Positions 1 through 64,000 of a stretch of 64,000 nucleotides of DNA are shown here, piece by piece (position 1 is the first letter of the stretch; each line of letters opens with the position of its first letter). This DNA is from a virus (taxonomy: Duplodnaviria; Caudoviricetes), in the IMG/VR virus record IMGVR_UViG_3300021185_002017. The stretch is one strand, 5' to 3'. The position numbers were made by a program, and so were the translations under genes. Below the pieces are notes generated by a model. The model made no database searches. It saw only the letters and a list, made by a program, of their open reading frames with translations, and had not been told where the DNA came from.

Positions 1-3000
1 CTGCACGAGTTTTAGTTACTGCTCCTGTGTCTACTTCTGCTCGTTTAGCATTATCGAGATCCATTTGTGCTAATGCTACTTCGCCGTCTAATGCTGTCTG
101 CTCAGTGATATCTGCAAAATCATTTATACCTTTTGCCTGTGCTGCAACTGCTGCATCTAATGCTTTCTGTGCTTCTTCTACAGATGGTGTATCTGGCGAT
201 ACCATAAGATCATCGCCGTACTCTGCACTAAACGATGCACCTGTGTAGCCTTCTTGTTTGCTAGGAGTTGTTGTATCAGTAGGTGTTGGTTGCTCTTGTT
301 GTATCGGACCAAATGTTTTCATAGCAGCCATCTTCATCAAGTCCATCATGTTGATGTTGTCCATGGACTCGTTTAATGTGTCTATGCCTTCTGCTAAATG
401 TGCAAACTGTTTTCCTGCTGCTTTGCCGTCTAACTGCTCCATTGCTGTATTAAAGTTTTCAACTGTTTGGCCCATGTTGTTCATGTTCTCTGTCATTGAA
501 ACTATTGCCGGTGCTGCCGCTCCAATCTTAGCAAGTTTATCAAACGGTGATTCAGAACCAAACAAACTACCTAGTCCATCAAGTACTCCGCTAATTAATC
601 CACCTGCACTAAATGCTGCCATACCAGCCGCTAGTGATACTAAACCAGGTCCTAGTAATAATACATTTTTAGGGTCTACATCGTTAAGCAGTTTGAAACT
701 GCCCATTAGTTCAACCATTGCTGGGGCAGCAATTTTAACTGCAACTGCAAATGGAACAAGTGCTAAGCCTAATGCACCAATTGCTAATGCACCTACGCCT
801 ATTACTGGTGCTATAGGTGCTAACAAGAATGCTGCCGCTCCTAATACACCTAATGCTACTGCACCTGCGGCTACGCCTGCCCAGTTAATGTCTGCAAACT
901 GTTGGAATGCTTTTCCTGCAACAAACATTGCTCCGCCTAATGCACCTAATACAACTGTACCTAGTAATGCTTTAGGATCTCCTAAAACTTTTAAACCTTG
1001 TCCTAAACCTGTTAATGTTCCTTTTAATAAGCCGCCTATACCTGCACCAATACCTTTACCTGCATCGCCTATGCCTTTGGCTAATGAACTTATGCTTTTT
1101 TGTATGCCTTTAGCAATATTGCTTACAGAGTTGCTAATACCTTTGCTTAAATTTGTTAGCACATCAGATATACCTTTGGATATATCTTTCATGCCTGTTG
1201 CTAATGACTTTGTAAAGCTCTTAGATTTTTTACTTGCAGTGTCCATGGCTTTTGAACCCATGTCCATTTCTTTTGCTTTGCCTGTGATCTTGTCTTTGGC
1301 TTTACCAAACAAGCCATCAAGTTTGCCGCCTGTTGCTTTGCTTATACCGCCTGTGACTTTGCCCATCATGTTCTTAGCACCATCCATCAAAGACTTGCCC
1401 ATGTTAGCAAACATCGATGGCATTGTTTTACCAAAGAGGCCTAACGCACCGCTTAATACTTTAAAGCCTACTACGCCCAGTGTTACTACACCTAGCAGTT
1501 TACCTAGCATATTACTAAGTCTTAGTCCGCTACTTTCTCCGTCACCGAAGATATTTGCTAATGCAGAAACTTTTTCTCCTAAGTAAGAGAAGACGGAAGT
1601 AATTGGACTTAACACTGCCATAACAGTATCTAATGCTGATGCAAGTACTTTAAATGCAAATACAACTGGGCCAATGAAAACACCTAGCACTTTCATAACA
1701 CTCATAAAGCCTTTACCGAACGACATGATACCTGAACCAATATCTTTTGCTGTTTGTATCATATCCGGTATTTTTTTAATAAAGTCTGCAATATATTCTG
1801 CGGCAGTTCCTATCATAGGTATTAATCGTTCGCCGAACGATTTACCTAAACTTTTAGCACCTTTTGTTAAATCAGTAACACCTTCGAGATTTTTCATACC
1901 AAAGATTTCGCCAATTACTGGCATCAATGCTTCGCTGATTGTTTTTTGTGCTGATTCAAATGCTTTAGTTAGTTTGCCTGTCTTGCCGCCAAGTTTACCT
2001 AAGTCGCCTACAGCATTACCTAGCCCACCTAAGAAGCCTAATTTTAAACTTTCAAAGATACCAGTAATCTCTTTCATTATCTTAGATAATGTATTAGTAC
2101 CGGTTTGTACGCCGTCCATGGTTAAACCTGCACCCATGTCTTTAATCTTTTTAGCAGATGCTTCAAATTGTATAATGGCTTTTGCCATACTAGCGGCCTG
2201 TGCGTCACCTGCTCTGTCTAGTAAGAATACTCTTTGTTTTTCTGCATCGGACAAATTACCAAGTTGCTGAGTCATGTCTAACGCCATTTGTTCAGCGTCT
2301 TCTTGACTTAGTGTACCGTTTTTAATTTGCTTAATGTAATCATTCATTGGGCCTGCTAAACTAGGCAGTGTTCTAATGTACCCAGTCATGCTTTCACTGA
2401 AGCCCATTGCGCCACTTGCCGCTGCTTCTGTCATTGCGGCTGCAATTGCTCCGCCTTCTTCTCCGCCCATAGCTCTCATAGTACTACCAAAATCAGTAAT
2501 ACCTGAGATAACTTTACCTCTTAATTCTTTGTCAAACTTTAACAAACTAGATGTAAGTACTGGAGTTTGCTGTATTAAACTGTCTGTAAACGCAACTATG
2601 TTATCAACACTTTCACCAAGTACTGATGCATATTTTTGTTGTGTTTTAATAGTTCTAGTAACTTGCTGAGTCATTCTAGTTTGATTCATTCCGTCTAGAA
2701 TACCCATTGCTCTTCGTTTTTGCAACTCAGCACCCATACGCTCAACACTGTCATCTAGACTCATGCCTAATTCTACACCACTGTTTGTTGCATCCATAAA
2801 TGCACCAGTGAGTTCAGTAAATGCTTTTTTGCTCATTGTTTGAACAACACCAGAGAAGTTACCAAGTGTTGCCGCGGCATCTATACCCATTGTGCTTAGG
2901 TCTGCCATTGCATCAGCGGCACTCATGCCACCTTGCCCTACACTGTCAGTAAATCCTGCACCTACTTTAGTAAGTTCGTTTAGTGTTCCGCCTAATCCCA

Positions 3001-3487
3001 TAAAGGAATCTACAAGCATTGTGCCGTATATAGTAATTGCTGCTATAGTACCTGTGATTGCTGTAGACGCTGTTTCGTACATTTTAACAAAAGCAGTTTC
3101 GCCTATTGCGGCACCTTTGTTAAATTTATCTAGTGATGCTGCTGCACCATCGGCTGCGGCTGAAATTTTACCAGGACTACCACCACCGTTAGTAACTGTA
3201 GGAGGTCCTGCAGGTGCACCTGGTGCTGGTTTGTTTTTAGCAAATTCTTTACCTAATCCTTCAGTTACCTTGTGTAAGAGGTCTCCATCTTTAATTAGTT
3301 CTTTATGACGCTTTTCTGCATCTTTAGAATCGGATTTTGCTTGTTCGAGTAATGCTTTAAGGCCTTCTTTGTTTTCTTTTGTTAAAGTCGTCAACATTGT
3401 CAGCATTGAATCTGCTGTACTTTCTAAACTCCAATCAGGTACAATTGCCTGCGACCCATCTGGTAAATCTATTCTCAACGATGCCAT
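1..3487 (-). CDS. Tail tape-measure protein (3'-truncated, runs off the window; >1160 aa)
   Basis: Absent from the ORF track because no stop lies in the window. ATG at 3487 with AAGAGGA SD reads MASLRIDLPDGSQAIVPDWSLE. The stretches I translated are open and Ala/Gly/Leu-rich helical with amphipathic repeats (GIGDAGKGIGAGIGGLLKG, ALGVLGAAAFLLAP). It lies next to a gp26-like gene. Confidence 0.85.
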   Translation of the reverse strand, partial: MASLRIDLPDGSQAIVPDWSLESTADSMLTMLTTLTKENKEGLKALLEQAKSDSKDAEKRHKELIKDGDLLHKVTEGLGKEFAKNKPAPGAPAGPPTVTNGGGSPGKISAAADGAAASLDKFNKGAAIGETAFVKMYETASTAITGTIAAITIYGTMLVDSFMGLGGTLNELTKVGAGFTDSVGQGGMSAADAMADLSTMGIDAAATLGNFSGVVQTMSKKAFTELTGAFMDATNSGVELGMSLDDSVERMGAELQKRRAMGILDGMNQTRMTQQVTRTIKTQQKYASVLGESVDNIVAFTDSLIQQTPVLTSSLLKFDKELRGKVISGITDFGSTMRAMGGEEGGAIAAAMTEAAASGAMGFSESMTGYIRTLPSLAGPMNDYIKQIKNGTLSQEDAEQMALDMTQQLGNLSDAEKQRVFLLDRAGDAQAASMAKAIIQFEASAKKIKDMGAGLTMDGVQTGTNTLSKIMKEITGIFESLKLGFLGGLGNAVGDLGKLGGKTGKLTKAFESAQKTISEALMPVIGEIFGMKNLEGVTDLTKGAKSLGKSFGERLIPMIGTAAEYIADFIKKIPDMIQTAKDIGSGIMSFGKGFMSVMKVLGVFIGPVVFAFKVLASALDTVMAVLSPITSVFSYLGEKVSALANIFGDGESSGLRLSNMLGKLLGVVTLGVVGFKVLSGALGLFGKTMPSMFANMGKSLMDGAKNMMGKVTGGISKATGGKLDGLFGKAKDKITGKAKEMDMGSKAMDTASKKSKSFTKSLATGMKDISKGISDVLTNLSKGISNSVSNIAKGIQKSISSLAKGIGDAGKGIGAGIGGLLKGTLTGLGQGLKVLGDPKALLGTVVLGALGGAMFVAGKAFQQFADINWAGVAAGAVALGVLGAAAFLLAPIAPVIGVGALAIGALGLALVPFAVAVKIAAPAMVELMGSFKLLNDVDPKNVLLLGPGLVSLAAGMAAFSAGGLISGVLDGLGSLFGSESPFDKLAKIGAAAPAIVSMTENMNNMGQTVENFNTAMEQLDGKAAGKQFAHLAEGIDTLNESMDNINMMDLMKMAAMKTFGPIQQEQPTPTDTTTPSKQEGYTGASFSAEYGDDLMVSPDTPSVEEAQKALDAAVAAQAKGINDFADITEQTALDGEVALAQMDLDNAKRAEVDTGAVTKTRA

Positions 3488-3510
3488 TAAGTTTCCTCTT
3501 TAACTGCAAG

Positions 3511-3518
3511 TATTTATC
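3511..3518 (-). promoter_or_regulatory. gp55-type late promoter (GATAAATA) for the tape-measure gene
   Basis: TATTTATC on + equals GATAAATA on -, about 24 nt upstream of the ATG. It resembles the T4 late TATAAATA box. Confidence 0.7.
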
Positions 3519-3582
3519 TGAAAAATTAAAACTAGGTTTAATACTGAATTACCTATAATTTAAAACCCTGTTTAACAGAACC

Positions 3583-3590
3583 GATAAATA
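3583..3590 (+). promoter_or_regulatory. gp55-type late promoter (GATAAATA) for the gp26-like gene
   Basis: GATAAATA about 60 nt upstream of ATG 3648, divergent from the 3511 copy. Confidence 0.7.
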
Positions 3591-3647
3591 TGTAGTTAAA
3601 GAAGTAATAGTACATAATGTGCTAGTACAAATTTAGGATGATAACAT

Positions 3648-4517
3648 ATGACAAACAAACACAATCCATTAAGTTCGCATTTTAGAGCACCTAAACTTTT
3701 TGCACCTATTCCAAGTGCTGGAAAGTTTTACGACACTTCTGTGTTGGAAATGCCTGAAACGCTAGAACTACCTATATTTGCTATGACAGCAAAAGACGAA
3801 ATGATTATGAAGAATCCTGATGCACTACTAAACGGCGAGGCAGTTGCACAGGTTGTACACAGTTGTGTACCTAATGTCAAGAATGCTAGAGCAATGTTAA
3901 GCAGTGATATTGATGTATTACTAGTTGCTATACAAGGTGCCACATACGGCGATGAAGTAGAAGTAACTGCAGAATGCCCAAATTGTAATGAAGACCAAAC
4001 CGGTGTTGCAAGTGTTGAAGAAGCAATTAGTAGCATGGGTACTCTAGAAGAAGAGTATGTTGTAGAGCATGACGGGTTAAAAATTCAAATACGACCTTTT
4101 ACTTATGCCAGCACAATACAAGCAGGTATTACAAATTTCCAAAGCACTAGAAGTTTACAAGCATTAGCAGATGTTCCAGATGAAATGGAAAGACTAAGTT
4201 TGTTTAACAACAACTTCAAGCAGATTGCTGCATTAAACTTTAGTTTAATAGTAGACAGTGTTTCAAGTGTTAGTTTCACAGACGAAGAAGGCGAGGAACA
4301 AATTGTTACTGACAGAAATCATATCACAGAATTTTTAGACAATGCAGACAGCAAGATTGGTAAATCAATCGAAGACAAAATTGCAGAGCTAAACAGCATT
4401 GGTATTAATCATGAAATGAAAATGCAATGCGAAAAATGTCAGGAAGATAACGGTGAACCAGTAGTGTTCGAAAGCCGTGTAAACTTTGACCCAGTAAATT
4501 TTTTCACAGCTTCCTAG
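3648..4517 (+). CDS. gp26: T4 gp26-like baseplate hub assembly protein / tail assembly chaperone
   Basis: NPLSSHFRAPKLFAPIPSAGKFY N-terminus, MTAKDEMIMKNPDALLNG, and two CxxC pairs (CPNC, CEKC) typical of gp26-family proteins. Ends FDPVNFFTAS. Confidence 0.75.
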   Translation: MTNKHNPLSSHFRAPKLFAPIPSAGKFYDTSVLEMPETLELPIFAMTAKDEMIMKNPDALLNGEAVAQVVHSCVPNVKNARAMLSSDIDVLLVAIQGATYGDEVEVTAECPNCNEDQTGVASVEEAISSMGTLEEEYVVEHDGLKIQIRPFTYASTIQAGITNFQSTRSLQALADVPDEMERLSLFNNNFKQIAALNFSLIVDSVSSVSFTDEEGEEQIVTDRNHITEFLDNADSKIGKSIEDKIAELNSIGINHEMKMQCEKCQEDNGEPVVFESRVNFDPVNFFTAS

Positions 4518-4560
4518 CAACCTCCGAACCAGAGGACATAGTGGCGTACCTAGGTAAGCT
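4496..4560 (+). other. Putative -1 programmed ribosomal frameshift signal (A AAT TTT heptamer plus downstream stem)
   Basis: Heptamer 4496-4502 is in XXXYYYZ register with the gp26-like frame. Stem AGCTTCCTAG (4508-4517) pairs with CTAGG(T)AAGCT (4550-4560). The -1 frame is open into ORF 4541-4735. Confidence 0.65.
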
Positions 4561-4735
4561 CAAAGACGATCAAACTGCCCTAAGCAAAAACATTGCTGAA
4601 TTAGTAATATACAGTGAAGGTGCAGTTTCCTGGTCAGAGGCTTGGCATATCCCACCCTTAGATAGAGACCTGCTAATTAAAACACTTAATAAATTCAATA
4701 ACGCCAAAGCAGGCAACAATAACGAAATGCTCTAA
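4541..4735 (+). CDS. Small tail/baseplate assembly protein (gp51-like, or the C-terminal extension of a frameshift fusion)
   Basis: 64 aa, GTG start with a GAGGA SD-like sequence. The SWSEAWHIPPLDRDLLIKTL segment resembles the C-terminal parts of tail chaperones. It is in the -1 frame of the upstream gene. Confidence 0.6.
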   Translation: MAYLGKLKDDQTALSKNIAELVIYSEGAVSWSEAWHIPPLDRDLLIKTLNKFNNAKAGNNNEML

Positions 4736-4879
4736 GCGGAACGCTGGTTACTTCCGTCCGCGCCTAAATTTTTTCAATACCGTTAAATGCTTCATGCCCC
4801 TCGAAGTACATTTGTATCATAACGTGGATAGCAACATCTACAACCACTAACACAAAACACATTGTTAAGAAGACTGGCA

Positions 4880-5053
4880 TTATGTTCTTTTAAATAGATC
4901 AGCTGCGTTACACTGTGGCTGGCTTCTGCAATCTCTAATATTATTTTGCCACATCACTGGGTCAGGCATCCAATCAAATTGGGGAGCTGGAGTTGTATAT
5001 GTGGTTGAGTTGCATCCAGTCAGAATGATTCCTAGCAATAGTAATCTTTTCAT
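4880..5053 (-). CDS. Small predicted lipoprotein (57 aa)
   Basis: Below the ORF-track cutoff. AAGAGGA SD, then MKRLLLLGIILTGC-NSTTYTTPAPNLDWMPDPVMWQNNIRDCRSQPQCNAADLFKRT*: basic N-terminus, hydrophobic core and LTG/C lipobox. Confidence 0.65.
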   Translation of the reverse strand: MKRLLLLGIILTGCNSTTYTTPAPQFDWMPDPVMWQNNIRDCRSQPQCNAADLFKRT

Positions 5054-5129
5054 GTTCTATTCCTCTTAGACTATTATTTACGCTCTAGCACACACAATAG
5101 TTTACAATGTTACAATTTATAACACTTTA

Positions 5130-5630
5130 TAGACACTTCGTGTCTTACCTTACGCATTCATTTGTTTCATTTCATGAAACGCATTCATTTGTAAGATATT
5201 TTTTTTAATTAAGAAGTTATCAAGAAAGTGGAGCCATAATTCACCTGTTGCCAGGTGAATAAAAAAATGGATGTCATCAAGATGAGCATCGCCATTTATA
5301 TCTCGGGTGCTGTTAGGAACCGGTGAGCCTTCTGTCCCCATACACTACCGTCACTGTCTTTCGACCTCACGGAAATTTGTAAAACCTAGAATAATTTAGT
5401 TGAACAAATTTGCAGGTTGCTTTTTCTCATTGCCTGCATCATTTTAAAGCCATAACGTTGTTTGCTTCTTACCGACTACAGTCCAGAATCTCGCACCGTG
5501 TTTAACGGATTGTCAAGGACGACAGTTTTATAGGCCCTGTCGGGGCGGTGTAGTTCCTTATGTAAGGGTTCTGTGAATTTGCCTGAATTTAGTTTGACTT
5601 GGTGTCTGTGTGTGCCTTGTTCGATATATA
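5130..5630 (-). ncRNA. Candidate structured non-coding RNA or cis-element of unknown class
   Basis: Non-coding gap with higher GC and several hairpins carrying GNRA loops on the minus strand (ATTCACCTG-GCAA-CAGGTGAAT at 5239-5260, GTC-GAAA-GAC at 5356-5365), nested long-range pairings, and a 14-bp direct repeat. Confidence 0.4.
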
Positions 5631-5631
5631 G

Positions 5632-6057
5632 TTATATCTTTTTCATCGCTTCACGGAGGATTTGTGAACCTCCTACTCTGACATTTATTATACCATTATA
5701 ATACTCGTCTGTCAAGAGAACTTTGCGATTAAATTGTTCTTCTGCTTCTAAATAACTTGCAACGCCTCTACTTGGGCATATATGCAGTATCTCTCTTGTA
5801 AATTTATCCTCGCCTAGTTCTAAAACGTCTGCTTGGAGATGATCCGAGCTACCCCAATAGGTACGCCAGTCACTTTCTTTTGTGCCTCGGCGTTTGTTCT
5901 TTTTTCCTTTTAGTGGTGGCTTGGTTGTTTTAAATTTTGCTAATTTTTTGCCTATGTACTTTTTGTCGTTAGTTGTGTTTGTGATTAAGTATACAAATGC
6001 TTCACAACCTTCTGGAAGTGTGTCTATAGTTTTGTTTTTATAAGTCCATTGCGACAT
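5632..6057 (-). CDS. GIY-YIG family endonuclease (Seg-like, short)
   Basis: FVYLITNTTNDKKYIGKK (GIY-YIG variant), WRTYWGSS, FTREILHIC, and YYNGII C-terminal Asn motif. Confidence 0.8.
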   Translation of the reverse strand: MSQWTYKNKTIDTLPEGCEAFVYLITNTTNDKKYIGKKLAKFKTTKPPLKGKKNKRRGTKESDWRTYWGSSDHLQADVLELGEDKFTREILHICPSRGVASYLEAEEQFNRKVLLTDEYYNGIINVRVGGSQILREAMKKI

Positions 6058-6066
6058 AGTACATAG

Positions 6067-6852
6067 TTATCTACTGCCAATGCTATGCACGAACTTATAT
6101 CGGCTAATCTGTTCTAAGTCGGGTTTGTGTGTAAGTTTACCTAACTCAATATATCCTATTGCTAATTTTGGGTCGTCAATTGGGTGTGGCAGTTTGTGTG
6201 CAATTTGCATACACCAACGCTTTACATGTTTTGTAACTGCTTTTGCATCAACACACTGATCTGGTGCAAACCATGCAAGTAAATCGCTTTTAACTATGCT
6301 AGTGGGAATTATATGTTCTGGTGGAACATCTACATCATTGTCGTAGCATATTTCCATTATGTGCTTACCTACATGTGGATAGTTCATGTACAAATAATTA
6401 TCTAGTCTAGTAGGCGAAAACAATTCGTAATCACTGTCCTCTAATGGTTGAGGTGAAGGCTCGCCTGTTGCTGTACTAATTAAGAAGCGTCTATTTTTAT
6501 TGCTTGTTATATCTTCTAAATGATGTAAGTGATAGTTAAACATACTAAGCCACTCTCGTAACTCTCCTGTTTCATTGTGTACATGGTCCGGGAAGTTTTC
6601 GTGTAGTCTATTTAGATCATCACTGCCTGTGAATATTTCAGGCTTGATGCGTTTGATGTTTTCTATACTGTGATCTAAGTTTGCTTGTACTTCTGCTATT
6701 GTTTCGCCCCAGTTATAAAACTGAGTACGACTTACAAACTCGTAATTGTTATCTTTGTAGTTGTTCCAAATTACTTCAGCAATACGGTTGTCAAATAGTT
6801 CGTATGTGAGTGTGTACTCTGCATTACGGCCTAAGTGTATATCAATCCACAT
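6067..6852 (-). CDS. Hypothetical protein (261 aa)
   Basis: Long ORF overlapping the gp46 stop by 11 nt, with phage-like codon usage and no family recognised. Confidence 0.7.
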   Translation of the reverse strand: MWIDIHLGRNAEYTLTYELFDNRIAEVIWNNYKDNNYEFVSRTQFYNWGETIAEVQANLDHSIENIKRIKPEIFTGSDDLNRLHENFPDHVHNETGELREWLSMFNYHLHHLEDITSNKNRRFLISTATGEPSPQPLEDSDYELFSPTRLDNYLYMNYPHVGKHIMEICYDNDVDVPPEHIIPTSIVKSDLLAWFAPDQCVDAKAVTKHVKRWCMQIAHKLPHPIDDPKLAIGYIELGKLTHKPDLEQISRYKFVHSIGSR

Positions 6853-8605
6853 ATTCGGTGTCAGTGTTGTACATAGTGAATCCTCCTTCCTTGACCACTG
6901 TTAGTACATTATTCACTCTACCTACTAGTTCTTCTTTGTGCGAAATAAGGAAAATATTTTTACCTTGCTCTCTATTCATCTTCTTAAGGATACTTAAGGC
7001 GTTCTCTACACCCATTGTATCCATACCTGAGTCGATTAATTCGTCAATACACATTAGGTTCATCGGCGCATTTAAGCTCTCATACATGTCTCTAAATGCC
7101 CAAGATAAGCCCAAAATAAGTCGATTGCGTTCGCCTCTACTTAGATTATCAAAGTCTAAGTCGCGTCCATATTCTGTTATTTCGACATTTAAATCGTTCG
7201 CAAATTTTACATCATGCGGCAATCCTAACTTATCTAAGTACCATGCTAACCTGTGATTTAGGTATGCAATGTTCTGATCAATAATCTTTTTACGGATAAA
7301 ACTATCCTTGCTTGTTAACAGTTTGTACAAGAACTCTTGATGATCTTTTAAGAATGTTAATTCATTTATTAAGTCAAAACTAACTTCTTGTAAGCCTGTT
7401 TCTTTGAGCATCTCTATTTGTTCAACATAAGGATTCTCTTCCTCTTGCTTAGTTTGGTACTGTTGAGCAAGAGATTCTAAATTGTGTTTGTGTTCGTATG
7501 CTTCTTCTACTGTAGCATAAAATGTACTTACTGTTTCAGGCACATCAATAATTTCCATTGCCTTTGTGATTTCATCAACCTTTTGCTCACTGGCAGCATT
7601 TAGCTCTGTTTCAGATGCAATCTTTTCTTTTAGTTCATTTATATAATCGCTGTGTGTATCCAAGTGTGATGTAGTTTGTTTACATGCATGGCATACACCT
7701 GCTTCAGCGTCTACTAAGTTTCCTTCAAGCTCTGTTAGTCTTTTTATGTTGCGTGTATTACTTGCTTGAATTGTTTTTAATTCTTTAGACAATGTGTTAT
7801 AATTGTCTTGCTGTTCTTTGGCACTAACATTTTGTTTGTGCGATTCAATCTCCTTGTTGACATCTAGTTCGCCTAGTGTAGTTATTGCTACTTCTAGATC
7901 TTTTACTTTCTGATTGTGTGTGGCTTCCCATGCTTTTTTACGGCTTTCTATTTCTTGTATGTTTTTATCTATACGACCGTTTGCATCTTTAACAGCACTG
8001 ATACGCAACTCTTCTTCTTTGATGTTGTCACGAGTAAATTTAGTTTTTTCTTTTAGCAACTCTGCTTTTGCACTTAGATCAGTAATACCTAGCAACTGCT
8101 CGATCATATCTTTTTGATCGTTGTTCTTCATACTGAGGAAAGGTTCGCTGTATGTGTTTAATGCAACCAAATGCTTAAACATGTTATGCGGAAAGCCGAT
8201 AATCTTTTCAATTGCTTTTTGTGTTTCTCTACTATCGCCTTGCTGTTCTTCGCTTATAGTATCTTCACCGTTTACTATAAACTTTAACACATTAGGTCTA
8301 CGACCACGCTCAATACGATAGTCAACACCCTTAGACTCAAACTCAACAGTGGTCATCATGCCTTTACTGTTTGTTTTGTTAATTAAGTTATCGCGGCGAA
8401 TGTTAGTAAGTGCCTCACCATACAATGCATAACTGAGTGCATTAATAATAGTTGTCTTACCTGTACCGTTTCTACTACCATCTCCACCCATGTCTAAGTT
8501 ATGACCTAGCACTAGGGTTAGTTGACAGTTGTCAAAGTTTACTGCTTGAGTATTGTTGCCCACACTCATAAAGTTACGGGCTGATACATTTTTAATCTTT
8601 AGCAT
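6842..8605 (-). CDS. gp46: Recombination endonuclease ATPase subunit (SbcC/Rad50-like)
   Basis: Walker A GSRNGTGKT, coiled coil with CHAC zinc hook, signature LSRGE, Walker B/D-loop CIDELIDSGMD, H-loop ISH. Confidence 0.95.
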   Translation of the reverse strand: MLKIKNVSARNFMSVGNNTQAVNFDNCQLTLVLGHNLDMGGDGSRNGTGKTTIINALSYALYGEALTNIRRDNLINKTNSKGMMTTVEFESKGVDYRIERGRRPNVLKFIVNGEDTISEEQQGDSRETQKAIEKIIGFPHNMFKHLVALNTYSEPFLSMKNNDQKDMIEQLLGITDLSAKAELLKEKTKFTRDNIKEEELRISAVKDANGRIDKNIQEIESRKKAWEATHNQKVKDLEVAITTLGELDVNKEIESHKQNVSAKEQQDNYNTLSKELKTIQASNTRNIKRLTELEGNLVDAEAGVCHACKQTTSHLDTHSDYINELKEKIASETELNAASEQKVDEITKAMEIIDVPETVSTFYATVEEAYEHKHNLESLAQQYQTKQEEENPYVEQIEMLKETGLQEVSFDLINELTFLKDHQEFLYKLLTSKDSFIRKKIIDQNIAYLNHRLAWYLDKLGLPHDVKFANDLNVEITEYGRDLDFDNLSRGERNRLILGLSWAFRDMYESLNAPMNLMCIDELIDSGMDTMGVENALSILKKMNREQGKNIFLISHKEELVGRVNNVLTVVKEGGFTMYNTDTEYVD

Positions 8606-8606
8606 A

Positions 8607-9626
8607 TTAAATTTCTAACTCGTTATAGATATCGATTAACTTATCTCGTTCGATTGTGGTAGAATCAATTGTGTCTAATTGTTGTAGCACTATTTGATCT
8701 ACACTTTCAAATTTTATCTCACTGCCTTCAAATTGCTCTTCTTCTTCTTTGATAGGAATAAGTTGCAATTCCCTAACATTATATTGTTCAGCAAACTTCT
8801 CTTTAATGAAAGTTGCCTCTTCATATGAAATACTGATATCTAATTTTACACGAGCATAGGTATACTTGTCAAGTAAATTCTCATGGTTGTCCAGCAATTG
8901 TTTAAGACTAAACACTCTGTACTTAGGACATTCGCTCCAATTTACATAGATAGGTTCCTCTCCCCATGTTAAGAACATAGCACCACGCTCGTCATCATCT
9001 ACATCTGCATAGTTGTGAGGGAAAGCATTACCTAAGTAATGTATATTGTTTTTAAACTGACGCTTATGGAAGTGTCCTGAGAATACATATTCTGGGCCTG
9101 ATAACATTTTATCATTAATGCCTCCGCCATGGTCTGGCATCTCTACCATTGCATTCATTTTAAAATACGGAAGTTCAAAATGACCAAACATGTACTTGAC
9201 TTGCATCTTGGCAACTTTTTTGTATTCGTCGCCAACTAGCCATGGAATGATAGCAACATCATCTTGCTGGAAGTGTTCGTCTACCATTACAAAGTTAGAA
9301 AGTTCTCTAGCATATTCAATACTGTTCATATCTCGTTTGTCTCTATAATAGAGATCGTGATTACCAGTTATAAAATATACTGTTTCAAAATTGTCATTTA
9401 GTTTTTTAAGATCTTTAATTGTTGCATTCATTGTTGCAACATTAATACTTGATCGGTGATGCATCCAGTCACCAAGGAAAATACATGTTTCAGCATTCCT
9501 TGCTTTTGCTTCTGCAATAAACCAATCTATGTATCTGTGGCAATCATCTAAGTGTAGACGACTGTTTTGTTTTAGCCCGTAATGTATATCCGTAAAACAG
9601 GCCGCTGTTTTAAACAACTGACTCAT
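8607..9626 (-). CDS. gp47: Recombination endonuclease nuclease subunit (SbcD/Mre11-like)
   Basis: Metallophosphoesterase motifs DIH, GDW, GNHD, GHF and SGHFH, adjacent to gp46. Confidence 0.95.
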   Translation of the reverse strand: MSQLFKTAACFTDIHYGLKQNSRLHLDDCHRYIDWFIAEAKARNAETCIFLGDWMHHRSSINVATMNATIKDLKKLNDNFETVYFITGNHDLYYRDKRDMNSIEYARELSNFVMVDEHFQQDDVAIIPWLVGDEYKKVAKMQVKYMFGHFELPYFKMNAMVEMPDHGGGINDKMLSGPEYVFSGHFHKRQFKNNIHYLGNAFPHNYADVDDDERGAMFLTWGEEPIYVNWSECPKYRVFSLKQLLDNHENLLDKYTYARVKLDISISYEEATFIKEKFAEQYNVRELQLIPIKEEEEQFEGSEIKFESVDQIVLQQLDTIDSTTIERDKLIDIYNELEI

Positions 9627-9632
9627 ATAAAA

Positions 9633-10508
9633 CTACTCTGGGTTATTTTCTTGCTCTGCAGCCGATTCAGCAGCATCTCTTAAACTACGAATTTCTTCTT
9701 CGTGTTTAATCTGTCTACTGAAACTAGGCATGTGTCCTTGATCAATAAGAATATCATCTCTGATAGTTTGGTTGCGTTTCTCAATGTTTAATACTCTTGT
9801 GAAACTGTTATTGACAACTGCTGTGTAATATGCAAATGGATTGTCCGACTTAGACTCGTCAAACTGTAAACCAATTTGAGATAACTGCACTAATGCTTGT
9901 CCTCTCATTTCGTCTACATAAGTATAACCACGCCAGTTAGCTCTGTGTGAATAACGCTCTACTAGTTTTAAGAACATAGTTCCTAACTTGTTTGTTATTC
10001 TTCCGTGATTAACATTAAACTGTCCATTACTTAAACTTCCTTCCCAATGACTACGAACAACTTCTTTTAACTCTGTGCCTTGATAAGCATAATGCTTAAA
10101 TGCCGGGAAGTTTACTTTTGCTCTTTCGTCTGCAGGTGTTTTAGGATTCTTCTTCCTGCCTGGCTCTAGTGGAATGTGGTCCATGTTCATTACACGGAAT
10201 ACTAATTCTTCTAAGTCAAACGAATCTGGGTCTACAGCAAACTCTTTTTGCTTAGGCTTGTTTTTGTAATCTGCCCTGTCATGCGTAGACATTGCTACAG
10301 CATACGCTTCGCTTTGTAGTTTATTTGCTTTGTTTAATCTTGCTTCTGCAATAGTTGCATCGTTTATATCTTTGATATCACGGACTATGATGTCATAATT
10401 ACTGTACTTCTCATCTGAAATCTGGCAGTAAGTTAGTTTACTTTTGTTGATTTCTTTTAGGATATCCTTGTTGTTTAGATAATTTACTGGTGCTGGTTTC
10501 TTTATCAT
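9633..10508 (-). CDS. gp55: RNA polymerase sigma factor for late transcription
   Basis: NYLNNKDILKEI N-terminus, NWRGYTYVDEM and QFDESKSDNPFAYYT motifs; T4-like gp55-gp47-gp46 order. Confidence 0.9.
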   Translation of the reverse strand: MIKKPAPVNYLNNKDILKEINKSKLTYCQISDEKYSNYDIIVRDIKDINDATIAEARLNKANKLQSEAYAVAMSTHDRADYKNKPKQKEFAVDPDSFDLEELVFRVMNMDHIPLEPGRKKNPKTPADERAKVNFPAFKHYAYQGTELKEVVRSHWEGSLSNGQFNVNHGRITNKLGTMFLKLVERYSHRANWRGYTYVDEMRGQALVQLSQIGLQFDESKSDNPFAYYTAVVNNSFTRVLNIEKRNQTIRDDILIDQGHMPSFSRQIKHEEEIRSLRDAAESAAEQENNPE

Positions 10509-10536
10509 ATGTGTTTATACCTCTAGGTTTATATCT

Positions 10537-10564
10537 ATTATACAGTCATTATTAGTAAAGTCAA
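10537..10564 (-). promoter_or_regulatory. Sigma70-type promoter for the gp55-gp47-gp46 operon
   Basis: On -, TTGACT-N16-TATAAT about 30 nt upstream of the gp55 ATG. Confidence 0.7.
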
Positions 10565-10611
10565 GTATTATTTACCCAGTTTCAGCAATTATAATGGTAT
10601 ATATTGAATCT

Positions 10612-10619
10612 GGTAAATA
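10612..10619 (+). promoter_or_regulatory. Late promoter variant (GGTAAATA) for the baseplate operon
   Basis: About 18 nt upstream of ATG 10638, followed by an AGGAG SD. Confidence 0.55.
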
Positions 10620-10637
10620 GTACTATAGGAGAAGATT

Positions 10638-11420
10638 ATGGCAAACAGCGGAACCGGCGGCAGCTTTTTAAAAGGACTCTCAAGAGCATCTTACTTAACA
10701 AGCCTAGCAACAGACTTAAATCAAATTGCTCAAGCGGGTACATCGCTTGGAGACCAACCTGGCATAACTACTGATGTAGACTGGAGAGCAAGACTTCGTC
10801 CAAAAAACGGCGGAAGAGACTTATTCTGGAAAGGTGCAGACGATAGTTTAACAGGCGATACTGATTATTTGCTAAAACCATTAAAAGAAGCCGGTGGCCT
10901 AATTTGGCAGTACACACCTGATATTTTGGTGAGTGCTCAAGTAAACTATAACCAAACAGACTTCCATGGGCAAAACTATCCTGTAATGACTTACAAAAAC
11001 ACTATACCACCTGCTATTCCTATAACAGCAGATTTTAGTGCTAACACAGTTCCAGAAGCAAGATACTTATTAGCAGTACAGCATTTCTGTAAAGTTGCAA
11101 CTAAGTCGTTCGGTGGCGATGCCGCAGTAGCAAGTGGCTTCTATGGAACACCTCCTCCGGTACTATTGTTTGAATACTTAGGTCATCATGGCTTTAACAA
11201 AGTGCCAGTTGTACTAACATCATACAGTATGAACTTACCAGCAGATGTAGACTATGTACCTGTGCGTACTGGTGTAAGAGGTGAAGAAACAACTTATGTA
11301 CCAACGCTGATTAACTTCCAGCTCAACTTGCAACCAACATATACACCACACAAATTGCGTAAGAGATTTGACTTACAAGCATTTACTACAGGTAAAAATT
11401 ACAAGGATGGATTTGTATAA
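10638..11420 (+). CDS. Baseplate tail-tube cap/initiator-like protein (gp48/gp54-like)
   Basis: DWRARL, GGLIWQYTPDI, ITADFSANT, PPVLLFEYLG and PVVLTSYSMNLP are tube-fold motifs. First gene of the baseplate cluster. Confidence 0.6.
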   Translation: MANSGTGGSFLKGLSRASYLTSLATDLNQIAQAGTSLGDQPGITTDVDWRARLRPKNGGRDLFWKGADDSLTGDTDYLLKPLKEAGGLIWQYTPDILVSAQVNYNQTDFHGQNYPVMTYKNTIPPAIPITADFSANTVPEARYLLAVQHFCKVATKSFGGDAAVASGFYGTPPPVLLFEYLGHHGFNKVPVVLTSYSMNLPADVDYVPVRTGVRGEETTYVPTLINFQLNLQPTYTPHKLRKRFDLQAFTTGKNYKDGFV

Positions 11421-11719
11421 TGGCTAAATTTCACAGAGCAGATAGTTTCTTAAAACCAACAGGCGTGTATGACATCTTTTTAGATGTTAACAAATTACCT
11501 TCTGTGCCTAAGTTACCATCTGACGATACATATATTATTGAAGCAAAATATGTTAACAGGTTAGACTTATTAGCATTTGACCAATATGGTTCCACTAGAC
11601 TTTGGTGGATAATTGCTTTGAGAAACATTGATATAATTAAAGATCCAACAAGAGATGTAACAGCAGGATTAGAAATATACTTACCTAGTAAAAACACAGC
11701 AGAAAGACTAGCAGGCTAA
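11420..11719 (+). CDS. gp53: Baseplate wedge protein, gp53-like (LysM-like)
   Basis: NRLDLLAFDQYGSTRLWWIIALRN and AGLEIYLPSK motifs; 99 aa. Confidence 0.8.
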   Translation: MAKFHRADSFLKPTGVYDIFLDVNKLPSVPKLPSDDTYIIEAKYVNRLDLLAFDQYGSTRLWWIIALRNIDIIKDPTRDVTAGLEIYLPSKNTAERLAG

Positions 11720-11720
11720 T

Positions 11721-14177
11721 ATGGCGATTGAACCAGCAGAACAGTACGATCCGTTTTTAAAGAAAAATGTATTCGGAAACATTCTAGATCAAGTTGACAA
11801 TTATCAGTACAACTTAAAGTTATACATGATACCTCCAGTTGGCCAACCAGTTGGCACACAGGCGTCAGCAGACGACCAAGGCGGCTCAACTGATGCTAGA
11901 GCAGACAAGCCTAGCAATGCAAAAAATAGTAGCGGACAAGGAGGCTACTTACAAAATTCATTAACAGCAAGTCCAGCAGAAACAATCATACTTGCCCAAA
12001 CGGGTGTTACAGGAACTCAAATAGATAACTTAGAAATTGAATCTGTAGTAGGCCCAGGTGGCGGAGTAGAGAATGCTAGAGTAAATTTTGATATTATTCA
12101 ACCTGGTGCTGCAGACTTCCTAGATCAAATGGTTGCTGCCAAGGCGTACTTAGGTGACCAAATTACTGCACAAGATGTTCCTATATTTTTAGAAATAAAT
12201 TTTAAAGGTTATGCCGGCGATATCGATGATGAGGATAACGGAGGTGAACCAATATTAGTAGCAGGCCCGTATAGGTACATGTTAAAAATCTCTAATGTGA
12301 CTTTGGAGATTGACGAAGCAGGTAGCACATATCAATTTAGTACTGTACCAGTTGACCAGTTAGCATACATTGATACTAATTTTAGAATGCCAAAAAAACT
12401 AGAGTCAATAGGCACAACTATTGAAGAGCATGTTGAAGACTTAGTAGCAAAAATTAGAGAGCATAACGAAACAAACAATGACAAGTATTCAATACAAGAT
12501 GAGATTACAATTGACTTGTCTGGATTAACTGAAGGTGAAAGAGGTTTAAAAGATACCAAACTTACTAACACAGAAGATTCACGAGCGGAAGAAATTAACA
12601 GAATTATGAACCCTGAGCTAGAGGGTAAAACAGAAGACGAGTATGAAGACATTCTAAAAGATGCTACAAAGGATGAAGGTACACTTGATATTGTTGTGTC
12701 TGAAAACAAAGTAACAGTTAGAGAAGGTGTGTCTTTTGAAAGATACATTGCTACATTGCTTTCTATGAATGATGAGTTCTTTGCTAGATGCACAAGATCT
12801 ATAAAAGCAGATGATCCTGCTAACAACGAAGTTAGAAAAGATCAAGCATTTATTGAATGGTTTAAATTAAATGCTTATGTAAAATACGCCGCATTTGATT
12901 ACAAAAGAAATGCTTATGCAATGGAAACAGTATTTAAACCAACACTGTTTAAAACAGCAAAGAATACAGTACAAGCAGACCCGGCAGAAAATTCAGGACT
13001 AACTGGCGATGATGTAAGAGCAAGAGTTGATGGCTTGCCTATATTTAAAGCATACCATTACTTGTACACAGGATTGAATGATCAAATTAAACAATGTCGT
13101 ATCGATTATAAATCCGGTATTGCAATTCTCACAGCACCTGCAGGAGGTGTGTCAGGAGACTTTAGTACTGTTTTAGCAAAAACACTTAGTAATAGTGCTA
13201 CACCTGATGAAGACTTATCAGGTAATGACTTAGCAACTGCGGCTGTTAAAGCAGCCAATGAAGAAGATAGATCTAAAGCAATAGACAGTATGTTTAGCAA
13301 AAAGAACAGTAGCCCAGATCGTGAGAAAGATATTGCAGGTGTCGGTAGGATATTAAAACTATCTGATGCAGAAATAAAAGATGCTATAGAAAATAGAAAC
13401 GGTGCCAATGCTAATAGAATCAAAGAAACATTAAAAAACAAAGGTGCAGCCCAAGCAATAAGAAACGCACAGATTAATGCCGCAAGAACACCAGACGATC
13501 GTAAAAACCCTGATACAACAAACTATACGCCTTCACTTAGCGGGTACACATATTCTGCAGACATCATTGGCAGTGTAAGCGACAGACTAGATCAAGCCGC
13601 GGCACTAACAGCCTCACAAGAACTTGCAGAGTCCTTAAAGCCAAAAGAGGAAGAAGATGCAAACGCTGATGCAAGTGGACCACAGGAATCAATTGTTGTT
13701 GCTTCTGTGCCAAACCCAGCAGAAGATGCAACTTATAATGGCACACCGAGAAACACAGTTTTTGGATATTTAATGCAACAACATGCTATTGATGATTTCC
13801 TTGTAACCCTTGATATGGAAATAAAAGGTGACCCATGGTGGTTAGGTCCTGCTTCTGCAGATAACCAGCCAGAGAAAAAAGGAAGCGAATTTGTTGAAGA
13901 TAAAACTGATGAAAAAAGTATAAGAACTGCTGGTGATGAAAACTATGTATTATTTGATTTGCAAACACCGAGACTATACGACTTTGATGTAGACGACGAG
14001 GACAGTGATAGCAATAGCGGGTACTGGAGTAAAATGGGTACATCATATTTTATAACAGGCGTTTACCAAGTTAGAGGTGTTAACCATATGTTCTCAGGTG
14101 GAGAATTTTCACAGGAAGTTAGTATGATTAGACAAACAGCAATAGACTTGAAGAAAACAGAGAAAGGTGCGGAGTAA
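11721..14177 (+). CDS. Baseplate hub protein (gp27/gpD-like), 818 aa
   Basis: Lies between gp53 and the gp5-like spike. C-terminal LDMEIKGDPWWLG and ITGVYQVRGVNHMFSGGEFSQEVSMIR motifs are typical of hub proteins. Confidence 0.6.
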   Translation: MAIEPAEQYDPFLKKNVFGNILDQVDNYQYNLKLYMIPPVGQPVGTQASADDQGGSTDARADKPSNAKNSSGQGGYLQNSLTASPAETIILAQTGVTGTQIDNLEIESVVGPGGGVENARVNFDIIQPGAADFLDQMVAAKAYLGDQITAQDVPIFLEINFKGYAGDIDDEDNGGEPILVAGPYRYMLKISNVTLEIDEAGSTYQFSTVPVDQLAYIDTNFRMPKKLESIGTTIEEHVEDLVAKIREHNETNNDKYSIQDEITIDLSGLTEGERGLKDTKLTNTEDSRAEEINRIMNPELEGKTEDEYEDILKDATKDEGTLDIVVSENKVTVREGVSFERYIATLLSMNDEFFARCTRSIKADDPANNEVRKDQAFIEWFKLNAYVKYAAFDYKRNAYAMETVFKPTLFKTAKNTVQADPAENSGLTGDDVRARVDGLPIFKAYHYLYTGLNDQIKQCRIDYKSGIAILTAPAGGVSGDFSTVLAKTLSNSATPDEDLSGNDLATAAVKAANEEDRSKAIDSMFSKKNSSPDREKDIAGVGRILKLSDAEIKDAIENRNGANANRIKETLKNKGAAQAIRNAQINAARTPDDRKNPDTTNYTPSLSGYTYSADIIGSVSDRLDQAAALTASQELAESLKPKEEEDANADASGPQESIVVASVPNPAEDATYNGTPRNTVFGYLMQQHAIDDFLVTLDMEIKGDPWWLGPASADNQPEKKGSEFVEDKTDEKSIRTAGDENYVLFDLQTPRLYDFDVDDEDSDSNSGYWSKMGTSYFITGVYQVRGVNHMFSGGEFSQEVSMIRQTAIDLKKTEKGAE

Positions 14178-16600
14178 TGAGTATGAGCCGCAGAGATAGA
14201 GCAAGTAAGAAAAATCCTGTACTTAAAAAGAATATTAGTAAAGATGCAGTATTTGGAATATACCTTGCAGAAATAGTCTCAACAAAAGACATTAGCAGAA
14301 CAGGCCGTGTGCGTGTGTTTGTTCCTGCAATCAGTAAAGATAAAAATTCCCCTGCAGGATATTTTGATGCAGTGTGGACTAGTCCGTTTGCTGGTAGCAC
14401 AGACCCAAGGCAAGTAGGAACGAATGTAAAAGTACCAGAAGAAACAATGAGCAGTTACGGTTTATGGACAACAGTTCCAGATAACGGTAACTTAGTATTA
14501 ATTGCATTTGGCGACGGTAATACAAAGTACCCAATGGTAATGACTTGCTTGTTTGCTGACAAACTAAATTACAGTCTCCCTGGTAATGCAGGAGGCAAAA
14601 CTTATCAAGCCGCAGGTCTAAAACTACCTACACTAGAAAAAAATAAGCGAACAGAAGATATCAACCACAACGATACTTTTAGACCAATACAGCATACATT
14701 AGCAGAACAAATTGTTAAGCAAGGATTAGCACACGACCCAATCAGAGGAGCCGGCTCTTCGAGTGCAAGAAGAGAATCGCCAAGCGAAGTATTTGGTTTA
14801 CTAACACCTGGTCCTAGAGATGCAACTAATTACAACCATAGACTTGGTGGTCACAGTATTACACTAGATGATAATTTAAATTCTAGACAAATAAGAATCC
14901 GTTCAGCACAAGGTAATCAACTATTATTAGATGATACAAGCGGAATGGTTTACTTGATTAATAAAGATGGTAATGTGTGGATGGAGTTTGCTTCATCAGG
15001 ACATGTATTTTTGTACGCAGAAAACGATATTAGTATGCGAACAAAACGCAACTTTAATATACGAGCCGACAGTGATGTAAACATTGAAGCAGGACAGAAT
15101 GTTAATATTAAAGCCGCAAAGGATACTACCGGAGAAGAATATCAAAACGAAGGTAAAGGCACAGGCGGTGTAGTAAATATTGAGGCTTTAGCAGATATGA
15201 ATTTACTTGCTGACTCTAATATTTTTGAAACAGCAGTTAAAGGCGAGATGCATCTTAATTCTGCAGGTTCAATAAAAGCAACAACTGGAGACAGTTTGCA
15301 TTATAATGCTGCAAATGATGTAGCAACTACAGCAGGTGGTAAAGTTACAACTGGCTCAGGCGGCGTGATAGTACTAGAAGCAGGTGGTAACATTGTAGAG
15401 AAAGCATCTAAAGTATTAATGAACAGCGGAGGCCCAGGTGCTGACCAATCAGAACAAGCAGATATAGCACAAAAAATTACTACAGATACTTTTGACGACA
15501 ATCCTCTTGCACCACCCGCTTACAATAGAGGCGGAGAATCAGATATAACAAGTGGTAGCCGTGAAGGCCAAGCAGCAAGTATAACATCTATAGTTAGTAC
15601 TTTTGTTACATCTGAACCTTTTGTTGGACACGGGTTACCCAATCCTGCAAAAGACGATCAGGACAATATGGTACCAGACGAGTCAGTAGCAAAAGGACTA
15701 GCACCAAACAGCAATGGCGTTGCTGGTAGCGATCCAGCAGACATTAATTCACCAGCAGGATTACAAATAGGACAACAAGGCAAAGACGGACAACCTAAGT
15801 ACACTAGTCCAGCACAGGTACAAAATAATTTTACACAGGCATCTGCTAAAAAACTCGAAGCAAAAAATATGGCTAGTTTAACTAGTTCTCTTAGTTCTAG
15901 TATTCCAGCAGTGAGGACACCTACTATGTCACCTATGGGTGCAAAGAAATTAGGTATCAACGGAATGATAAATGATGCACAGGCTAAGGCTAAGATGATG
16001 GCGTTCGATAATAAAGGACTGCCAATGGACTTAAAACAAGCAAACGCTGCTTCTATGATGAATAAAGTTAATACTGCAAAACTTGGAGGTACAGGTCCTG
16101 GGTTTGAGAAAGCATTAGCAGACGCAGGAATATCAGTAATCAAAGATGGTGCTTCTACTATATACTCGGGTGGTGGAGTAAACATGGTTGACTTACAAAA
16201 CGGCATTGGCCCTGTTGGAACACAGATGCATGCCACTAGTAATTTATTAAGTACAGGTAAGTCTGTACAAGGAATGATACAAGGACCTGTAAGTGATAAT
16301 CAATTTATGGCATTAACCAGTATGGCAGATCATTGTGGAATTAAAAACTTTAGTAAGAGTAAAGTTCTTCAAGCAGTAAACACAGGCAATCATGGTTCTG
16401 TGCCTAACTTAATGATGAATCACAGTACATTAAATGTTGCGGGTGTTGCTACTGTTCAGCAAGATTATTATCAGAGAAGGCAGTTCGAAGGCGAATTGTA
16501 TCAAACGCCTGATAACATAACACCTAAAGCATATCCTAATATTGTACCTTTTGGTAAACAGGCTAGTGATTTGAAAAAAGCCCGTAGAGGTCTAATTTAA
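14177..16600 (+). CDS. gp5: Baseplate central spike, gp5/VgrG-like (OB-fold, beta-helix, C-terminal lysozyme-like domain)
   Basis: GRVRVFVP and PDNGNLVLIAFGDG OB-fold; beta-helix repeats (NFNIRADSDVNIEAGQNVNIKA); C-terminal NQFMALTS...RRQFEGELY resembles the GH24 C-lobe. Confidence 0.75.
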   Translation: MSMSRRDRASKKNPVLKKNISKDAVFGIYLAEIVSTKDISRTGRVRVFVPAISKDKNSPAGYFDAVWTSPFAGSTDPRQVGTNVKVPEETMSSYGLWTTVPDNGNLVLIAFGDGNTKYPMVMTCLFADKLNYSLPGNAGGKTYQAAGLKLPTLEKNKRTEDINHNDTFRPIQHTLAEQIVKQGLAHDPIRGAGSSSARRESPSEVFGLLTPGPRDATNYNHRLGGHSITLDDNLNSRQIRIRSAQGNQLLLDDTSGMVYLINKDGNVWMEFASSGHVFLYAENDISMRTKRNFNIRADSDVNIEAGQNVNIKAAKDTTGEEYQNEGKGTGGVVNIEALADMNLLADSNIFETAVKGEMHLNSAGSIKATTGDSLHYNAANDVATTAGGKVTTGSGGVIVLEAGGNIVEKASKVLMNSGGPGADQSEQADIAQKITTDTFDDNPLAPPAYNRGGESDITSGSREGQAASITSIVSTFVTSEPFVGHGLPNPAKDDQDNMVPDESVAKGLAPNSNGVAGSDPADINSPAGLQIGQQGKDGQPKYTSPAQVQNNFTQASAKKLEAKNMASLTSSLSSSIPAVRTPTMSPMGAKKLGINGMINDAQAKAKMMAFDNKGLPMDLKQANAASMMNKVNTAKLGGTGPGFEKALADAGISVIKDGASTIYSGGGVNMVDLQNGIGPVGTQMHATSNLLSTGKSVQGMIQGPVSDNQFMALTSMADHCGIKNFSKSKVLQAVNTGNHGSVPNLMMNHSTLNVAGVATVQQDYYQRRQFEGELYQTPDNITPKAYPNIVPFGKQASDLKKARRGLI

Positions 16601-16827
16601 ATACTGCTTAGTTGTGTTAGTTCCGCTAACCTTTTCCATGCCTTATACTTTGCTTCCTGTTCTTCTCTAACAGTTTTTTCCAGCATTTCAACTGTACTTT
16701 TTAAACCGTTTATTTCAGTTCGCTGATCATGGATTGTTTGGTTTGCGTTCGAAAGACTTTCTTCTGCATTGTTGGTGTACAACTTATTCTCCGAATAAAA
16801 AAAATATGTGTGTAGTCGCCTACACAC
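16597..16827 (-). CDS. Small coiled-coil hypothetical protein
   Basis: Coiled-coil-like sequence (QRTEINGLKSTVEMLEKTVREEQEAKY). The track start overlaps a terminator, so the true start is probably the TTG near 16782 after a GGAG SD. Confidence 0.5.
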   Translation of the reverse strand: MCRRLHTYFFYSENKLYTNNAEESLSNANQTIHDQRTEINGLKSTVEMLEKTVREEQEAKYKAWKRLAELTQLSSI

Positions 16828-16830
16828 ATA
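16797..16830 (-). terminator. Rho-independent terminator
   Basis: On -, TATGTGTGTAG-GCGA-CTACACACATA (11-bp perfect stem, GNRA loop) followed by a T-run, just after the stop of 16848-17102. Confidence 0.75.
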
Positions 16831-16847
16831 TTTATTAGTACTTTGCT

Positions 16848-17102
16848 TTAACTGGCTTTTTGAACCATCTTTTCCATCACAATAAATTCATCTGGTTTGA
16901 TGTTTTTATCGTAACGGTAATTACCTGCAAAGTTTACCGAGTCAAACAGTGCATACTGTTTTGTCACTGAGTCATATAGTCCAACAGTCACGAACCGCTT
17001 AGATTGCTGAAAGATGCGATGGAATCTATGACGACCCTGCTTCTCATTAATCTTTACTGCTTGTGACCATAGTTGGTCAAACTCACGATTCAATTTAAAC
17101 AT
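16848..17102 (-). CDS. Hypothetical early protein (84 aa)
   Basis: ORF with a GGTAG SD-like sequence, downstream of a consensus sigma70 promoter and upstream of a terminator. Confidence 0.65.
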   Translation of the reverse strand: MFKLNREFDQLWSQAVKINEKQGRHRFHRIFQQSKRFVTVGLYDSVTKQYALFDSVNFAGNYRYDKNIKPDEFIVMEKMVQKAS

Positions 17103-17182
17103 TTCTGTCTACCTTGTTCGCTGTGTGGATGTTATGTCCTAAAAGGACTGTTTCTGTAGCAGTCTTTTGCTACATTGTGTGT

Positions 17183-17210
17183 ATTATAGCACCTTATACA
17201 CACTTGTCAA
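17183..17210 (-). promoter_or_regulatory. Consensus sigma70-type (early) promoter
   Basis: On -, TTGACA-N16-TATAAT pointing at ORF 17102. Confidence 0.8.
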
Positions 17211-17248
17211 CCTTTTCTTCTATTATTAAAACTCTAGTTAAAGAATCA

Positions 17249-17256
17249 GATAAATA
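17249..17256 (+). promoter_or_regulatory. Late promoter (GATAAATA) for gp25
   Basis: Immediately upstream of ATG 17262. Confidence 0.65.
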
Positions 17257-17261
17257 AGAGT

Positions 17262-17630
17262 ATGGCTACAATATTCAGAGGATTCAGCACAGTAGATACA
17301 GTTAAAGCGCCATTCTCCTTATCGGACATGGAATTAGTAAAACGCGATCTACTAAACGAGTTTAATACTCGTAAAGGTGAAAGAGTTATGCGTCCAAATT
17401 TTGGTTGCATTGTTTGGGATTTGTTAATGAACCCAGAAGATACTTTTACTGAGTCAGATGTCAAGGAAGACATTGCTAGAATCATAGATAAGGATTCGAG
17501 GGTAGAATTAATTAATATTACACTGTTCACAAGTGGACATGCTATTAGAGCTGAAGTAGAACTAAAGTATGTGATATTAAATAGCGAAGATACCCTATTC
17601 TTAGAATTTAAAAACGAACAGCAGGTATAA
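17262..17630 (+). CDS. gp25: Baseplate wedge subunit, gp25/GPW family
   Basis: LVKRDLLNEFNTRKGERVMRPNFGCIVWDLL and DSRVEL motifs. Confidence 0.9.
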   Translation: MATIFRGFSTVDTVKAPFSLSDMELVKRDLLNEFNTRKGERVMRPNFGCIVWDLLMNPEDTFTESDVKEDIARIIDKDSRVELINITLFTSGHAIRAEVELKYVILNSEDTLFLEFKNEQQV

Positions 17631-17633
17631 TAC

Positions 17634-20600
17634 ATGGCATTGGTAAACAGACAAAATAACTTATTCGCTGCAGAAGATTGGAAAGTAGCGTACAAAGCAT
17701 ACAGTGAAGTAAACTTCCAAGCATATGATTTTGACACTATTAGATCAGCTCTAGTAGAGTATGTGCGTGTAAACTACCCAGAAACATTCAATGACTACAT
17801 TGAGAGTTCAGAATTTATTGCTATCATAGAATTGTTAGCATATCTTTCGCAGTCCTTAACATTCAGAATGGACTTGAACAGCAGAGAAAACTTTTTAGAA
17901 ACTGCTGAAAGAAGAGACTCAGTATTTAAACTTGCAAGACAGTTAGGCTACAATCCACGCAGAAATATTCCTGCAAGAGGCTTAATGAAAATTGTTGCAG
18001 TTAGAACTAACGAACCTATCACAGACAGTTTAGGCAACGAGTTAAATAACACTAACATTTTTTGGGACGATGCAAATAACGCAGACAGTTACGAGCAGTT
18101 TATTACTATTCTTAACTCTGCAATGAATTCCTCAAACAGATTTAGCACACCAACTAAAAGCGGAATGATTGATGGCATACAAACAGATTTGTACGAAATC
18201 AATTCTCCATTAACTGCTCCTTTAGCATATGACTTTGATTTAACAGTCAGCGGAGTACCTAGAACATTCCAAGTTGTGAATCCTACTTTTAAGCAAGGTA
18301 CATTTGAGGAACTACATCCAGACAAATTAAATAACTTTAACTTAGTTTACAGAAATGACGGCACAGGTATTAGTAGTGTAAACTCTGGTTTCTTTGTAAT
18401 GTTCAAGCAAGGTAGATTGCAGTCATCAGATTTCAATTATTCAGATCCTATACAAAGTAGAACACAAGAAATTAATATTCAAAACATCAACGAAACAGAT
18501 GTATTTGTACAAGAGATTGATGGTACTGGTGCAACACTTGCAAAATGGACACAGATTCCTAACACTGTAGGGCAAACACTAAACTATAATGATTTAGCAT
18601 TTGGTGTTAGAACATTGTATGCAGTTGAGAATTTAAACAATGCTGGTATTAAAATAAGATACCCAGACGGAAACTTTGGTGATCTTCCATTTGGAACATT
18701 TAGAACATATTACAGAACAAGTGACCCAGAGTCATTTGCACTTGCACCAGAAGATGCAAGAAACATTAAAGTAACTATCCCATACCAAAACGAAGCAGGT
18801 GTTAGTTTTAACTTAACTGTGACATTTAGTTTGCAGGAAACAGTTAACAACAGTTTAGCACCAGAGACACTTACTGCTATTAAGCAAAGAGCTCCTCAAG
18901 TTTATTATACACAAAATCGTATGGTAAGTGCTCAAGACTATAACATATTCCCTTTTAGTCAAACAACTAATATTTTAAAACTAAAAGCAATAAACAAAAC
19001 ACATGCTGGGCATAGTCGTTACATTGATATTAATGATCCAACAGGCACATTCCAAAACTTGGAAACTTTTGCCAATGACGGTTCGTTGTATATTGAAGAT
19101 GTTCCTGGAACAACAGGTATTACAATCAGTGACGACAACACAGTTGCAGCAGTTGTAAACTTTACAATTCCACAAATACTAAAAGATAGAAACTTAAATA
19201 ACTTTGTGTATGAGCAATACAGAGATACATCAGAGTTGTATGATATTAATCGTTTCTCTTTAGATACTAAAAATGCTATATGGAAGTCGTTACCAGTTGT
19301 ACTAGGAGAAAGTGCAACAGGTTATTTCCATGAAACTATTTCTAGTGGCGATAGCACAGTTGATGTATTAGATAGACAATTCAAATATGAAGGCGGAGTA
19401 AATGACGGCGTTCGTCCTTTTAGAATGTTTACTGAAAATAACTTTATAAAATTTATAGACCCAGACGATGCTACAAAGTATGCATGGGCAAGAATAACTG
19501 GTGTTGCAAATGATGGTAAACTACATAGTGGATTAACTACAGCAACAGGACCAATTAGTTTAAGTACACCTGTACAAGACGGCTGGAAAGCTGCAGAATA
19601 CATTGCTACAATGCGTAAAGTACTTGTTACTTCAGAAGTAGCGGCAGTGTCAGCAGAGATGGCAGCTAAAAGATCATTTGGAATGGGTTATGATTCAGAT
19701 GTAGACGAATGGTACATTATACAATATCAAAATTTAGACAAAACTGGAAAGTGGTCATTAAACAATGCTCGTTCTAATAACGGAGTACAACTAGATTCTA
19801 GTTGGTTATTACTTTTTGATTACAGTGCAATTGACTCACTAACTTACAAGTATGTTGTTAGTTTAAGAGGTCAGCAGTATGTTGTACAAAGCAAAAACGA
19901 TTTAAAGTTTTACAATATTAACAATGTTAAAGTTGCTGACAGCAGTAACCAATCTAGCAGAGACTTAATTCAGTTTACAACATTAAACTCTAAGCCAGGT
20001 AGTGCAGAAGTATTTACATGGGCACCAGCAACAGCAGGACTTGCCAATCGTTGGGTCAGTGATGAGACAGGAGAAAAATATACTCCTAACAGTTATGATC
20101 CTGGTATACCTTTGAGAACACGATCTGCTAAATGGCATGACATAGATATAGATTACTTAACAAGTGGTGGTATTTACAGAGATGGTAACAGCACAGCAAA
20201 TGTTTTTGTTAACAGTACTACAGTATCATTAAACACATATTTTGACGATGGATACTTAGGTTCACCAACAACAAGTAATGTTACTATTGCAAATAACAGT
20301 GGTAAGATTAATTCGTTACCTTCTAACATTACTATACCTTTTAATAATACAACATTTGGATATAATATTTTAAGTGGATTAGGCGAAGTTGTTTACAGAG
20401 ATTATAACACTGGTACTTCTAGAGACGAAACATTTAGAGCTAATGTTACATTAGGCACATACAGTTATGGGCCAACTGATAGTTCAAACACAGGCGTTAC
20501 CGGCAGAATTTTATTAGCAAATGCTAATGTAACTGCTGAAACAGGTAATTTAATTATTACTAATATGTTTGCAAACAAGTATACAAATGCAGCAGATGCA

Positions 20601-21836
20601 ACTGGTCAAATAACACAAGATAGAATAGTTGTTAATTATAAGAATTCAAAAGAAAAGTTAGATGCTAGTATTGACTGGAATGTAGTAGAGCCTGTTAAAT
20701 ATAACGACGGCTACACAGACAATAGAAAAGTTGTTGTTGCACCAGTTGACACTGACGGTGACTTAGTGCCTAACAAACCATTACAGTTTAGAGACTTTGT
20801 TGGTCCAACAGATTTAGTATTTTTCGAATACTACACTGACTACGATGGTTATAGTTATTCAAGACCAGTAGCAGGTAACATTGTAGATTACCGTACAGAA
20901 GAAACAGTCACAACAGACTTTGCTGCCTCTGGTGGCGGCACACTTACAAACGGCGACGGACAAAAAGTTGAATCATTATTAACAACAGATATACTTGTAG
21001 TTAAAGGCATTGACAAACTGCCAGCAAGTATAGAAGGTAGTTTAGGCGATACTGCTATTACAAATGCAACAGGTTTAGTTGTATATGATTTCACAGCAGA
21101 TAAGATTTATCAATTAATAATGAACAGTAACGGTTCAGCAGTTATACCTGTAGAGTCAACAGACTACTATGTAAGAAATGGTAGATCAGCAGGACAGAAC
21201 ACTGCATTGATTGACAATGATGAAATTATAATTAAGTGGAAACATGTTGCACCTAAAGATGTGCGAATAGATCCAAGCATTAGTAATGTTGTAGAAATGT
21301 TAGTTTTAACAAACAACTACCATGACGAGATACAAAAATATAAAAATGTACCAGGAACAGAGTTTCCATTATCACCAACACCTGCACAATTGTCTACAGA
21401 GTTTGCAAAACTAGACGAATTTAAGAGTGCAAGTGATTCGTTGATTTATAAGAGTGCAGAATTTAAATTATTGTTTGGCACAGATGCCGAACCAGCGAAC
21501 CAGGCTAAATTTAGAATTGTTAAGTTAGCAGGTTCTACTATGAGCGACAATGAAATTAAAAGTAAAGTGATTTCAGCATTTAACACATTCTTCTCAATTG
21601 AAAATTGGGAGTTTGGCGAAACATTTTACTTCACAGAGTTGAGTAGTTATGTCCATCAACGATTGGGCAGTAACATAGGTAGTATTGTTATTATTCCTAA
21701 AAACAGTGCAGGGTCTTTTGGAGACTTATTCCAAATTAAAGCAGACCCACATGAAATGTTCTTGAACACTGCTAAGGTTAGTGATATAGAAATCGTTGAG
21801 AAAATAAACTCTCAAACACTTAGAGCTGATAGGTAA
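17634..21836 (+). CDS. gp6: Baseplate wedge protein, gp6-like (extended, 1400 aa)
   Basis: YDFDTIRSALVEY, FNDYIESSEFIAIIELLAY, RENFLETAERRDSVFKLARQLGYNP, IKQRAPQVYYTQNRMVSAQDY, and C-terminal WEFGETFYFTEL. Follows gp25. Confidence 0.85.
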   Translation: MALVNRQNNLFAAEDWKVAYKAYSEVNFQAYDFDTIRSALVEYVRVNYPETFNDYIESSEFIAIIELLAYLSQSLTFRMDLNSRENFLETAERRDSVFKLARQLGYNPRRNIPARGLMKIVAVRTNEPITDSLGNELNNTNIFWDDANNADSYEQFITILNSAMNSSNRFSTPTKSGMIDGIQTDLYEINSPLTAPLAYDFDLTVSGVPRTFQVVNPTFKQGTFEELHPDKLNNFNLVYRNDGTGISSVNSGFFVMFKQGRLQSSDFNYSDPIQSRTQEINIQNINETDVFVQEIDGTGATLAKWTQIPNTVGQTLNYNDLAFGVRTLYAVENLNNAGIKIRYPDGNFGDLPFGTFRTYYRTSDPESFALAPEDARNIKVTIPYQNEAGVSFNLTVTFSLQETVNNSLAPETLTAIKQRAPQVYYTQNRMVSAQDYNIFPFSQTTNILKLKAINKTHAGHSRYIDINDPTGTFQNLETFANDGSLYIEDVPGTTGITISDDNTVAAVVNFTIPQILKDRNLNNFVYEQYRDTSELYDINRFSLDTKNAIWKSLPVVLGESATGYFHETISSGDSTVDVLDRQFKYEGGVNDGVRPFRMFTENNFIKFIDPDDATKYAWARITGVANDGKLHSGLTTATGPISLSTPVQDGWKAAEYIATMRKVLVTSEVAAVSAEMAAKRSFGMGYDSDVDEWYIIQYQNLDKTGKWSLNNARSNNGVQLDSSWLLLFDYSAIDSLTYKYVVSLRGQQYVVQSKNDLKFYNINNVKVADSSNQSSRDLIQFTTLNSKPGSAEVFTWAPATAGLANRWVSDETGEKYTPNSYDPGIPLRTRSAKWHDIDIDYLTSGGIYRDGNSTANVFVNSTTVSLNTYFDDGYLGSPTTSNVTIANNSGKINSLPSNITIPFNNTTFGYNILSGLGEVVYRDYNTGTSRDETFRANVTLGTYSYGPTDSSNTGVTGRILLANANVTAETGNLIITNMFANKYTNAADATGQITQDRIVVNYKNSKEKLDASIDWNVVEPVKYNDGYTDNRKVVVAPVDTDGDLVPNKPLQFRDFVGPTDLVFFEYYTDYDGYSYSRPVAGNIVDYRTEETVTTDFAASGGGTLTNGDGQKVESLLTTDILVVKGIDKLPASIEGSLGDTAITNATGLVVYDFTADKIYQLIMNSNGSAVIPVESTDYYVRNGRSAGQNTALIDNDEIIIKWKHVAPKDVRIDPSISNVVEMLVLTNNYHDEIQKYKNVPGTEFPLSPTPAQLSTEFAKLDEFKSASDSLIYKSAEFKLLFGTDAEPANQAKFRIVKLAGSTMSDNEIKSKVISAFNTFFSIENWEFGETFYFTELSSYVHQRLGSNIGSIVIIPKNSAGSFGDLFQIKADPHEMFLNTAKVSDIEIVEKINSQTLRADR

Positions 21837-21844
21837 AGGAAAGT

Positions 21845-24800
21845 ATGTCAGATAAAATTGTAAAACAGTTACCGGTAGTACTGCAAACTAAAGCCGTAAG
21901 AAATTTCTTCGAGGCTACAGTTGAACAATTATACAGTGAGGCTAATACAGTTCCACTGGCAGGATTCATTGGTAAGAAAACAGGCGATGACGCTAAACTT
22001 CAGGGTGCATTCATCAAAGAAGATAATGCAGACAGACGCCAATACAATTTAACTCCTGCTGTTAACAATATTAATCCAGTTACTGGTGACAGTGAAAACT
22101 TAATCTTTTACGATGAATTCATTGACACATTAAAAGTCTATGGAGTAAACACTAGCAACCACAACAAATTATTTGGTAGTCGTTATAGATCATTTGTTCC
22201 GCCAATAGACATAGATAAGTTTGTAAACTACCAAGAATACTACTGGCATCCTGCAGGACTTGATGCTTTAGAAATTGGTGCTGATAATCAGGCTCCTTTA
22301 AACTTAGAAAAAGATGTTTTAGGTAAAAAAGAATTTACATACGATGGCACTACATTCCGTAATGGAATGACTGTTATATTTGCAGACTCTGGATTTACTA
22401 TTCCTGCAAATGCAACAACACTGCCTATAAAAGCCGGCATTGCATATATTGTACAAGGTGTAGGTACTGGCATTAAATTAGTTGAAAAGAGTATAACAAG
22501 TAGCACAGAGTATGGCGGTGCAAACCTTGCAGAACCAGATTATATTATACAGCAACGAGGTGCCGCAAATAAAAATGCATGGAGCAGAGTTAACCACTGG
22601 TACCACAGAGACAACTTTTTAGAAGCAGGTGATGAGTTACCTGACAGAGCTCATCGTGCTAAAAGACCAATTATAGAATTTGATGCAGACTTAGAATTAT
22701 TTGATCACGGTACTACAAGTTACGGCGAACCAACAGTAAATGTTACAGGTATTGTTAGAGCTGACATTGAGAACCAACCAACTAAGCACATTGATACTAG
22801 AGAATTACGAGACGGTGATGTACTTTTATTCTTAAACGAGGACGAAGATGCTAAAAGATTCTTGTACACTGTTAGTGGTGTAAACACAGGTATAGTTTTA
22901 ATACCTACAAGTAGTACACCTATTGCAGTTGGACAAACTGTAACAATAGCAGAAGGTAATGTGTTTAAAGGCATTGATTATATTTTCAATGGAACAGATT
23001 ATGTACAAGCTCAAAGAAAAATAAAAACAAACCAAGCACCGTTATTTAATTTATATGACGATGCAGGAAATGCATTAAACCACAATGGACTTTACAATAA
23101 CAGCGACTTTGCTGGTAATAAGATTTTTGGGTATAAAGAAGGCGTAGGTGTAAAAGACACAGAGCTAGGTTTTCCTTTAACTTATACACCTTACAAATCC
23201 GTTAGTGAAATAACATTTGAAAACTATATTCACACTGATAGATCTCAGTATACTCCGTTTGGTACTCATACTGCTAAAACAGTTTTAGGCACTTACTATT
23301 ACAAGTTATTAAAAGATGTACCAGAGTATCATTCTTCTTTTAAAGAAAGTAAAATTAGAAACGAGCAGTGTGTTATTACAACACATTATATAACTCAGTT
23401 TGATGTAGACGACAACAAGTTAATATATAACATTGGAGCAACACCTGATATCTTAGTATCTAGATCAAGTGGATATGATATCTTAGTTAAAGTTAACGGC
23501 TCTATTGTAACAGACTATACTTATGTTGCACCAACTGATATTAAATTTAATACATTTACTTTTAAGCCAGGTGATGTAATTGATGTTGAGGTAGGAACCG
23601 CAACGGGCATATCTAAAATTACAGACAGTAGATATGATTTACCTCTAAGTTGGAGATCAAATCCATACAACAAAGAAATTGAATTAGTTGCTGAACCTGA
23701 CTATATGTCTCACTTTAAGAGATACATTGAAAGACAGGATGGCTTTACTGGTAGTGCATTAGGTTCTAACAACTTTGCAAGTACAGCAAAAGAGATTGTA
23801 CATGCTAAAGACATTGTACAAACAGATCAAGATTTAATGGTTGCGGCATTTGCATTAGATGACCAGCCACATAACTTAGTTGATGCTCTAAGATTTACAG
23901 CAAGAGAATACGAAAAGTTTAGAGCAAGACTAATAAAAGAAATTAATCAGTATTACGAAAGATTTGATACTGCTAACTTATCAAAAGAATATATATTAGA
24001 ACAAGCACTAAGAAGTCTAATTTCTTTCAGCATAGGCAAAGATATATTTGGAACATCCTATGTATTGCCTTTTGGTGATAACTACCTCAAACAAGAATTT
24101 GATGTAGCAGATATTAATTCAACAGTTTATGTGCTTGACGACTATGCAGACTTAGATGAAATTACTAACAGTCTATTAGTTTATCATGTTACAGCAGCAA
24201 CAAATACACAAGACTTGTTAACTGTTGAATCAGATTACACTATTTCAAGTGTTAACCCTATAACAATAACTGTTACAAAACAATTAGAATTAGGTGATTC
24301 TATTGTAACTAAACTGTACGATAAAGATAGAGACAGTGCAGAATGTCCTGCTACTCCTAGTACATTAGGCTTATACACTTTATGTAGACCTCGAGTAGAA
24401 ACAGATAACAGTTTTAAAACTCCACAGCAATTATTGATTGGACACGATTGCAGTAAAACACTTCTCCAAGGCGATATCAGAGATGAGATATTATTAGAGT
24501 TTGAAATAAGATTATATAATTCAGCAGCTCAACAATTTAGATCAACAGATAGTTTCCCTAGATTAAATGTTGGAGATGTGCGTTCGGGTGCATTTAGATC
24601 AACTAATCAATCTCCAAGAGAATATGCTGACTTATTGAGAAACAGTTTTACAAACTGGACTAAATCATCTAATGTTGATTATTCAACAAATGAATTTTAT
24701 GATGCTAACGATACACTTACATGGAACTACCGAGGCGAGCAAGACTTGCCAGGACACTGGAGAGGCTGGTTTGAATACTATTACGACACAGTAAGACCTC

Positions 24801-27800
24801 ATACACATCCATGGGAAATGCTAGGCTTTTATGAAGAGCCAACATGGTGGGTATCAGAGTACGGCACTAACTACACTATGACCAACGAGGTTATGTGGAA
24901 AGATTTAGAACAAGGTATTATTAGACAAGGCGACAGAGAAAACTTTGTTAACGGCGATTACTTAACAGATAATCCATGGCGTAGAATTGGCTTACTTAAT
25001 TTATTGCCAGTGGACACTACTAATGTATTACTATCACCAGGACAAATTACTGGTACAGGTAGTACAACGAAAACAGAAACATGGACAAACTTGCGTCCAA
25101 GTAGCAGTTTAGTATCTGACGCTTTTAGAGATATAGCAGGTACAAATAACTTACCTAATGGTATTAATATAACATACGGTTCTTCAAGTTCTTTGAGAGT
25201 ACTGTTTGATGCGTTTGATGTTGGTAATGTTTCTAGTAAAGCACAGGCAGGAACATTTTGGGATTACGATGGAACAATTGGCGGTGCTAGTTCATTAACA
25301 CAATATGCCACAGGTTTCCAAGAAGGATTTGACGGATTTGAAACTCCGTATATTTTTGTTGAAGATATTACAACTCGTAAGACTTATCAACTTTATAACT
25401 ACACAGCGGTAAACTTAACTGACCCCGGTGAGATTATACGAGAAGAAAATGTACTTGTAGCAGATACTACAATAGGACTTACTTCAACAGGTACGCCTTT
25501 ACTTAATGTAAGTAATGTAAGTTCTTGGCAAGATGAAGATGCTTGGCATTATTCTAACACTTTTAGAAACAATGCAAACGGCAACGGAACATATTTTATT
25601 GAACCTGAACATGCAGGACTCACAGAGTGGGACAAAACAGAACACTCACCTATAGTGGGTTGGGCCTTTGACGGCTTACCTATTTACGGACCGTACGGTT
25701 ATAATCGTTATGCCACTGACGGAACGCTAGTAGGCGTAGATGCTAATGACGCTATTACCCCGATTAAAAGTGCATTTGAATTAAGAACTGGTCAAAGAAG
25801 TTCAGGTCCTTTAGGAATTTACACAGGTGAGTTTGTAGAGGATTATACTTATAATGTATCACTTGGTGGTACTGCAGGATATGTAGGACACTCACAAAAA
25901 GGTGGTATTGCAAAATATAACATGCGTTGGGGTGTAACACCAGAAAGTCCTGACACACCTATTTACTTTTATGTTGCTACAATAGACACCAATGAACAAC
26001 CTATGTTCCCTTATGCAATTGGTGGAACACAAACTGCGTCTCCTACAATTTTTGAACCGCATTATTATGCTGCTCCAGTTGAGCAAGAAGCAAACAACAA
26101 TGGTTCAATTGTGGGCTCTGGTGAAATAGTTGCAGTATCAAGTTCACTGGTTATTACGCCTAGTACTACAGCATCGTTGATTAATAATCCATGGAGATTT
26201 GGTGATGGTGCTCCTGTAGAGAATGCATGGAAGTACAGTGTAAATTATCCTTTTGCAGTAACAGAAGCATTACTATTATCACAACCAGGAAGATTTGTAA
26301 CATTATTCTCTGATCCGTTGAGAAATACTTCTCCGGTACTACAGCCAAATAAGATTATTAATACTGTAGACAGAACACCGTTTGATTTTAGAAATGAAAA
26401 TCACTTTGGTATACACGGTTCTGTAAACTCAGCAGGTGATGTTGTTACTAATGTTGGCTACTCACAGTTTATACACAGTTGGCTAACATATCAAAATTTA
26501 AATACAACAACTGATTTTGCTGACAAACTTAAAAATGTAAATATAAAATTAGCACACAGGGTTGCTGGCTTCACTGACAAAGATACATTAATAGTTAAAG
26601 CAGATCAGCAAGGACTAACATCTACAACAAATAGTTTAATTATACCATCAGAAAATGTTGATGTTGTTGTACATGCTTCACCTTATAAAAATAGAAATTT
26701 CTACACAGGACTTACAGTAGAAAAAACACCAGATGGATACAAAGTAAGAGGCTACGATAAAAACGCAGGATACTTTAATGTATTAAGAAGAAATAAAACT
26801 GGTGCAACTACCTCAGTGGAAGTAGGTGGCGATGCTGTAGACTTTGTAAATTGGGAACCTCTAGTTTCCTACCAAAAGAATACTATAGTTTCTTATAACA
26901 ATGGTTATTATCAAGCACCAACACTAGTTACAAGTACACAAACTTTTACTCCTTCTTTGTGGAATAGACTTCCTAGTTTGCCACAAACAGGTTCCGTAAA
27001 AGGTGTTCTTTTCTTAGACGATCTTCCTTATATTGATAGAGTAGATTATCAAACAGAATTTACTACTTTCCAAGAAGTTGTTGATCTCATTGTGGGATTA
27101 GGTGCATACCAAGAATCAATTGGTTATAACTTTGGCGACTTCGACACAGAGATTGCTGATGTTAGAAACTGGAACTATGTTGTTAAGCAATTCTTGTTCT
27201 GGGTAGCAGGCGGCTGGGAAAACAATAACACAATTGATCTAAGTCCGTTAGCAAGTAATGTGAAATTTACTAGCACAACAGGAATGGTTGCAGAAATTAA
27301 ACGTGTAGATAAAAATCAATTTACACTTATCGACCAAGACGGCAGAGCAATACAACCATCAGAGTGCGAAATTGTTAGAGAAGGCAACACAATAGAAATT
27401 GCACCGCCAGAAGGTATACAAATTTATGGTGCAATGTTGTTCACTAAAGAAATTGAACATGCACTAGTATTTGACAATGTAACAGAATTTAATGATACAC
27501 TATTTGATCCTGTTTACAATCAAGGACAAACAAGATTTAAAATTAAAGGTAAGAGAACTGCAAACTGGAGTGGTTTGTTTAGTTCAGAAGGCTTTATTAT
27601 CCAGGGCGACGAATTAAGACCTAACTTAGATAATATGGCACAAAGTTTAGGGCGTTATCACGAACTAGGCTTTATACCAGTTGAAAAACAAATATACGAA
27701 CAAGCTCGTGGTTTGTTTGGATATCAAGAAAGAGAATATCTAAACAACTTAGAATTAGAAGATGATGATCAGTTTGAATTCTTTAAAGGTATGCTACAAA

Positions 27801-30800
27801 GCAAAGGTACACTACCTAGTTTAAGTAAACTATCTAAGAGTAAAAATATTATCTCAGGCGATATGGCTGTTTATGACGAGTGGGCTATTAAAGTAGGCGA
27901 CTTTGGTGATTTAGAAAATGATCAAAGTATTGAACTTAAACTAGTTAAGAGTGATGTTAAACATGATCCTCAATTAATTACATTAGCCTTCCCTGAAGAT
28001 ACAACAGGTACAATTGAACAAGTTGATATAATTAGCACAGAGCATACATACTTTGAAGCACCAACTATTGAAATTGCACCACCTGTTCCTACAGCAAATA
28101 ATGTCTCAAATAGAACACAGGCAACTGCTACAGCATTATTAGGTGCTGATGGTACATTGGGTGCTATTAATGTTACTTATGGTGGTACAGGATATACTAC
28201 AGCGGCAGCAAGATTAAATGTTGTTGCAGGTAATATATCAATAGCAAATGTAAGTACACAATTTGCAACAAGTATAGCCGCAAGTACAGATCCTGTATTA
28301 GACACTGCTATTTCTGGATTGTCATTAACAAACTTAAATATTACAGCAGTAGCTGCAGGTTCAAGTAATGCAAACATTGCTGTGTCATTAGATGTAAGCA
28401 GTATTACTAGTTTAGCAAACATTGCTACAATTGTCAACGAAAACGCAACAATTAATTCTCATATTACTGCAAACACAGTTGAAAGTAAAATTCAAGTAGG
28501 TACTAACATTGTTAGACAAAGTATATTAACACTTGAAGGCACAGACTTTATATTAGCAGAAGCAGGTAGTACACTATCAGGACTTAATTTAGTTGCAGGT
28601 AGATATCAACCTAAACAAAGATATTCAATTGCAGCAGTTGGCGATCATCCTACAAAAGGCACAGGTGCAACTACAGCAAATGACATCACTGTAAAAGTAA
28701 ACGATGCAGTAGTTAATTCTACATACTGGACATATGATGCTGGTAGCAGACAAATAATTCCGTTTAAGATAGCAACATCTAATGCATCTTTAGGAGATCA
28801 GAACGCATCAAGAACAACTGTAATTAGAGGTAATGTTACTGTTCCTCTAAATGATCCTATAAGTTCAGACAACATAGAGAAAGTAGACAACATCTCATAT
28901 CCTTATGCATCTGTGTTTGTAAACGGCGAGCAAATAAGAAATTACCCAGGTGATCAAAGATTTGATCTTACTACAACTGATCTAACACTTTACGATGTAG
29001 ACAGATTAGCAGACAGCGGCATTTCGAATGATGCAAATGTTTTTGTATTAGAAAGACCTACTGTTGAATTTGCTCCATCATATTTTGATGATAAGGCTGG
29101 TGCAAGTTTAAATATTAAAGTATCTACAAATGATAATATTGCTGTAACTACTGGTATTAAACGATTACACGAAATTACACCAGATATAAAAACAGACGAT
29201 ACTATATTAATTGACATTGATGATACTACAAGATTCCTCAAGAAGCCAATTGGTGAAAGACAAGAAAGTTTATGGCCAACTACTTCTTATGTAAATGCTA
29301 AAGGTATAACTGATTCTAAATACACACAAATTCCAAATGCTGGTTATGTAAACAGTACAACAGTTGACTTTAGTAGTTTTGATGTTCCTAGCATTGGACA
29401 AATGTTTAGAAACGAAATAGTAATACATCCTGAAAAAGATGATTTAGTGCATGTTGCTGTAGCAGAAAACGAAGACTGGAATGTTTATAAGTTTAAAGAA
29501 TTTGCAAGTGTTGTACAGTTTGTTGAGCAAGAAGAAAACGATTTAACTGCACATTTATATACAACTGATTCTCTATTCTCTAAAACAACAGATGAAAACC
29601 AAATAGCCAGTGGCATAGATTCAACTAGATTCTTAGATTACCATATTGCAATTAAAGATGCAATTGTAGACAACAAGTTTGTTGTTTGGGTTAACGAACA
29701 AGTAGTAAATCAGAAGCAAGTAAGATTAAGTAATATTACAGCGACTCCTATGATCGAGTCTACTGTTTCAAGTATAGGACCAAATAACAATTTAGCAATT
29801 ACAAATATCTCATCTGGTATTAGTAGTTTTGCAATAGGCACAGCAGTACCTGCAGGAGATGGAACAGGAACAGTAACAGTTACTACTGACATTCAGATGT
29901 TAGATAGTGCTATTGGTGGCACAGTAGGATTTGCTACAGGTAATGTTACAACCGATGAAAGATATTTACACGGAAATTCATTTGTAGCATCTAATGTTAA
30001 TATTGAAGCAGGCACATTTACAATCAATGAGCCAAATATTGCTGGTACAATTCCTCCTGCTAACCTCACTGTTAGATACTTTAACAGAACAACAATCACA
30101 GCAGCAAATCACGGATTTGCATCTGGTGAGATGGTTAAAGTTGTTGCAGGAGCATATAGCGGTCAGTATTATGTAGAGGGTGCATCACAAAATACATTCA
30201 TGATTGATACACCGTTTATCACAGGCGGACCTACAACAGGTAATGTACTTCATCCAGAATTTAAGATTACAACAACCGAAGACCACGGAATTACAAATGA
30301 TTACGCAGGTAAAAAGATTGCTGTACATAACGCAGACCAAAGATTTTATAATGGCGTGTATCGTGTTAAAAACATACCAACATCAAATACTATTCTTGTT
30401 TGGAATAGTTTCCCTTTTGCAGATGAGGCAAATACTAATGTAAACGGAACACCAGCAACAACATGTGTTGTTACTACATTAGATCACGATGTTATATCTT
30501 TAAACAACTCAAGTATTAAGATAGATAATATAAACAGTTTAGATGGTATGATTGATTCATTGAACGATGCGTTTGAAGCTCGTGGAGATTGGATTAGTCA
30601 TGTAGGTAGTTTCCAAATGAGAATGCCTATGCTTAAATTCCCAATGCAAGGCCCAGGCGGACTAACACCTAACCAAATAGGTGGTGCAACACCTCGAGTA
30701 ACTAACTTCGGAAGTATTAGTAAAAAGAATGTTAATTTTACAGGAGTTAAAACTGCAAGTCCTAGAAGAGCTCAAAAGATTGGATTTAACAAAAAGAAAT

Positions 30801-33800
30801 ACCCCGATGGGTTGAGAAGAGGCAAAAAAGTTAGACCTAGAACAGTATCATCTGGTGCCAGGACTATGCCGAGAACAACTACATTAAACACAACTTCGTT
30901 TAATCCAGTAATACCTAACATTGTTAGTAGTGGAATTGGAGCGGCTGTTTTCGCACAAGGCGGAGCAGGCATGGGAGGTAACGGCAAGCCAAATACAAGT
31001 ATCGGCACTGGTTATAACAGTGGCGTAGGCTTACAACTTTCTCCAAACATAAATATTTCATCATTTTTAGGATTTGGACATCAGCAGAATCCACCTAGTG
31101 CAGTGCCTACACCACCTCCGTTAGGAGCTGCAGGTATGTTCAATAGGTTGATAACAGCAGTTAAGATAAAACCAAAGAAACAAACACCTATTAAACCTAA
31201 TCCAAGTACAGGCTCACCTGTACTAACAGGAACAGCAGTGCATGTTGCACCACCACCTAAGTGTGGAGAATTAGTAATTCCAGTGCCACCGCCACCTCCT
31301 GTACCACCTAATCTTCCGCCAAACGGAGCAGACGATAAGTTTACAACAGCTCAGGATACACCTGTTTCAGGAAATGTATTAGCAAACGATACAGACCCTG
31401 AGGGCGATCCATTAACATCAGTTAACTTTACAGATCCTTCTTTTGGTACATTAAGTGGAACAACTACAAGTGGTGCGTTTACATATACACCAAATGCAGG
31501 ATACGCAGGTACAGATGCATTCTTTTATGACTCAACTGATGGTACTAATACTAATAAACAAAAAGTTACTATTGAGGTATCTGTTAATCCACCTAAGCCA
31601 ACAATATACGAAAAGTGTGAATACCAAGAACAGTCTACATCAGCCAACAGAACAGGACATAGTGGACAGTACGATTACTGGACATACATGATTCCAGCAT
31701 CCGGTCCTGTAAAAATTATAATGGACATGTACAGTGCCGCTGATAGACTAGAGGCACATCAGGTAAATTCAAAAGGACAACAAACTGGAAAAGTACTAGT
31801 TAGTACTAGCAGTGGTGTAAGAAAAGCATCAGATGCAGAAAAATCTAAACTAACATCAGGAAAGACTCAGACTCCACAACAAAGTTATCCTAACTTGAAC
31901 CCAACAGGCAGAGGCGGTGCGTATGCTGGCCCAGGTTCATATACGCCAACTTATAATCCTACACTAACAGATTTCCGACAGGAAGGCGATAAGATTGCAT
32001 ACTGTGGTGTATTAGAGTTCAACTTTAATCCTAATGCAGGTGGTAATTACTTAGTAGTTAAAGTTCGTAAGGACAGTAGTGTTTATAGATATATGATATG
32101 CTATCCAACTACTACTAACACAGGTAATGCAATTCCTCCTAGCACACCAGCAGGTAACTATTCCGGTTCTAGTCAACCAGCACCATCATGGCATGGTTAC
32201 AATAGTACTCCAACATATCAGCCAACTGGACAAGCAACTACAAAGCCAAAGAATACTGTAGGAGTTATTAATGTTAACCCTGGCTCCGGAGGCGGCGGCT
32301 GGAACAGAAATCAATTCTTAGGTTCAGTTACATATTCACATAACTATGGTGGATTCAGTGTTGCGCCTATGGCAGGTTACTCCCATGTTCCGAGTGTGTT
32401 TAAGAAAACAGTAAAAACTGTAAACCCACAGAACATAGGCAGAGAAGCAGACTTAACTGATAATAGATATGTAAACAACACAATGCAACGAGTTTCAGGA
32501 GGAAGAATAATTCCTCTAAGTGCTCCTCCACAGCAACCTATTCAAATTGCTAATAGAGGAATCAATGGTCTCAATTTAAGTCAATACCCAGGTTCAAGTC
32601 ATTTGGCTAACTCAGGTACAATGAAAAATATCACAGTAGCACATCAAATACTACAAATAGCAAGTAGTAATTATGATCTACAGAATCTTTCAAACCCTGG
32701 TTCATCATCTGGATTTGGCACAGCAGGAACAAACGGCTTTAACACAAACGGCACTAGTGGAGCAGGAGGCTCAGGTGTTGGCGGCTTTAATGATTCGTTT
32801 AATGGATTTACTACAAGTGTTGGCGGAAACACAGCAGGCTTTAATAGAGCTGGAACAAATACTCCAGGTAGTACAAGTAACATTCCTGGATACAACGATG
32901 CGGTATTTACTACTACTCCTGCAGGACCTCCAACAATTATACCAGGTTCTGATATAGGTAATAATCCTTACATGGCAGGACTAGATCCAAATTCGTTTGG
33001 TAGAAGATTAACATCACCCGAAACATTAAATTCAGATGATGCACCAATTAACGAACTTATTGATTGGACACAAGATCCTGAAATAGAATTTACACCGAAA
33101 AAGAAAATTACTAATCCAGACGGAACATTTACTTATGTACCAGATGGTCCACCAGCAAGAGCAAAAATTTCTAGACCTACACCAAGTGTATTATTTACAG
33201 AAGACGGTGTGGGAAATTTAACACCAGGTGACGAATTTATTATTAATAATAAAAAGATTACTATTCCGGCAGTTCCGGGTGCAGTGTTAAATGAAATTGA
33301 ATGTAATGGTGGGTTTGGATATACAGCATCAGGTACTTCAAGCAAAGGTCAAAGAGCAGTTAAAGTAAGTAGTTGTTCAGCAGCACCAATTACTGTTAGA
33401 GACGGTTGTAGAGGCGGAGCATACAAAGAAGTATTAGACTTCCACATTGTTAGAACTTTCCAACAATTGTCTGCTACAGCAGCACCATTCAACAGTCAAA
33501 CAGATATGTCGGGCCTTACAAGTAGTACATCAGGCACACATGTTGCTGGCGTAACAAGTGCAACTGTAAGTACAACTACAACTAACTCAGGTAATACAAT
33601 AACACAAACACCTACTATGACAACTAACACTGAGTTTACAGGTGGTAGTGGTTATGTTGTTGGCGATAGATTAAGAGTTGTAGGTGGTACACCAGTACCA
33701 TCACCGTTTGGTAAACTACATGAATTATGTGTTGAACTTCCAGGTGCATTCTATTCATCAGAGGCAAATGTTAAAGTATTTGTTGGTGACGGAACAACAC

Positions 33801-36800
33801 CAGGTGCATCAGCCTCAGTTGGTTCTGTTAAATTAGATGCAAAAGGTGGCATACAATCAGTAAACATAAGTAACCCAGGCTTCGGATACGATCCTTCAAG
33901 GCCTCCAGTTATTAGAGTTGTTGATGTAGGTAAAGGTTCAACAGAGCAACCAAACATGCCTGCTAAAATTAGACCTGTAATTAAAATGGAAGTAATGAAT
34001 GCACAAGGCAATTTTGTTCCATCACAAGGTTCACCTGATCGTGTTGCTAAGTTTGTTGTTACAGCAGTACATCCTGATACTAAAGCAATTTTAGGATTGC
34101 GAGTTATAGACAGAGGTGTATATAAAGAATTCCCATCAGATCTAAGTCAGGGTATACCATTAGAATATGATTATCCTAACATAGGCGACGGCATTTCAGC
34201 AGGTGGTTCCGGTCTAGGTTCAATAGATCCAATCACAGGTGAATCACTTGGAGATCCAGGTAACTATGCACCAGGGTCAGGTAAGTACGGTGATCTTACT
34301 TCACATGGAGAAAGTGGTTCCGGAGCAAGAATTTATTTAACAGCAAGAGAGATACCAGACTGTTCAGAAAAAGCAGATGTATTAAGTAAGTTAGGAATTC
34401 CTGGACAAGAAGTTTCTTATCCAGTTACACAGCATTTAGCAGATCTTTTAAACACAGCATTACTAAATGCAGGATATGATCCTAACGATATTAACTTTGA
34501 TGTATCTCCTATTAATGATGATATAGACGAGCTAGTTTTAAATGCCCCAGGATATGACGGAATAGAATTTGATGAGTTAACACCTGGGTTCTTAGACAAG
34601 TTGGGTATACCGATTGGAGACTACAATCCAGATGTTGGTGACTTACAAGCAGTTGACGGAACACCGCAAAACGACGAAAACCTTAGAGATAAAGATGACA
34701 TTAACAATCTAGGCCTAGGCGGACTTAATCCAGGTTCAGGCGATGGATCAGGCTTCCCAGATGGAAGTATACCAGGCTTAGGCAATGGCGGTCCAGGTAA
34801 CGACGGATTAGGATTAGGCGGACCTGGTGGTAATGGCTTAGGCGGACCAGGCACTGGTGGTAATTCTAATATTCCAGGGTTTGGTGATGACTACAGTTCA
34901 GGTACTGACTTGCCAGAAGAAGTAATGGTTGTTTACGGTGTAGACAACGGCGGCTTTGGCAGTGACGGCAGTAGTATGCTAGGCGATGCAAATGTTACTT
35001 ATGTTGGTGATCTATATCAATACGAATTAAGAAATTTAGATGGAACATTTGTACAATCTACTAACGATGCAAGAAATGCAAAAGTATTATATTTAGAAAG
35101 TCAAAGATATGCAAACGAAGATCTTATTGCACAAAACGATGGTGCAAACATATCTAACACAGTAAGCGAATTTGGTAATGTATGGATTGATAACTATCAA
35201 AACAACGGCTGGGCATATTTAGAAAACGGTACAGTAATTAGAGAACAAGAACCTTTAGTAGATGCCAAGTATATTAAGAACACTATTGTGTACGATAGCA
35301 CAACTGGTAATAAAGATTACGACTACGACATGTGGGATCCGTTTAAAGGCGTATTACCTGCATTTGTTGATGCTGAAATAACATATACTAGTAAATCAGA
35401 TCCTGTAGTTTATACAAACACTCGTGCTGTATTTGGCAGACCAAATGTTGGACAAACATGGTGGAACACTAACACAGTTAGATATAACTGGTACGAGCAA
35501 GGAACAAACAGAGAGCGTTGGTTAAATTGGGGTAGCACATTCCCTGGTAGTGCAATAACACTATTTGAATGGGTTGAAAGTGATGTGCCTCCTTTAGAGT
35601 ATGCTGCTAATGGCGGAACTGGTACTCCTAAAAACGGTAGTGAGTTTATCATTGAAAGAAGAATTGACCCAGCAACTAATCAGTATAGAAACTATTACTA
35701 TTATTGGGTACAGAATGTAAGCTCTATTTCTACACTAGCATCACAACTTGCTGGTAGAAAAACAACTACATTTAACTTAGCAAGATTCTTAGCAGATCCA
35801 ATTGGACAAGGCTTAAACACTGTGAGCTTTATTAGTGCAGGTAAGCACGATCCAAATGCATTAAGTATTGCTGATACTAAAGTTGCAAGTTTTATAATGG
35901 GTAACCTTACTAAAACATTGCGTGAAGATGAGCAGAACATACAAATTAATCTAAGCAGAAACATTAACCCTGTTGGATTAAAACATGCTTCGTGGAAGTT
36001 GTTAAGAGAAAATGATAACAACAGTAATGTACCTGAAGATATAGCACAAAAACTAATTGACAGTTTATGTGAAATTGACTCTGCAGGAAACAAAGTACCA
36101 GCAGATAACCTCAGTGATATTGAGCGTTACGGTGTTGGCTTCCGTCCTCGTCAAACAATGTTTAAAAAGCCTAAAGAGGCAAGACGAGTATTACAATATA
36201 TCTTAAATGAAATACTAGCAGATACAAAATTAAATACATTACATCCAGGCTGGGATTCAAACTTAACAACTAATACATACGTTGAGAATATAAACTGGTT
36301 TGAAACTATTTACACAGATGATATAACTAACGAAAAGATTAGATATGACGATACATATAAAGCATCGTTTACAGTTGAAAGTGTTAAAGAGCTAGGTAAA
36401 TTAAACAGCAGTACTATTGTAGACGGTACTATTGTAATGGTTAAGGCTGGCAGAAACAGCAGATTCCAGTTATGGAGATGGAGCCCAGCACTAAGCAAGT
36501 TCTCACTAATTGCTATTGAAAAAGAAACAGTTAAATTAAAAGATACAATCTTTACAGATGATATAAATGAAACAATGCAAACAGAATTGAGAGCATTGTT
36601 ACTAGCACTTAAAGATGTTGTGTTTGCAAACACACCACAATTTAATGAAGTATTCTTTGAACTATTAAAATACATAATGGGCGAACAGGCTGAATTAGAT
36701 TGGGCATTTAAAACTTCATATGTTTACATTGAAAAAGAAGAGGAAGATCTTGTACAACGCACAGGATTTAAACCAGACAACTTTGAAAGTGTAATTGAAT

Positions 36801-38695
36801 ACATGAATGAAGTTAAGCCTTACACAGCAAAAATTAGAGAATATAAAGACGGTAAACGAGCACCACTAGAATACATTAATGAACAAATGGTTAGTGACTA
36901 TGATGTACCGGCATACCCAGATCCAGCACTAAGCGAAGTTAGAACATTAGACTTCCACAATGGTGCTGACAGAAATATTATGTCTAACAGCAATGACTAT
37001 GCTAAAGCATTTGGTGCTTACAGTTTAAGTCAAGCCGAATGGGGACCAACAGCACCAGTTCGTACTAACAAAGTTAGCATGATTTTTGATAGAGTTGATT
37101 GGCGTTTAGCGGCGTATGGACACAATGCGGCATCACAAAGTTATACAGTTAGCATAGCAGAAAATATTGCAGACATTAACTCAAACAGTATAGCAAATGT
37201 TAGTAATGTTTCATCTAACAGTTATTCAGCAAGTGGTAGAATGTTTAAGTTTGATCCAGATGTTAGAGCACAATTTGAAAAAGATGTAGCAGGATATATT
37301 TACTCTACAAACTTTGCAGTAACAGATGAAAGATATAGATCAGTAACACAAGAAGATTACGGTAATGTAATTATTACAGATACATCAAATGCTATTCAAA
37401 TACAAGGTGCAGTTGAATCAGGTGCATTGGCTAAAACATTATACTTGATCAAAGAAAAAGTTGGCGGCACATGGCAAGGTGAAGAGCTAGATGCTAACGT
37501 GTTTGCAATGACAGTTTCAGGTCAAGACTCATTAATGTTACAAGGTTCGTTCGGTTACGATACTACAGAGTTTGATGCAACTTCAGGATTTGGTTCACAG
37601 TTTGACAGCATGATTAATGTTGAAAACTACGAAGGAACATTTACAGGAAATAGTACTTACAGAGAAGGCGGTATTACTTATGATGGCTTTGACGGCGTAT
37701 CGTTTAATCAAATGTTGTACGGTGAAGAAAGACCAGAGGAACTTGTTTATTTAAGTCCGTTAGAAAACTTTGTTATGCATGTAACAACAGACCCAATTGC
37801 ATATGGTGCAAATAATGTACCGATTGCTGCTATTAGTGTAGGACCATATGTAGCTGCAAATATTTCAAATTCAGTTGCTAATGTTGTAACAATTACAAGT
37901 CCACAGGCGGCTACATTGCTTAATGATGCAGATACTGTTACATTAACTGATACAGGTAATACAATTTTAAGTGGTTCGTTTACAATTGCTAATGTTACAA
38001 CTACTAGTTTTGAAATACCATTAGCAGGTGTAAACAGTACAGTTATTACTAATGCTGGTGATGTTACAATTACTAGCGGTGTATCAGCAGTAAGAACAGA
38101 GTATCTTGTACACCAAGACTTATTTGGTGGTGACGAGTATTTAAGAATTTTAGGCGATGGCTCAGGTTCAACTACAACTGCTACAGCAATTAATGCATGG
38201 GACACAGAAATTGAAGTCTCAGATGCTAGTAAGTTACCGATACCTAAAGCAAGTATTCCAGGTGCTGTGTGGATTGATAACAGTGAAAGAATTGAATATC
38301 TCAAGATATCAGGTAATAAATTACTTGGTGTAACTAGAGGAACAAGAGGTACTACAGTACCAAATGGCCCAGTTTACACATACGATTCAAGCAATAATGC
38401 AATATTAGGTAATACTTTTGTTGCTCACCCTGCAGGAGCACCAGTTGTTTCCGCTGGTAAAGCAGATGTGTTTGATGCTTCGATTAAAGACGGTGGTAGC
38501 GAAGGCTTTGCAAACAGAGACCCAAGTGTTGCAAATTGGCTAAAAGCAGACGGTTCACAGAAAAGTATTACTGATGTTACCAATAGAAATACCGGAAGTG
38601 GAAGCACAATTGCTGCATTCTTACACGGTGATTCAGTATCAAGTGTTGGTTTTGATAGTAGACCATGGGATTCAGTTGCATGGGACAGCATTTAA
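21845..38695 (+). CDS. Giant virion structural protein (5616 aa), gp7-like baseplate wedge/fibre scaffold with accessory domains
   Basis: Single uninterrupted ORF after gp6. The N-terminus (FVPPIDIDKFVNYQEYYW) resembles large myophage wedge proteins. Embedded YHYH-like, CBM5/12-like, Ig/cadherin-like, Pro-rich and Gly-rich segments. Confidence 0.8.
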   Translation: MSDKIVKQLPVVLQTKAVRNFFEATVEQLYSEANTVPLAGFIGKKTGDDAKLQGAFIKEDNADRRQYNLTPAVNNINPVTGDSENLIFYDEFIDTLKVYGVNTSNHNKLFGSRYRSFVPPIDIDKFVNYQEYYWHPAGLDALEIGADNQAPLNLEKDVLGKKEFTYDGTTFRNGMTVIFADSGFTIPANATTLPIKAGIAYIVQGVGTGIKLVEKSITSSTEYGGANLAEPDYIIQQRGAANKNAWSRVNHWYHRDNFLEAGDELPDRAHRAKRPIIEFDADLELFDHGTTSYGEPTVNVTGIVRADIENQPTKHIDTRELRDGDVLLFLNEDEDAKRFLYTVSGVNTGIVLIPTSSTPIAVGQTVTIAEGNVFKGIDYIFNGTDYVQAQRKIKTNQAPLFNLYDDAGNALNHNGLYNNSDFAGNKIFGYKEGVGVKDTELGFPLTYTPYKSVSEITFENYIHTDRSQYTPFGTHTAKTVLGTYYYKLLKDVPEYHSSFKESKIRNEQCVITTHYITQFDVDDNKLIYNIGATPDILVSRSSGYDILVKVNGSIVTDYTYVAPTDIKFNTFTFKPGDVIDVEVGTATGISKITDSRYDLPLSWRSNPYNKEIELVAEPDYMSHFKRYIERQDGFTGSALGSNNFASTAKEIVHAKDIVQTDQDLMVAAFALDDQPHNLVDALRFTAREYEKFRARLIKEINQYYERFDTANLSKEYILEQALRSLISFSIGKDIFGTSYVLPFGDNYLKQEFDVADINSTVYVLDDYADLDEITNSLLVYHVTAATNTQDLLTVESDYTISSVNPITITVTKQLELGDSIVTKLYDKDRDSAECPATPSTLGLYTLCRPRVETDNSFKTPQQLLIGHDCSKTLLQGDIRDEILLEFEIRLYNSAAQQFRSTDSFPRLNVGDVRSGAFRSTNQSPREYADLLRNSFTNWTKSSNVDYSTNEFYDANDTLTWNYRGEQDLPGHWRGWFEYYYDTVRPHTHPWEMLGFYEEPTWWVSEYGTNYTMTNEVMWKDLEQGIIRQGDRENFVNGDYLTDNPWRRIGLLNLLPVDTTNVLLSPGQITGTGSTTKTETWTNLRPSSSLVSDAFRDIAGTNNLPNGINITYGSSSSLRVLFDAFDVGNVSSKAQAGTFWDYDGTIGGASSLTQYATGFQEGFDGFETPYIFVEDITTRKTYQLYNYTAVNLTDPGEIIREENVLVADTTIGLTSTGTPLLNVSNVSSWQDEDAWHYSNTFRNNANGNGTYFIEPEHAGLTEWDKTEHSPIVGWAFDGLPIYGPYGYNRYATDGTLVGVDANDAITPIKSAFELRTGQRSSGPLGIYTGEFVEDYTYNVSLGGTAGYVGHSQKGGIAKYNMRWGVTPESPDTPIYFYVATIDTNEQPMFPYAIGGTQTASPTIFEPHYYAAPVEQEANNNGSIVGSGEIVAVSSSLVITPSTTASLINNPWRFGDGAPVENAWKYSVNYPFAVTEALLLSQPGRFVTLFSDPLRNTSPVLQPNKIINTVDRTPFDFRNENHFGIHGSVNSAGDVVTNVGYSQFIHSWLTYQNLNTTTDFADKLKNVNIKLAHRVAGFTDKDTLIVKADQQGLTSTTNSLIIPSENVDVVVHASPYKNRNFYTGLTVEKTPDGYKVRGYDKNAGYFNVLRRNKTGATTSVEVGGDAVDFVNWEPLVSYQKNTIVSYNNGYYQAPTLVTSTQTFTPSLWNRLPSLPQTGSVKGVLFLDDLPYIDRVDYQTEFTTFQEVVDLIVGLGAYQESIGYNFGDFDTEIADVRNWNYVVKQFLFWVAGGWENNNTIDLSPLASNVKFTSTTGMVAEIKRVDKNQFTLIDQDGRAIQPSECEIVREGNTIEIAPPEGIQIYGAMLFTKEIEHALVFDNVTEFNDTLFDPVYNQGQTRFKIKGKRTANWSGLFSSEGFIIQGDELRPNLDNMAQSLGRYHELGFIPVEKQIYEQARGLFGYQEREYLNNLELEDDDQFEFFKGMLQSKGTLPSLSKLSKSKNIISGDMAVYDEWAIKVGDFGDLENDQSIELKLVKSDVKHDPQLITLAFPEDTTGTIEQVDIISTEHTYFEAPTIEIAPPVPTANNVSNRTQATATALLGADGTLGAINVTYGGTGYTTAAARLNVVAGNISIANVSTQFATSIAASTDPVLDTAISGLSLTNLNITAVAAGSSNANIAVSLDVSSITSLANIATIVNENATINSHITANTVESKIQVGTNIVRQSILTLEGTDFILAEAGSTLSGLNLVAGRYQPKQRYSIAAVGDHPTKGTGATTANDITVKVNDAVVNSTYWTYDAGSRQIIPFKIATSNASLGDQNASRTTVIRGNVTVPLNDPISSDNIEKVDNISYPYASVFVNGEQIRNYPGDQRFDLTTTDLTLYDVDRLADSGISNDANVFVLERPTVEFAPSYFDDKAGASLNIKVSTNDNIAVTTGIKRLHEITPDIKTDDTILIDIDDTTRFLKKPIGERQESLWPTTSYVNAKGITDSKYTQIPNAGYVNSTTVDFSSFDVPSIGQMFRNEIVIHPEKDDLVHVAVAENEDWNVYKFKEFASVVQFVEQEENDLTAHLYTTDSLFSKTTDENQIASGIDSTRFLDYHIAIKDAIVDNKFVVWVNEQVVNQKQVRLSNITATPMIESTVSSIGPNNNLAITNISSGISSFAIGTAVPAGDGTGTVTVTTDIQMLDSAIGGTVGFATGNVTTDERYLHGNSFVASNVNIEAGTFTINEPNIAGTIPPANLTVRYFNRTTITAANHGFASGEMVKVVAGAYSGQYYVEGASQNTFMIDTPFITGGPTTGNVLHPEFKITTTEDHGITNDYAGKKIAVHNADQRFYNGVYRVKNIPTSNTILVWNSFPFADEANTNVNGTPATTCVVTTLDHDVISLNNSSIKIDNINSLDGMIDSLNDAFEARGDWISHVGSFQMRMPMLKFPMQGPGGLTPNQIGGATPRVTNFGSISKKNVNFTGVKTASPRRAQKIGFNKKKYPDGLRRGKKVRPRTVSSGARTMPRTTTLNTTSFNPVIPNIVSSGIGAAVFAQGGAGMGGNGKPNTSIGTGYNSGVGLQLSPNINISSFLGFGHQQNPPSAVPTPPPLGAAGMFNRLITAVKIKPKKQTPIKPNPSTGSPVLTGTAVHVAPPPKCGELVIPVPPPPPVPPNLPPNGADDKFTTAQDTPVSGNVLANDTDPEGDPLTSVNFTDPSFGTLSGTTTSGAFTYTPNAGYAGTDAFFYDSTDGTNTNKQKVTIEVSVNPPKPTIYEKCEYQEQSTSANRTGHSGQYDYWTYMIPASGPVKIIMDMYSAADRLEAHQVNSKGQQTGKVLVSTSSGVRKASDAEKSKLTSGKTQTPQQSYPNLNPTGRGGAYAGPGSYTPTYNPTLTDFRQEGDKIAYCGVLEFNFNPNAGGNYLVVKVRKDSSVYRYMICYPTTTNTGNAIPPSTPAGNYSGSSQPAPSWHGYNSTPTYQPTGQATTKPKNTVGVINVNPGSGGGGWNRNQFLGSVTYSHNYGGFSVAPMAGYSHVPSVFKKTVKTVNPQNIGREADLTDNRYVNNTMQRVSGGRIIPLSAPPQQPIQIANRGINGLNLSQYPGSSHLANSGTMKNITVAHQILQIASSNYDLQNLSNPGSSSGFGTAGTNGFNTNGTSGAGGSGVGGFNDSFNGFTTSVGGNTAGFNRAGTNTPGSTSNIPGYNDAVFTTTPAGPPTIIPGSDIGNNPYMAGLDPNSFGRRLTSPETLNSDDAPINELIDWTQDPEIEFTPKKKITNPDGTFTYVPDGPPARAKISRPTPSVLFTEDGVGNLTPGDEFIINNKKITIPAVPGAVLNEIECNGGFGYTASGTSSKGQRAVKVSSCSAAPITVRDGCRGGAYKEVLDFHIVRTFQQLSATAAPFNSQTDMSGLTSSTSGTHVAGVTSATVSTTTTNSGNTITQTPTMTTNTEFTGGSGYVVGDRLRVVGGTPVPSPFGKLHELCVELPGAFYSSEANVKVFVGDGTTPGASASVGSVKLDAKGGIQSVNISNPGFGYDPSRPPVIRVVDVGKGSTEQPNMPAKIRPVIKMEVMNAQGNFVPSQGSPDRVAKFVVTAVHPDTKAILGLRVIDRGVYKEFPSDLSQGIPLEYDYPNIGDGISAGGSGLGSIDPITGESLGDPGNYAPGSGKYGDLTSHGESGSGARIYLTAREIPDCSEKADVLSKLGIPGQEVSYPVTQHLADLLNTALLNAGYDPNDINFDVSPINDDIDELVLNAPGYDGIEFDELTPGFLDKLGIPIGDYNPDVGDLQAVDGTPQNDENLRDKDDINNLGLGGLNPGSGDGSGFPDGSIPGLGNGGPGNDGLGLGGPGGNGLGGPGTGGNSNIPGFGDDYSSGTDLPEEVMVVYGVDNGGFGSDGSSMLGDANVTYVGDLYQYELRNLDGTFVQSTNDARNAKVLYLESQRYANEDLIAQNDGANISNTVSEFGNVWIDNYQNNGWAYLENGTVIREQEPLVDAKYIKNTIVYDSTTGNKDYDYDMWDPFKGVLPAFVDAEITYTSKSDPVVYTNTRAVFGRPNVGQTWWNTNTVRYNWYEQGTNRERWLNWGSTFPGSAITLFEWVESDVPPLEYAANGGTGTPKNGSEFIIERRIDPATNQYRNYYYYWVQNVSSISTLASQLAGRKTTTFNLARFLADPIGQGLNTVSFISAGKHDPNALSIADTKVASFIMGNLTKTLREDEQNIQINLSRNINPVGLKHASWKLLRENDNNSNVPEDIAQKLIDSLCEIDSAGNKVPADNLSDIERYGVGFRPRQTMFKKPKEARRVLQYILNEILADTKLNTLHPGWDSNLTTNTYVENINWFETIYTDDITNEKIRYDDTYKASFTVESVKELGKLNSSTIVDGTIVMVKAGRNSRFQLWRWSPALSKFSLIAIEKETVKLKDTIFTDDINETMQTELRALLLALKDVVFANTPQFNEVFFELLKYIMGEQAELDWAFKTSYVYIEKEEEDLVQRTGFKPDNFESVIEYMNEVKPYTAKIREYKDGKRAPLEYINEQMVSDYDVPAYPDPALSEVRTLDFHNGADRNIMSNSNDYAKAFGAYSLSQAEWGPTAPVRTNKVSMIFDRVDWRLAAYGHNAASQSYTVSIAENIADINSNSIANVSNVSSNSYSASGRMFKFDPDVRAQFEKDVAGYIYSTNFAVTDERYRSVTQEDYGNVIITDTSNAIQIQGAVESGALAKTLYLIKEKVGGTWQGEELDANVFAMTVSGQDSLMLQGSFGYDTTEFDATSGFGSQFDSMINVENYEGTFTGNSTYREGGITYDGFDGVSFNQMLYGEERPEELVYLSPLENFVMHVTTDPIAYGANNVPIAAISVGPYVAANISNSVANVVTITSPQAATLLNDADTVTLTDTGNTILSGSFTIANVTTTSFEIPLAGVNSTVITNAGDVTITSGVSAVRTEYLVHQDLFGGDEYLRILGDGSGSTTTATAINAWDTEIEVSDASKLPIPKASIPGAVWIDNSERIEYLKISGNKLLGVTRGTRGTTVPNGPVYTYDSSNNAILGNTFVAHPAGAPVVSAGKADVFDASIKDGGSEGFANRDPSVANWLKADGSQKSITDVTNRNTGSGSTIAAFLHGDSVSSVGFDSRPWDSVAWDSI

Positions 38696-38715
38696 AATGT
38701 AGTTTAATGAAAAGT

Positions 38716-38723
38716 GATAAATA
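38716..38723 (+). promoter_or_regulatory. Late promoter (GATAAATA)
   Basis: Just upstream of ATG 38730. Confidence 0.65.
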
Positions 38724-38729
38724 AGTACA

Positions 38730-39380
38730 ATGCAAGAAGACAAGGCAAAAGATTTGGATAATATGGAAAAGCAAGAACAAGTTGTTGATAATGCTGGTTT
38801 AAACATGAGTGGACACATTGTGATCCGCGATGCAGAAACCAAAGAAGAATTAATCAACAAAAGAAATGCTATACATTACGGCAATATGGCACGAATTGTA
38901 GCAGAGGCATTAAACAACACTGCTGATTCACATATTAACTTTATTGCTTTTGGCAACGGCGGAACAAGTGTTGATACAGCAGGTGGTAAGGTTTTATACC
39001 GTTCACCTAGAGTTAGTGAAGCATTCGAAGCATCGGCTTCGTTATATAATAAAACGCATCACAAATCAATACATGGTGTTGACGCTGATGAGAATAATAA
39101 AATAGAAATTATTACTGGGTCTTCTTATACTGATATTAAAATGACAGTGACTTTGGGATATAACGAACCAGATAGTGCAAGTAATCCACAAGATGTATTT
39201 GATAGCAGTACAGATAATACAGGTGATTACATATTTGATGAATTAGGAGTTTTTACAAAGGCACAAAACTTTGATGCAGATAACCCGAAGATGTTAACTC
39301 ATGTAATCTTTCACCCAGTTCAAAAAAGCCAGAACAGGGTAATAGAAATAATTTATACAATTAGGGTTCAGTTAAGTTAA
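38730..39380 (+). CDS. Putative baseplate/tail-fibre attachment structural protein
   Basis: GHIVIRD, IAFGNGG, YIFDELG and LTHVIFHPVQKSQNRVIEIIYTIRVQ motifs resemble tail-collar/fibre base proteins. Sits between the giant wedge protein and the fibre gene. Confidence 0.55.
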   Translation: MQEDKAKDLDNMEKQEQVVDNAGLNMSGHIVIRDAETKEELINKRNAIHYGNMARIVAEALNNTADSHINFIAFGNGGTSVDTAGGKVLYRSPRVSEAFEASASLYNKTHHKSIHGVDADENNKIEIITGSSYTDIKMTVTLGYNEPDSASNPQDVFDSSTDNTGDYIFDELGVFTKAQNFDADNPKMLTHVIFHPVQKSQNRVIEIIYTIRVQLS

Positions 39381-39393
39381 GAGGAAATTTTAA

Positions 39394-41394
39394 ATGGCGT
39401 ATTCAATAACAACAAATGACAATGTAGTAATATCCGTAACGGATGAACTACTTAATACTGACACGTCCCTGACGCTAATCGGCAGAAACGCTGTTAGTTA
39501 TGGTCAGAGTCTTGCAACAAACTCAGTTCGTCACTTAGAAAACTTTGCTTCTAATAATCCACCAGCTGCATCAGTTCTTCCAACTGGGCATTTATGGTAT
39601 AATAAAAGTGAAAATACATTAAGAGTTTATAACGGATCAACATGGGCAAGAACATCTTTAGTTCCAACAGCAGCAACAGCATTAACAACAGACTTAGTTG
39701 CAGGAACACAATACTTTGATTTAACAGAAGACAAATTAAAAGTACATGACGGTGCAGTATTTAGAGATGCAGTATTACCAGGTGGTACAGTAACATCAGC
39801 ATTAAGTGGCTCTCAATCAGGTAGTGCTTCAAACTATGGTGCAAAAATTGAAACATTATTTTTAACAGCACAAGGTGGCTCACCAAGTCATGTTCCAGTT
39901 TTAGCACTTAAATATGTTAGTGACGGTTCAACACCAGGTGAGTTTGCAGACGCAGCTCATGATAGTGCAGGCGCAACTGTTATGGCTATCTTCTCAGATA
40001 CAGCCTTTTCAATTGATGCAAACGACCCTTACTACCCTTCACTATCAAATGTAAACAGTTTTAGTGGTACAATTACTAAGGGTATGAACCTTAGAGCAGA
40101 TTATACAGATTCAAGTATTGCACAATCAGATACTAGTACATTTGCTGATCAAGCAAATGCTCTTTATGTTGGTGGTGCACCAATTAGTTCAGCAGATTAT
40201 ATACATACAGGTTCCGTTAACTGGGTGCCTGATACTGTTGGAGCAGTACTAGGTGACGCTTCAAATAGATTCGATGAACTACATGTAAACGAAATTCAAG
40301 TAGGTCAGTCAGGAACTCCAAATGTAATTGGAATTTTAGGTGATGTAACATTAGGTAATGTCTCAAACGAAGTTAAAGAAATTTTCGTACATGATTTGCA
40401 TGTATCAGGAGACTTAGACTTTGCCGCAGTTAACACATTAACAAACCTAGAAAGTGCTGACATTGATGATGTAACATTAACAACAGGTACAATTAGTACA
40501 ACAGCATCAAGTGCAACAGATATTGTTAACTTCTCAACACTTACAGCAGCAACAACATCAACATCGCTTGTTGCAGGTGCAACAATTACAGCAGGACCAG
40601 TAACAGCATCACAATCACATAATGTGTTTTTAGGTGCAGGCTCCGGTAATGTATCAACTGTTACACATTCAGGATTAACTTATGTTCCAAGTACAAGTAC
40701 ATTAACAGCAGGAACAGTAGCCGCAACAACATTAACAGATGGTTCTTTTAGTGTTTCATCAGGTTCTGTTACAGGTGTTACAGATTTAGATGCAAGTGGT
40801 GAAATTAACGGCGACACATTAACAGACGGCACAGTTACAATTACTAACGGTGCTATCTCAGGTGCTCAAGCAATTACATCTTTTGCTACTGTCACAGGTG
40901 CTACACTAACTGATGGTACAGCAAGTATTAACAGTGGTGCTTTAACTGGTGCAACTACAGGTAACTTTAGTGGTACAGTAACAGCAGGCTTGTTTAGCGG
41001 TACAGCAACACAGGCTAGATATGCTGACTTGGCAGAGAAATACACAGCAGACGCAGATTACCCAGCAGGCACAGTTGTTAAAATTGGTGGCGATGCTGAA
41101 ATAACAATGACAACAGAACATGCAGACACAGAAGTATTTGGTGTGATCTCAACAGATCCAGCATATTTAATGAACAAAGACATTGACGGTCTTCCAGTTG
41201 CATTACAGGGCAGAGTACCTGTTAAAGTAATTGGCAAAGTCAAAAAAGGACAAAGATTAACATCTAGTGATGTACCAGGATTAGCATGGGCGGCGGACGA
41301 TGAAACTCCTCTACAAGCAATAATTGGTAGATCATTAGAAAACAAAGATAATGGCAACGAAGGTGTTGTCGAAGCAGTAATAGGCGTAAAATAA
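39394..41394 (+). CDS. Tail fibre protein with C-terminal chaperone-like domain
   Basis: N-terminal TSLTLIGRN...HLENFA...GHLWYN fibre attachment motif, Thr/Gly/Ser-rich shaft, and C-terminal ARYADLAEKY...PVALQGRVPVKV...IIGRSLE domain. Confidence 0.8.
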   Translation: MAYSITTNDNVVISVTDELLNTDTSLTLIGRNAVSYGQSLATNSVRHLENFASNNPPAASVLPTGHLWYNKSENTLRVYNGSTWARTSLVPTAATALTTDLVAGTQYFDLTEDKLKVHDGAVFRDAVLPGGTVTSALSGSQSGSASNYGAKIETLFLTAQGGSPSHVPVLALKYVSDGSTPGEFADAAHDSAGATVMAIFSDTAFSIDANDPYYPSLSNVNSFSGTITKGMNLRADYTDSSIAQSDTSTFADQANALYVGGAPISSADYIHTGSVNWVPDTVGAVLGDASNRFDELHVNEIQVGQSGTPNVIGILGDVTLGNVSNEVKEIFVHDLHVSGDLDFAAVNTLTNLESADIDDVTLTTGTISTTASSATDIVNFSTLTAATTSTSLVAGATITAGPVTASQSHNVFLGAGSGNVSTVTHSGLTYVPSTSTLTAGTVAATTLTDGSFSVSSGSVTGVTDLDASGEINGDTLTDGTVTITNGAISGAQAITSFATVTGATLTDGTASINSGALTGATTGNFSGTVTAGLFSGTATQARYADLAEKYTADADYPAGTVVKIGGDAEITMTTEHADTEVFGVISTDPAYLMNKDIDGLPVALQGRVPVKVIGKVKKGQRLTSSDVPGLAWAADDETPLQAIIGRSLENKDNGNEGVVEAVIGVK

Positions 41395-41409
41395 ATTTAG
41401 GAGATTTAA

Positions 41410-42381
41410 ATGGCTTCAGGATCAGCAGTAACAATAACAGGCGGCACTAATATGACGCAAGTCGTAGCAGGCACGGACACGATTGCTGCCGCGGACTTTA
41501 ATAATGCTCGAACAAATGTAAACACTTTATTAAGTGGCGCTGCTGATGTAACGACAGGTACATTTACAGTAGCAAACACTTACGGTTGGAATCAAGGTGG
41601 TGCAGGTGTTAGTGCAGCAAGTGCAGGTAATACAGTGCAAGATACAGGCGCAGGTGGTTTTAAAGATTTACAGGATGATGTACAGGCAATGTGTGCATTC
41701 TTAGGACAATCAGTAAGATCAGGTGTAGGTTCAGATGTATCAACATCAGATACTATAACAGCGGCAACTTGGAATAACTTGATGCTAAACGTTAAAGATT
41801 GTTGGGATAATAGATTTTCACCAGCAGGTAGAACAGCGGCAACAGATGGTAGTACTACTAGAACATCATCGTGGACTAATACACTAACTCAAACTACTAC
41901 ATGGACATTTGCTAATGAGGGTGCTTGTAGAGCATTCTTTAACGGCGGTGGTGCTGTAGGCATGAGTGCAAGTAGAAGTGGTGGTACAAGTAATACTCAG
42001 AATACACAATGGACTAATAAACTAAGTGGTATTTCAGATGTATGGTTATATCATAACACAACATCAGCAAGTGCTGGTACAAGTGCAGGACTTGGTTTTT
42101 ATGAGTTAACTACTAGTTACCAACAAATTATGATTTACTATGGTGGAACATCTCCATATACTTCAGACTATATTCAAGTACTTGCTAAAGTAAATAGCAC
42201 AACTAACCCAACTGTAATTTCAATTCAAACAAAATTACGAGATGAAGGCGATAACGTGCTTGATGAAGCGGTAAACGGTACACTTACTATTAACGCAAGA
42301 AGAAATCAGCCTAACGCAAGTGGTTCAGGCTTTAGTTTTGCTACACCAACAGACAGTGTAGGAACAATTAGCGGAAGTTAA
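41410..42381 (+). CDS. Virion structural / short fibre protein
   Basis: Thr/Gly/Ser-rich, with two related motifs (TIAAADFNN, TITAATWNN). Last gene before a strong terminator. Confidence 0.6.
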   Translation: MASGSAVTITGGTNMTQVVAGTDTIAAADFNNARTNVNTLLSGAADVTTGTFTVANTYGWNQGGAGVSAASAGNTVQDTGAGGFKDLQDDVQAMCAFLGQSVRSGVGSDVSTSDTITAATWNNLMLNVKDCWDNRFSPAGRTAATDGSTTRTSSWTNTLTQTTTWTFANEGACRAFFNGGGAVGMSASRSGGTSNTQNTQWTNKLSGISDVWLYHNTTSASAGTSAGLGFYELTTSYQQIMIYYGGTSPYTSDYIQVLAKVNSTTNPTVISIQTKLRDEGDNVLDEAVNGTLTINARRNQPNASGSGFSFATPTDSVGTISGS

Positions 42382-42400
42382 TAATTAACTAACTTTAAAA

Positions 42401-42431
42401 AGCCAGTAATTACAGTTACTGGCTTTTTTTT
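42401..42431 (+). terminator. Rho-independent terminator ending the structural operon
   Basis: AGCCAGTAA-ttacag-TTACTGGCT followed by a T-run and preceded by an A-run. Confidence 0.85.
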
Positions 42432-42446
42432 GGCTTAAATATAGGT

Positions 42447-42806
42447 ATGAGTACACGATTATCTAAAGCACTAGAATTTGCAAATTACCGAGTCACCCTG
42501 AACAATCAGAACGCTGCCTTGAAGGCTAAAACTCAAAACTTATTGAGCTACAGTATTAACGGTGGTACATTTGTTATTGATTTACCATTACTTACATTTT
42601 GTAAGCAACTTATAGATCTCAAGCATAAAGATGCAGTTCTATTAGACAGTTTTGATAATCCTATCAAAGTAGAGCTAAAAGAATTTCATAAAGAGATTCT
42701 TAGTAGATGGTTCGAAGTTACAAATGACTACTACACTGAGTATGAAAAATTACGCAGAGCAAGAAAAGTTCATAAGATTTTGGATTTAAATGAAAAGGAA
42801 GAATAG
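42447..42806 (+). CDS. Hypothetical protein (119 aa)
   Basis: ORF preceded by CTTAAATA (late-promoter variant at 42434-42441) and overlapping the next gene. Confidence 0.65.
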   Translation: MSTRLSKALEFANYRVTLNNQNAALKAKTQNLLSYSINGGTFVIDLPLLTFCKQLIDLKHKDAVLLDSFDNPIKVELKEFHKEILSRWFEVTNDYYTEYEKLRRARKVHKILDLNEKEE

Positions 42807-43686
42807 CCGCGGCATCTTAATGTTTGCCCATAACAACGACGAAATAGATTATTTCAAGTTGGCAGTAGTAAACAGTTTCTTAATACAAAAACACTTAGGT
42901 ATTAAGGATATCACTGTGGTAACAGATTCGCATAGTTTAGCTCACGCAGAAAAAGAGCTAGGCAAAAAGACTATTAAGAAAGCAATAAACAATATAGTCA
43001 TTAGTGAAAAAGATAGAAACTTTAAAAGAGCAAACATACGGATATACAAAGATACCAGTCACACTGCAAAAAACTTATCATTTTATAATGTAAACAGATG
43101 TGATGCATACGATATCTCACCGTATGATGAAACTATATTACTTGATGCAGACTACCTTATATTAAGTGATACATTGAATCAGTGTTGGGAACACAACAAC
43201 GAACTGATGATGAATTGGAAGTGGCAAGATGTTATGCACGAAAGAGAATTCGAAAACTTAGATAGACTCAACGAATTAGGCATAACAATGTATTGGGCCA
43301 CTGTGGTGTACTTTAAAAAGACACCATATGTAGAAAGTTTTTTCAATTGTGTAAAACATGTAAAAGACAACAGTCAATTTTACAGAGACTTATACAAATG
43401 GAAAGGTAGGTTATATAGAAACGATTATAGTTTTAGTGTAGCCGCACACACGATGTCGGGCTTTATAGATAAAGGAATCCCTCAACTGCCTACAACACTG
43501 TACAAAACATTTGATACAGATGATGTACATAGTGCAATGAGCGAGGACACTCTTTTGTTGTATTTAGAAAAGCCTAGATCACCTGGTGATTTTATGATTA
43601 CCAAATGGAGCGGAGTTGATTTGCATGTAATGAACAAATGGGCAATCAACAGAATTAGCAAGGAGTTACTCGACTATGTCGCCTGA
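42790..43686 (+). CDS. Glycosyltransferase-like protein (GT-A fold, DxD)
   Basis: RGILMFAHNN, YDISPYDETILLDADYLI (DxD), YWATVVYFKK and YRNDYSFSVA motifs. Paralogous to 45141-46004. Confidence 0.7.
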   Translation: MKRKNSRGILMFAHNNDEIDYFKLAVVNSFLIQKHLGIKDITVVTDSHSLAHAEKELGKKTIKKAINNIVISEKDRNFKRANIRIYKDTSHTAKNLSFYNVNRCDAYDISPYDETILLDADYLILSDTLNQCWEHNNELMMNWKWQDVMHEREFENLDRLNELGITMYWATVVYFKKTPYVESFFNCVKHVKDNSQFYRDLYKWKGRLYRNDYSFSVAAHTMSGFIDKGIPQLPTTLYKTFDTDDVHSAMSEDTLLLYLEKPRSPGDFMITKWSGVDLHVMNKWAINRISKELLDYVA

Positions 43687-43736
43687 AGACAAGGACTTTC
43701 GAAAGAGACAACAAGATTTAACAGAATTAAACGGAG

Positions 43737-43979
43737 ATGGAAATCGTCAGCGTGGTAGATACGGTGAAGATGAGAGCCATCTCAAACCTGAAGAGGATGA
43801 AAAAGATAGCAAAGAAAACACCGAAGGTAGGTGATCTAATTGAACACACTTGTTCTTTGAACGGAAAGTTTGAAGGCAAAGTAGTGCAATTATTGTCTAT
43901 GCAGTTTGTATATGAAACTGCAAAAGGTGATAGGCGTTTCTGTCTCTTTAGGGAAACATGGAGGTTTATTGATGGCTAA
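43737..43979 (+). CDS. Small hypothetical protein (start probably at ATG 43797)
   Basis: KVGDLIEHTC...FEGKVVQLL beta-rich segment, with a GAGG SD before the MKKIAKK start. Confidence 0.45.
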   Translation: MEIVSVVDTVKMRAISNLKRMKKIAKKTPKVGDLIEHTCSLNGKFEGKVVQLLSMQFVYETAKGDRRFCLFRETWRFIDG

Positions 43980-44145
43980 AAAGAAACAAGAAGATATGGC
44001 TGACCACAGACCGGCTGTCAGCGATTTATGGAAAACTGATTCTATAAATTGGGACTTGATTCAACGCATGAGATTTATGAATGCAGATGCAGAAATAGAT
44101 CCAGAGGATAGTTATTCCAAGGGCAGAAAGTTTGATGAAGACTAG
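43972..44145 (+). CDS. Small hypothetical protein
   Basis: ATG 43972 with a GGAGG SD, overlapping the previous stop; in frame with track ORF 43906-44145. Confidence 0.5.
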   Translation: MAKKKQEDMADHRPAVSDLWKTDSINWDLIQRMRFMNADAEIDPEDSYSKGRKFDED

Positions 44146-44581
44146 GTATTACATACTCGCAGGTATAGTTTACACATTGTTTGTAGGCTTTATTGTGAAT
44201 ACTGTAACCTACAGAGTGACATACGAAGAAGTTAAGGAATCATGCTTAATAGATGGCTGTACAAATGTATATGAATACACAGGTGAAGTCGGTGGTGAGG
44301 AATGGGAAGAACTAATCATAATTGCTGAAGAGCTTCAAGAAGAAGCGGAAATGTGGGAGGCAAGTGCCGACGCAAAATGGGAAAGTGACGAGAATCCATA
44401 CTACAACACAGCATCTGAACAATCCGATGCCGCAGTATATGTTAATATGTTTATGATGTTAGCAGATCCTATAAACTGGTTGTTTACATTTTTAATAGCA
44501 AGTTTTATAGCAGGTTTCTACTTAGCATTTTATAGTTGTAAACTAGCAATAGAAAGATATTTTAAAGAGGGCAATGAGTAA
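44132..44581 (+). CDS. Predicted membrane protein (2 hydrophobic segments flanking an acidic loop)
   Basis: YYILAGIVYTLFVGFIV and WLFTFLIASFIAGFYLAFY, with a Glu-rich middle. Confidence 0.65.
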   Translation: MMKTRYYILAGIVYTLFVGFIVNTVTYRVTYEEVKESCLIDGCTNVYEYTGEVGGEEWEELIIIAEELQEEAEMWEASADAKWESDENPYYNTASEQSDAAVYVNMFMMLADPINWLFTFLIASFIAGFYLAFYSCKLAIERYFKEGNE

Positions 44582-44897
44582 AGATTTAGGAAGAAAGTTT
44601 TGTGCATTCTGGATATTTGTAATATTCTTTTGGATGTGGCCATACAGGCTAGTAACAAAAAGGAACAACTGTTATTTTTGGACACTGGAAAAACTTATAA
44701 CAGACGGCGGCAGTGTCAAATGGTATAAAAGTCATATCTGGTATGGGTACCACTGTACTTGGATTGACACCGAAGGAGTGGAGTGGGAATACACTTTGCC
44801 AAAAATGAAAAAGACTTCTTTATGGGGTGTGATGTGGTACCATGGCAAAATAAGGAAGTTTAGTAGAGGAAATAATTATTTTTTAAAGGGCAAGTAA
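44574..44897 (+). CDS. Trp-rich hypothetical protein with N-terminal hydrophobic segment
   Basis: FCAFWIFVIFFWMWPY; overlaps the upstream stop, which suggests translational coupling. Confidence 0.6.
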   Translation: MSKDLGRKFCAFWIFVIFFWMWPYRLVTKRNNCYFWTLEKLITDGGSVKWYKSHIWYGYHCTWIDTEGVEWEYTLPKMKKTSLWGVMWYHGKIRKFSRGNNYFLKGK

Positions 44898-44898
44898 A

Positions 44899-45144
44899 AT
44901 GAATTGGTGGGATAAATTTTTAGAGTGGGGTTGGCAGAGAGAAGCCGATAACCAGTTTCAAAAAGGACAAGAAGAAAAGAAAGTTATCGATATGATGGCA
45001 GATGATGTTGACCCAAACGAAGTCACAATCGAGAACGCATATAAAACAAGATGGATATGGTATCACACTATTCTAGCAATAGGTATCTTTATGACAAACA
45101 TAGTTTTAATAGCAATCTTTTTATTATTAGCGATTAAGTTATGA
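44899..45144 (+). CDS. Small membrane protein (C-terminal TM)
   Basis: WYHTILAIGIFMTNIVLIAIFLLLAIKL hydrophobic tail; overlaps the next ATG. Confidence 0.65.
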   Translation: MNWWDKFLEWGWQREADNQFQKGQEEKKVIDMMADDVDPNEVTIENAYKTRWIWYHTILAIGIFMTNIVLIAIFLLLAIKL

Positions 45145-46004
45145 GCAGAGGATACATAGTAATAGCACAAAACAATAAGACTGTTGATTACTTAGAACAG
45201 GCGTATGCCCTAGCACTCAATTTAAAGTTAACACAGAGCACTGTAAGCAATCTAACAGTGTGTGTAGACGCCGCAACGAAAGCATTAATTAAAACAAAAC
45301 ACAAACAAGTTTTTGATCATATTGTTGATATTCCATGGAATGACGATGCTGAAAATCAACCTTGGAAGATCAATAACAAGTGGAAGTTCTATTATATGTC
45401 ACCGTATGACGAAACAGTTATACTAGACACTGATATGATATTCCCCACTGATGTAAGTTACTGGTGGGATATGTTAAGCGAACGAGATGTGTGGGCTACT
45501 ACAAATGTTAGAACATACAGGGGAGATGTTGTTACTAGTGATTACTATAGAAAGTATTTTGTTGCTAATGAATTATCTAATGTGTACACAGCATTCTTTT
45601 ATTTTAAGAAAAGCGACTTGGCTAGTGAATTGTTTGCAATGATTGAAATCATATTTCAGCACTGGCAACGAATGTTTTATAAGTATATGCCCAAAGGCAA
45701 GCCAGCATGGTTAAGCGGAGATGTTGCGTATGCATTAGCAATGCAATTGTTAGACATTGAAGCAGAATGTACTAAGCCACTAGCAAATAACTTTCCTACT
45801 TTTGTACACATGAAAAGTCATGTACAGGATATAGCATCTACACTTATAGATGAGAATTGGACTAAGACATTACCTACTTATTATAACAAGTATGATGATT
45901 TTAAAATAGGAAACTTTCAGCAACTATTACCTTTTCATTATGTAGAAAAAAATTGGATGAAGCCAGATATGGTAAAACAAATGGAGAACGATCTTGGTAT
46001 CTGA
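45141..46004 (+). CDS. Glycosyltransferase-like protein (GT-A fold, DxD)
   Basis: RGYIVIAQNN, WKFYYMSPYDETVILDTDMIF (DxD), NVYTAFFYFKK and GDVAYALA motifs. Paralogue of 42790-43686. Confidence 0.75.
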   Translation: MSRGYIVIAQNNKTVDYLEQAYALALNLKLTQSTVSNLTVCVDAATKALIKTKHKQVFDHIVDIPWNDDAENQPWKINNKWKFYYMSPYDETVILDTDMIFPTDVSYWWDMLSERDVWATTNVRTYRGDVVTSDYYRKYFVANELSNVYTAFFYFKKSDLASELFAMIEIIFQHWQRMFYKYMPKGKPAWLSGDVAYALAMQLLDIEAECTKPLANNFPTFVHMKSHVQDIASTLIDENWTKTLPTYYNKYDDFKIGNFQQLLPFHYVEKNWMKPDMVKQMENDLGI

Positions 46005-46659
46005 AGCAGCACTTGCTAGAAAGAAAAGATTCATGGAAGCCAAAGAAGAGCATGGTGGAGATGTTGCTGGCTTAACAAAGCATATTGAATCATTAGATTG
46101 GAACTTGTGGCACGAAGAAGATGGCACAATTATATCTATGAGCAAAGAATGGAATGAAAAACTAGCAGACAAATATGAAACTGCTAAGTTTAACAACGAA
46201 CAAGTAAGTATATTACAAGACAAGAACTGGAACTTGTATCGTATACGCACAGACAAACACAATAAGCATGTAAAATTTATTGAAGTACGCCCTGTGGTAA
46301 TTGATAAAATTAGTACAGAAGATGACTTCTTATTTCAAGTAGATAACAATTCTAAGTCAGCATACGACATTAAAATAGTTTTAAGTTCTAAGGACATAAC
46401 AGTTACTCCACATTTAAATCTTTTAGAAAAGTATGCAGAAATTGCAATAGAGGATGCTGTTATCAACGGCAGAAAAGTATTCCCGTTGTATATAACATCG
46501 AAAAACGATCCTAGTTTTATGTTCCACACTATAAACATATCACTGTACGATATACTAAATAGTAAAAAAGTAATAAAAGAAACACCTACTGATTTTAGAG
46601 GATGTAGTATTTTTACACAGAAACTATTTGACAATTACAAGTATGAGGAGAAAAAATGA
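45994..46659 (+). CDS. Hypothetical protein, paralogue A
   Basis: Shares ALARKxRF...HGG and INGRK..F...TQxLFDxY motifs with the next gene. Confidence 0.7.
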   Translation: MVSEAALARKKRFMEAKEEHGGDVAGLTKHIESLDWNLWHEEDGTIISMSKEWNEKLADKYETAKFNNEQVSILQDKNWNLYRIRTDKHNKHVKFIEVRPVVIDKISTEDDFLFQVDNNSKSAYDIKIVLSSKDITVTPHLNLLEKYAEIAIEDAVINGRKVFPLYITSKNDPSFMFHTINISLYDILNSKKVIKETPTDFRGCSIFTQKLFDNYKYEEKK

Positions 46660-47315
46660 GCGACGAACTTAGTCCACAGGCACTAGCAAGAAAGCAAAGA
46701 TTTTTGGATGAAAAAGGAACACACGGTGGTTTTGATAACTTAGTGAAAGCTCAAGAAACTAGAGCAAGGCGTGTATACTTCGATGAGCGTGGCGACATAA
46801 TGAGTATATGTCATCAAGAACCACACGAAGTTAATCCATTATGGCTCACATACAATTTTGATCAGCATGTTATTAATGAACTAGATGATAAAGATGTTAA
46901 TAAGTTTTGGGTAGTAACACGAAAAGATCAAACATGCGAAATACAAATACGCCCACAAGCAACAGTGTATGCAACATTAACAGCAGATGATACTGTTAAA
47001 GTAGAGTTTGATCCTGAATTAGAAGTAGCAGATTGTATGGTTTCTATCAAAGAAGATCATGCAGAAATACAATTAAGCGATAAGTTTAAGGAAACAATGA
47101 AAGGAGTTTACCCTATACAAGCAACAATTAATGGTAAACGAATATTTAAATTCTTTATGTGTGATGCTGATCAGCAAGGTGTTATATTTGATACCATCAC
47201 AGTTTCGATGGTTGAGCTGTTAACAGAAAAAATAGTTACTAAAGAACTACTTGCAGACTTGCGCCATTGTACAGTTTACACACAACCTTTGTTCGATAAA
47301 TACTTGAGAGTATAA
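46656..47315 (+). CDS. Hypothetical protein, paralogue B
   Basis: ALARKQRF...HGG and INGKRIF...TQPLFDKY motifs; ATGA overlap with the previous gene. Confidence 0.7.
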   Translation: MSDELSPQALARKQRFLDEKGTHGGFDNLVKAQETRARRVYFDERGDIMSICHQEPHEVNPLWLTYNFDQHVINELDDKDVNKFWVVTRKDQTCEIQIRPQATVYATLTADDTVKVEFDPELEVADCMVSIKEDHAEIQLSDKFKETMKGVYPIQATINGKRIFKFFMCDADQQGVIFDTITVSMVELLTEKIVTKELLADLRHCTVYTQPLFDKYLRV

Positions 47316-47330
47316 ACAGGACAACACAAT

Positions 47331-48335
47331 ATGGCAAAGATAGATGTCACTGAGCTAGACATTTTCTATATTTCATACGATGAACCCAATTGCGAAGAAC
47401 ATTGGGCAGATCTATTGAACAAGGTACCGTGGGCAAAGCGTGTACATGGAGTTAAAGGTTTCGATGCGGCACATAAAACAGCCGCTAATCAATCAGAAAC
47501 AGATCGCTTTATCACAGTTGATGGAGATAACATTGTCATGGACGACTTCTTTGAGCAAGTGTTAGATGTACCTGATACAGATTTAGACGGCAACAACATA
47601 TCAGAAAGTATCTTTAGTTGGAATGCAAAGAACATTCTTAACGGATTAGTATACGGCAATGGTGGACTAAAGTGTTGGCCCACTGAATATACCAAAAGCA
47701 TTAACACACATGAAGCCGCAACAGACGGTGAAGGTATGGAGTTTTGCTGGAAGTTAAACTATATACAACTCAACGACACATTCTCAGAAGTACACCAAAC
47801 AGCATCACCCTTCCAAGCATTTAGAGCAGGATTCAGAGAAGGTGTTAAAATGAGTTTGGATCAAGGTGCAAGAGTATCACCAGACGAATTCCAACAACAA
47901 ATATGGTACGGTAACTATAACAGATTACAAACATGGTGCAACATTGGTACTGATGTTCCTAACGGCTTATGGGCTCTATATGGTGCTAGACTAGGTTGCC
48001 ATATGGCAGTACTAAGTGACTGGGACGTTAATTTAATATCTGATTTTGATTGGTTTAAAAGTTTCTTCTATGATGAAGTAGCACCTAAGTTTGATGGCCT
48101 AAACGATTTAAAGTGTAGTTATACTAGACTTGAATGGCAACAGGAATTGTTATACAAAGAAGTATGCAGGATAGGACACGAACTTAACGAAGCCATTAAT
48201 AGTATGATGTTGTTTAACCCTAACGAACAAATGTGTAGATTCTTTAAGAAAACTTATGTTAATCCTAGACGCTGGGGTGCAATGGTTAGAGAAAAACAAA
48301 TACAAGACCTACTTGAAAAAGGTCTTATACAATGA
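47331..48335 (+). CDS. Glycosyltransferase family 2-like protein
   Basis: DIFYISYDEPN, RVHGVKGFDAAHKTAA, RFITVDGDN (DxD), NGLVYGNGGLKCW and QAFRAGFREGVKM motifs. Confidence 0.7.
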   Translation: MAKIDVTELDIFYISYDEPNCEEHWADLLNKVPWAKRVHGVKGFDAAHKTAANQSETDRFITVDGDNIVMDDFFEQVLDVPDTDLDGNNISESIFSWNAKNILNGLVYGNGGLKCWPTEYTKSINTHEAATDGEGMEFCWKLNYIQLNDTFSEVHQTASPFQAFRAGFREGVKMSLDQGARVSPDEFQQQIWYGNYNRLQTWCNIGTDVPNGLWALYGARLGCHMAVLSDWDVNLISDFDWFKSFFYDEVAPKFDGLNDLKCSYTRLEWQQELLYKEVCRIGHELNEAINSMMLFNPNEQMCRFFKKTYVNPRRWGAMVREKQIQDLLEKGLIQ

Positions 48336-48493
48336 AGAAGTTATGGACTATATGGCAATATAGTTTAGGTGGCTACGATGATGAAACCACTGAACCATAC
48401 GACAATTATATTACTATTGTAAGAACATTAATTGTTGGCGTTAACTTTTTAACCTGCTTTTTTATTATGGCTAATGTGGTACACAATTGGTGA
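48332..48493 (+). CDS. Small membrane protein (53 aa)
   Basis: Below the track cutoff. ATGA overlap, reading MKKLWTIWQYSLGGYDDETTEPYDNYITIVRTLIVGVNFLTCFFIMANVVHNW*. Confidence 0.55.
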   Translation: MKKLWTIWQYSLGGYDDETTEPYDNYITIVRTLIVGVNFLTCFFIMANVVHNW

Positions 48494-48591
48494 CATATTT
48501 TCAGTTCTCAATAATATTACTTTTTATTATACCTGTAGCATGTTGGTATGCTGCTGTGTGGATGACTGACTATTTTGATGGTAAAAAGTGA

Positions 48592-48620
48592 TTGACACTT
48601 GCATTCAGTGAGTGTATAAT
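48592..48620 (+). promoter_or_regulatory. Perfect sigma70-type promoter
   Basis: TTGACA-N17-TATAAT, 25 nt upstream of ATG 48646. Confidence 0.85.
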
Positions 48621-48645
48621 ATAATTTTATATTGAAGGTAAACTA

Positions 48646-48897
48646 ATGAAAGATCCAGAAAAGTTCTTTGCGGAAGCTCAGAAAGGAATTGTAACTGTAG
48701 TATTTGAAAAACTACACACAAAAGAAATTCGTACGATGCCTTGTACACTTAATCCTGAACTAGGCGATTTCACTATTGAAATTAAAAAGTATGATCCTAA
48801 AAGCGACCACTATGTAGTATGGTGTACAGACAAAGACGCATGGCGTTCATTTAGAGTTAGTACAGTCAAGGAGTGGTATACAGGTGAGCCAAAGTAA
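48646..48897 (+). CDS. Small SH3-fold / WYL_2-like phage protein
   Basis: GIVTVVFEK...RTMPCTLNP...VWCTDKDAWRSFRV pattern typical of this small T4-like phage family. Confidence 0.6.
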   Translation: MKDPEKFFAEAQKGIVTVVFEKLHTKEIRTMPCTLNPELGDFTIEIKKYDPKSDHYVVWCTDKDAWRSFRVSTVKEWYTGEPK

Positions 48898-49705
48898 TTT
48901 AAAGTTAGGAATTGTTGGTGCAGGTTTTGTAGGAGGCAGTGTTATTGCTGGCTTTAACAAAAACACTGAACAGTTTGTTGTTGATACAAAACTTAACAAC
49001 AACACAATAGACGACTTAATCGAGTTTGCACCAAGCATTACATTTGTATGTGTTCCAACAGCACAACAAGAATCACATGACGATTGTGATGTAAGCATTG
49101 TTAGACAAGTACTAAGCGACTTATACGATAGGCAGTACAAAGGTATTGTAGTTATTAAAAGCACTATTACACCTAAGCACTTAACACAAATGAAGAAAGA
49201 CTTTGGGGTAAAGATTGTTTATAACCCAGAGTTCCTCACAGAAGCAAATGCTCATTCCGACTTTATTAATCCTAACATGCAAGTACTAGGTGGCAAGTGG
49301 AGAGACTGCGATGCAGTTGAAAAAGCATACAATAGACACAGTAGTGTTAAAGTTGTGCCTACATATAAAGTAGATTTAATTACAGCAAGTCTTATTAAGT
49401 ATACTATTAATAGTTGGTTAGCAACTAAAGTAACATTCTTTAATGAGATACATGAACTATTTGAGGCAAGTGGTGCTAAACCAGATTGGGAACAGTTTAC
49501 AGAAATGTTAGCAAGTGATCCACGCATAGGCAAAAGCCACATGCAAGTACCAGGCCCAGATGGACAAAAAGGTTTCGGAGGACATTGTTTCCCTAAGGAT
49601 ACTAACGCATTAAATTATTATGCAAAGTTATCAGGGGTAAAATTAGATGTCTTAAAGAAAGTTATATCAAAGAACAATGATATAAGAAGCGGAGATTCAG
49701 GTTAA
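48884..49705 (+). CDS. UDP-glucose/GDP-mannose dehydrogenase family protein (short form, no C-terminal domain)
   Basis: Rossmann IVGAGFVG, FVCVPT, VIKST, YNPEFL, KYTINSWLATK and catalytic GFGGHCFPKD motifs; 273 aa. Confidence 0.85.
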   Translation: MSQSNLKLGIVGAGFVGGSVIAGFNKNTEQFVVDTKLNNNTIDDLIEFAPSITFVCVPTAQQESHDDCDVSIVRQVLSDLYDRQYKGIVVIKSTITPKHLTQMKKDFGVKIVYNPEFLTEANAHSDFINPNMQVLGGKWRDCDAVEKAYNRHSSVKVVPTYKVDLITASLIKYTINSWLATKVTFFNEIHELFEASGAKPDWEQFTEMLASDPRIGKSHMQVPGPDGQKGFGGHCFPKDTNALNYYAKLSGVKLDVLKKVISKNNDIRSGDSG

Positions 49706-49734
49706 CCTGTCAATGCTAAGAGTAGTAATATAAC

Positions 49735-49761
49735 AAAAAGGGGCAATTAATGCCCCTTTTT
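49735..49761. terminator. Bidirectional rho-independent terminator
   Basis: AAAAAGGGGCA-attaa-TGCCCCTTTTT between convergent genes. Confidence 0.85.
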
Positions 49762-49774
49762 TGTATTAACTAAA

Positions 49775-49906
49775 TTAAGAAACCCTCGGTAATATATTTT
49801 CTATATTTCCAGATTTCATCATTGAGTCAAATTTTTTAAAGTAGTCAGATGCTATGTCACTTAATGGACGAGTTAATCTGGCTACTGCTCCTATTGGATT
49901 CGCCAT
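49775..49906 (-). CDS. Small peptide (43 aa)
   Basis: AAGGAG SD then MANPIGAVARLTRPLSDIASDYFKKFDSMMKSGNIENILPRVS*. Ends at the bidirectional terminator; CATAAATA lies upstream (50015-50022). Confidence 0.6.
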   Translation of the reverse strand: MANPIGAVARLTRPLSDIASDYFKKFDSMMKSGNIENILPRVS

Positions 49907-50243
49907 TTCAGTCTCCTTTTGTATGTAACCAGACCGTACACGTTGTAGTTCCTTTATCACTAATGTGAATTGCAACTATTAATCAACAGTTATGTTACAG
50001 TTGTGTTACAGAATTATTTATGATCATTAACAGGAATGTTAACTGAGTTGTGAATTCAGGGACAAAATTTTGTCCCTATAGGGGCAATAAAGGGTAAGAA
50101 ATCCCACACCTCTTCGACGCCAGCCGCTATATAATGCCTTACGACAGGTAGGTGTGGGAAATCTTACACCTTACTATGTAATAAGCAAATACCGTGCCCC
50201 TTTTACATTTTCTTCTTTTTTTATACATGAAAAAAACATCTCT

Positions 50244-50251
50244 GATAAATA
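50244..50251 (+). promoter_or_regulatory. Late promoter (GATAAATA)
   Basis: About 37 nt upstream of ATG 50288. Confidence 0.6.
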
Positions 50252-50287
50252 CAAGTAATACTATATAAAATATTTGCAAGGGCCAAC

Positions 50288-50998
50288 ATGAAATATCATA
50301 TTAAATCAGATTTAGAATTTATGACGCAGGATATGAAAGACTATCTCTGTGAACTCGCTACAAATAAAACAGACGAGTTGGAACTACAATACCGTCCATG
50401 GAGAGATATTTCTTATGCTGGAGAACATGATTCTGCAGACACACAAAAGAAGATCGAAGATATTGTAGGCGTTAAGATAGCAAGAGAATTTAAAAGAAGA
50501 AAAATTTTACTTGCAAAAATGTATGGATGGAAAGCAGAAGGCAATAAAGAAATGCAAATTGATGCATTTATGATTCCAGATGAGATTGCAAACGAGCTAA
50601 AAGAAAACGCTGGTAAGATGTTAGGCATTGAACCAGACACTATTGATCCTATACTACAAGTACAAACGCAAGGAAACTTGTTATACCCACATTGCGGACA
50701 CAGCAGAGAGTCAAGTATGTTCTGCTTACTAGCAGGAGACGATGCAGTAACTCGTTGGTATGAGGAAACAGAACCATTTCACATGTACGAAAACTGGAGA
50801 GTTCCAGATGCAAGTAAAATAGAACTTGCAGAAGAAGTACAATTTGAAATAGGCCCATGGTACACATTTAATCATCAGCAGTGGCATTCAGTTCACAGAC
50901 CAGATAAAAATGTTAAAAGGATTAATATCAACTTAAACTTTACTGCTACTTCATACGAAGAGCTCGAAGAAAAGTTAGCAAACTTACCAAAAGAGTAA
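50288..50998 (+). CDS. Putative 2OG-Fe(II) oxygenase / cupin-fold protein
   Basis: LYPHCGHSRESSMFCLL and WYTFNHQQWHSVH...RININL match the double-stranded beta-helix H...H...R layout. Confidence 0.55.
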   Translation: MKYHIKSDLEFMTQDMKDYLCELATNKTDELELQYRPWRDISYAGEHDSADTQKKIEDIVGVKIAREFKRRKILLAKMYGWKAEGNKEMQIDAFMIPDEIANELKENAGKMLGIEPDTIDPILQVQTQGNLLYPHCGHSRESSMFCLLAGDDAVTRWYEETEPFHMYENWRVPDASKIELAEEVQFEIGPWYTFNHQQWHSVHRPDKNVKRININLNFTATSYEELEEKLANLPKE

Positions 50999-51051
50999 AT
51001 AAGACTTAATCTTAATTCGCCAATACTACCTGTATAGGTATAATTCTCCTT

Positions 51052-51059
51052 GATAAATA
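51052..51059 (+). promoter_or_regulatory. Late promoter (GATAAATA) for ugd and the radical SAM cluster
   Basis: About 38 nt upstream of ATG 51097. Confidence 0.6.
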
Positions 51060-51096
51060 CTTGCGTACTTTAAAGTACACAACACAGGAGAATACA

Positions 51097-52419
51097 ATGG
51101 CCTCAATCGGATTTATTGGGGTAGGCAAGTTGGGACAAGCCTGCGCCGAGATGGTTGCCGAAGTACATGATGTTGTTGGGTATGATGTTAACCCTGTAGA
51201 GCCTGAAAACTTTACAATGGTTAATGAATTAGAGGATGCAGTAAGAGGACAAGATATTGTTTTTGTTGCTGTACCTACACCGCATGACCCGCAGTATGAT
51301 GGAAAAGCACCTACCAGCCATTTACCAAACAAGGACTTTGATTACACGATAGTTAAAGATATCCTCAGTAAAGTAAATGCGGTAGCAACCAACGAACAAT
51401 TAATAGTCCTTATCAGCACAGTACTACCAGGTACTGTTAGACGAGAATTCATCCCTCTATTACCAAATGCTAGATTTGTGTACAATCCATACTTAATTGC
51501 TATGGGCACAGTCAAGTGGGATATGGTTAATCCAGAGATGGTAATGATCGGTACCAGTGATGGTAGCGAAACAGGTGATGCAAAAGAACTCGTAGATTTC
51601 TATAAAACAATCATGCAAAACGAACCGCGTTATATTATTGGAACATGGGACGAATGCGAATGTATTAAAGTTTTCTACAACACATTTATATCAGCAAAAG
51701 TATCACTTGTAAACATGATACAGGATGTTGCAGAAAAGCAAGGTAACATAAACGCAGAAGTTGTATGTGATGCACTTGCTCAAAGTGACAGACGAATTAT
51801 GGGACCAGGTTATATGAAACCAGGCATGGGAGACGGTGGTGCTTGTCACCCTCGTGATAACATTGCCTTGCGTTGGATGGCCGAGGAACTTAACTTAGGC
51901 TACGACTTGTTTGATGCAGTAATGTTATCAAGAGAAGTACAAGCAGAAAATATGGCTAAAAGACTAATGGAACTAGCAGGTACTGAACATCCAAGTTTTG
52001 GACTAGTACCTGAACTACCAGTAGTTATTATAGGCAAAGCATACAAGCCACTAGTACCATACGAAGCAGGAAGTGCAAGTATGTTAGTAGGCCACTATGT
52101 TGAAAAAGCAGGACATAAATTGTACTACTATGATGAACAAACGGGTGATATACCTCCGCAAGAAGTATTAGATAATCCAGCAGTATATCTAATGGCACAT
52201 AACCCAGCAGTAACATATGGTGATCAATTAGACACAGTTCCTGGATGGTATGGTGAGCATAACGCAACTGATTGCGATGGTGCTTTAACTGTGGCAACAG
52301 GCAACGGTTCAGAATTGACCTTTGCTGAAAAAAGTGTTATACTAGATCCATGGCGTACCTTGCCAGAGATTGAAGGATGTACAGTAATACATTACGGTAA
52401 CACTCGTAACATTAAATAA
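51097..52419 (+). CDS. ugd: UDP-glucose 6-dehydrogenase family protein (full length)
   Basis: CAGGAG SD before MASIGFIGVGKLG; FVAVPTP, YNPYLIAMG, KVFYNTFIS, catalytic GDGGACHPRD, and a C-terminal domain (GKAYKP...DPW). Confidence 0.85.
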   Translation: MASIGFIGVGKLGQACAEMVAEVHDVVGYDVNPVEPENFTMVNELEDAVRGQDIVFVAVPTPHDPQYDGKAPTSHLPNKDFDYTIVKDILSKVNAVATNEQLIVLISTVLPGTVRREFIPLLPNARFVYNPYLIAMGTVKWDMVNPEMVMIGTSDGSETGDAKELVDFYKTIMQNEPRYIIGTWDECECIKVFYNTFISAKVSLVNMIQDVAEKQGNINAEVVCDALAQSDRRIMGPGYMKPGMGDGGACHPRDNIALRWMAEELNLGYDLFDAVMLSREVQAENMAKRLMELAGTEHPSFGLVPELPVVIIGKAYKPLVPYEAGSASMLVGHYVEKAGHKLYYYDEQTGDIPPQEVLDNPAVYLMAHNPAVTYGDQLDTVPGWYGEHNATDCDGALTVATGNGSELTFAEKSVILDPWRTLPEIEGCTVIHYGNTRNIK

Positions 52420-52423
52420 AAAC

Positions 52424-52445
52424 ATGTGGGTGGCAACACCCACAT
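52424..52445 (+). other. Intergenic perfect hairpin (terminator, attenuator or stabiliser)
   Basis: ATGTGGGTG-GCAA-CACCCACAT between the ugd stop and the SD of the first radical SAM gene; only a short T tract follows. Confidence 0.55.
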
Positions 52446-52458
52446 TTAAAGGATACGC

Positions 52459-53865
52459 ATGAGCGAAAGACTAGAAAGAATAAAAGCAATAGATTTGTTA
52501 ATGACAGAGGAAGTTAGTCCTACCTTTTGTCTTGCTAAGTGGCATCATACAACTATTTACATGCACAGGGGTCAAACACACAGTTGTTATCACCCTAAGC
52601 CGCATGATATTCCTTTACAAGATCTTAAGTACGATCCAAGTGTATTGCATAATACACCGCAGAAGATCGACGAGCGTATTCAAATGTTTAATGGCGAACA
52701 ACCAGAAGGTTGTACATATTGTTGGAATGTTGAGAACATGGGAGGCGATCATGTCAGTGATAGGCACCAAAGAAACGCCAGCATTTACAAAGAAGATCGT
52801 GTTGATGAGATTTTAAATCAACCACCCGACTTTAAAGTTAATCCAGAATACATTGAGATTGCATTTAGTAACGAATGTAACTTTAAGTGTGGATACTGTC
52901 ATCCAATGCACAGTAGTTTATACTTTAACGAAATTAAAAAACATGGACCATACGAAACAGTTAAGAATCATAGAAATGACATTGACTGGTTTACAGTATA
53001 TGGTGAAGAAGATAATCCATATATTGAAGCATGGCACAAATGGTGGCCTGAAGTAAGTAAGACATTAAACATCTTGCGTATTACTGGAGGCGAACCACTA
53101 CTACACAAAACTACATGGAAAACATTTGACGAATTGATTGAACATCCTCGTCCTCAAATCGAAATCAACATTAATACAAACATGGGATATACTCCAAGGC
53201 GTATGGAAAAACTAGTTGACTATGTTACTAAGATGAGAGATAACAATTCAATCAAAGCATTTAAAATGTTTAGTAGTATGGACACATGGGGCAAACGAGC
53301 AGAATACTTACGCACAGGACTAGACATAGAGACTTGGGAAAAGAACCAAGACATTTATTTGCGTGGAGTACAAAGTCACATAACACACATGGTAACATTT
53401 AATATCCTTAGTGTTACTTCATTCCAATCTTTCTTAGAAAAGATTTTAGAGTGGAGAGCAAAATACGAGGATATTATTCCTAACAACTTAGGTACATCTG
53501 AAGATGTGCGTAAGATTAGATTTGATACACCGTATCTAAAAGAACCAATTCAGTATGATATGCACATACTTCCTAAGGAAGAATTCTTGCCATACTTTGA
53601 TAAGATCCTCGACTTTATTAGAGAGAATGTAGTTGAGGACGATAGAACTAAGTTTAGTGAATTAGAGTATGAGCGTTTTCGTAGAGTAAGAGATTACTTC
53701 GAAAGTACACAGTATGATGATGAAAAAATCAGAGAAGGTCGTATTGATTTTTACAATTGGTTTACTGAATATGATAAAAGACGAAAAGTTAAATTTTTAG
53801 ATACATTCCCAGAAATGGAAGACTTCTGGAACTTATGTAAGAGCGAACATGAAAAAGCCAATTGA
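52459..53865 (+). CDS. Radical SAM protein with N-terminal twitch-like domain (1)
   Basis: FCLAKWH...SCYH...CTYC N-terminal Cys set; CNFKCGYC (CX3CX2C); ITGGEPL. Confidence 0.9.
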   Translation: MSERLERIKAIDLLMTEEVSPTFCLAKWHHTTIYMHRGQTHSCYHPKPHDIPLQDLKYDPSVLHNTPQKIDERIQMFNGEQPEGCTYCWNVENMGGDHVSDRHQRNASIYKEDRVDEILNQPPDFKVNPEYIEIAFSNECNFKCGYCHPMHSSLYFNEIKKHGPYETVKNHRNDIDWFTVYGEEDNPYIEAWHKWWPEVSKTLNILRITGGEPLLHKTTWKTFDELIEHPRPQIEININTNMGYTPRRMEKLVDYVTKMRDNNSIKAFKMFSSMDTWGKRAEYLRTGLDIETWEKNQDIYLRGVQSHITHMVTFNILSVTSFQSFLEKILEWRAKYEDIIPNNLGTSEDVRKIRFDTPYLKEPIQYDMHILPKEEFLPYFDKILDFIRENVVEDDRTKFSELEYERFRRVRDYFESTQYDDEKIREGRIDFYNWFTEYDKRRKVKFLDTFPEMEDFWNLCKSEHEKAN

Positions 53866-55159
53866 TTTATCTAACATAGATTTACAAGCAGTTAAAGAAA
53901 CTTCTTTATGTGCTTTACCTTGGTTACACATACATTTATCTCCGGATAATCATATACAACCATGCTGTATTACAAACCCTGAAAAGTCATTAGACATTAA
54001 AGGCAAACAAGAAGATGGCATCATGGATTGGATGAATAGTCCGGCTATGAGTCAAATTCGTTTACAGATGCTTAACGGTGAACAACCTGACGCATGTAAA
54101 ACATGCTACCACCAAGAACAAAGTACATTAGAAAGTTTTAGAAAAACATCATTGCGTGAGTATAGCGAATACTTGCCAAATGCATTAGACAACACTAACG
54201 AAGACGGCACATTAGAAGAATTTAAAATGCGTTATTTAGATATGCGTTTTAGTAATTTATGTAATATGAAATGTCGTACTTGTGGTAGTGGGTATAGTAG
54301 TCAGTGGGAAATTGAAGATGCAAAAGAAGGTATAAAATATAATGGACTTAAAAATCCAGTTGATCAACCTCGCATACAAAGAGACTTATATGAACAAATA
54401 CCTAACTTGCAACGAGCTTACTTTGCAGGTGGCGAACCACTTATAACAGAAGACCATTACGAACTACTAGAAGAAATGATTCGTCAAGGGCGAACAGACA
54501 TACTGCTTAGTTACAACACTAACCTCAGTAAATTAAAATTCAAAGACAAAGACTTAATGGACTTATGGGGCAGGTTTAAAAATAGAATACAAGTGTATGG
54601 TAGTTTAGATCACTTTGGTGATAAAGCAGAATACATTAGACACGGAACTAAGTGGAACGAAGTAATGAAAAATTATAGAACATTACTTAGATCTCCTATA
54701 ACTGAATTAAGTATAACAACTTCTGTAAGCATATTTAACTATGCATCGCTAACAGACTTTTTTGATTACTTAATTGACAATGATGTTGCTCCGTGGATTG
54801 CAGGTAATAGAGGTGCATGGCAACTTAATCCTATATACGGACCTGAAGAGTTTTCATTTCAAACAATGCCAACTGATTTAAAAGAAGAAGTTGCAAAGCA
54901 ACAACTAGAATATGCAGAAACTAAATTAAAAGCATTGTCAAATAATTCTTCTATTATGTATGCCCAAGTAGAACAACTTATGAATATGATAAAACAATTA
55001 CATGTTCTTGCTAAGTCTACAAGTAAGTGGGATCAGCACTCGGATAGATTTAAAAGCGAAGTAGCAAAAATTGATAGGCGTAGGGGCGAAATATTTACAG
55101 ATACATTTCCAGAACTTGCAAATTTAGTTAATCCATATTTAGAGAACTTGAAACGATGA
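53849..55159 (+). CDS. Radical SAM protein with N-terminal twitch-like domain (2)
   Basis: LCALPWLH...PCC...CKTC; CNMKCRTC; FAGGEPL. Confidence 0.9.
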   Translation: MKKPIDLSNIDLQAVKETSLCALPWLHIHLSPDNHIQPCCITNPEKSLDIKGKQEDGIMDWMNSPAMSQIRLQMLNGEQPDACKTCYHQEQSTLESFRKTSLREYSEYLPNALDNTNEDGTLEEFKMRYLDMRFSNLCNMKCRTCGSGYSSQWEIEDAKEGIKYNGLKNPVDQPRIQRDLYEQIPNLQRAYFAGGEPLITEDHYELLEEMIRQGRTDILLSYNTNLSKLKFKDKDLMDLWGRFKNRIQVYGSLDHFGDKAEYIRHGTKWNEVMKNYRTLLRSPITELSITTSVSIFNYASLTDFFDYLIDNDVAPWIAGNRGAWQLNPIYGPEEFSFQTMPTDLKEEVAKQQLEYAETKLKALSNNSSIMYAQVEQLMNMIKQLHVLAKSTSKWDQHSDRFKSEVAKIDRRRGEIFTDTFPELANLVNPYLENLKR

Positions 55160-56406
55160 GCAAGTCTGAGTATTTACAACTCAAAGACCTAGACAAGGAA
55201 TACTTGTTAAACGAGTCTAAGACCTTCTGTATGTACCCGTGGACGCATTTGAATGCAACACCCTTAGGTAACATATTTCCGTGCTGTAGCAACGACTACA
55301 CAATGCCTATAGCCAATACAGCAGATGTCTCACTCACAGAAGCATTTAATGGCGAGTTCATGAAGAACTTGCGTTTAGATATGCTAAAAGAAAAGCATCA
55401 CAAAATATGTGATTTTTGTTATGCACACGAAGAGGCTGGACCACACAGTTTCAGGAAGTACAGTATTGAACATTTCGGTAAGTACTTCGACGAAAGTTTA
55501 GCAATGACACACGAAGACGGACATGTAGATGAAATGAAGATGAGATACTTTGATATCCGCTTTAGTAACATTTGCAACTTTAAGTGTCGTAGTTGTGGTA
55601 GTGAATTTAGTAGCCAATGGGCACTAGAAGATAAAAAGTCTTGGAAGCCAGACGGTCCTGTTGTTATCCATGTTGATAATGAGAAAGGCGGAGTACTAGA
55701 AGAAATCATAGATCAAGTTGATTATATTGATATCGCTTACTTTGCTGGAGGAGAACCGTTGATTACTCCTGAGCATTATGTTATACTAGAGGAGTTAATT
55801 AGAAAAGGCAAAACAGACACAGTGTTGCGATATAACACAAATGCCAGTACAGTGTCGTACAAGGACAAAGACATCTTTGCACTGTGGAAGCACTTTGATA
55901 AGGTTGAAGTAAGCTGCAGTATAGATCACTTTGGACAACGAGCAGAATGTATGCGACATGGTACTGATTGGGGCAGAGTAGAAGCAAACCTTAAAAAATT
56001 CCGAAGCCTAGATTATATTAGTTTTCAAATGAATACTGTATTAAGTATAATGAATTATTATACCTTGTATGAGTTCTTTGAATATATGAGCGGTGTAGGA
56101 TTATTAGATTACGACAAAGACTTCTTTAATAGTTTGTACTTAGCGGCAAATCCAAAGCACTATTGTGCTCAGGCGTTGCCTAAGAGCATGAAACAAACAG
56201 CAGAAGCAAAACTGATGGGTATGTATCAAGGCGAAAGAGCAATAGACGGTTTAATTAAAAGCGGAGTGGGATTTGCTAATCAAAATGATACATGGGAAGA
56301 GGTCAAGAAAGACTTCTTTCATATGACTTATCGGTTAAATAAACTACGCGGAGAGGACTTCTTTGATGCCTTTCCAGAACTAAAACCATTACAGGATATG
56401 GAGTAA
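55156..56406 (+). CDS. Radical SAM protein with N-terminal twitch-like domain (3)
   Basis: FCMYPWTH...PCC...CDFC; CNFKCRSC; FAGGEPL. Confidence 0.9.
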   Translation: MSKSEYLQLKDLDKEYLLNESKTFCMYPWTHLNATPLGNIFPCCSNDYTMPIANTADVSLTEAFNGEFMKNLRLDMLKEKHHKICDFCYAHEEAGPHSFRKYSIEHFGKYFDESLAMTHEDGHVDEMKMRYFDIRFSNICNFKCRSCGSEFSSQWALEDKKSWKPDGPVVIHVDNEKGGVLEEIIDQVDYIDIAYFAGGEPLITPEHYVILEELIRKGKTDTVLRYNTNASTVSYKDKDIFALWKHFDKVEVSCSIDHFGQRAECMRHGTDWGRVEANLKKFRSLDYISFQMNTVLSIMNYYTLYEFFEYMSGVGLLDYDKDFFNSLYLAANPKHYCAQALPKSMKQTAEAKLMGMYQGERAIDGLIKSGVGFANQNDTWEEVKKDFFHMTYRLNKLRGEDFFDAFPELKPLQDME

Positions 56407-57735
56407 ATGTCAGATTATAACATTGCTGAAGAGCCTAATTTAATTAAGGCTGTAGAAGACAGTAAGCACTTTTGTGTCTTACCGTGGATTCACATGCATG
56501 CCTGGCCTGATGATAGAATCATGCCTTGCTGTATTGCTGATAGTGCAGAACCAGTAGCAGAATATAAAGCAGGTGACACTATTCTTGATGTAATGAACAG
56601 CGACGAATACAAAGAAATGCGTAAGAAAATGTTAGCAGATGAGCCAGACGCTCGTTGCCAACGATGCTATGACCTAGAGAAAGTAGGTACATGGAGTTTG
56701 CGTATTAGTCAAAACACACAACAGTTTACAAACAAAAAGCCTGAGAACACTAGAGAAAATATTACAATGCTACTTGATACTCAAGAAGATGGCGGCATTG
56801 AAGAATTTAAAATGAAGTACATGGATATACGATTTAGTAATCTTTGTAATTTTAAATGTCGTAGTTGTGGACCAGGTTGCTCTAACTTATGGGGCGAAGA
56901 AAAATTAAAACTAGTAGATGAAGGTGTATGGATTAACCGTAAAGGTAGAGATACATTACTAAGTGTTAACAGCGATGGTTCTTTCATGGAGGCACTAAAG
57001 CCACACTTAAATGATGTACAAGAAGTTTACTTTGCAGGTGGTGAGATTCTAGTTCACCCTGAACATTATGAATGTTTAGACTACTGGATTGAAAATGGTA
57101 TGGCTGATAAAGTTAGATTGAACTATACAACTAACATGAGTAAAATCAAATATCAGGATAAAGTCAAAGGCGAAAGAGATTTATTTGACTTGTGGAATCA
57201 TTTCCCAGACATTGAAATGTGGGCTAGTATTGATGCAGTTGGAGAAGCAGGTGATGTAATCCGTAAAGGATTCAAATGGAATCGTGTTAAAACAAATATG
57301 TTTGCTATTAGAGAAAGAGCACCACAAATTAGACTAGGGTTAACACCTACAATTAGTTTGTGGAACATATGGCATTACAGCGAAATGTTCGATTGGATGT
57401 TTGAGAACGGGTTTACATCAATAACTAACCCTCCAAGGCTAAATATGCTTACTGCACCGGATTGGGCAAACATCTCAATATTGCCTGAGAAGTTTAGACT
57501 TGATTTGATGCGTGAGTTTAGACTATACTACGAAAAGTTTCCTAAGCCAGAAGATAGTGAAATGAATGATACATTTAAAATGATCATGATGACATTGCGT
57601 AACGGTGAAGAAAACAGGGAAAAGTTAGAAGAGTTTTTTAGAGAAAATGATATAATGGACAAGATGCGTGGCGAAGAACTAGCAGAGATCTCGCCAAGAC
57701 TTTTAGAGGTAAGACAATGGATAGAACAAAATTAA
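56407..57735 (+). CDS. Radical SAM protein with N-terminal twitch-like domain (4)
   Basis: FCVLPWIH...PCC...CQRC; CNFKCRSC; FAGGEIL. Confidence 0.9.
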   Translation: MSDYNIAEEPNLIKAVEDSKHFCVLPWIHMHAWPDDRIMPCCIADSAEPVAEYKAGDTILDVMNSDEYKEMRKKMLADEPDARCQRCYDLEKVGTWSLRISQNTQQFTNKKPENTRENITMLLDTQEDGGIEEFKMKYMDIRFSNLCNFKCRSCGPGCSNLWGEEKLKLVDEGVWINRKGRDTLLSVNSDGSFMEALKPHLNDVQEVYFAGGEILVHPEHYECLDYWIENGMADKVRLNYTTNMSKIKYQDKVKGERDLFDLWNHFPDIEMWASIDAVGEAGDVIRKGFKWNRVKTNMFAIRERAPQIRLGLTPTISLWNIWHYSEMFDWMFENGFTSITNPPRLNMLTAPDWANISILPEKFRLDLMREFRLYYEKFPKPEDSEMNDTFKMIMMTLRNGEENREKLEEFFRENDIMDKMRGEELAEISPRLLEVRQWIEQN

Positions 57736-58814
57736 TTGCGGTTGAAGCACCTGAGAAATATCTCAGTATAACTTGGCAGGTAAACAACTTCTGTAACTAT
57801 AGTTGCAGTTATTGTAATCCTGGTAACTGGTTAGGTGATTTCCGTAACGAGGGTGAATTACAAATTTACTTGGATAACTTAGATACAATTATCGATAACT
57901 ATCAGAAAGATGGTTACAAGCATTATAAGTTTTTCTTCAGCGGCGGAGAGCCAACTGCATGGAAGCACTTTATTCCAATTGTTGAATATCTAAGAAACAA
58001 AATACCTGAAGCAACTATTGCAGTAAACACAAACCTAAGTAGACCTTTAGCATGGTGGCAGAAACATGTACACTTGTTTGACGATATCGTTGCAAGTTTC
58101 CATGTAGAGTTTGCAGACAAGGCTAGTTACAAAGAAAAGAATATGTTCTTATGTGATAAAGTAAACTATCTTAGTACTAAACTGTTATTGCATGATGATC
58201 GTTTTTGGGAAGTAGTAGAGTATGGTGAAGAACTTAAAAAAGCAATGCCTAACTACTTTATCGAATGGACACCACTGTATGACGAAATGACTGTTAACGC
58301 AGGACCTTGGGAATACGAAGATGCAGATAAAACAAAGTTTATCGAAGAACACAGTTGCGAAATGGAGTTTACAATTCCTAAGCCATACAAAGAAAGTAAA
58401 GCACAAAGTTTTAACAAGTACGGTGACGGTTCAAGTGAGCCATGTAATAGTAATGATATTATTGTACGCAGACAAAACTTCTTTGAGGGTTGGGAATGCC
58501 GTATAGGCGACAGTATCTTTATTAGTCCAACAGGACAAATTACATTAGCAAGTTGCGGTGTAAGTGGAGAAGTAGGACACATTATGAAGGACATTCGTTA
58601 TGTAGAGCCTAGAACTGTTATATGTAATAAGATGCATTGCCATTGTGGTACAGACATTATTATCCCTAAAAGACAATTGTCAGAACTAGATGAAAAGACA
58701 ATTGAAAACAGAGAAGCCGCAGAAGCACAAGAAGTAGAAAAAGTTGTTGAAGGCGAAGGATTCGATAAGACAGACGCTGAATGGGGTAATAAAACAGATG
58801 GCGTTGATCAATAA
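57717..58814 (+). CDS. Radical SAM protein with C-terminal Cys-rich (SPASM/twitch-like) domain (5)
   Basis: CNYSCSYC; FSGGEPT; C-terminal WECRIG...SCG...CNKMHCHCGTD. Confidence 0.9.
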   Translation: MDRTKLIAVEAPEKYLSITWQVNNFCNYSCSYCNPGNWLGDFRNEGELQIYLDNLDTIIDNYQKDGYKHYKFFFSGGEPTAWKHFIPIVEYLRNKIPEATIAVNTNLSRPLAWWQKHVHLFDDIVASFHVEFADKASYKEKNMFLCDKVNYLSTKLLLHDDRFWEVVEYGEELKKAMPNYFIEWTPLYDEMTVNAGPWEYEDADKTKFIEEHSCEMEFTIPKPYKESKAQSFNKYGDGSSEPCNSNDIIVRRQNFFEGWECRIGDSIFISPTGQITLASCGVSGEVGHIMKDIRYVEPRTVICNKMHCHCGTDIIIPKRQLSELDEKTIENREAAEAQEVEKVVEGEGFDKTDAEWGNKTDGVDQ

Positions 58815-60057
58815 ATCAGGCTACTGGTATTACGATACACAAGGAAGCGACAATGATGTATTTGTTAGAGAGCTCCGAGAAGTATCTATGGCTACTAGAA
58901 TTAAAGACTGGGATGCCGACCCTAATGATTATTACTTAATAGAATTCAAAACTGTACTAAGTCTACACCAAGCACCAATTGATCAGGATGTTGGTATTGC
59001 TAACATGGAACGCATTAGAGATCCTAATGACAACTGTTATTTAATATTAGAAAACTTCCACGAAGGCTTTAATCATATTATAGCACAAATATATCAATTT
59101 GTTATTGATAGACATCGCATACCACCTGAGAAAGTAATATTATATTCAGGTGCGTTAGACTTACAAGATCAAATAGAAACTTATTGTAAAGAGCATGGCC
59201 GAAAACCTTTTGGCTTTGAAAGTTATTTAGAGTTTGAATTTTCAGTACAGTCTGATTACGAAGGACTTATAGCAAACAAATATAATCCAGACGGAATGCG
59301 TCACATGGAAGAAGTGATGCAGAAACACTCTGGTGAAATGTTGCCTAACACATTGCAAAGTAAAAAGTATGATAAAAAGTTTTTAAACTTTAACAGACGC
59401 TGGCGTTTGCAAAGGCCTATGATGACTGCGTTATTAAAAGCCTCTGACTTATTAGACAAAGGCTATGTAAGTTTAGGATTATCAGACGATGGCAGATTGT
59501 GGGACACAGAGTTATCTCACATTATAGGCGAAGCACAATTATTTCACAAAGGAATACATCGTGTACTATTAGCAAATAAAGGTGCAATAGAAACAATGGG
59601 AGAACTAAAGTTAGATAAACAAGACCTTAGTATCAACCAAGCAAAATTAGAGACAACAGACCATCTAAATAAAATGTACGAAGATACTTATTTTAGTTTA
59701 GTGTCTGAGACTATATTCTTCCACAAGTATAGAGATTGGGAAGACAGTTGCTTCCTTAGCGAAAAGATATTCAAAGCAATATTATTTAAACATCCTTTTG
59801 TATTAATAGCAACACCTAACACATTAAAATACTTGAAAGGTTTAGGCTATAAAACTTATTCTCCAGTTATCGACGAAAGTTATGACAGCATAGAAGACAA
59901 TTATCTTAGAATGATTGCTATACTCAAAGAAGTTAATAGGCTATGTAAACTAGAAGGCGAAGCATTAGAAGATTTCTTAAAATACTGTAGGGTTATTGCT
60001 GAACATAATCACAATGTATTAGTAAACAAAAAACAATTTATATACAAACACTTATGA
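58798..60057 (+). CDS. Glycosyltransferase-like protein (GT-B, GT10/exostosin-like C-terminus)
   Basis: KKFLNFNRR, FSLVSET, FLSEKIFKAILFKHPF, LGYKTY and DESYD motifs resemble the donor-binding C-terminal motif of GT10-like enzymes. Start taken at ATG 58798 (track start 58744). Confidence 0.55.
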   Translation: MALINKSGYWYYDTQGSDNDVFVRELREVSMATRIKDWDADPNDYYLIEFKTVLSLHQAPIDQDVGIANMERIRDPNDNCYLILENFHEGFNHIIAQIYQFVIDRHRIPPEKVILYSGALDLQDQIETYCKEHGRKPFGFESYLEFEFSVQSDYEGLIANKYNPDGMRHMEEVMQKHSGEMLPNTLQSKKYDKKFLNFNRRWRLQRPMMTALLKASDLLDKGYVSLGLSDDGRLWDTELSHIIGEAQLFHKGIHRVLLANKGAIETMGELKLDKQDLSINQAKLETTDHLNKMYEDTYFSLVSETIFFHKYRDWEDSCFLSEKIFKAILFKHPFVLIATPNTLKYLKGLGYKTYSPVIDESYDSIEDNYLRMIAILKEVNRLCKLEGEALEDFLKYCRVIAEHNHNVLVNKKQFIYKHL

Positions 60058-60863
60058 TATACAACACAGACACAATACAAGATTTAGATCTAACACAATA
60101 CAAAAGGCACTTTACTTTTGGGTGTAGTTTTACAAATTACTATTGGCCTTCATGGGCTGATGTAATAGCAAATGCTATGCCTGATGCAGGATATGTAAAC
60201 ACTGCTAAACCTGGAGCAGGAAATAGTTATATACTTGCTAAACTAAGTCAAGCATTAAGATATTATAATATAGGCAAAGATGATTTAGTTACTATAATGT
60301 GGACATCTTTTTATAGACAAGACAGATATAGAAAAGGCGAAGGTTGGAAAAATCCTGGTAACATATACACACAAGATGACATTCCAATGGAAGTTGTAGT
60401 TAAACACTTAGATGACACAATGGGTTTTGCTGTAAGAGATTATGCTATTGTAGATACTGCAACAAACATGCTTAAAAATCATTCTTGTGATTCTATAATG
60501 ATGTGGGGAGTAGAACCTTCTCGTAATGATTACTATGGTTTAAGTCAAACACCAAATGAGGAAACTGACTGGTCAAACTTACAAGTATTTTACAAAGACT
60601 TAGATCAAATTATACTACCTGACTTATTAGGAACAGGTTGTGGCGGCCATTGGGCAGAAACTTTTTCATTCAAAGACGATCAAGGAAATAGTAGAGTAGA
60701 TTATCATCCTAAAACAGAAACATATTATAACTATTTAAAAAAGATAGGATTTAACTTGCCTGAAGATACAGGTAGTTGGGCACAGGAATGTGATAGATAC
60801 ACTGAAGCAGTAGAATTAGAATCGCAATTACAATACTTACACAAATGGTTTGACCTAGCATGA
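60054..60863 (+). CDS. SGNH-like hydrolase/acyltransferase-fold protein
   Basis: FTFGCSFT (block I Ser), NTAKPGAGN (block II/III) and DYHP (block V DxH). Confidence 0.55.
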   Translation: MIYNTDTIQDLDLTQYKRHFTFGCSFTNYYWPSWADVIANAMPDAGYVNTAKPGAGNSYILAKLSQALRYYNIGKDDLVTIMWTSFYRQDRYRKGEGWKNPGNIYTQDDIPMEVVVKHLDDTMGFAVRDYAIVDTATNMLKNHSCDSIMMWGVEPSRNDYYGLSQTPNEETDWSNLQVFYKDLDQIILPDLLGTGCGGHWAETFSFKDDQGNSRVDYHPKTETYYNYLKKIGFNLPEDTGSWAQECDRYTEAVELESQLQYLHKWFDLA

Positions 60864-62434
60864 ACATAGAATTATTAGCAAAAGAAATACAAAAGTTAGG
60901 AACAGACATAGAAATAATCACTCCTAACAAAGATGATGAGTTTGTAGTAAAACTTGTAGCAGAGTTATCGCCTCACACTGACACAGTGGTACATGACGGC
61001 GATGGAATGATAGACAAGTATTGTAAACATGATGTACAAGTATTATATAACTTAGACGGTCAGTACTTTCCATGTGAACATAACAAGACTATGGTTATAC
61101 TTGATACTGAGTCTGAAATACAATCAAATCATTTAACTTCAAGCGATAAGTGGTTTTGGAATGAAGGAAAGCAACAACTTCTAAATAGAAAAAATTCAGA
61201 TCATTATATCGATGATATGGAAAACAAAGAAGGCAATTCACGAGGCTCGTGGGCAAACATATTAAGAACAAGTTTTACACCACTAGCACCTTATGAGCAA
61301 ACAGGACAATTAGTTCCTGTGTATGCAGGTCCTATAACAGAACATGCTATTGATCAAATTACAATTTTAGATTCAGTTGAAAATGTTAAGCAAAAAATAT
61401 ATAACGGTGCTACGCATATTGCATTTGATGACAAAGATGAAGCATTGTATTGGACACGAGTTTACAGTTGTCACAGTGTTATTAAAAGATTAAAAGACAT
61501 AATGCCACCAGGTAGATTTTTATTCTTAACTGGAGCATTAAATGGTAAAGAAATATATTCTCAATGGTGTAAAGATCACGGACTAGAAGAAGAACTAATT
61601 ATGATACCGTGTGCAAGATTTGAAGCAGTATCAAAAGACATGATGTGGGATGGAGGCTTAATGCATCATCACGCAGAAATGGACTTACCTGTTTACACTG
61701 GCATTCGCCCAAAGAAATATTTATGTTACAACCGTATGCCTAGATTACACAGGTTAAAGATAGTAACAGAATTACACAAAGCAGGAATAATAAATGAAGG
61801 GCTTGTTAGTTTCTACAATGAGGATAACCATTTAGATAACCCAGGCTGGCAAGAAGGACACATAGAAGATCAAGCATGGAAAGAAACATTTGAATATTTT
61901 TATGAAAATATTTTTCCAGAACTAGACTATGTTTTAAACAAAACAGAAGAAAGATGGAACCCAGCAGATTTACAACGAGACGATATTGAACACTTTAATC
62001 AAACATATTTCAGTCTTGTAAATGAAACATTATTTTATAAAACAAGTTATCCACACAAAGGACTATGCGACATACAGCCAACAGAAAGTGTATTTTTAAG
62101 TGAGAAGATTTACAAGCCATTAGCATGTAAACACCCTTTTGTTGTTGTAGGCGTAGATAAAACACTAGAGTACTTAAAGCAGTTTGGTTATAAAACATTT
62201 GACAAATGGATAGATGAAAGTTATGATAATGAACCAGATGAAGATAAACGCATGTCTATGATTGTTGAAGAAGTTAAAAGATTAACAGCAATATCACATG
62301 AAGAATGGCAAGCAATGATAATTGAAATGATTCCTACACTACAACATAACTTTGATACATTGTGTAGAAATAAAAACTTAATCACAGCAAATATCAACTT
62401 ATCTCAAGTGTTCAGGAACGATGGTCCATACTAG
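60860..62434 (+). CDS. Glycosyltransferase-like protein (GT10/exostosin-like C-terminus), paralogue of 58798
   Basis: KKYLCYNRMPRLHR, FSLVNET, FLSEKIYKPLACKHPF, FGYKTF and DESYD motifs. Confidence 0.55.
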   Translation: MNIELLAKEIQKLGTDIEIITPNKDDEFVVKLVAELSPHTDTVVHDGDGMIDKYCKHDVQVLYNLDGQYFPCEHNKTMVILDTESEIQSNHLTSSDKWFWNEGKQQLLNRKNSDHYIDDMENKEGNSRGSWANILRTSFTPLAPYEQTGQLVPVYAGPITEHAIDQITILDSVENVKQKIYNGATHIAFDDKDEALYWTRVYSCHSVIKRLKDIMPPGRFLFLTGALNGKEIYSQWCKDHGLEEELIMIPCARFEAVSKDMMWDGGLMHHHAEMDLPVYTGIRPKKYLCYNRMPRLHRLKIVTELHKAGIINEGLVSFYNEDNHLDNPGWQEGHIEDQAWKETFEYFYENIFPELDYVLNKTEERWNPADLQRDDIEHFNQTYFSLVNETLFYKTSYPHKGLCDIQPTESVFLSEKIYKPLACKHPFVVVGVDKTLEYLKQFGYKTFDKWIDESYDNEPDEDKRMSMIVEEVKRLTAISHEEWQAMIIEMIPTLQHNFDTLCRNKNLITANINLSQVFRNDGPY

Positions 62435-62443
62435 ATTACAACT

Positions 62444-62451
62444 GGTAAATA
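62444..62451 (+). promoter_or_regulatory. Late promoter variant (GGTAAATA)
   Basis: About 24 nt upstream of ATG 62475; same variant as at 10612. Confidence 0.5.
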
Positions 62452-62474
62452 GTAGCATAATTAAAGGAATGTAA

Positions 62475-64000
62475 ATGTCTCAAGACGATAAGCCAATCGA
62501 TTTTAACCTAAACAATCTCGCAAAAGAGGCTGTTGAGTCAAACGAAAAACCTGAACTCAGTGTTGAAGATGCACGACATCAATCTATGATGGATGCTATT
62601 GCACCCTATGCAAAAAAGGTACAACAGAAGAATACTACATCTATTTACACAGATTATAAAACTAGAAAAACATCATTAATGTTAGTTATGTGTCCTGAGT
62701 GGGCACCAGAGTTTCCACCTTTTAACTTAGCAAGACTAAGTGGCGTATGTAAGAGTGCAGGATACGAAACAAGTATATTGGATTTGAATGTTAAGGCATA
62801 TAACTTGTTTAGAGATGATTGGCAACCTAATTTAAAAATACCATTTCCGTTATGGGACCCGAGTGCAAGTTGGCACTGGTTAGGCGAAACATATCTAACA
62901 GATATTCATCCGTTACTAGAGCCATTATTAATAGAAGGCATTGATAAAATTATCGAAATGAATCCTACAGCAGTAGGCTTTAGCCAATACTATATTTCAG
63001 AAGAGCCTACTAACTGGATGTCAGCAGAATTGCGTAGACGAGCTCCACACATTAAACAATTAGTAGGTGGTAGTAATGTACACAAAGATTGGTTTAACGG
63101 AAGAGGCTTATACGACTATATTGTAACAGGTGAAGGTGAAAATGCTATCTTGCAAGTATTGCAAGAACTCGAAGATGGCATAACACACGATGAACCACAA
63201 GTTTTAAAACAAACAAATGTCGAGCGTATTAATATTAATGGTATGCCGATGCCAGACTACACTGGTTTAGACTTTAACGAATACAAAGTACCTAACGGAG
63301 TAACTTCAGAGTTCTCTCGTGGTTGTACTGCTAAGTGTACTTTCTGTGAAGAAACACACTTTTGGAAATACAGACAGCGTCAAGCAGTTGATGTTATCAC
63401 TGAAGCAGAATACTTGTACTATGAAAAAGGTGCAGACATTATGTGGTTCATTGACAGTCTTGTTAATGGTAACCCTAATGAGCTAAGAGCATTTGCACTT
63501 GCATTGAGAGCAAAAGAAATTCCAATGCGTTGGACAGGCTATGCTCGTTGTGATGGTAGAATGGACGAAGAGTTTTTCAAAGACATATCAGGCAAAGGCG
63601 GCTGTATTATGTTTAACTACGGAATCGAATCTGGTAGTCAACGAGTACTAAACGATATGGCCAAAGGTGTTACTATCAAAGAGATGGAAGACAACTTTAA
63701 GTGGGGCAAGAAGTATGGTGTAATGGCTGCTACTAACTGGATTGTAGGCTTCCCAACAGAGAAGCATGATGACTTTGCACAAAGTATGCAGTTCCTATGG
63801 CGTAACAGAAACCAAAACATTAACAATGTTGGTGCTGGTGTAGGTATGGCAGTAGGGCCAGAAACTATTGTAGGACAGAATCCTCACAAATATAATGTGT
63901 CGTATCACAAATATATGAATCACTGGATAGCAAATGACTTTACTATTGCTGGAACACATGTTATGCATCGTGTTAAGTTCTTCCACATGTACTTAGACCT
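62475..64000 (+). CDS. B12-binding radical SAM protein (class B methylase-like), 3'-truncated
   Basis: Absent from the track because no stop lies in the window. AAGGA SD before MSQDDKPID; N-terminal PEWAPEFPPFNLARLSG...ILDLN and VGGSN...IVTGEGE (cobalamin-binding domain); SRGCTAKCTFC (CX3CX2C, near 63315-63350); GIESGSQRVLNDMAKG; NWIVGFPTE. Confidence 0.9.
   Translation, partial: MSQDDKPIDFNLNNLAKEAVESNEKPELSVEDARHQSMMDAIAPYAKKVQQKNTTSIYTDYKTRKTSLMLVMCPEWAPEFPPFNLARLSGVCKSAGYETSILDLNVKAYNLFRDDWQPNLKIPFPLWDPSASWHWLGETYLTDIHPLLEPLLIEGIDKIIEMNPTAVGFSQYYISEEPTNWMSAELRRRAPHIKQLVGGSNVHKDWFNGRGLYDYIVTGEGENAILQVLQELEDGITHDEPQVLKQTNVERININGMPMPDYTGLDFNEYKVPNGVTSEFSRGCTAKCTFCEETHFWKYRQRQAVDVITEAEYLYYEKGADIMWFIDSLVNGNPNELRAFALALRAKEIPMRWTGYARCDGRMDEEFFKDISGKGGCIMFNYGIESGSQRVLNDMAKGVTIKEMEDNFKWGKKYGVMAATNWIVGFPTEKHDDFAQSMQFLWRNRNQNINNVGAGVGMAVGPETIVGQNPHKYNVSYHKYMNHWIANDFTIAGTHVMHRVKFFHMYLD

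Follow-up and report, generated by a model that had tools for sequence, protein, structure and literature searches.

A probable programmed -1 frameshift at a combined gene 26/gene 51 locus of a T4-like marine giant phage

Tail assembly frameshifts and the case of T4

In phage lambda, the two products of the G/GT gene are absent from virions; the part shared by both binds the tape measure protein and the extension of the longer one binds the tube protein. The gene lies between the tube and the tape measure genes, co-directional and directly upstream of the latter. E/E+E' of phage P2 is another tail assembly chaperone system with a -1 frameshift. Such a frameshift is considered to be almost universal among long-tailed phages; the T4-like phages are the best-known exception. 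Xu, Hendrix and Duda are said to have described it in 2004 as a conserved feature of tail assembly chaperone genes.

Leiman et al. 2010 (PMC3004832) count gp26 and gp51 of T4 among the chaperones of hub assembly and note that the particle does not contain gp51. No report of a frameshift in genes 26 and 51 was found in the literature consulted, including a 2016 review on recoding (PMC5009743), the T4 tail review and the CBB paper; subscription journals were outside the scope of this search.

Here we analyse a 64,000-nt stretch of DNA (the window) with a combined gene 26/gene 51 locus, at which a programmed -1 frameshift very probably makes both a short and a long form. The slip site, its phase and conservation, the coding character of the -1 frame, the absence of a conserved start and the homology to gp51 are computational results; that ribosomes actually shift there, how efficiently they do so and what the products do in assembly are inferences. 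The locus resembles lambda gpG/gpGT in that a tail-assembly gene has, a few codons ahead of its stop, an X_XXY_YYZ heptamer for a -1 slip, that a short and a C-terminally extended form would be made at a fixed ratio, that a tape-measure-like gene is adjacent and that the T4 homologue gp51 is reportedly absent from virions. Protein family and fold are different, however, and the window gene is divergent from the tape measure gene.

Closer in protein family is T4 itself. T4 gp26 resembles the short form in its PF12322 core, four cysteines and terminal FF; gp51 resembles the long form, with the core and a C-terminal helical module that carries FK/FR-LL...P-x-ER motifs. Gene 26 is, like the window gene, divergent from the tape-measure gene region. 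Whereas T4 has two paralogous, divergently transcribed genes, and the tail of its gene 26 reads TTC TTT and is not slippery, the window has one gene from which both forms would arise via the -1 frameshift. The core of the window protein is about 80 aa longer than that of T4, and its extension contains a helical insertion of about 16 aa.

A third comparison is E. coli dnaX (tau/gamma), with which the locus shares bacterial-type tandem -1 slippage on a homopolymer-rich heptamer, a downstream stem-loop as possible stimulator and two forms with a common N-terminal core. The shift gives the shorter product in dnaX and the longer one here, and dnaX has an upstream stimulator resembling a Shine-Dalgarno sequence. 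No upstream stimulator was noticed in the window.

The window gene and its surroundings

The window belongs to an 80-kb IMG/VR fragment of an uncultured marine giant phage, the completeness of which is estimated at about 20%. Table 1 lists the features of the locus.

Table 1. Features of the frameshift locus and their positions in the window
Feature	Position	Strand	Remarks
Tape-measure-like protein gene	2..3487	-	gp29 analogue, >1162 aa; divergent neighbour; extends beyond the window
Zero-frame gene	3648..4517	+	289-aa short form, gp26 equivalent; PF12322 T4_baseplate core, terminal FF
Slippery run A_AAT_TTT_TTC	4496..4505	+	two overlapping in-phase X_XXY_YYZ heptamers
-1 frame extension	4505..4735	+	76 codons from CAC 4505, then TAA 4733-4735
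Candidate stimulatory stem-loop	4508..4560	+	4508-4517 pairs with 4550-4560; inner hairpin 4521-4524 / 4532-4535
Zero-frame stop TAG	4515..4517	+	9 nt past heptamer T_TTT_TTC
Putative own start of the small ORF	4532..4543	+	GAGGA 4532-4536 and GTG 4541-4543; 64-aa ORF

The 289-aa product matched the Pfam family PF12322 (T4_baseplate) over residues 49-268 with an E-value of 7e-18 and 65.6 bits (gathering cut-off 24.5 bits), and it also matched phrog_150. The gene is the single PF12322 copy within the 80-kb record. Homologues with 22-39% identity were found by tblastn in jumbo phages of the Rak2, GAP32, 121Q, PA5oct, Atu_ph07, Phosso and Xoo-sp13 types. In an alignment of 13 sequences that includes T4 gp26 (A1), residues C110, C113, C261, C264, F285 and F286 were invariant. 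A terminator scan found no terminator-like site around the gene, and in a promoter scan the sigma-70 promoter-like sites around it were in no excess over shuffled sequence.

The short form was modelled by AF2 with a pLDDT of 95.7. In BFVD the model gave 74 matches at E <= 1e-3, with a TM-score of 0.87-0.88 and an rmsd of 2.4 to 'Baseplate hub assembly protein, T4-like'. For the extension, AF2 predicted four helices (pLDDT 81). Relatives in the PDB were found neither by sequence nor by Foldseek at E <= 1e-3, and AFDB Swiss-Prot yielded no usable match.

The first-pass annotation of this DNA, made from the sequence alone, had taken the gene for a chaperone system of the G/GT type. The style and logic of the frameshift bear this out; membership in a known tail assembly chaperone family does not follow, as neither sequence nor fold placed the protein there: Pfam gave only PF12322, Foldseek supported no such assignment, and the VIA-align comparison with the HK97 chaperone 2ob9 (Z 6.3, rmsd 6.4, rank 26) was within the noise range stated for the tool. 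The term can thus be used at most as an analogy of logic, and binding to the tape measure protein would be an inference for which there are no binding data.

The same annotation had described the gene as divergent from the tape measure gene. The product of the neighbouring gene on the opposite strand matched tape-measure PHROGs, albeit weakly (E 2e-5 to 5e-4), and the same divergent neighbour is present in RaK2 (where it is annotated as similar to tape measure protein), GAP32, CBB and PA5oct. In most of the jumbo homologues the gene is likewise divergent from a large tape-measure-like virion protein. The window gene thus adjoins a tape-measure-like gene yet is not directly upstream of it and co-directional, as the lambda G/GT arrangement requires. 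In K491, AF3 and Aeh1 the gene lies between a gene annotated as tail tube and one for a protein of about 600 aa; only that of K491 had a tape-measure match, a weak one (E 1e-6). A search with phrog_1283 (T4 gp29) gave no match in Aeh1, K491, AF3, S-SSM6a and Ci1.

Slip site, reading frames and downstream structure

The zero-frame gene ends with CCA GTA AAT TTT TTC ACA GCT TCC TAG (4491-4517). Its first heptamer, A_AAT_TTT at 4496-4502, is in X_XXY_YYZ phase, the register that the first-pass annotation had assigned to it, and a second in-phase heptamer that had not been part of that claim, T_TTT_TTC at 4499-4505, overlaps it. Also as annotated, the -1 frame is free of stops from 4490 to 4735, which gives a fusion of 362 aa (the short form has 289); the +1 frame ends 13 codons beyond the stop. 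Slippage on either heptamer would lead to the identical 362-aa product, containing ...PVNFFHSFLATSEPEDIVAYLGK..., with ...PVNFFHSFLATSEPEDIV... at the junction.

Site and phase are directly read from the DNA, and by itself the occurrence of the 10-mer AAATTTTTTC is not beyond chance: the window has two copies, and at least two copies were found in 12 of 100 shuffled sequences. The case therefore rests on the comparison with relatives, where the conservation of heptamer and -1 phasing is far beyond chance. An explanation of the overlap as a coincidence or as the trace of a decaying gene, the -1 ORF being unexpressed or a remnant, has in its favour that the 10-mer is no rarer in the window than chance would have it. 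Site, phase and extension are, however, conserved in about 60 independent genomes of several virus families, and the extension is under purifying selection, so that the comparative data effectively refute this explanation.

All 37 close relatives from IMG/VR (55-84% identity) keep A_AAT_TTT, i. e. 38 of 38 sequences with the window, and all 37 have a -1 extension, of 76-80 aa. T_TTT_TTC is present in 27 of them. In the other ten, TTT TCC replaces TTT TTC, which changes Phe to Ser in frame 0 and is synonymous in frame -1; A_AAT_TTT is thus the sole heptamer left intact in these phages. Among more distant T4-like phages (jumbo phages, cyanophages, Aeh1, a KVP40-like phage and others), 21 have T_TTT_TTY, with a -1 extension of 55-75 aa that aligns from the slip site on. 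The conservation of heptamer and -1 phasing in homologues, which had been proposed as a check on the annotation, was therefore met at both distances.

The arrangement is uniform in 13 diverse jumbo phages. Their zero-frame tail always reads NNT TTT TTY, followed by 1-11 codons and the stop; the codon before TTT TTY encodes Asn, His, Ser, Arg, Tyr or Ala and ends in T throughout. In these phages the -1 frame runs 58-75 codons past the stop and the +1 frame 2-29. The jumbo phages with the slip site include Rak2-like phages, GAP32, 121Q, PA5oct, Atu_ph07, Phosso and Xoo-sp13. The same arrangement was found in the cyanophages S-SSM6a, S-WAM1 and S-RSM4, in Aeromonas phage Aeh1, Citrobacter phage Ci1 and the KVP40-like Vibrio phage K491, and in Stenotrophomonas phage Marzo and Desulfovibrio phage 7757; Rhizobium phage AF3 has T_TTT_TTG at the site. 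The zero-frame stop of relatives follows the heptamer at a distance of 3-33 nt. The canonical heptamer was not found in the Ackermannviridae phage VAP7. Heptamer and -1 phasing were kept in all relatives examined with the exception of the T4-type two-gene phages and this one Ackermannviridae phage.

Third-position entropy, calculated over 32 unique sequences, has its minimum for the whole gene in the 8-codon windows starting at codons 279-282, i. e. in the last 11 codons (0.35-0.46, as compared with a mean of 1.26 over the gene). Neither GTA nor AAT varies in its wobble base (A and T, respectively) within the clade. For GTA, this suggests that in this clade selection acts on the re-pairing of tRNAs at A_AAU_UUU. 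Within the extension, the -1 frame shows the codon periodicity of a coding sequence (0.93/0.66/1.47 by codon position). Conservation of the T run is in part a coding constraint, since FF is conserved as protein even in T4, where it is encoded by TTC TTT. The heptamer conserved across the wider family is T_TTT_TTC, with A_AAT_TTT as a clade-specific element that is nevertheless invariant within its clade.

The T run also leaves room for a different mechanism, in which RNA polymerase adds one U at the homopolymeric T6 and no ribosome shifts; a single inserted U would yield the identical protein. We consider this very unlikely. T6 is short for programmed transcriptional slippage, and the ten relatives with TCC, which have only T5 (AAATTTTTCC), retain the extension. 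The invariant wobble A of GTA matters for re-pairing on A_AAU_UUU and not for slippage of polymerase on a T run. Of the 21 distant T_TTT_TTY phages, 20 retain C as the third base of TTC, where a longer T run would favour the polymerase. Moreover, metatranscriptome contigs from three studies span the slip site with the genomic T6 and without an indel. The predominant RNA form is therefore unedited; a minor edited species cannot be excluded by contig-level RNA data, and the contigs are uninformative on frameshifting itself.

A ribosomal frameshift as the source of the long form has another competitor: the downstream ORF could be a separate gene, translated as a free 64-aa protein from its own GAGGA-GTG start at 4541 or by termination-reinitiation, without any fusion. 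GAGGA is located only 4 nt before the GTG, and for many relatives GenBank contains small separate ORFs at this place, such as GAP32_242, the 44-aa g51 of S-RSM4 and, in K491 and AF3, ORFs named 'baseplate hub assembly catalyst'. An ATG overlaps the zero-frame stop in Phosso, Atu_ph07, XbC2, 121Q, K491, Marzo and AF3, where coupled re-initiation could also occur; VAP7 lacks a canonical heptamer and has TAATG. Yet conservation of the GTG, which is codon 15 of the extension, does not go beyond the nearest relatives. In the others of the same clade the first ATG, GTG or TTG of the -1 frame comes at extension codons 21-51; the extension of RaK2 has none of the three before codon 33, and that of PA5oct lacks all three over its full length. 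The GenBank starts of the small ORF lie at differing alignment positions among phages, or the ORF is not annotated.

What is conserved instead begins at the slip site. From there on, the extensions of 23 phages are collinear (alignment A3), with the consensus FF-(R/H)-x-x-L...PEEI...P-x-ER, and the residues between slip site and GTG, FFHSFLA.s.PE, are conserved in the -1 frame. GAGGA more likely spells the Pro-Glu-Glu/Asp codons of the conserved PE(E/D)I(V) motif, and T4 gp51 has the same module fused in frame. Because the start is absent in most relatives and the -1-frame residues upstream of it are conserved, expression of the small ORF solely from GAGGA-GTG, the outcome that would have refuted the annotation, is excluded; a separate gene in general remains an improbable explanation.

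For the RNA downstream of the site the picture is mixed. The candidate stem-loop starts 5 nt past A_AAT_TTT, and the stem with its inner CCTC/GAGG hairpin, as proposed in the first-pass annotation, is indeed the predicted MFE fold (-13.4 kcal/mol). It is, however, not more stable than shuffled sequences (z = -0.85; 38 of 200 shuffles were equal or better), and its 3' arm is not conserved beyond the nearest relatives, where the protein motif YLGKL is kept as well. The expected covariation could not be found for this arm (4550-4560) among relatives. Seen as a clade-wide element the stem has to be rejected: in 26 unique relatives 61% of the cells were paired, which equals the shuffle mean, and RNAalifold gave no consensus structure downstream of the site, so that no single structure is shared across the clade. 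In the sister subclade the partner of this 5' arm is a GAAGC element located about 60 nt downstream, with covariation at two of the base pairs.

What recurs across loci is a downstream folding tendency. In the 70 nt after the heptamer, 34 loci had a mean z of -2.09 as compared with -0.21 in 170 control windows from the same genes (Mann-Whitney p 2e-9). This p-value is optimistic because related loci are not independent. The data support only this general tendency; that the local stem stimulates slippage at the site in the window is plausible but unproven.

The extension and T4 gp51

The first-pass annotation had overlooked that the extension corresponds to the C-terminal module of T4 gp51. T4 gp51 consists of PF12322 over residues 1-201 (E 3.9e-52) and a tail in one frame. 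This tail, ..DVFKLLVNPDEIFTFY...SKMIPAERGFVLKLIEK, is collinear with the conceptual frameshift products across the junction, and the window extension aligns with the in-frame gp51 proteins of T4, KFS-EC and KARL-1. In a six-frame search of whole genomes, the HMM built from the alignment of extensions (A3) matched the C-terminal ends of gp51 in KFS-EC and KARL-1. The extensions of cyanophages and Aeh1 matched phrog_634, 'baseplate hub assembly catalyst', with E-values of 4e-31 to 2e-14. Comparison by hhalign of the jumbo-clade extensions alone (A6) with gp51 tails and T4-type extensions (A7) gave an E-value of 4.6e-5 and a probability of 69%; A3 against the single T4 gp51 sequence gave only a weak match (probability 3%), and the window's own extension had no direct match in PHROG or Pfam. 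T4 gp26 ends with ...KEFFELL* (TTC TTT, non-slippery), which is the endpoint of the zero-frame products of other phages. These similarities identify the extension as the C-terminal module of T4 gp51, so that the short and the long form have their unlinked counterparts in T4 genes 26 and 51.

Gene content is in line with the distribution of slip sites. In ten complete genomes, all seven with a slip site have one PF12322 gene, whereas T4, KFS-EC and KARL-1, in which the site is missing, have two copies, gene 26 and gene 51. A maximum-likelihood tree grouped the gp26 and gp51 paralogues in one clade (support 99/97), sister to the frameshift gene of Aeh1 and nested among frameshift-bearing lineages. 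The tree is midpoint-rooted only; nevertheless, the distribution of slip sites indicates that the two-gene state is the derived one, and T4 appears to have replaced the frameshift by two paralogous genes. In-frame continuation past FF was found neither among the closest 120 of 760 protein matches nor among the best 150 of 1093 cluster representatives.

In the proposed mechanism, most ribosomes would stay in the zero frame and terminate at TAG 4515-4517, giving the 289-aa gp26 equivalent. Some would slip back by one base on the slippery run, where the P- and A-site tRNAs could re-pair on AAA_UUU or UUU_UUU, and would then read the -1 frame to its TAA. The resulting 362-aa gp51 equivalent would have the same zinc-binding PF12322 core and a helical module of about 73 aa. 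The slip would set the proportion in which both forms are made; the stem-loop 5 nt downstream may assist, which is not established. Counting against this reading is that direct evidence for frameshifting, i. e. a junction peptide, a reporter experiment or ribosome profiling, is lacking.

By homology with T4 gp26 and gp51, both forms would act in assembly of the baseplate hub around the tape measure protein. This function is inferred and rests on T4 genetics rather than on data from this phage. CBB_250 and CBB_249 are not among the entries of the part of the CBB virion mass-spectrometry table available to us (PMC5259590).

A more far-reaching interpretation, which we regard as possible and put forward only tentatively, is that a single frameshifting PF12322 gene was ancestral to the T4-like superfamily and is the T4-type counterpart of the lambda G/GT pair. 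If so, coating or holding the gp29 analogue, the tape measure and hub protein, would be the task of the short form, and the rare long form would use its gp51-type extension to bring in the next partner in assembly. T4 genes 26 and 51 would have arisen from this one gene by duplication and subfunctionalisation, which would provide a concrete role for the long-unexplained 'catalytic' gp51 and the elusive gp26. T4-like phages would then no longer be an exception to the conserved tail-chaperone frameshift.

Independent of this idea, the comparison indicates that a frameshift of this kind is present in most T4-related lineages, though in another protein family, that of gp26/gp51. Among these lineages are the cyanophages, Aeh1 and KVP40-type phages, and giant phages of the Rak2, GAP32 and PA5oct types. 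Two poorly understood assembly factors of T4 are thereby linked to each other, and their roles become testable. In many GenBank records the extension is missing, or it is wrongly entered as a very small separate 'g51' or hypothetical ORF.

Slip-site variants and annotation of the extension in related phages

The end of the gp26-like gene is not uniform among the relatives. In Rhizobium phage AF3 the gp51-like -1 extension is retained despite the altered slip site. Vibrio phage VAP7, of the Ackermannviridae, has CAC GTT TTT CGC TAA TG at the end of its gp26-like gene, where a canonical X_XXY_YYZ heptamer is absent and the stop codon is overlapped by an ATG. The gp51-like module of VAP7 may be a separate, coupled gene; alternatively, it may be reached via a single-tRNA slip on T_TTT_C.

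Some GenBank records show the -1 extension as a tiny stand-alone ORF of 44-58 aa labeled "g51" or "baseplate hub assembly catalyst", or else as a hypothetical protein. The records of RaK2, PA5oct, Aeh1 and S-WAM1 carry no annotation for it at all. Mis-annotation of the extension across GenBank records looks systematic.

Coordinates of the features discussed
Feature	Location	Strand	Remark
-1 extension ORF, one relative	L065:1417-1551		GenBank, stand-alone
-1 extension ORF, Vibrio phage K491	L060:1546-1713		GenBank, stand-alone
-1 extension ORF, AF3	L063:1375-1551		GenBank, stand-alone
-1 extension ORF, another relative	L052:1493-1684		GenBank, stand-alone
AF3 slip site	L063:1361-1375		T_TTT_TTG in place of T_TTT_TTC
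VAP7 gp26-like gene end and gp51-like module	L064:1250-1473
T4 gene 26'	L013:3803-4090	-	annotated internal in-frame start within gene 26
GATAAATA	window 3583-3590		resembles T4 late promoter
Second exact copy of AAATTTTTTC	window 4766-4775		3' of the extension's stop
141-aa ORF	window 5632-6057	-	homing-endonuclease PHROG matches (phrog_7363, phrog_314)
gp46/gp47 homologues (SbcC/SbcD-like), then gp55-like late sigma factor	window 6842-10508	-

Gene order and the comparison with T4

K491, AF3 and Aeromonas phage Aeh1 share an arrangement in which a gene annotated as tail tube is directly followed by the frameshift gene and then by a protein of about 600-655 aa, whose tape-measure signal is weak or unknown. 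It corresponds to the classical order of tube, chaperone and tape measure.

The annotated internal start of T4 gene 26 gives a second, shorter product, and hence T4 also yields more than one form from the gp26/gp51 gene family, although by a route different from frameshifting.

Surroundings of the gp26-like gene

Downstream of the promoter-like GATAAATA, RNA-library contigs from two studies start at 3609 and 3610, slightly upstream of the ATG at 3648; such contig ends are no proof of a transcript start. At the second copy of AAATTTTTTC no plus-strand ORF is listed.

In the roughly 400 nt after the 141-aa ORF only short ORFs are listed. The gp55-like sigma factor (291 aa) is much longer than its T4 counterpart, since T4 gp55 has about 185 aa.

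Follow-up and report, generated by a model that had tools for sequence, protein, structure and literature searches.

Directly 3' of its tail-fibre genes, an uncultured marine jumbo phage carries a conserved enzyme island of more than 30 kb, which we analysed in a 64,000-nucleotide stretch of its DNA (the window). CheckV places the 80-kb source record at 20% of the genome, implying ~400 kb, and the gp46-like protein of this phage is closest to that of jumbo phage PA5oct (52%). Co-oriented island genes fill the window from 42.4 kb to its end at 64000. The initial annotation had set the limits at 42790-64000, and its enzyme content was largely borne out; the island starts at ~42397, where a hairpin and a promoter box form its upstream boundary, and continues for at least 10 kb beyond the window. 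The features are as follows.

42397-42428, plus: terminator-like hairpin after the last fibre gene
42436-42441, plus: late-type TAAATA box 5' of the 42447 gene
42447-42806, plus: 119-aa protein, always following the fibre genes and preceding the first GT8-like gene
42790-43686, plus: GT8-like GT-A glycosyltransferase, paralogue a (DxD = DAD; phrog_1903; RsoM2USA ORF353 33% identical)
43737-45144, plus: four small ORFs of 80, 149, 107 and 81 aa; a single membrane helix is predicted in each but the first
45141-46004, plus: GT8-like GT-A glycosyltransferase, paralogue b (DxD = DTD; 1412 homologues found)
45994-47315, plus: two paralogous proteins of 221 and 219 aa, one or both present in every related locus
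47297, plus: late-type TAAATA box 5' of the GT2-like gene, position conserved
47331-48335, plus: GT2-like GT-A-type protein, conserved DGD
48592-49975, mixed: early-type islet (promoter, WYL_2-like gene, short dehydrogenase, terminator, convergent minus-strand ORF)
48646-48897, in the sigma-70 unit: WYL_2-like gene (83 aa)
48884-49705: NDP-sugar dehydrogenase, short form (273 aa; PF03721+PF00984, TIGR03026)
49775-49975, minus: conserved convergent ORF (66 aa)
50246, plus: late-type TAAATA box 5' of the 50288 gene
50288-50998, plus: 236-aa accessory protein, absent from L001, L093 and L094
51054, plus: late-type TAAATA box 5' of the dehydrogenase ATG
51097-52419, plus: NDP-sugar dehydrogenase (440 aa; ORF 51061-52419, real start probably ATG 51097)
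52459-57735, plus: four N-terminal-twitch radical SAM paralogues (468, 436, 416 and 442 aa; NF033640)
57717-58814, plus: fifth radical SAM (365 aa), lacking an N-terminal twitch domain (PF04055, E 5.5e-9; Cx3Cx2C at residue 26)
58798-60057, plus: GT-B fold glycosyltransferase (419 aa from ATG 58798; AF2 pLDDT 89.3)
60054-60863, plus: 269-aa protein with GCS instead of GDS motif, conserved in L001 and L002
60860-62434, plus: 524-aa protein with a GT-B-paralogous C-terminal half
62446, plus: late-type TAAATA box 5' of the B12 radical SAM gene
62475-64820, plus: cobalamin-binding (class B) radical SAM, by HMM (781 aa, the 3' part lying beyond the window)

Promoter motifs along the region

Twelve of the 34 plus-strand TAAATA boxes lie no more than 60 nt upstream of a plus-strand start, against 1.05 expected (Poisson p ~1e-9), and the boxes hold the same position in diverged orthologous loci. 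Structural genes share this box (e.g., 38718 before 38730, 17251 before 17262), and within the island all four boxes previously reported, before 42447, 50288, 51097 and 62475, were recovered, together with one before 47331. A placement of the region under late-type promoters fits the box-preceded units, but not the unit at 48592-49761. There, a sigma-70 promoter at 48592-48620 scores 12/12, unlike any other in the region; it lies 5' of 48646-49705 and is conserved in L001, and a bidirectional terminator (49735-49761) follows 3' of the unit. Because this internal unit has both a sigma-70 promoter and a terminator of its own, the region is not uniformly “late”. Another hairpin (52424-52445) lies 3' of the dehydrogenase at 51097-52419.

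Enzyme families and folds

The two GT8-like proteins share 27% identity with their DxD motifs aligned (alignment A1). The best two PDB matches of the A1 profile are to glycogenin-2, in alignments that span the DxD (E 0.086, sub-threshold), and a Foldseek search with a low-confidence model of paralogue b (pLDDT 56) placed glycogenin, LARGE1, XXYLT1, LH3 and UGGT at the top. The GT2-like family comprises 1198 clusters at 50% identity, with relatives fused to GT-B domains (12 of 35), GT2 (3) or Sel1 repeats (7); the best PDB match of its profile, across the DxD, is the GT2 flagellin O-GlcNAc transferase GmaR (E 0.14, sub-threshold). No GT8-like, GT2-like or GT-B gene in the window has a Pfam match at E<=5, and the earlier calls of two DxD GT-A paralogues and a GT2-like gene accordingly stand at the fold or profile level only.

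For the GT-B protein at 58798-60057, all 50 listed PDB and all 30 listed Swiss-Prot matches of the model in Foldseek are GT-B glycosyltransferases or GT-B-fold proteins, as are nearly all of the 50 PDB matches listed by VIA-align. The C-terminal half of the 524-aa protein is 30-34% identical to it over ~235-330 residues. The GT-B fold and the motif behind the “GT10-like” label given to these two genes are thus upheld, while membership of GT10 finds no support beyond them. The top VIA-align rows are tied, with T4 beta-glucosyltransferase (Z 10.5) nominally ahead of an alpha1,3-fucosyltransferase (Z 9.9) and PimB' (Z 9.8), and T4 alpha-glucosyltransferase and another phage glycosyltransferase are also among the matches listed. 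Such matches would suit a complex glycan placed on a modified phage base to evade restriction, and phage glycosyltransferases adding diverse glycans to DNA are known (Pyle 2024, cited in a passage of PMC12619734). We nonetheless consider DNA hypermodification very unlikely: DNA-modifying enzymes are needed during replication, whereas the genes here have late-type promoters and sit inside the structural module; the 80-kb record (only ~20% of the genome) holds no gene of the thymidylate-synthase/hydroxymethylase family; and no QueC-, QueD- or DpdA-type genes were seen, while the fifth radical SAM protein resembles QueE only marginally.

Both genes initially called UDP-sugar dehydrogenases are confirmed by HMM as NDP-sugar dehydrogenases (PF03721+PF00984, E 1e-14 to 1e-20; TIGR03026, E 1e-42), with the catalytic-Cys motif kept in each. 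The radical SAM calls, five plus one of the B12 type, proved equally sound (NF033640 for four, PF04055, and a B12-binding domain). The four paralogues score 306-365 bits against NCBIfam NF033640 (N_Twi_rSAM; cut-off 170; E 3e-91 to 4.5e-109), with Cx3Cx2C plus four conserved N-terminal Cys, and share the family's inverted domain order, in which the auxiliary-cluster domain precedes the radical SAM core; the first is a divergent “core” type also present in L093 and as RsoM2USA ORF349. In the literature searched we found no paper naming NF033640 and no characterised member, and membership therefore says nothing about chemistry.

The array might instead modify side chains or backbone of fibre or baseplate proteins directly, in a RiPP-like or anSME-like manner independent of the glycosyltransferases. 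Peptides are a common SPASM/twitch substrate, the weak best PDB match of the fifth radical SAM protein is anSME, and some bacterial N_Twi_rSAM homologues adjoin ABC exporters, with one PqqD-like neighbour. Bacterial arrays are more often found beside sugar enzymes, however (GT1, DegT, transketolase and carbamoyltransferase, as well as B12 radical SAM genes), and neither a conserved precursor-like small ORF in or beside the array nor an RRE domain was detected, which leaves direct protein modification improbable.

Just past the window lie a StrB1-type amidinotransferase (E 1.8e-67 to PDB 1bwd), a third GT-B gene, a DegT-like fragment and a carbamoyltransferase, and further downstream a 1395-aa protein whose C-terminus is GT2-like. 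The initial annotation did not include the amidinotransferase, aminotransferase and carbamoyltransferase genes. The StrB1-type match, together with twitch and B12 radical SAM, DegT-like and carbamoyltransferase enzymes that all have established counterparts in aminoglycoside pathways, could point to a free guanidino/carbamoyl pseudo-oligosaccharide acting on the host or competitors, and homologous genes of Synechococcus phage S-SCSM2R were read by their authors as “antibiotic synthesis genes” (PMC12801897). With no cyclitol-forming enzyme or exporter detected in the locus, at least six glycosyltransferases (many for such a product) and a linkage to fibre genes that it leaves unexplained, a small molecule has only a slim chance of being the product.

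Several genes have no family call. The 119-aa protein (35% identical to RsoM2USA ORF354, 56-64% in L093 and L094) has no Pfam or PHROG match and the 221/219-aa paralogues no PDB or Pfam match, and the small ORFs at 43737-45144 are variable and absent from RsoM2USA. Two earlier assignments were not confirmed: neither the 2OG-Fe-like oxygenase (50288-50998) nor the SGNH-like gene (60054-60863) has HMM or PDB support beyond its motif.

Synteny with fibre genes and the candidate acceptor

The proposed link between module and fibre genes recurs in related phages. Two other marine jumbo-phage contigs (L093, 224 kb, and L094, 327 kb) preserve the gene series giant baseplate protein, fibres, 119-aa gene, GT8-like pair, 221-aa gene, GT2-like gene, dehydrogenase and core radical SAM. 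Without the 221-aa gene and dehydrogenase, it is also preserved in cultured Ralstonia phage RsoM2USA (ORF361-ORF348, 33-50% identity), the only cultured phage in which the glycosyltransferase core was found. ORF361, 359 and 356 of that phage are virion proteins by mass spectrometry (PMC8504454). Accessory genes differ between relatives (NeuB in L094; one radical SAM in the examined stretch of L093, five here), so that accessory content appears to vary much as in serotype loci. Every enzyme in the island is predicted to be without a hydrophobic segment, only small ORFs having one, and in this locus, where several genes lack a family call, Pfam and NCBIfam searches detected no flippase, polymerase, ligase or initiating transferase.

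Taken together, this is very probably a glycan-building and tailoring island, in line with the original reading of such a region tied to fibre genes and mostly under late-type boxes. Our fuller reading, put forward tentatively, is that its soluble enzymes make a tailored glycan in the cytoplasm, mostly late, on the phage's own virion proteins. From the directly observed gene families, folds, promoter motifs, synteny and absence of membrane enzymes, we infer substrates, step order, timing and acceptor as follows. The two dehydrogenases would oxidise host nucleotide sugars to uronic acids, the five radical SAM enzymes would edit sugars at unactivated carbons, the cobalamin radical SAM would C-methylate them, and the genes just past the window would aminate, amidinate (StrB1-type enzyme) and carbamoylate them. 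The glycosyltransferases, at least six in number (a GT8-like pair, one or two GT2-like and three GT-B proteins), would then assemble these sugars directly on the acceptor without a lipid carrier, most likely on the Ser/Thr-rich fibres encoded immediately upstream (24-26% Ser+Thr) and perhaps also on the giant baseplate protein. If so, the particle would wear a variable sugar coat.

Altering host O-antigen or capsule during infection, thereby blocking superinfection or keeping progeny off lysed cells, would also use such enzymes: uronic acids, NeuB-type sugars (as in L094) and carbamoylation are typical of surface polysaccharides, lipid-linked host intermediates are accessible to soluble glycosyltransferases, and O-chain modification was proposed for islands beside fibre genes that hold GT8, UDP-glucose dehydrogenase and radical SAM cassettes (PMC7029224). 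We regard host-surface remodelling as unlikely, given enzymes without membrane segments, the lack of matches to the export and polymerisation families above, late-type boxes that would leave little time before lysis for envelope rebuilding, and a tight fibre linkage across distant hosts (marine, Ralstonia) that it does not explain. Fibre synteny out to RsoM2USA, all-soluble enzymes, late-type boxes and serotype-like accessory content argue rather for the virion-protein target, for which mycobacteriophage virion glycosylation is a precedent (cited in a passage of PMC12619734). The related jumbo phage XacN1 has at least two glycoproteins in its virions (PMC5852040), and is only a loose precedent because no homologues of the GT8-like and GT2-like genes were detected in it.

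Against our fuller reading stand the sub-threshold GT8 and GT2 assignments, the early-type sigma-70 promoter of the unit with the short dehydrogenase, and the DNA glucosyltransferases among the top of the tied GT-B list. Many phages, moreover, have Ser/Thr-rich fibre genes without glycosylation, and peptides rather than sugars are often the substrate of twitch/SPASM radical SAM enzymes.

Comparison with known systems

In mycobacteriophages, chlorovirus PBCV-1 (Vp54) and Mimivirus (fibrils), virus-encoded soluble glycosyltransferases add glycans to structural proteins in the cytoplasm, bypassing the host lipid-linked pathway, and the giant viruses PBCV-1 and Mimivirus also encode sugar-tailoring enzymes for virion glycans. 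Glycans of mycobacteriophage capsids and tail tubes were reportedly described by Freeman in 2023. To our knowledge none of these systems uses a radical SAM, B12 radical SAM or amidinotransferase, and glycosylation, known there, is a proposal for our phage.

Islands of this kind have already been described in marine phages and in the CP220 module. The host recognition cluster of pelagimyophages and cyanomyophages (Zaragoza-Solas et al. 2020, PMC7029224) is likewise a large variable island in the structural module adjoining tail-fibre genes, with GT8-type glycosyltransferases, UDP-glucose dehydrogenase and radical SAM cassettes coming and going between relatives. It differs in that our phage is not a Kyanoviridae-type T4-like phage and in its published interpretation as host O-chain modification, which counts against our fuller reading. 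The T4-like Campylobacter phages CP220/CPt10 carry five radical SAM genes and an amidinotransferase in what is regarded as a swappable “interchangeable module” of function not known, and the passages on this module name no glycosyltransferase and no fibre linkage (Timms et al. 2010, PMC2853527). Their amidinotransferases are homologous to the one past our window, at a low 24-27% identity. Deazaguanine DNA modification is a known trait of the CP220 group, whereas our island shows no dedicated genes for it.

RsoM2USA ORF348-361 match a giant virion protein, fibre-like genes, the 119-aa gene, two GT8-like genes, a GT2-like gene, the core N_Twi_rSAM and a second GT2-like gene; this is the core only, beside which neither a dehydrogenase nor a GT-B, B12 radical SAM or amidinotransferase gene lies, and its genes are all annotated “hypothetical” (PMC8504454). 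In S-SCSM2R (ORF301-310, PMC12801897), the annotation around the amidinotransferase shows a single radical SAM gene and none of the B12 type; that amidinotransferase is 60% identical to ours and lies among glycosyltransferases, a DegT/AHBA-synthase-like aminotransferase, radical SAM and small 2OG/cupin-type genes, a cultured system with part of the toolkit of our phage.

Setting and extent of the island

In orientation, the window corresponds to the minus strand of an IMG/VR virus record of 80.4 kb; CheckV puts the completeness of this record at 20%, so that the whole genome would be near 400 kb. Its gp46-like recombination nuclease has its nearest match in the Pseudomonas jumbo phage PA5oct (52% identity), and we therefore consider this virus a jumbo myophage rather than a T4 relative of the cyanophage type. 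Between the window and the corresponding part of the record (G000:C1:5303-69302) 54 positions differ, i.e., the two are near-identical strains and not one sequence. The island is preceded by genes of the baseplate, which encode a gp5-like lysozyme and spike protein, a gp6-like protein and the 5616-aa protein, and by genes for two fibre-like proteins in which Ser+Thr make up 24-26%. The initial annotation had placed a glycan island at 42790-64000; the enzyme region is real, but its end at 64000 was wrong, as the genes continue downstream:

Directly past 64000: StrB1-type inosamine-phosphate amidinotransferase (E 1.8e-67 to 1bwd, residues 21-338)
Past the window end: small cupin-like gene of 169 aa (weak AspH-family match, E 0.021)
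Past the window end: third GT-B paralogue of 465 aa, sharing the C-terminal half of the 58798-60057 protein
Downstream of this paralogue: DUF6071-like gene
Further 3', on longer contigs of the same phage: DegT-like fragment, carbamoyltransferase, and 1395-aa protein with a GT2-like C-terminus

The amidinotransferase (StrB1/AGAT family) is similar over its full length to a solved member and has a conserved Cys in a C-terminal motif, which by analogy with StrB1 we take to be catalytic.

Three related IMG/VR loci share the same gene order at 55-95% identity. Synteny of the module with fibre genes, proposed at the outset as a check, is also kept in two divergent contigs of 224 and 327 kb and in the cultured soil phage RsoM2USA. 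Both contigs retain the order giant baseplate protein, fibres, 119-aa gene, two GT8-like genes (GT8a and GT8b), 221-aa gene, GT2-like gene, dehydrogenase and core-type N_Twi_rSAM gene (a radical SAM family). RsoM2USA has the same core order with no detectable 221-aa gene or dehydrogenase alongside, and the genes directly 5' of its core encode confirmed virion proteins (PMC8504454). Content past the core varies: one radical SAM gene was found in the fetched stretch of the 224-kb contig vs. five here, NeuB occurs in one relative, and the short dehydrogenase or gene 50288 (genes are named by start coordinate) is missing from others. Such a constant core next to the fibre genes, combined with a periphery that changes, matches a serotype-like locus for a surface glycan, and judging from gene content related phages apparently swap the sugar made. 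The NeuB-family (nonulosonic acid synthase) gene follows the GT2-like gene and precedes the dehydrogenase on the 327-kb contig (L094:12593-13375); this marine contig belongs to an NCBI MAG labelled 'bacterium', yet it resembles a jumbo phage.

Glycosyltransferase-like and radical SAM genes

Pfam returned no matches for the glycosyltransferase-like genes in the window, even at E 5, and Pfam, PHROGs and NCBIfam gave no assignment for these genes, 50288, 60054, 45994/46656 or the small ORFs. Searching the PDB by sequence and by profile likewise gave nothing for close homologues of 47331 (alignment A4), 45994/46656 (A5), 50288 and 60054. For the two DxD GT-A paralogues proposed at 42790 and 45141, the only family match is phrog_1903, of unknown function (PF01501 is unmatched at E ≤ 5). 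The best two PDB matches of their profile are to glycogenin-2 with the DxD aligned, which agrees with the proposal, but at a sub-threshold E of 0.086. An AF2 model from a shallow alignment, whose pLDDT of 56 lends weak support only, has glycogenin as all of its first 36 Foldseek matches (TM 0.3-0.45), followed by LARGE1, LH3, XXYLT1 and UGGT, of which LARGE1 and XXYLT1 are GT8-type. We thus call this pair GT8-like with moderate support; at least 1412 homologue clusters (90% identity) of the GT8-like gene occur in marine metagenomes.

The GT2-like call for 47331 stands on weak to moderate support: a diverse profile (A7) aligns with the GT2 flagellin O-GlcNAc transferase GmaR across the DxD, and multidomain relatives are fused to GT28/GT1-type GT-B (12/35), Sel1 repeats (7/35) or GT2 (3/35) domains, but the GmaR match is weak (E 0.14) and Pfam, including PF00535, is unmatched. 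This family counts 1198 clusters at 50% identity; at 90% identity, >7500 clusters of the GT2-like gene occur in marine metagenomes, where relatives of the core genes are very abundant.

Structural modeling was more decisive for 58798-60057 (pLDDT 89.3, pTM 0.88). Foldseek linked this model to GT-B enzymes with probabilities of 0.9-1.0, VIA-align gave Z-scores of 7-10.5 over 240-300 residues with nearly all listed rows being GT-B glycosyltransferases, and all listed Swiss-Prot structural matches have the GT-B fold. The predicted structure is thus a GT-B fold, with two Rossmann-like domains and an inter-domain cleft. The more specific "GT10-like" label holds less well: alignment A2 includes an invariant E-K pair and an Arg cluster, which we take to resemble the GT10 donor-binding motif, but the GT10 fucosyltransferases (5zoi at Z 9.9, FUT9 at Z 9.6) share the tied top group of structural matches with T4 BGT, PimB' and protein O-glycosyltransferases, Pfam does not match PF00852 (GT10), and atlas similarity is just 0.80. 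The neighboring 60860-62434 has its C-terminal half in common with the 58798-60057 protein.

Two other family calls were not borne out. The "2OG-Fe-like oxygenase" (50288-50998) is unmatched in Pfam, PHROG and PDB, having just an HxG...H pattern seen by eye, and shows no pairwise similarity to the 169-aa cupin-like gene. The "SGNH-like" gene (60054-60863) is unmatched by family models, has GCS where GDS is expected, and lacks significant pairwise similarity to the downstream DUF6071-like gene.

By contrast with these calls, the five radical SAM genes and the B12 radical SAM gene are all HMM-backed. Four are N_Twi_rSAM (NCBIfam NF033640) paralogues, matching the full model at 306, 365, 355 and 354 bits (curated cut-off 170), and the fifth is a separate gene with its own HMM match. 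Across the four paralogues (alignment A3), the Cx3Cx2C cysteines (C138, C142, C145) are invariant, as are the N-terminal C21, C40, C83 and C86; a SPASM match at residues about 21-88 is N-terminal to the radical SAM domain. The best solved match to the N_Twi profile is PDB 7wzv (E 4.5e-4). The literature searched held no description of NF033640 or 7wzv, and no described function for the GT8-like, GT2-like or N_Twi_rSAM families. The cobalamin-binding radical SAM protein is 781 aa once read beyond the window end; for this class B enzyme, PF02310 scores 32.1 bits (exactly at cut-off) and PF04055 59 bits, Cx3Cx2C is at residue 284, and no NCBIfam equivalog model reaches cut-off.

A scan of species-representative genomes found 140 N_Twi_rSAM copies in 79 loci; most belong to Bdellovibrionota, Bacteroidota and Myxococcota, and many stand in tandem. 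It is possible that these enzymes modify protein directly; however, a search for a conserved precursor-like peptide gene detected none in the phage array and yielded just a 53-aa membrane ORF and the 66-aa antisense ORF. In one bacterial neighbor (L024:7199-8062 and relatives, cluster c28), a weak PqqD-like region is joined to Peptidase_S74, an endosialidase/tail-fibre chaperone domain; this unusual combination may point to a fibre-like protein as substrate. Recurrent neighbors include GT1, DegT-type sugar aminotransferase, two-part transketolase, B12 radical SAM, carbamoyltransferase and ABC exporter genes, a set which favors, without proving, carbohydrate rather than peptide substrates. In Flavobacteriales, haem genes and a DEAD helicase flank isolated N_Twi_rSAM genes; we left these neighbors out of account, as they seem to reflect lineage synteny. 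A Haliscomenobacter MAG (L038) and three Bdellovibrionota MAGs (L022, L027, L028) carry arrays of five to eight tandem copies, and the L038 array terminates in a carbamoyltransferase resembling that downstream of the phage island.

Dehydrogenases and promoter layout

Both nucleotide-sugar dehydrogenases announced initially have HMM backing (PF03721 and PF00984 in each) and a GxGxxG motif, with a catalytic-Cys motif that is GGxCxxKD-type in 48884 and a variant (GGACHPRD) in 51097. The C-terminal UDP-binding domain PF03720 was absent from both by HMM search, and TIGR03026 scores (149 and 143.5 bits) are below the cut-off of 189.8; they are divergent members of the UDP-Glc/GDP-Man dehydrogenase family. 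Gene 48884 has a conserved short form (273 aa) whose sequence stops straight after the catalytic motif, while the second gene most likely starts at ATG 51097, on which independent gene calls agree.

Plus-strand TAAATA occurs 34 times, including 12 within 60 nt 5' of plus-strand starts (1.05 expected, p about 1e-9). These late-type boxes were correctly noted 5' of structural genes and of 42447, 50288, 51097 and 62475; an additional one precedes 47331, and the boxes are position-stable in orthologous loci despite diverged spacers. The same region also contains the following elements:

48592-49975: early-type islet, comprising promoter, WYL_2-like gene, short dehydrogenase (without C-terminal domain), terminator and antisense ORF
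48592-48620: sole 12/12 sigma-70 consensus of the region (TTGACA-17-TATAAT), 5' of the WYL_2-like 83-aa gene and the short dehydrogenase; kept in the related locus L001
49735-49761: strong bidirectional terminator closing the islet; a conserved 66-aa ORF (minus strand) converges on it from the opposite side
52424-52445: 9-bp GC-rich hairpin past the stop codon of the dehydrogenase and ahead of the first radical SAM gene

With a sigma-70 promoter and a terminator among the boxes, the stretch from 42.4 kb to the window end is late-type for the most part, interrupted by one early-type islet. The hairpin, kept in L001 and missing from the related loci L002 and L003, could be an attenuator or RNA-stability element setting the dehydrogenase-to-radical-SAM ratio; an Rfam search of 42000-64000 returned no families. 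Four marine metatranscriptome runs have contigs spanning 25-30 of the 30 bins into which 42400-62399 was divided; these contigs were set aside as evidence of late expression because they carry no timing, strand or level and may reflect DNA carry-over.

Candidate product, acceptor and known systems

No enzyme of the island has a hydrophobic segment; such segments are confined to a set of three short, variable ORFs lying between the two GT8 paralogues and to the 53-aa ORF after the GT2-like gene. These single-pass membrane ORFs (149, 107, 81 and 53 aa; 44132-45144 and 48332-48493) differ among relatives and are missing from RsoM2USA. Neither Pfam nor NCBIfam matched any flippase, polymerase, ligase, initiating phosphoglycosyl transferase or exporter in the island. 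With no membrane enzymes and no flippase-type matches, the product would therefore be made in the cytoplasm, and its transfer is probably cytoplasmic too.

From its gene content, we read the island as a putative cytoplasmic pathway building a tailored glycan. Nucleotide sugars would be oxidized, radical chemistry would edit and methylate them, amino, guanidino and carbamoyl groups would be added, and six or more glycosyltransferases would assemble the products on an acceptor. The most probable candidates for this acceptor are fibre or baseplate proteins of the phage itself, because the linkage is conserved, the boxes are late-type, the enzymes are soluble and virion glycosylation has precedents. 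Virus-encoded virion glycosylation is known from mycobacteriophages, chloroviruses and Mimivirus. In bacterial serine-rich-repeat adhesin glycosylation, soluble GT-B, GT8 and GT2 enzymes act in sequence on a Ser/Thr-rich protein; related enzymes are among the structural matches of the GT-B model, and this system may offer a useful mechanistic analogy. Glycoproteins were also reported from XacN1 virions (PMC5852040). A more specific reading, to which we give rather low credence, is that N_Twi_rSAM is a carbohydrate-editing class (epimerase, dehydratase or C-C-forming) which, with the B12 radical SAM, StrB1-type amidinotransferase and carbamoyltransferase, would yield a guanidinylated, carbamoylated and C-methylated uronic-acid glycan on the tail fibres of abundant marine jumbo phages; on this reading, the glycan would be a viral 'serotype' determinant shaping adsorption or shielding the fibres.

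DNA hypermodification by the island enzymes is also possible; PF00303 (thymidylate synthase/hydroxymethylase) was unmatched on the 80-kb record, which says little for a record about 20% complete. A free aminoglycoside-like product is another possibility: the amidinotransferase is 60% identical to that of phage S-SCSM2R, where the surrounding genes were termed 'antibiotic synthesis genes' (PMC12801897). Possible too is remodelling of the host O-chain, the published view of comparable islands (PMC7029224). If the product does decorate the fibres, a virus-made glycan invisible to current annotation would govern both the host range of phages in the ocean and the stability of their particles, and the array of radical SAM enzymes would be a lead to new sugar chemistry. 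The cultured RsoM2USA and S-SCSM2R open these questions to bench testing.

At the descriptive level, islands of this kind are already on record. In pelagimyophages and cyanomyophages, the host recognition cluster (PMC7029224) is similarly a variable island with glycosyltransferases and sugar enzymes beside tail fibres in the structural module; the present island belongs to another phage lineage, and its likeness to this cluster, which is defined by the flanks VrlC and gp14, is one of position and gene content. A module of five radical SAM genes and an amidinotransferase is described for CP220/CPt10 (PMC2853527), Nishimura 2017 described T4-like marine genomes rich in radical SAM genes, and the 'antibiotic' genes of S-SCSM2R belong to the same kind. 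To these, the present case adds a mixed early/late promoter layout and fold-level evidence for unannotated glycosyltransferases, as well as, at the level of sequence, an apparent absence of any membrane step and a putative GT8/GT2-like/N_Twi_rSAM core tied to the cultured phage RsoM2USA.

Follow-up and report, generated by a model that had tools for sequence, protein, structure and literature searches.

The five adjoining radical SAM genes of an uncultured marine T4-like phage are an old, ordered set. In many uncultured T4-like and jumbo phages, they form the center of a conserved block that encodes soluble enzymes and is located behind the genes for baseplate and tail fibres. Editing of sugars is the most likely role of the array. 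We tentatively favor soluble radical tailoring of a carbohydrate that probably ends up on fibre or baseplate proteins of the phage itself. The genes are located on the plus strand at positions 52459-58814 of the window, i.e., the complete stretch of 64,000 nucleotides that was analyzed. As the initial annotation had recognized, the setting is viral: the contig carries a T4-like core, with homologues of gp46/47, gp55, gp5, and gp6. The window contains no T4 late-promoter box (TATAAATA).

The array is opened by T1 (gene 1, 52459-53865, 468 aa), followed by T2 (gene 2, 53849-55159, 436 aa), T3 (gene 3, 55156-56406, 416 aa), T4 (gene 4, 56407-57735, 442 aa), which is usually the final T gene in such arrays, and R5 (gene 5, 57717-58814, 365 aa). 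T1 to T4 are N-terminal-twitch radical SAM proteins, and R5 is a distinct radical SAM protein with a C-terminal cysteine-rich region that is twitch- or SPASM-like. The open reading frames adjoin or overlap, with successive junctions of -17, -4, 0, and -19 nt, and are probably translated as one coupled unit, in line with the single operon proposed earlier. In a motif scan, CX3CX2C and GGE were found in all five genes. The former occurs once per gene, at residues 140, 138, 140, 147, and 26, respectively, and each gene has a GGE(P/I) motif. In genes 1-4 the core is preceded by additional cysteines (C24, C43, C85, and C88 in gene 1; C21, C39-40, C83, and C86 in gene 2), which are invariant across the four genes, as are W28 and H30 (gene 1 numbering). 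The motifs quoted in the initial annotation are present, except that gene 4 reads MKYMD where MRYxD had been given for genes 2-4.

Judged from these motifs, all five genes are intact and probably encode active radical SAM enzymes. It is extremely improbable that some or all of them are degenerate duplicates that have lost catalysis. Such decay could be read from the Pfam Radical_SAM match of gene 4, which at 20.5 bits stays under the gathering threshold, and from the pairwise identity of just 22-34% among the copies. However, CX3CX2C, GGE, and the four twitch cysteines are kept in every copy, none of the genes has an internal stop, and dozens of phages carry orthologues of each copy, among which 45-60 columns are invariant.

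Genes 1-4 belong to a family that has already been catalogued. NCBIfam NF033640 ("N_Twi_rSAM") spans them end to end with 306.5, 365, 355, and 354 bits, respectively (E 3e-91 to 4.5e-109), far above its cut-off of 170 bits. Like these genes, the family is characterized by N-terminal twitch cysteines, followed by the CX3CX2C core and a helical C-terminal region. In addition, Pfam SPASM matches residues of about 21-88 in genes 2-4 (21-87 in gene 2; 25-88 in gene 3, E 5.7e-8), and Pfam Radical_SAM matches residues 133-288 of gene 2. The N-terminal auxiliary domain that was initially noticed in four of the genes is therefore real, but it is not a new layout, as it already defines a curated family. 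This assignment does not lead to a characterized family with a housekeeping role: NF033640 is a name only, without assigned function, reaction, or substrate, and the R5 family likewise has no known reaction.

The predicted structure of gene 2 agrees with a twitch domain. In BtrN, cysteines of the twitch flank a hairpin on either side, and a CxxC that comes after a helix completes the set of four (PMC6231123). The AF2 model of gene 2 (pLDDT 89.8) places a beta-hairpin at residues 28-38, between C21 and C39/40, and a helix that begins at C83xxC86. This order of cysteine, hairpin, cysteine, helices, and CxxC is the twitch topology given in the same source. A search for a solved structure of NF033640 members found none, the best PDB profile match having an E of 0.007. 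In the VIA-align comparison, BlsE reached a Z of 10.5 (rmsd 3.8, 211 residues), CteB and anSME 10.0, and MoaA 9.5. In this comparison, sugar-acting and peptide-acting relatives are tied, and the top match to BlsE does not fix the substrate because peptide maturases score equally well. The best Foldseek matches are SPASM/twitch maturases (E 3e-6 to 1e-4), with TM-scores of just 0.3-0.4.

Gene 5 is of a different kind. The extra cysteines that are invariant in R5 are six in number (C146, C261, C280, C303, C308, and C310), and five of them lie within the C-terminal 105 residues, in agreement with the C-terminal location noticed earlier; the protein ends in an acidic tail of about 45 aa. Its match to NF033640 amounts to 38.8 bits and covers the core only. 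Likewise, just 78 columns align with the T genes, again in the core only (hhalign probability 96.7%). The N-terminal twitch shows no homology to the cysteine region at the C-terminus of gene 5 (hhalign probability 0.2%). The core-only alignment and its own C-terminal cysteine set rule out gene 5 as a paralogue of genes 1-4; by sequence, it represents a separate radical SAM family. The tandem array thus contains five coupled radical SAM genes, as first described, but not five paralogues. Orthologues of R5 are 63-79% identical to gene 5, with a usual length of 321 aa.

The age of the set is illustrated by a survey of 79 IMG/VR viral loci, among which the order T1, T2/T3 (in variable number), T4, R5 is kept. 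The number of T copies per locus ranges from 1 to 8, with 3-4 being commonest, and R5 is found in 49 loci, where it is placed after T4. All five genes recur on contigs that are 69-93% identical and on one that is about 42% identical. The T1 clade (support 100) comprises 88 rows in 70 viral loci, with 68 rows first in the array, and the T4 clade (support 92) comprises 59 rows in 55 loci, with 37 rows last in the array. Serial duplication, which had been proposed for the array, holds for genes 2 and 3 only, which are sisters (SH-aLRT support 99%). Gene 1 is found in a separate clade (100% support) and gene 4 in yet another. The array is therefore not the product of recent serial duplication. Because T1, T2/3, T4, and R5 are old groups in a fixed order, the multi-step set that was suggested initially is plausible, as is a multi-site set.

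The array does not stand alone. The conserved module consists of a tail fibre, two GT-A-like genes, a GT2-like gene, the array, a 437-aa family, and a B12 radical SAM gene, all on the plus strand. It starts at 39394-42806 with a tail-fibre-like protein (666 aa; PHROG tail-fibre match, E 2.9e-12), a Ser/Thr/Gly-rich 323-aa protein, and a 119-aa protein, homologues of which are found in the same order in 37-40 of the 79 loci. Next come two putative glycosyltransferases of GT-A/GT8-like type. The first (42790-43686) has an LDADYL (DxD) motif and a weak phrog_1903 match, so that the call rests on a motif and a lead rather than on a family model, and has homologues in 52 loci. The second (45141-46004) has an LDTDMI motif and homologues in 55 loci; its Atlas lead is Mannosyl_trans3, present in 12% of one cluster. 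A334, a putative GT2-like (GT-A) glycosyltransferase with a VDGDN motif (47331-48335), occurs in 64 of the 79 loci and in most related phages directly before T1. Its Atlas cluster carries the automatic name 'Glycosyltransferase 2-like' (score 0.99), and faint Pfam GT2 matches are found in 6 of 25 members (E 0.015 or weaker). Two members of the UDP-glucose/GDP-mannose dehydrogenase family lie between A334 and the array. One is short (48884-49705, 273 aa; Pfam UDPG_MGDP_dh E 2.7e-20, UDPG_MGDP_dh_N E 3.4e-16), and the other is directly upstream of gene 1 (51061-52419, 452 aa; E 2.2e-18 and 3.2e-14, respectively; homologues in 27 loci).

Downstream of R5, the X437 family protein (58744-60057, with its true start probably at an ATG at about 58798, as the Atlas copy begins at residue 19) is conserved in 62 of the 79 loci. 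Pfam and PDB profile searches gave no match, and the nearest named Atlas cluster is GT10 (score 0.80, a lead only), so X437 may be a GT-B/GT10-like transferase. It is followed by S269 (60054-60863), a conserved protein with an FTFGCS motif that overlaps the end of X437 by 4 nt, occurs in 32 loci, and has no family match in Pfam, NCBIfam, or PHROG. Next is a second X437-family paralogue (60860-62434, 524 aa), 25% identical to the first, with SET, SEK, and HPF motifs common to both. The sixth radical SAM gene (62475-64000) is of the B12-binding class B type (Pfam Radical_SAM E 7e-16, B12-binding E 1e-7). It runs past the window end, with an open frame of about 781 aa on the contig, and is present in 22 loci. 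Just downstream on the contig lies a StrB1-like amidinotransferase (E 1.8e-67 to PDB 1bwd; 9 of 79 loci). The transferase calls for A334, the GT8-like pair, and X437 are putative, as they are based on motifs, automatic cluster names, and faint matches.

This gene context points to a carbohydrate rather than a peptide substrate, because of the two UDPG_MGDP_dh genes directly upstream, the GT-like neighbors, the StrB1 homologue, and the epimerase/GDP-mannose-dehydratase gene carried by the relative of about 42% identity. UDP-sugar dehydrogenases are found in only about a third of the 79 loci. A further reason is provided by homologues elsewhere. In natural fusions, a GH13/hDGE_amylase-like domain is joined to an N_Twi radical SAM with a PfkB kinase adjoining, although these come from two protein clusters on short contigs. 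A 596-kb Bdellovibrionales contig has a g1-type gene together with two AsnB-like genes, a short UDPG dehydrogenase, and a GT2 gene, and GT1 and GT2 genes recur beside family members in other phyla. Another long N_Twi form has NTP_transferase and DHQ-synthase-family genes as neighbors. Within 16-kb neighborhoods, sugar genes near cellular homologues are not clearly above chance.

A possible, if somewhat unlikely, alternative is that the enzymes modify a phage structural protein directly. The target would be the 666-aa fibre, the 323-aa protein rich in Ser/Thr/Gly, or the giant baseplate protein of 5616 aa. Each paralogue would serve a site of its own and introduce cross-links, epimerisations, or another functionalisation of C-H bonds, in the way of SPASM/twitch maturases. 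Most characterized SPASM/twitch enzymes indeed act on peptides or proteins (PMC6231123, PMC11002830), and the nearest structural matches include anSME, CteB, SkfB, SuiB, and ChlB. Like the array proteins, anSME, CteB, SkfB, and SuiB, which are among the best Foldseek matches, combine a radical SAM core with a cysteine-rich auxiliary domain. Moreover, fibre genes accompany the array in nearly all loci and also in the cultured phage RsoM2USA, and the differing T2/T3 copy numbers would fit targets that differ in their number of sites. Unlike these maturases, however, the T proteins have an N-terminal auxiliary domain with only one predicted auxiliary cluster. Pfam and NCBIfam searches detected no RiPP recognition element or other peptide-binding domain. 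An unsystematic look revealed no precursor peptide and no recurring substrate-peptide candidate beside the array, and the conserved 119-aa protein has no cysteine-rich or repeated motif. In addition, the fusion partner is a GH13-like domain and not a protein-binding module, and cellular homologues occur in varied contexts without precursor-like genes.

The destination of a sugar product is suggested by the location of the block, which trails gp5, gp6, the giant-protein gene, and fibre genes both here and in RsoM2USA (PMC8504454). In this cultured Ralstonia jumbo phage, ORF348-356 (MG752970) represent a minimal module in the same order, after baseplate and giant-protein genes. It consists of a fibre-like gene, a 119-aa homologue, two GT8-like genes, A334, T1, and a second A334-like gene, all annotated as hypothetical. 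Gene 1 is 34.7% identical to its ORF349. RsoM2USA is a soil phage with a different host, and T1 is its single radical SAM; T2-T4, R5, X437, and the B12 enzyme are lacking. For marine phages, Zaragoza-Solas et al. (2020, PMC7029224) reported 'radical SAM cassettes' in the host recognition cluster of pelagimyophages, and Nishimura et al. (2017, PMC5332604) reported a T4-like viral genome with 12 radical SAM genes. These are phages of the same kind, with the genes at the same place, downstream of a giant VrlC-type protein and tail fibres and among glycosyltransferases and UDP-glucose dehydrogenase. Both papers mention the genes in passing, and neither assigns them to a family or a function or describes their domain layout, the order of subfamilies, or a partner enzyme.

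A superinfection block has been proposed for the glycosyltransferases of that host recognition cluster. By analogy, the present block could serve, in the infected cell, to remodel the O-antigen, the capsule, or the LPS core on the host surface and thereby exclude competing phages, with the radical SAM enzymes making an unusual sugar. O-antigen loci typically contain UDP-sugar dehydrogenases and AsnB-like genes, but we consider this role unlikely. About 30 kb of sequence encodes no flippase, polymerase, initiating or lipid-carrier transferase, or other polytopic membrane protein, which also argues for a destination on the phage's own proteins. Furthermore, the block lies within the structural gene cluster and not among early genes. 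Its core is kept across phages that are 35-45% identical and in the soil Ralstonia jumbo phage, a range over which host-specific O-antigen chemistry would hardly be expected.

Alternatively, the block might make a free small molecule of the aminocyclitol or aminoglycoside type, i.e., a guanidinylated, C-methylated, and radical-oxidised pseudo-sugar with the host or competitors as its target. The enzyme types of aminoglycoside pathways are represented by the homologue of the StrB1 inosamine-phosphate amidinotransferase, the BtrN-type twitch domain, and the B12 radical SAM. On another phage-like contig, a long N_Twi form stands beside NTP_transferase and DHQ-synthase-family genes, and in cyanophage S-SCSM2R an amidinotransferase and a radical SAM were read as 'antibiotic synthesis genes' (PMC12801897). 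This is nevertheless distinctly improbable. The amidinotransferase and the B12 enzyme are found in just 9 and 22 of the 79 loci, this contig has no DHQ-synthase or NTP_transferase gene, and there is no exporter. Several transferase-like proteins and the fixed link with fibre genes better fit a polymer or a protein-bound glycan.

For the carbohydrate tailoring that we favor, the closest analogues are BtrN (butirosin 2-deoxy-scyllo-inosamine dehydrogenase) and BlsE (blasticidin S pathway), twitch radical SAM enzymes that act on sugars or cyclitols. As in these enzymes, the front twitch module of the T proteins should bind one auxiliary [4Fe-4S] cluster via four cysteines, and the neighbors of the array are of carbohydrate type. 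In BtrN and BlsE, however, the twitch follows the core instead of preceding it, and the sequence relation is limited to the superfamily core. Each enzyme would abstract hydrogen from a carbohydrate-type substrate. This may be a sugar that an acceptor already carries, or else a nucleotide sugar or cyclitol, and the electron would be dealt with by the auxiliary cluster, as in oxidation, epimerisation, or dehydration of the BtrN or BlsE type. Different paralogues could carry out successive steps or act at different positions. Joint action of T and R5 is suggested by their fusion into one 735-aa protein in L035/L036 and P0298. The neighboring transferase-like proteins would build the product in the cytoplasm, and it would most likely end on the phage's own fibre or baseplate proteins. 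To the family NF033640, the array adds a phage setting, the fixed subfamilies T1, T2-3, and T4, a partner enzyme in R5, and fusions.

Five radical SAM genes lie side by side on the + strand of the window (52459-58814) and encode proteins of 468, 436, 416, 442 and 365 amino acids (g1 to g5). Each ORF has one CX3CX2C and one GGE motif, and the Pfam model PF04055 matches g1, g2, g3 and g5 above the gathering threshold and g4 with 20.5 bits. Successive ORFs overlap by 17, 4, 0 (abutting) and 19 nt, and this coupling extends from g5 through the next three genes, in agreement with the initial annotation, which had described a coupled five-gene array. The genes are real and intact, and they very probably encode active two-cluster radical SAM enzymes that work as a set. 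Between the stop codon of the preceding dehydrogenase gene and the start of g1, a hairpin with a perfect 9-bp stem (ATGTGGGTG...CACCCACAT) is found at 52424-52445; no T-run follows it on the + strand.

Genes g1 to g4, further called T1 to T4, belong to one family, NF033640 (N_Twi_rSAM). Membership was defined by a whole-protein score above the curated cut-off of 170 bits and an end-to-end match; the four proteins score 306.5, 365.2, 355.3 and 354.0 bits, respectively, and their matches run from profile positions 1-2 to 396-397 of 398. Upstream of CX3CX2C (138-147), g1 carries the cysteines C24/C43/C85/C88 and g2 the cysteines C21/C39-40/C83/C86. These four, together with W28 and H30 (g1 numbering), are identical in all four copies; among 96 homologues three of them are invariant and one is at least 90% conserved. 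The Pfam SPASM model matches residues 21-88 of g2 to g4. A twitch, or truncated SPASM, domain is defined as a β-hairpin followed by a helix, binding one auxiliary cluster and devoid of the SPASM motif CX2CX5CX3C (PMC6231123). In the AF2 model of g2, folded from a 96-row alignment (pLDDT 89.8) and superseding an unusable single-sequence model (pLDDT 35.8), strands 28-30 and 35-38 are located between C21 and C39/40, helices span 58-75, and C83xxC86 is found at a helix start. As modelled, g2 would thus adopt a twitch-type fold, with hairpin, helix, one auxiliary cluster and no CX2CX5CX3C. A single auxiliary cluster is expected rather than two, because g2 has no cysteine between C86 and the core. 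The predicted ligand order equals the one given for the twitch domains of BtrN and SkfB (PMC6231123).

In g1 to g4 the module occupies residues ~20-90, ahead of the core instead of at the C-terminus, which is a known peculiarity of NF033640. The N-terminal twitch-type cysteines reported earlier for these genes are therefore borne out by the cysteine set, the SPASM match and the g2 model, and their layout already defines the family. In other words, g1 to g4 are new members of a catalogued family that has no characterized member, and their domain layout is not new. The family is large, as more than 2,000 protein clusters were matched in one search. At least 596 viral stretches in IMG/VR encode a member. 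Full-text literature searches yielded no paper on NF033640 or on N-terminal twitch/SPASM radical SAM enzymes.

Structure prediction produced the twitch topology in g2 but singled out no family. Residues 127-394 of the model superpose on radical SAM cores. With VIA-align, BlsE ranks first (Z 10.5), tied with CteB, anSME and MoaA in the range Z 9.5-10.5, and BtrN is absent among the structural matches listed. Foldseek against the PDB, VIA-align wide and AFDB Swiss-Prot all returned generic radical SAM cores with tied scores, and the N_Twi profile reached a best E of 0.007 in a PDB profile search, which showed no sequence match to BtrN or BlsE. Because BlsE, CteB, anSME and MoaA are tied, the structure comparison gives no help on the substrate.

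The last gene, g5 or R5, is of another kind. It matches NF033640 with 38.8 bits at profile positions 109-227 only, i.e., in the core, and is therefore not a member of the family (cut-off 170). Likewise, hhalign aligns it with the T family over 78 core columns only (probability 96.7%). The description of the array as five paralogues consequently holds for g1 to g4 but not for g5. R5 has six extra invariant cysteines (C146, C261, C280, C303, C308 and C310), and the C261-C310 set is C-terminal, as had been noted; by its motif, this pattern looks twitch- or SPASM-like. The idea that the C-terminal cysteine region of R5 is a relocated T twitch was rejected, as hhalign found no homology (probability 0.2%). 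R5 orthologues, from more than 120 clusters, are unusually conserved, with 63-79% identity and usually 321 aa. The copy in the window ends in an acidic tail of ~45 residues (58680-58814) that most 321-aa orthologues lack. R5 has no protein-level match among 50,697 GenBank phage records, and in a PDB profile search it matches generic radical SAM cores only. A 735-aa fusion of a T2-4-type and an R5-type enzyme occurs on two contigs (L035:6906-9113 and L036:7038-9245) and as protein P0298. Both contigs are from MAGs binned as 'Rickettsiales MED657', yet are syntenic with the phage module of the window. Fusions of two T enzymes (~817 aa) are common. A complex prediction for g4 and g5, prompted by the natural fusion, scored 0.01, a value that argues neither for nor against an association.

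The order of the copies is conserved as well. When relatives from cells and phages are placed in one tree, g1 falls in a separate clade (support 100%) that includes ORF349 of the Ralstonia jumbo phage RsoM2USA and sequences from Bdellovibrionota; g2 has g3 as its sister (99%), and g4 is placed elsewhere. The best 79 IMG/VR loci have 1-8 copies each, most often 3-4. In a tree of 281 copies, the g1 clade (support 100) comprises 88 rows from 70 loci, 68 of which stand first in their array, and the g4 clade (support 92) 59 rows from 55 loci, with 37 standing last. As the clades keep their array positions, T1, T2/T3 and T4 make up an old set with a fixed order, and copy number varies only in the middle class T2/T3 (in some phages also in T1). 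The serial duplication of genes 2 to 4 that had been proposed is thus supported for g2 and g3, but not for g4, nor as a recent event. The identical five-gene order is present on contigs that are 69-93% identical to this one, and also on a ~42%-identical contig with a 6310-aa giant ORF. Altogether, what was first observed in the array is confirmed, while its interpretation stands in part.

The window corresponds to positions 5303-69302, read on the minus strand, of an IMG/VR viral contig of 80,414 bp (CheckV completeness ~20%). PHROG matches identify a T4-like myovirus, with SbcCD-like gp46/47, the late sigma factor gp55, a gp5-type hub with lysozyme and a 1400-aa gp6-type wedge protein. A 5616-aa ORF with Big_9, cadherin-like and YHYH domains is located 3′ of the gp5/gp6-type genes and is followed by a 666-aa tail-fibre-like gene and then by the radical SAM region. 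GenBank phages have no DNA-level match to the window. Neither strand of window 1-64000 contains the T4 late-promoter box TATAAATA, against an expectation of ~8 copies (sd 2.9); the phage must therefore use late promoters unlike those of T4. IscA- or IscU-type Fe-S scaffold genes are absent from the 80-kb contig, which says little for ~20% of a genome.

The array is part of a conserved module, the order of which was determined in the 79 loci by labelling ORFs by their best match to window proteins. It begins with a 216-aa protein, a fibre-like gene, a ~320-aa Ser/Thr/Gly-rich protein and a 119-aa protein, continues with two GT-A/GT8-like proteins, a small ORF, A334 (47331-48335), T1, the T2/T3 copies and T4, and ends with R5, X437, a 437-aa family (58744-60057), and often a B12 radical SAM enzyme. 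A334 is present in 64 loci, X437 in 62, the GT8-like pair in 52-55, R5 in 49, the UDP-sugar dehydrogenases in 25-27 and the B12 enzyme in 22. In the window, two UDPG_MGDP_dh-family genes are located between A334 and T1. A 583-nt gap (49705-50288) separates the short dehydrogenase gene from a 236-aa ORF and resembles a junction at which a gene cassette was inserted; a strong hairpin, terminator-like in both directions (49735-49761), lies in it together with a minus-strand ORF of 66 aa (49775-49975). The B12 radical SAM gene (~781 aa, + strand) starts at 62475 and runs past the window end. It encodes an N-terminal B12-binding domain (PF02310, 32.1 bits, at the cut-off) and a radical SAM core (PF04055, 59.3 bits), the class B arrangement; in NCBIfam it comes closest to models for B12 radical SAM methyltransferases, none of which reaches its cut-off. 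Directly after it, ~770 nt past the window end, follows a 339-aa homologue of StrB1 (L006:3516-4535 on the minus strand of this contig; PDB 1bwd, E 1.8e-67, residues 21-338), with homologues in 9 of the 79 loci. StrB1 is an L-arginine:inosamine-phosphate amidinotransferase (PDB 1bwd). A free aminocyclitol-like metabolite as the product of the module is nevertheless very improbable; DHQ-synthase and NTP_transferase family genes are absent from the contig.

The transferases of the module are less firmly assigned. The Atlas cluster of A334 was automatically named GT2-like, a few of its members having faint GT2 matches, and a PDB profile search with A334 gave chance-level matches only. For the GT8-like pair, DxD motifs and one Atlas lead hint weakly at transferases. 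An Atlas match of 0.80 provides a lead toward GT10 for X437; the family has no match in a PDB profile search, and 24 members scanned singly with Pfam gave no glycosyltransferase signal. None of ~30 block proteins has more than two hydrophobic segments, and for that reason the block encodes no flippase, polymerase or lipid-carrier transferase. Remodelling of the host surface by the block is accordingly quite doubtful. Instead, the product is most likely destined for the phage's own fibre or baseplate proteins, since the block is soluble, has no export genes and is welded to fibre genes across very distant phages. One candidate acceptor of the product is the 323-aa protein encoded at 41410-42381, which has a very high content of Ser, Thr, Gly, Ala and Asn; 40 of the 79 loci keep it at this place, after the fibre gene and ahead of the transferase-like genes.

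The position of the module beside fibre genes would also suit a direct modification of a phage protein by the array enzymes. This is a serious rival, albeit an unlikely one, as nothing pointed to a peptide substrate: across the 79 loci no conserved short ORF accompanies the array, and the array proteins match no RRE-type family in Pfam or NCBIfam, searches that divergent RREs or distant precursors could escape.

Among cultured phages, T2 has only distant matches, in KVP40-like Vibrio phages (single or arrayed, ~20-23% identity), and T1 is 34.7% identical to RsoM2USA ORF349. By tblastn, RsoM2USA ORF348-355 comprise a fibre-like gene, a homologue of the 119-aa protein, two GT8-like genes, A334, T1 and a second A334-like gene. 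The genes of this minimal module (L012:567-10027, ORF348-358), all annotated 'hypothetical protein', are located downstream of baseplate genes and of the giant structural protein ORF361; ORF361 and ORF356 were identified as virion proteins by mass spectrometry (PMC8504454). For pelagimyophages, Zaragoza-Solas et al. described a 'host recognition cluster' that lies between VrlC and gp14, and radical SAM cassettes of this kind are already mentioned there (PMC7029224). Nishimura et al. noted 12 radical SAM genes in the genome of a T4-like marine virus (PMC5332604). In a 2025 paper, an amidinotransferase and a radical SAM enzyme of cyanophage S-SCSM2R were read as antibiotic genes (PMC12801897).

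Fusions and cellular relatives provide further clues. In P0300 and P0301, an N-twitch enzyme follows a ~450-aa region, the start of which matches GH13/hDGE_amylase (E 4.6e-18 and 3.5e-19); these two protein clusters are from metagenome contigs of 6-8 kb, and one fusion gene is followed by a PfkB-family kinase gene. A phage-like contig encodes a 1053-aa N_Twi form together with members of the NTP_transferase, DHQ-synthase and Asp/Arg-hydroxylase families. On a 596-kb Bdellovibrionales contig, two AsnB-like genes, a short UDPG dehydrogenase gene and a GT2 gene flank a g1-type gene, and on another contig a UDPGP-family gene adjoins a seven-copy array. GT1, GT2 and ABC ATPase genes recur near NF033640 members in several phyla. 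As most cellular contexts reflect lineage-specific synteny, these neighbourhoods are suggestive, not statistical, support for a role in carbohydrate metabolism. In Bdellovibrionota MAG contigs (L020:1-13795, L056 and L023), of either cellular or prophage origin, the N-twitch family is strongly expanded. As many as seven copies share 13.8 kb, where they occupy both strands, and g5-type and B12 radical SAM genes accompany the family in some cases. On one Bdellovibrionota contig, a g1-type gene lies between two flagellin genes; no other locus has flagellin, and the arrangement was dismissed as coincidence.

Taken with its destination, carbohydrate tailoring by the array is the favoured reading, tentatively and at somewhat below an even chance. 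It is favoured because the well-assigned neighbours (UDP-sugar dehydrogenases and the StrB1 homologue, with an epimerase/dehydratase in a relative) act on nucleotide sugars or amino-cyclitols, because the GH13 fusion points the same way and because a peptide substrate has left no sign. The more specific proposal that T1 to T4 and R5 carry out a new multi-step radical change of a sugar or cyclitol, the product of which is put on fibre or baseplate proteins by the phage transferases, is decidedly unlikely. If true, the receptor-binding apparatus of a large group of abundant aquatic phages would bear a glycan made by radical SAM enzymes, a virion glycosylation chemistry undescribed for any virus.

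Auxiliary-cluster radical SAM enzymes are a major source of new enzyme chemistry. The gain from the window alone is modest, as the family is catalogued and such cassettes are already in the literature, and interest is moderate, with an unexplored chemistry and a widespread module. Enzymologists would gain a defined, co-evolving enzyme set for reconstitution, and since RsoM2USA is in culture, its minimal module opens the question to bench experiments. NF033640 occurs as a fixed set of four with a highly conserved partner, R5, in many uncultured phages of the T4-like and jumbo types, and this set sits where host recognition is encoded. Should its product be placed on fibres or change the host surface, it would bear on host recognition and on the competition of abundant marine and freshwater phages.
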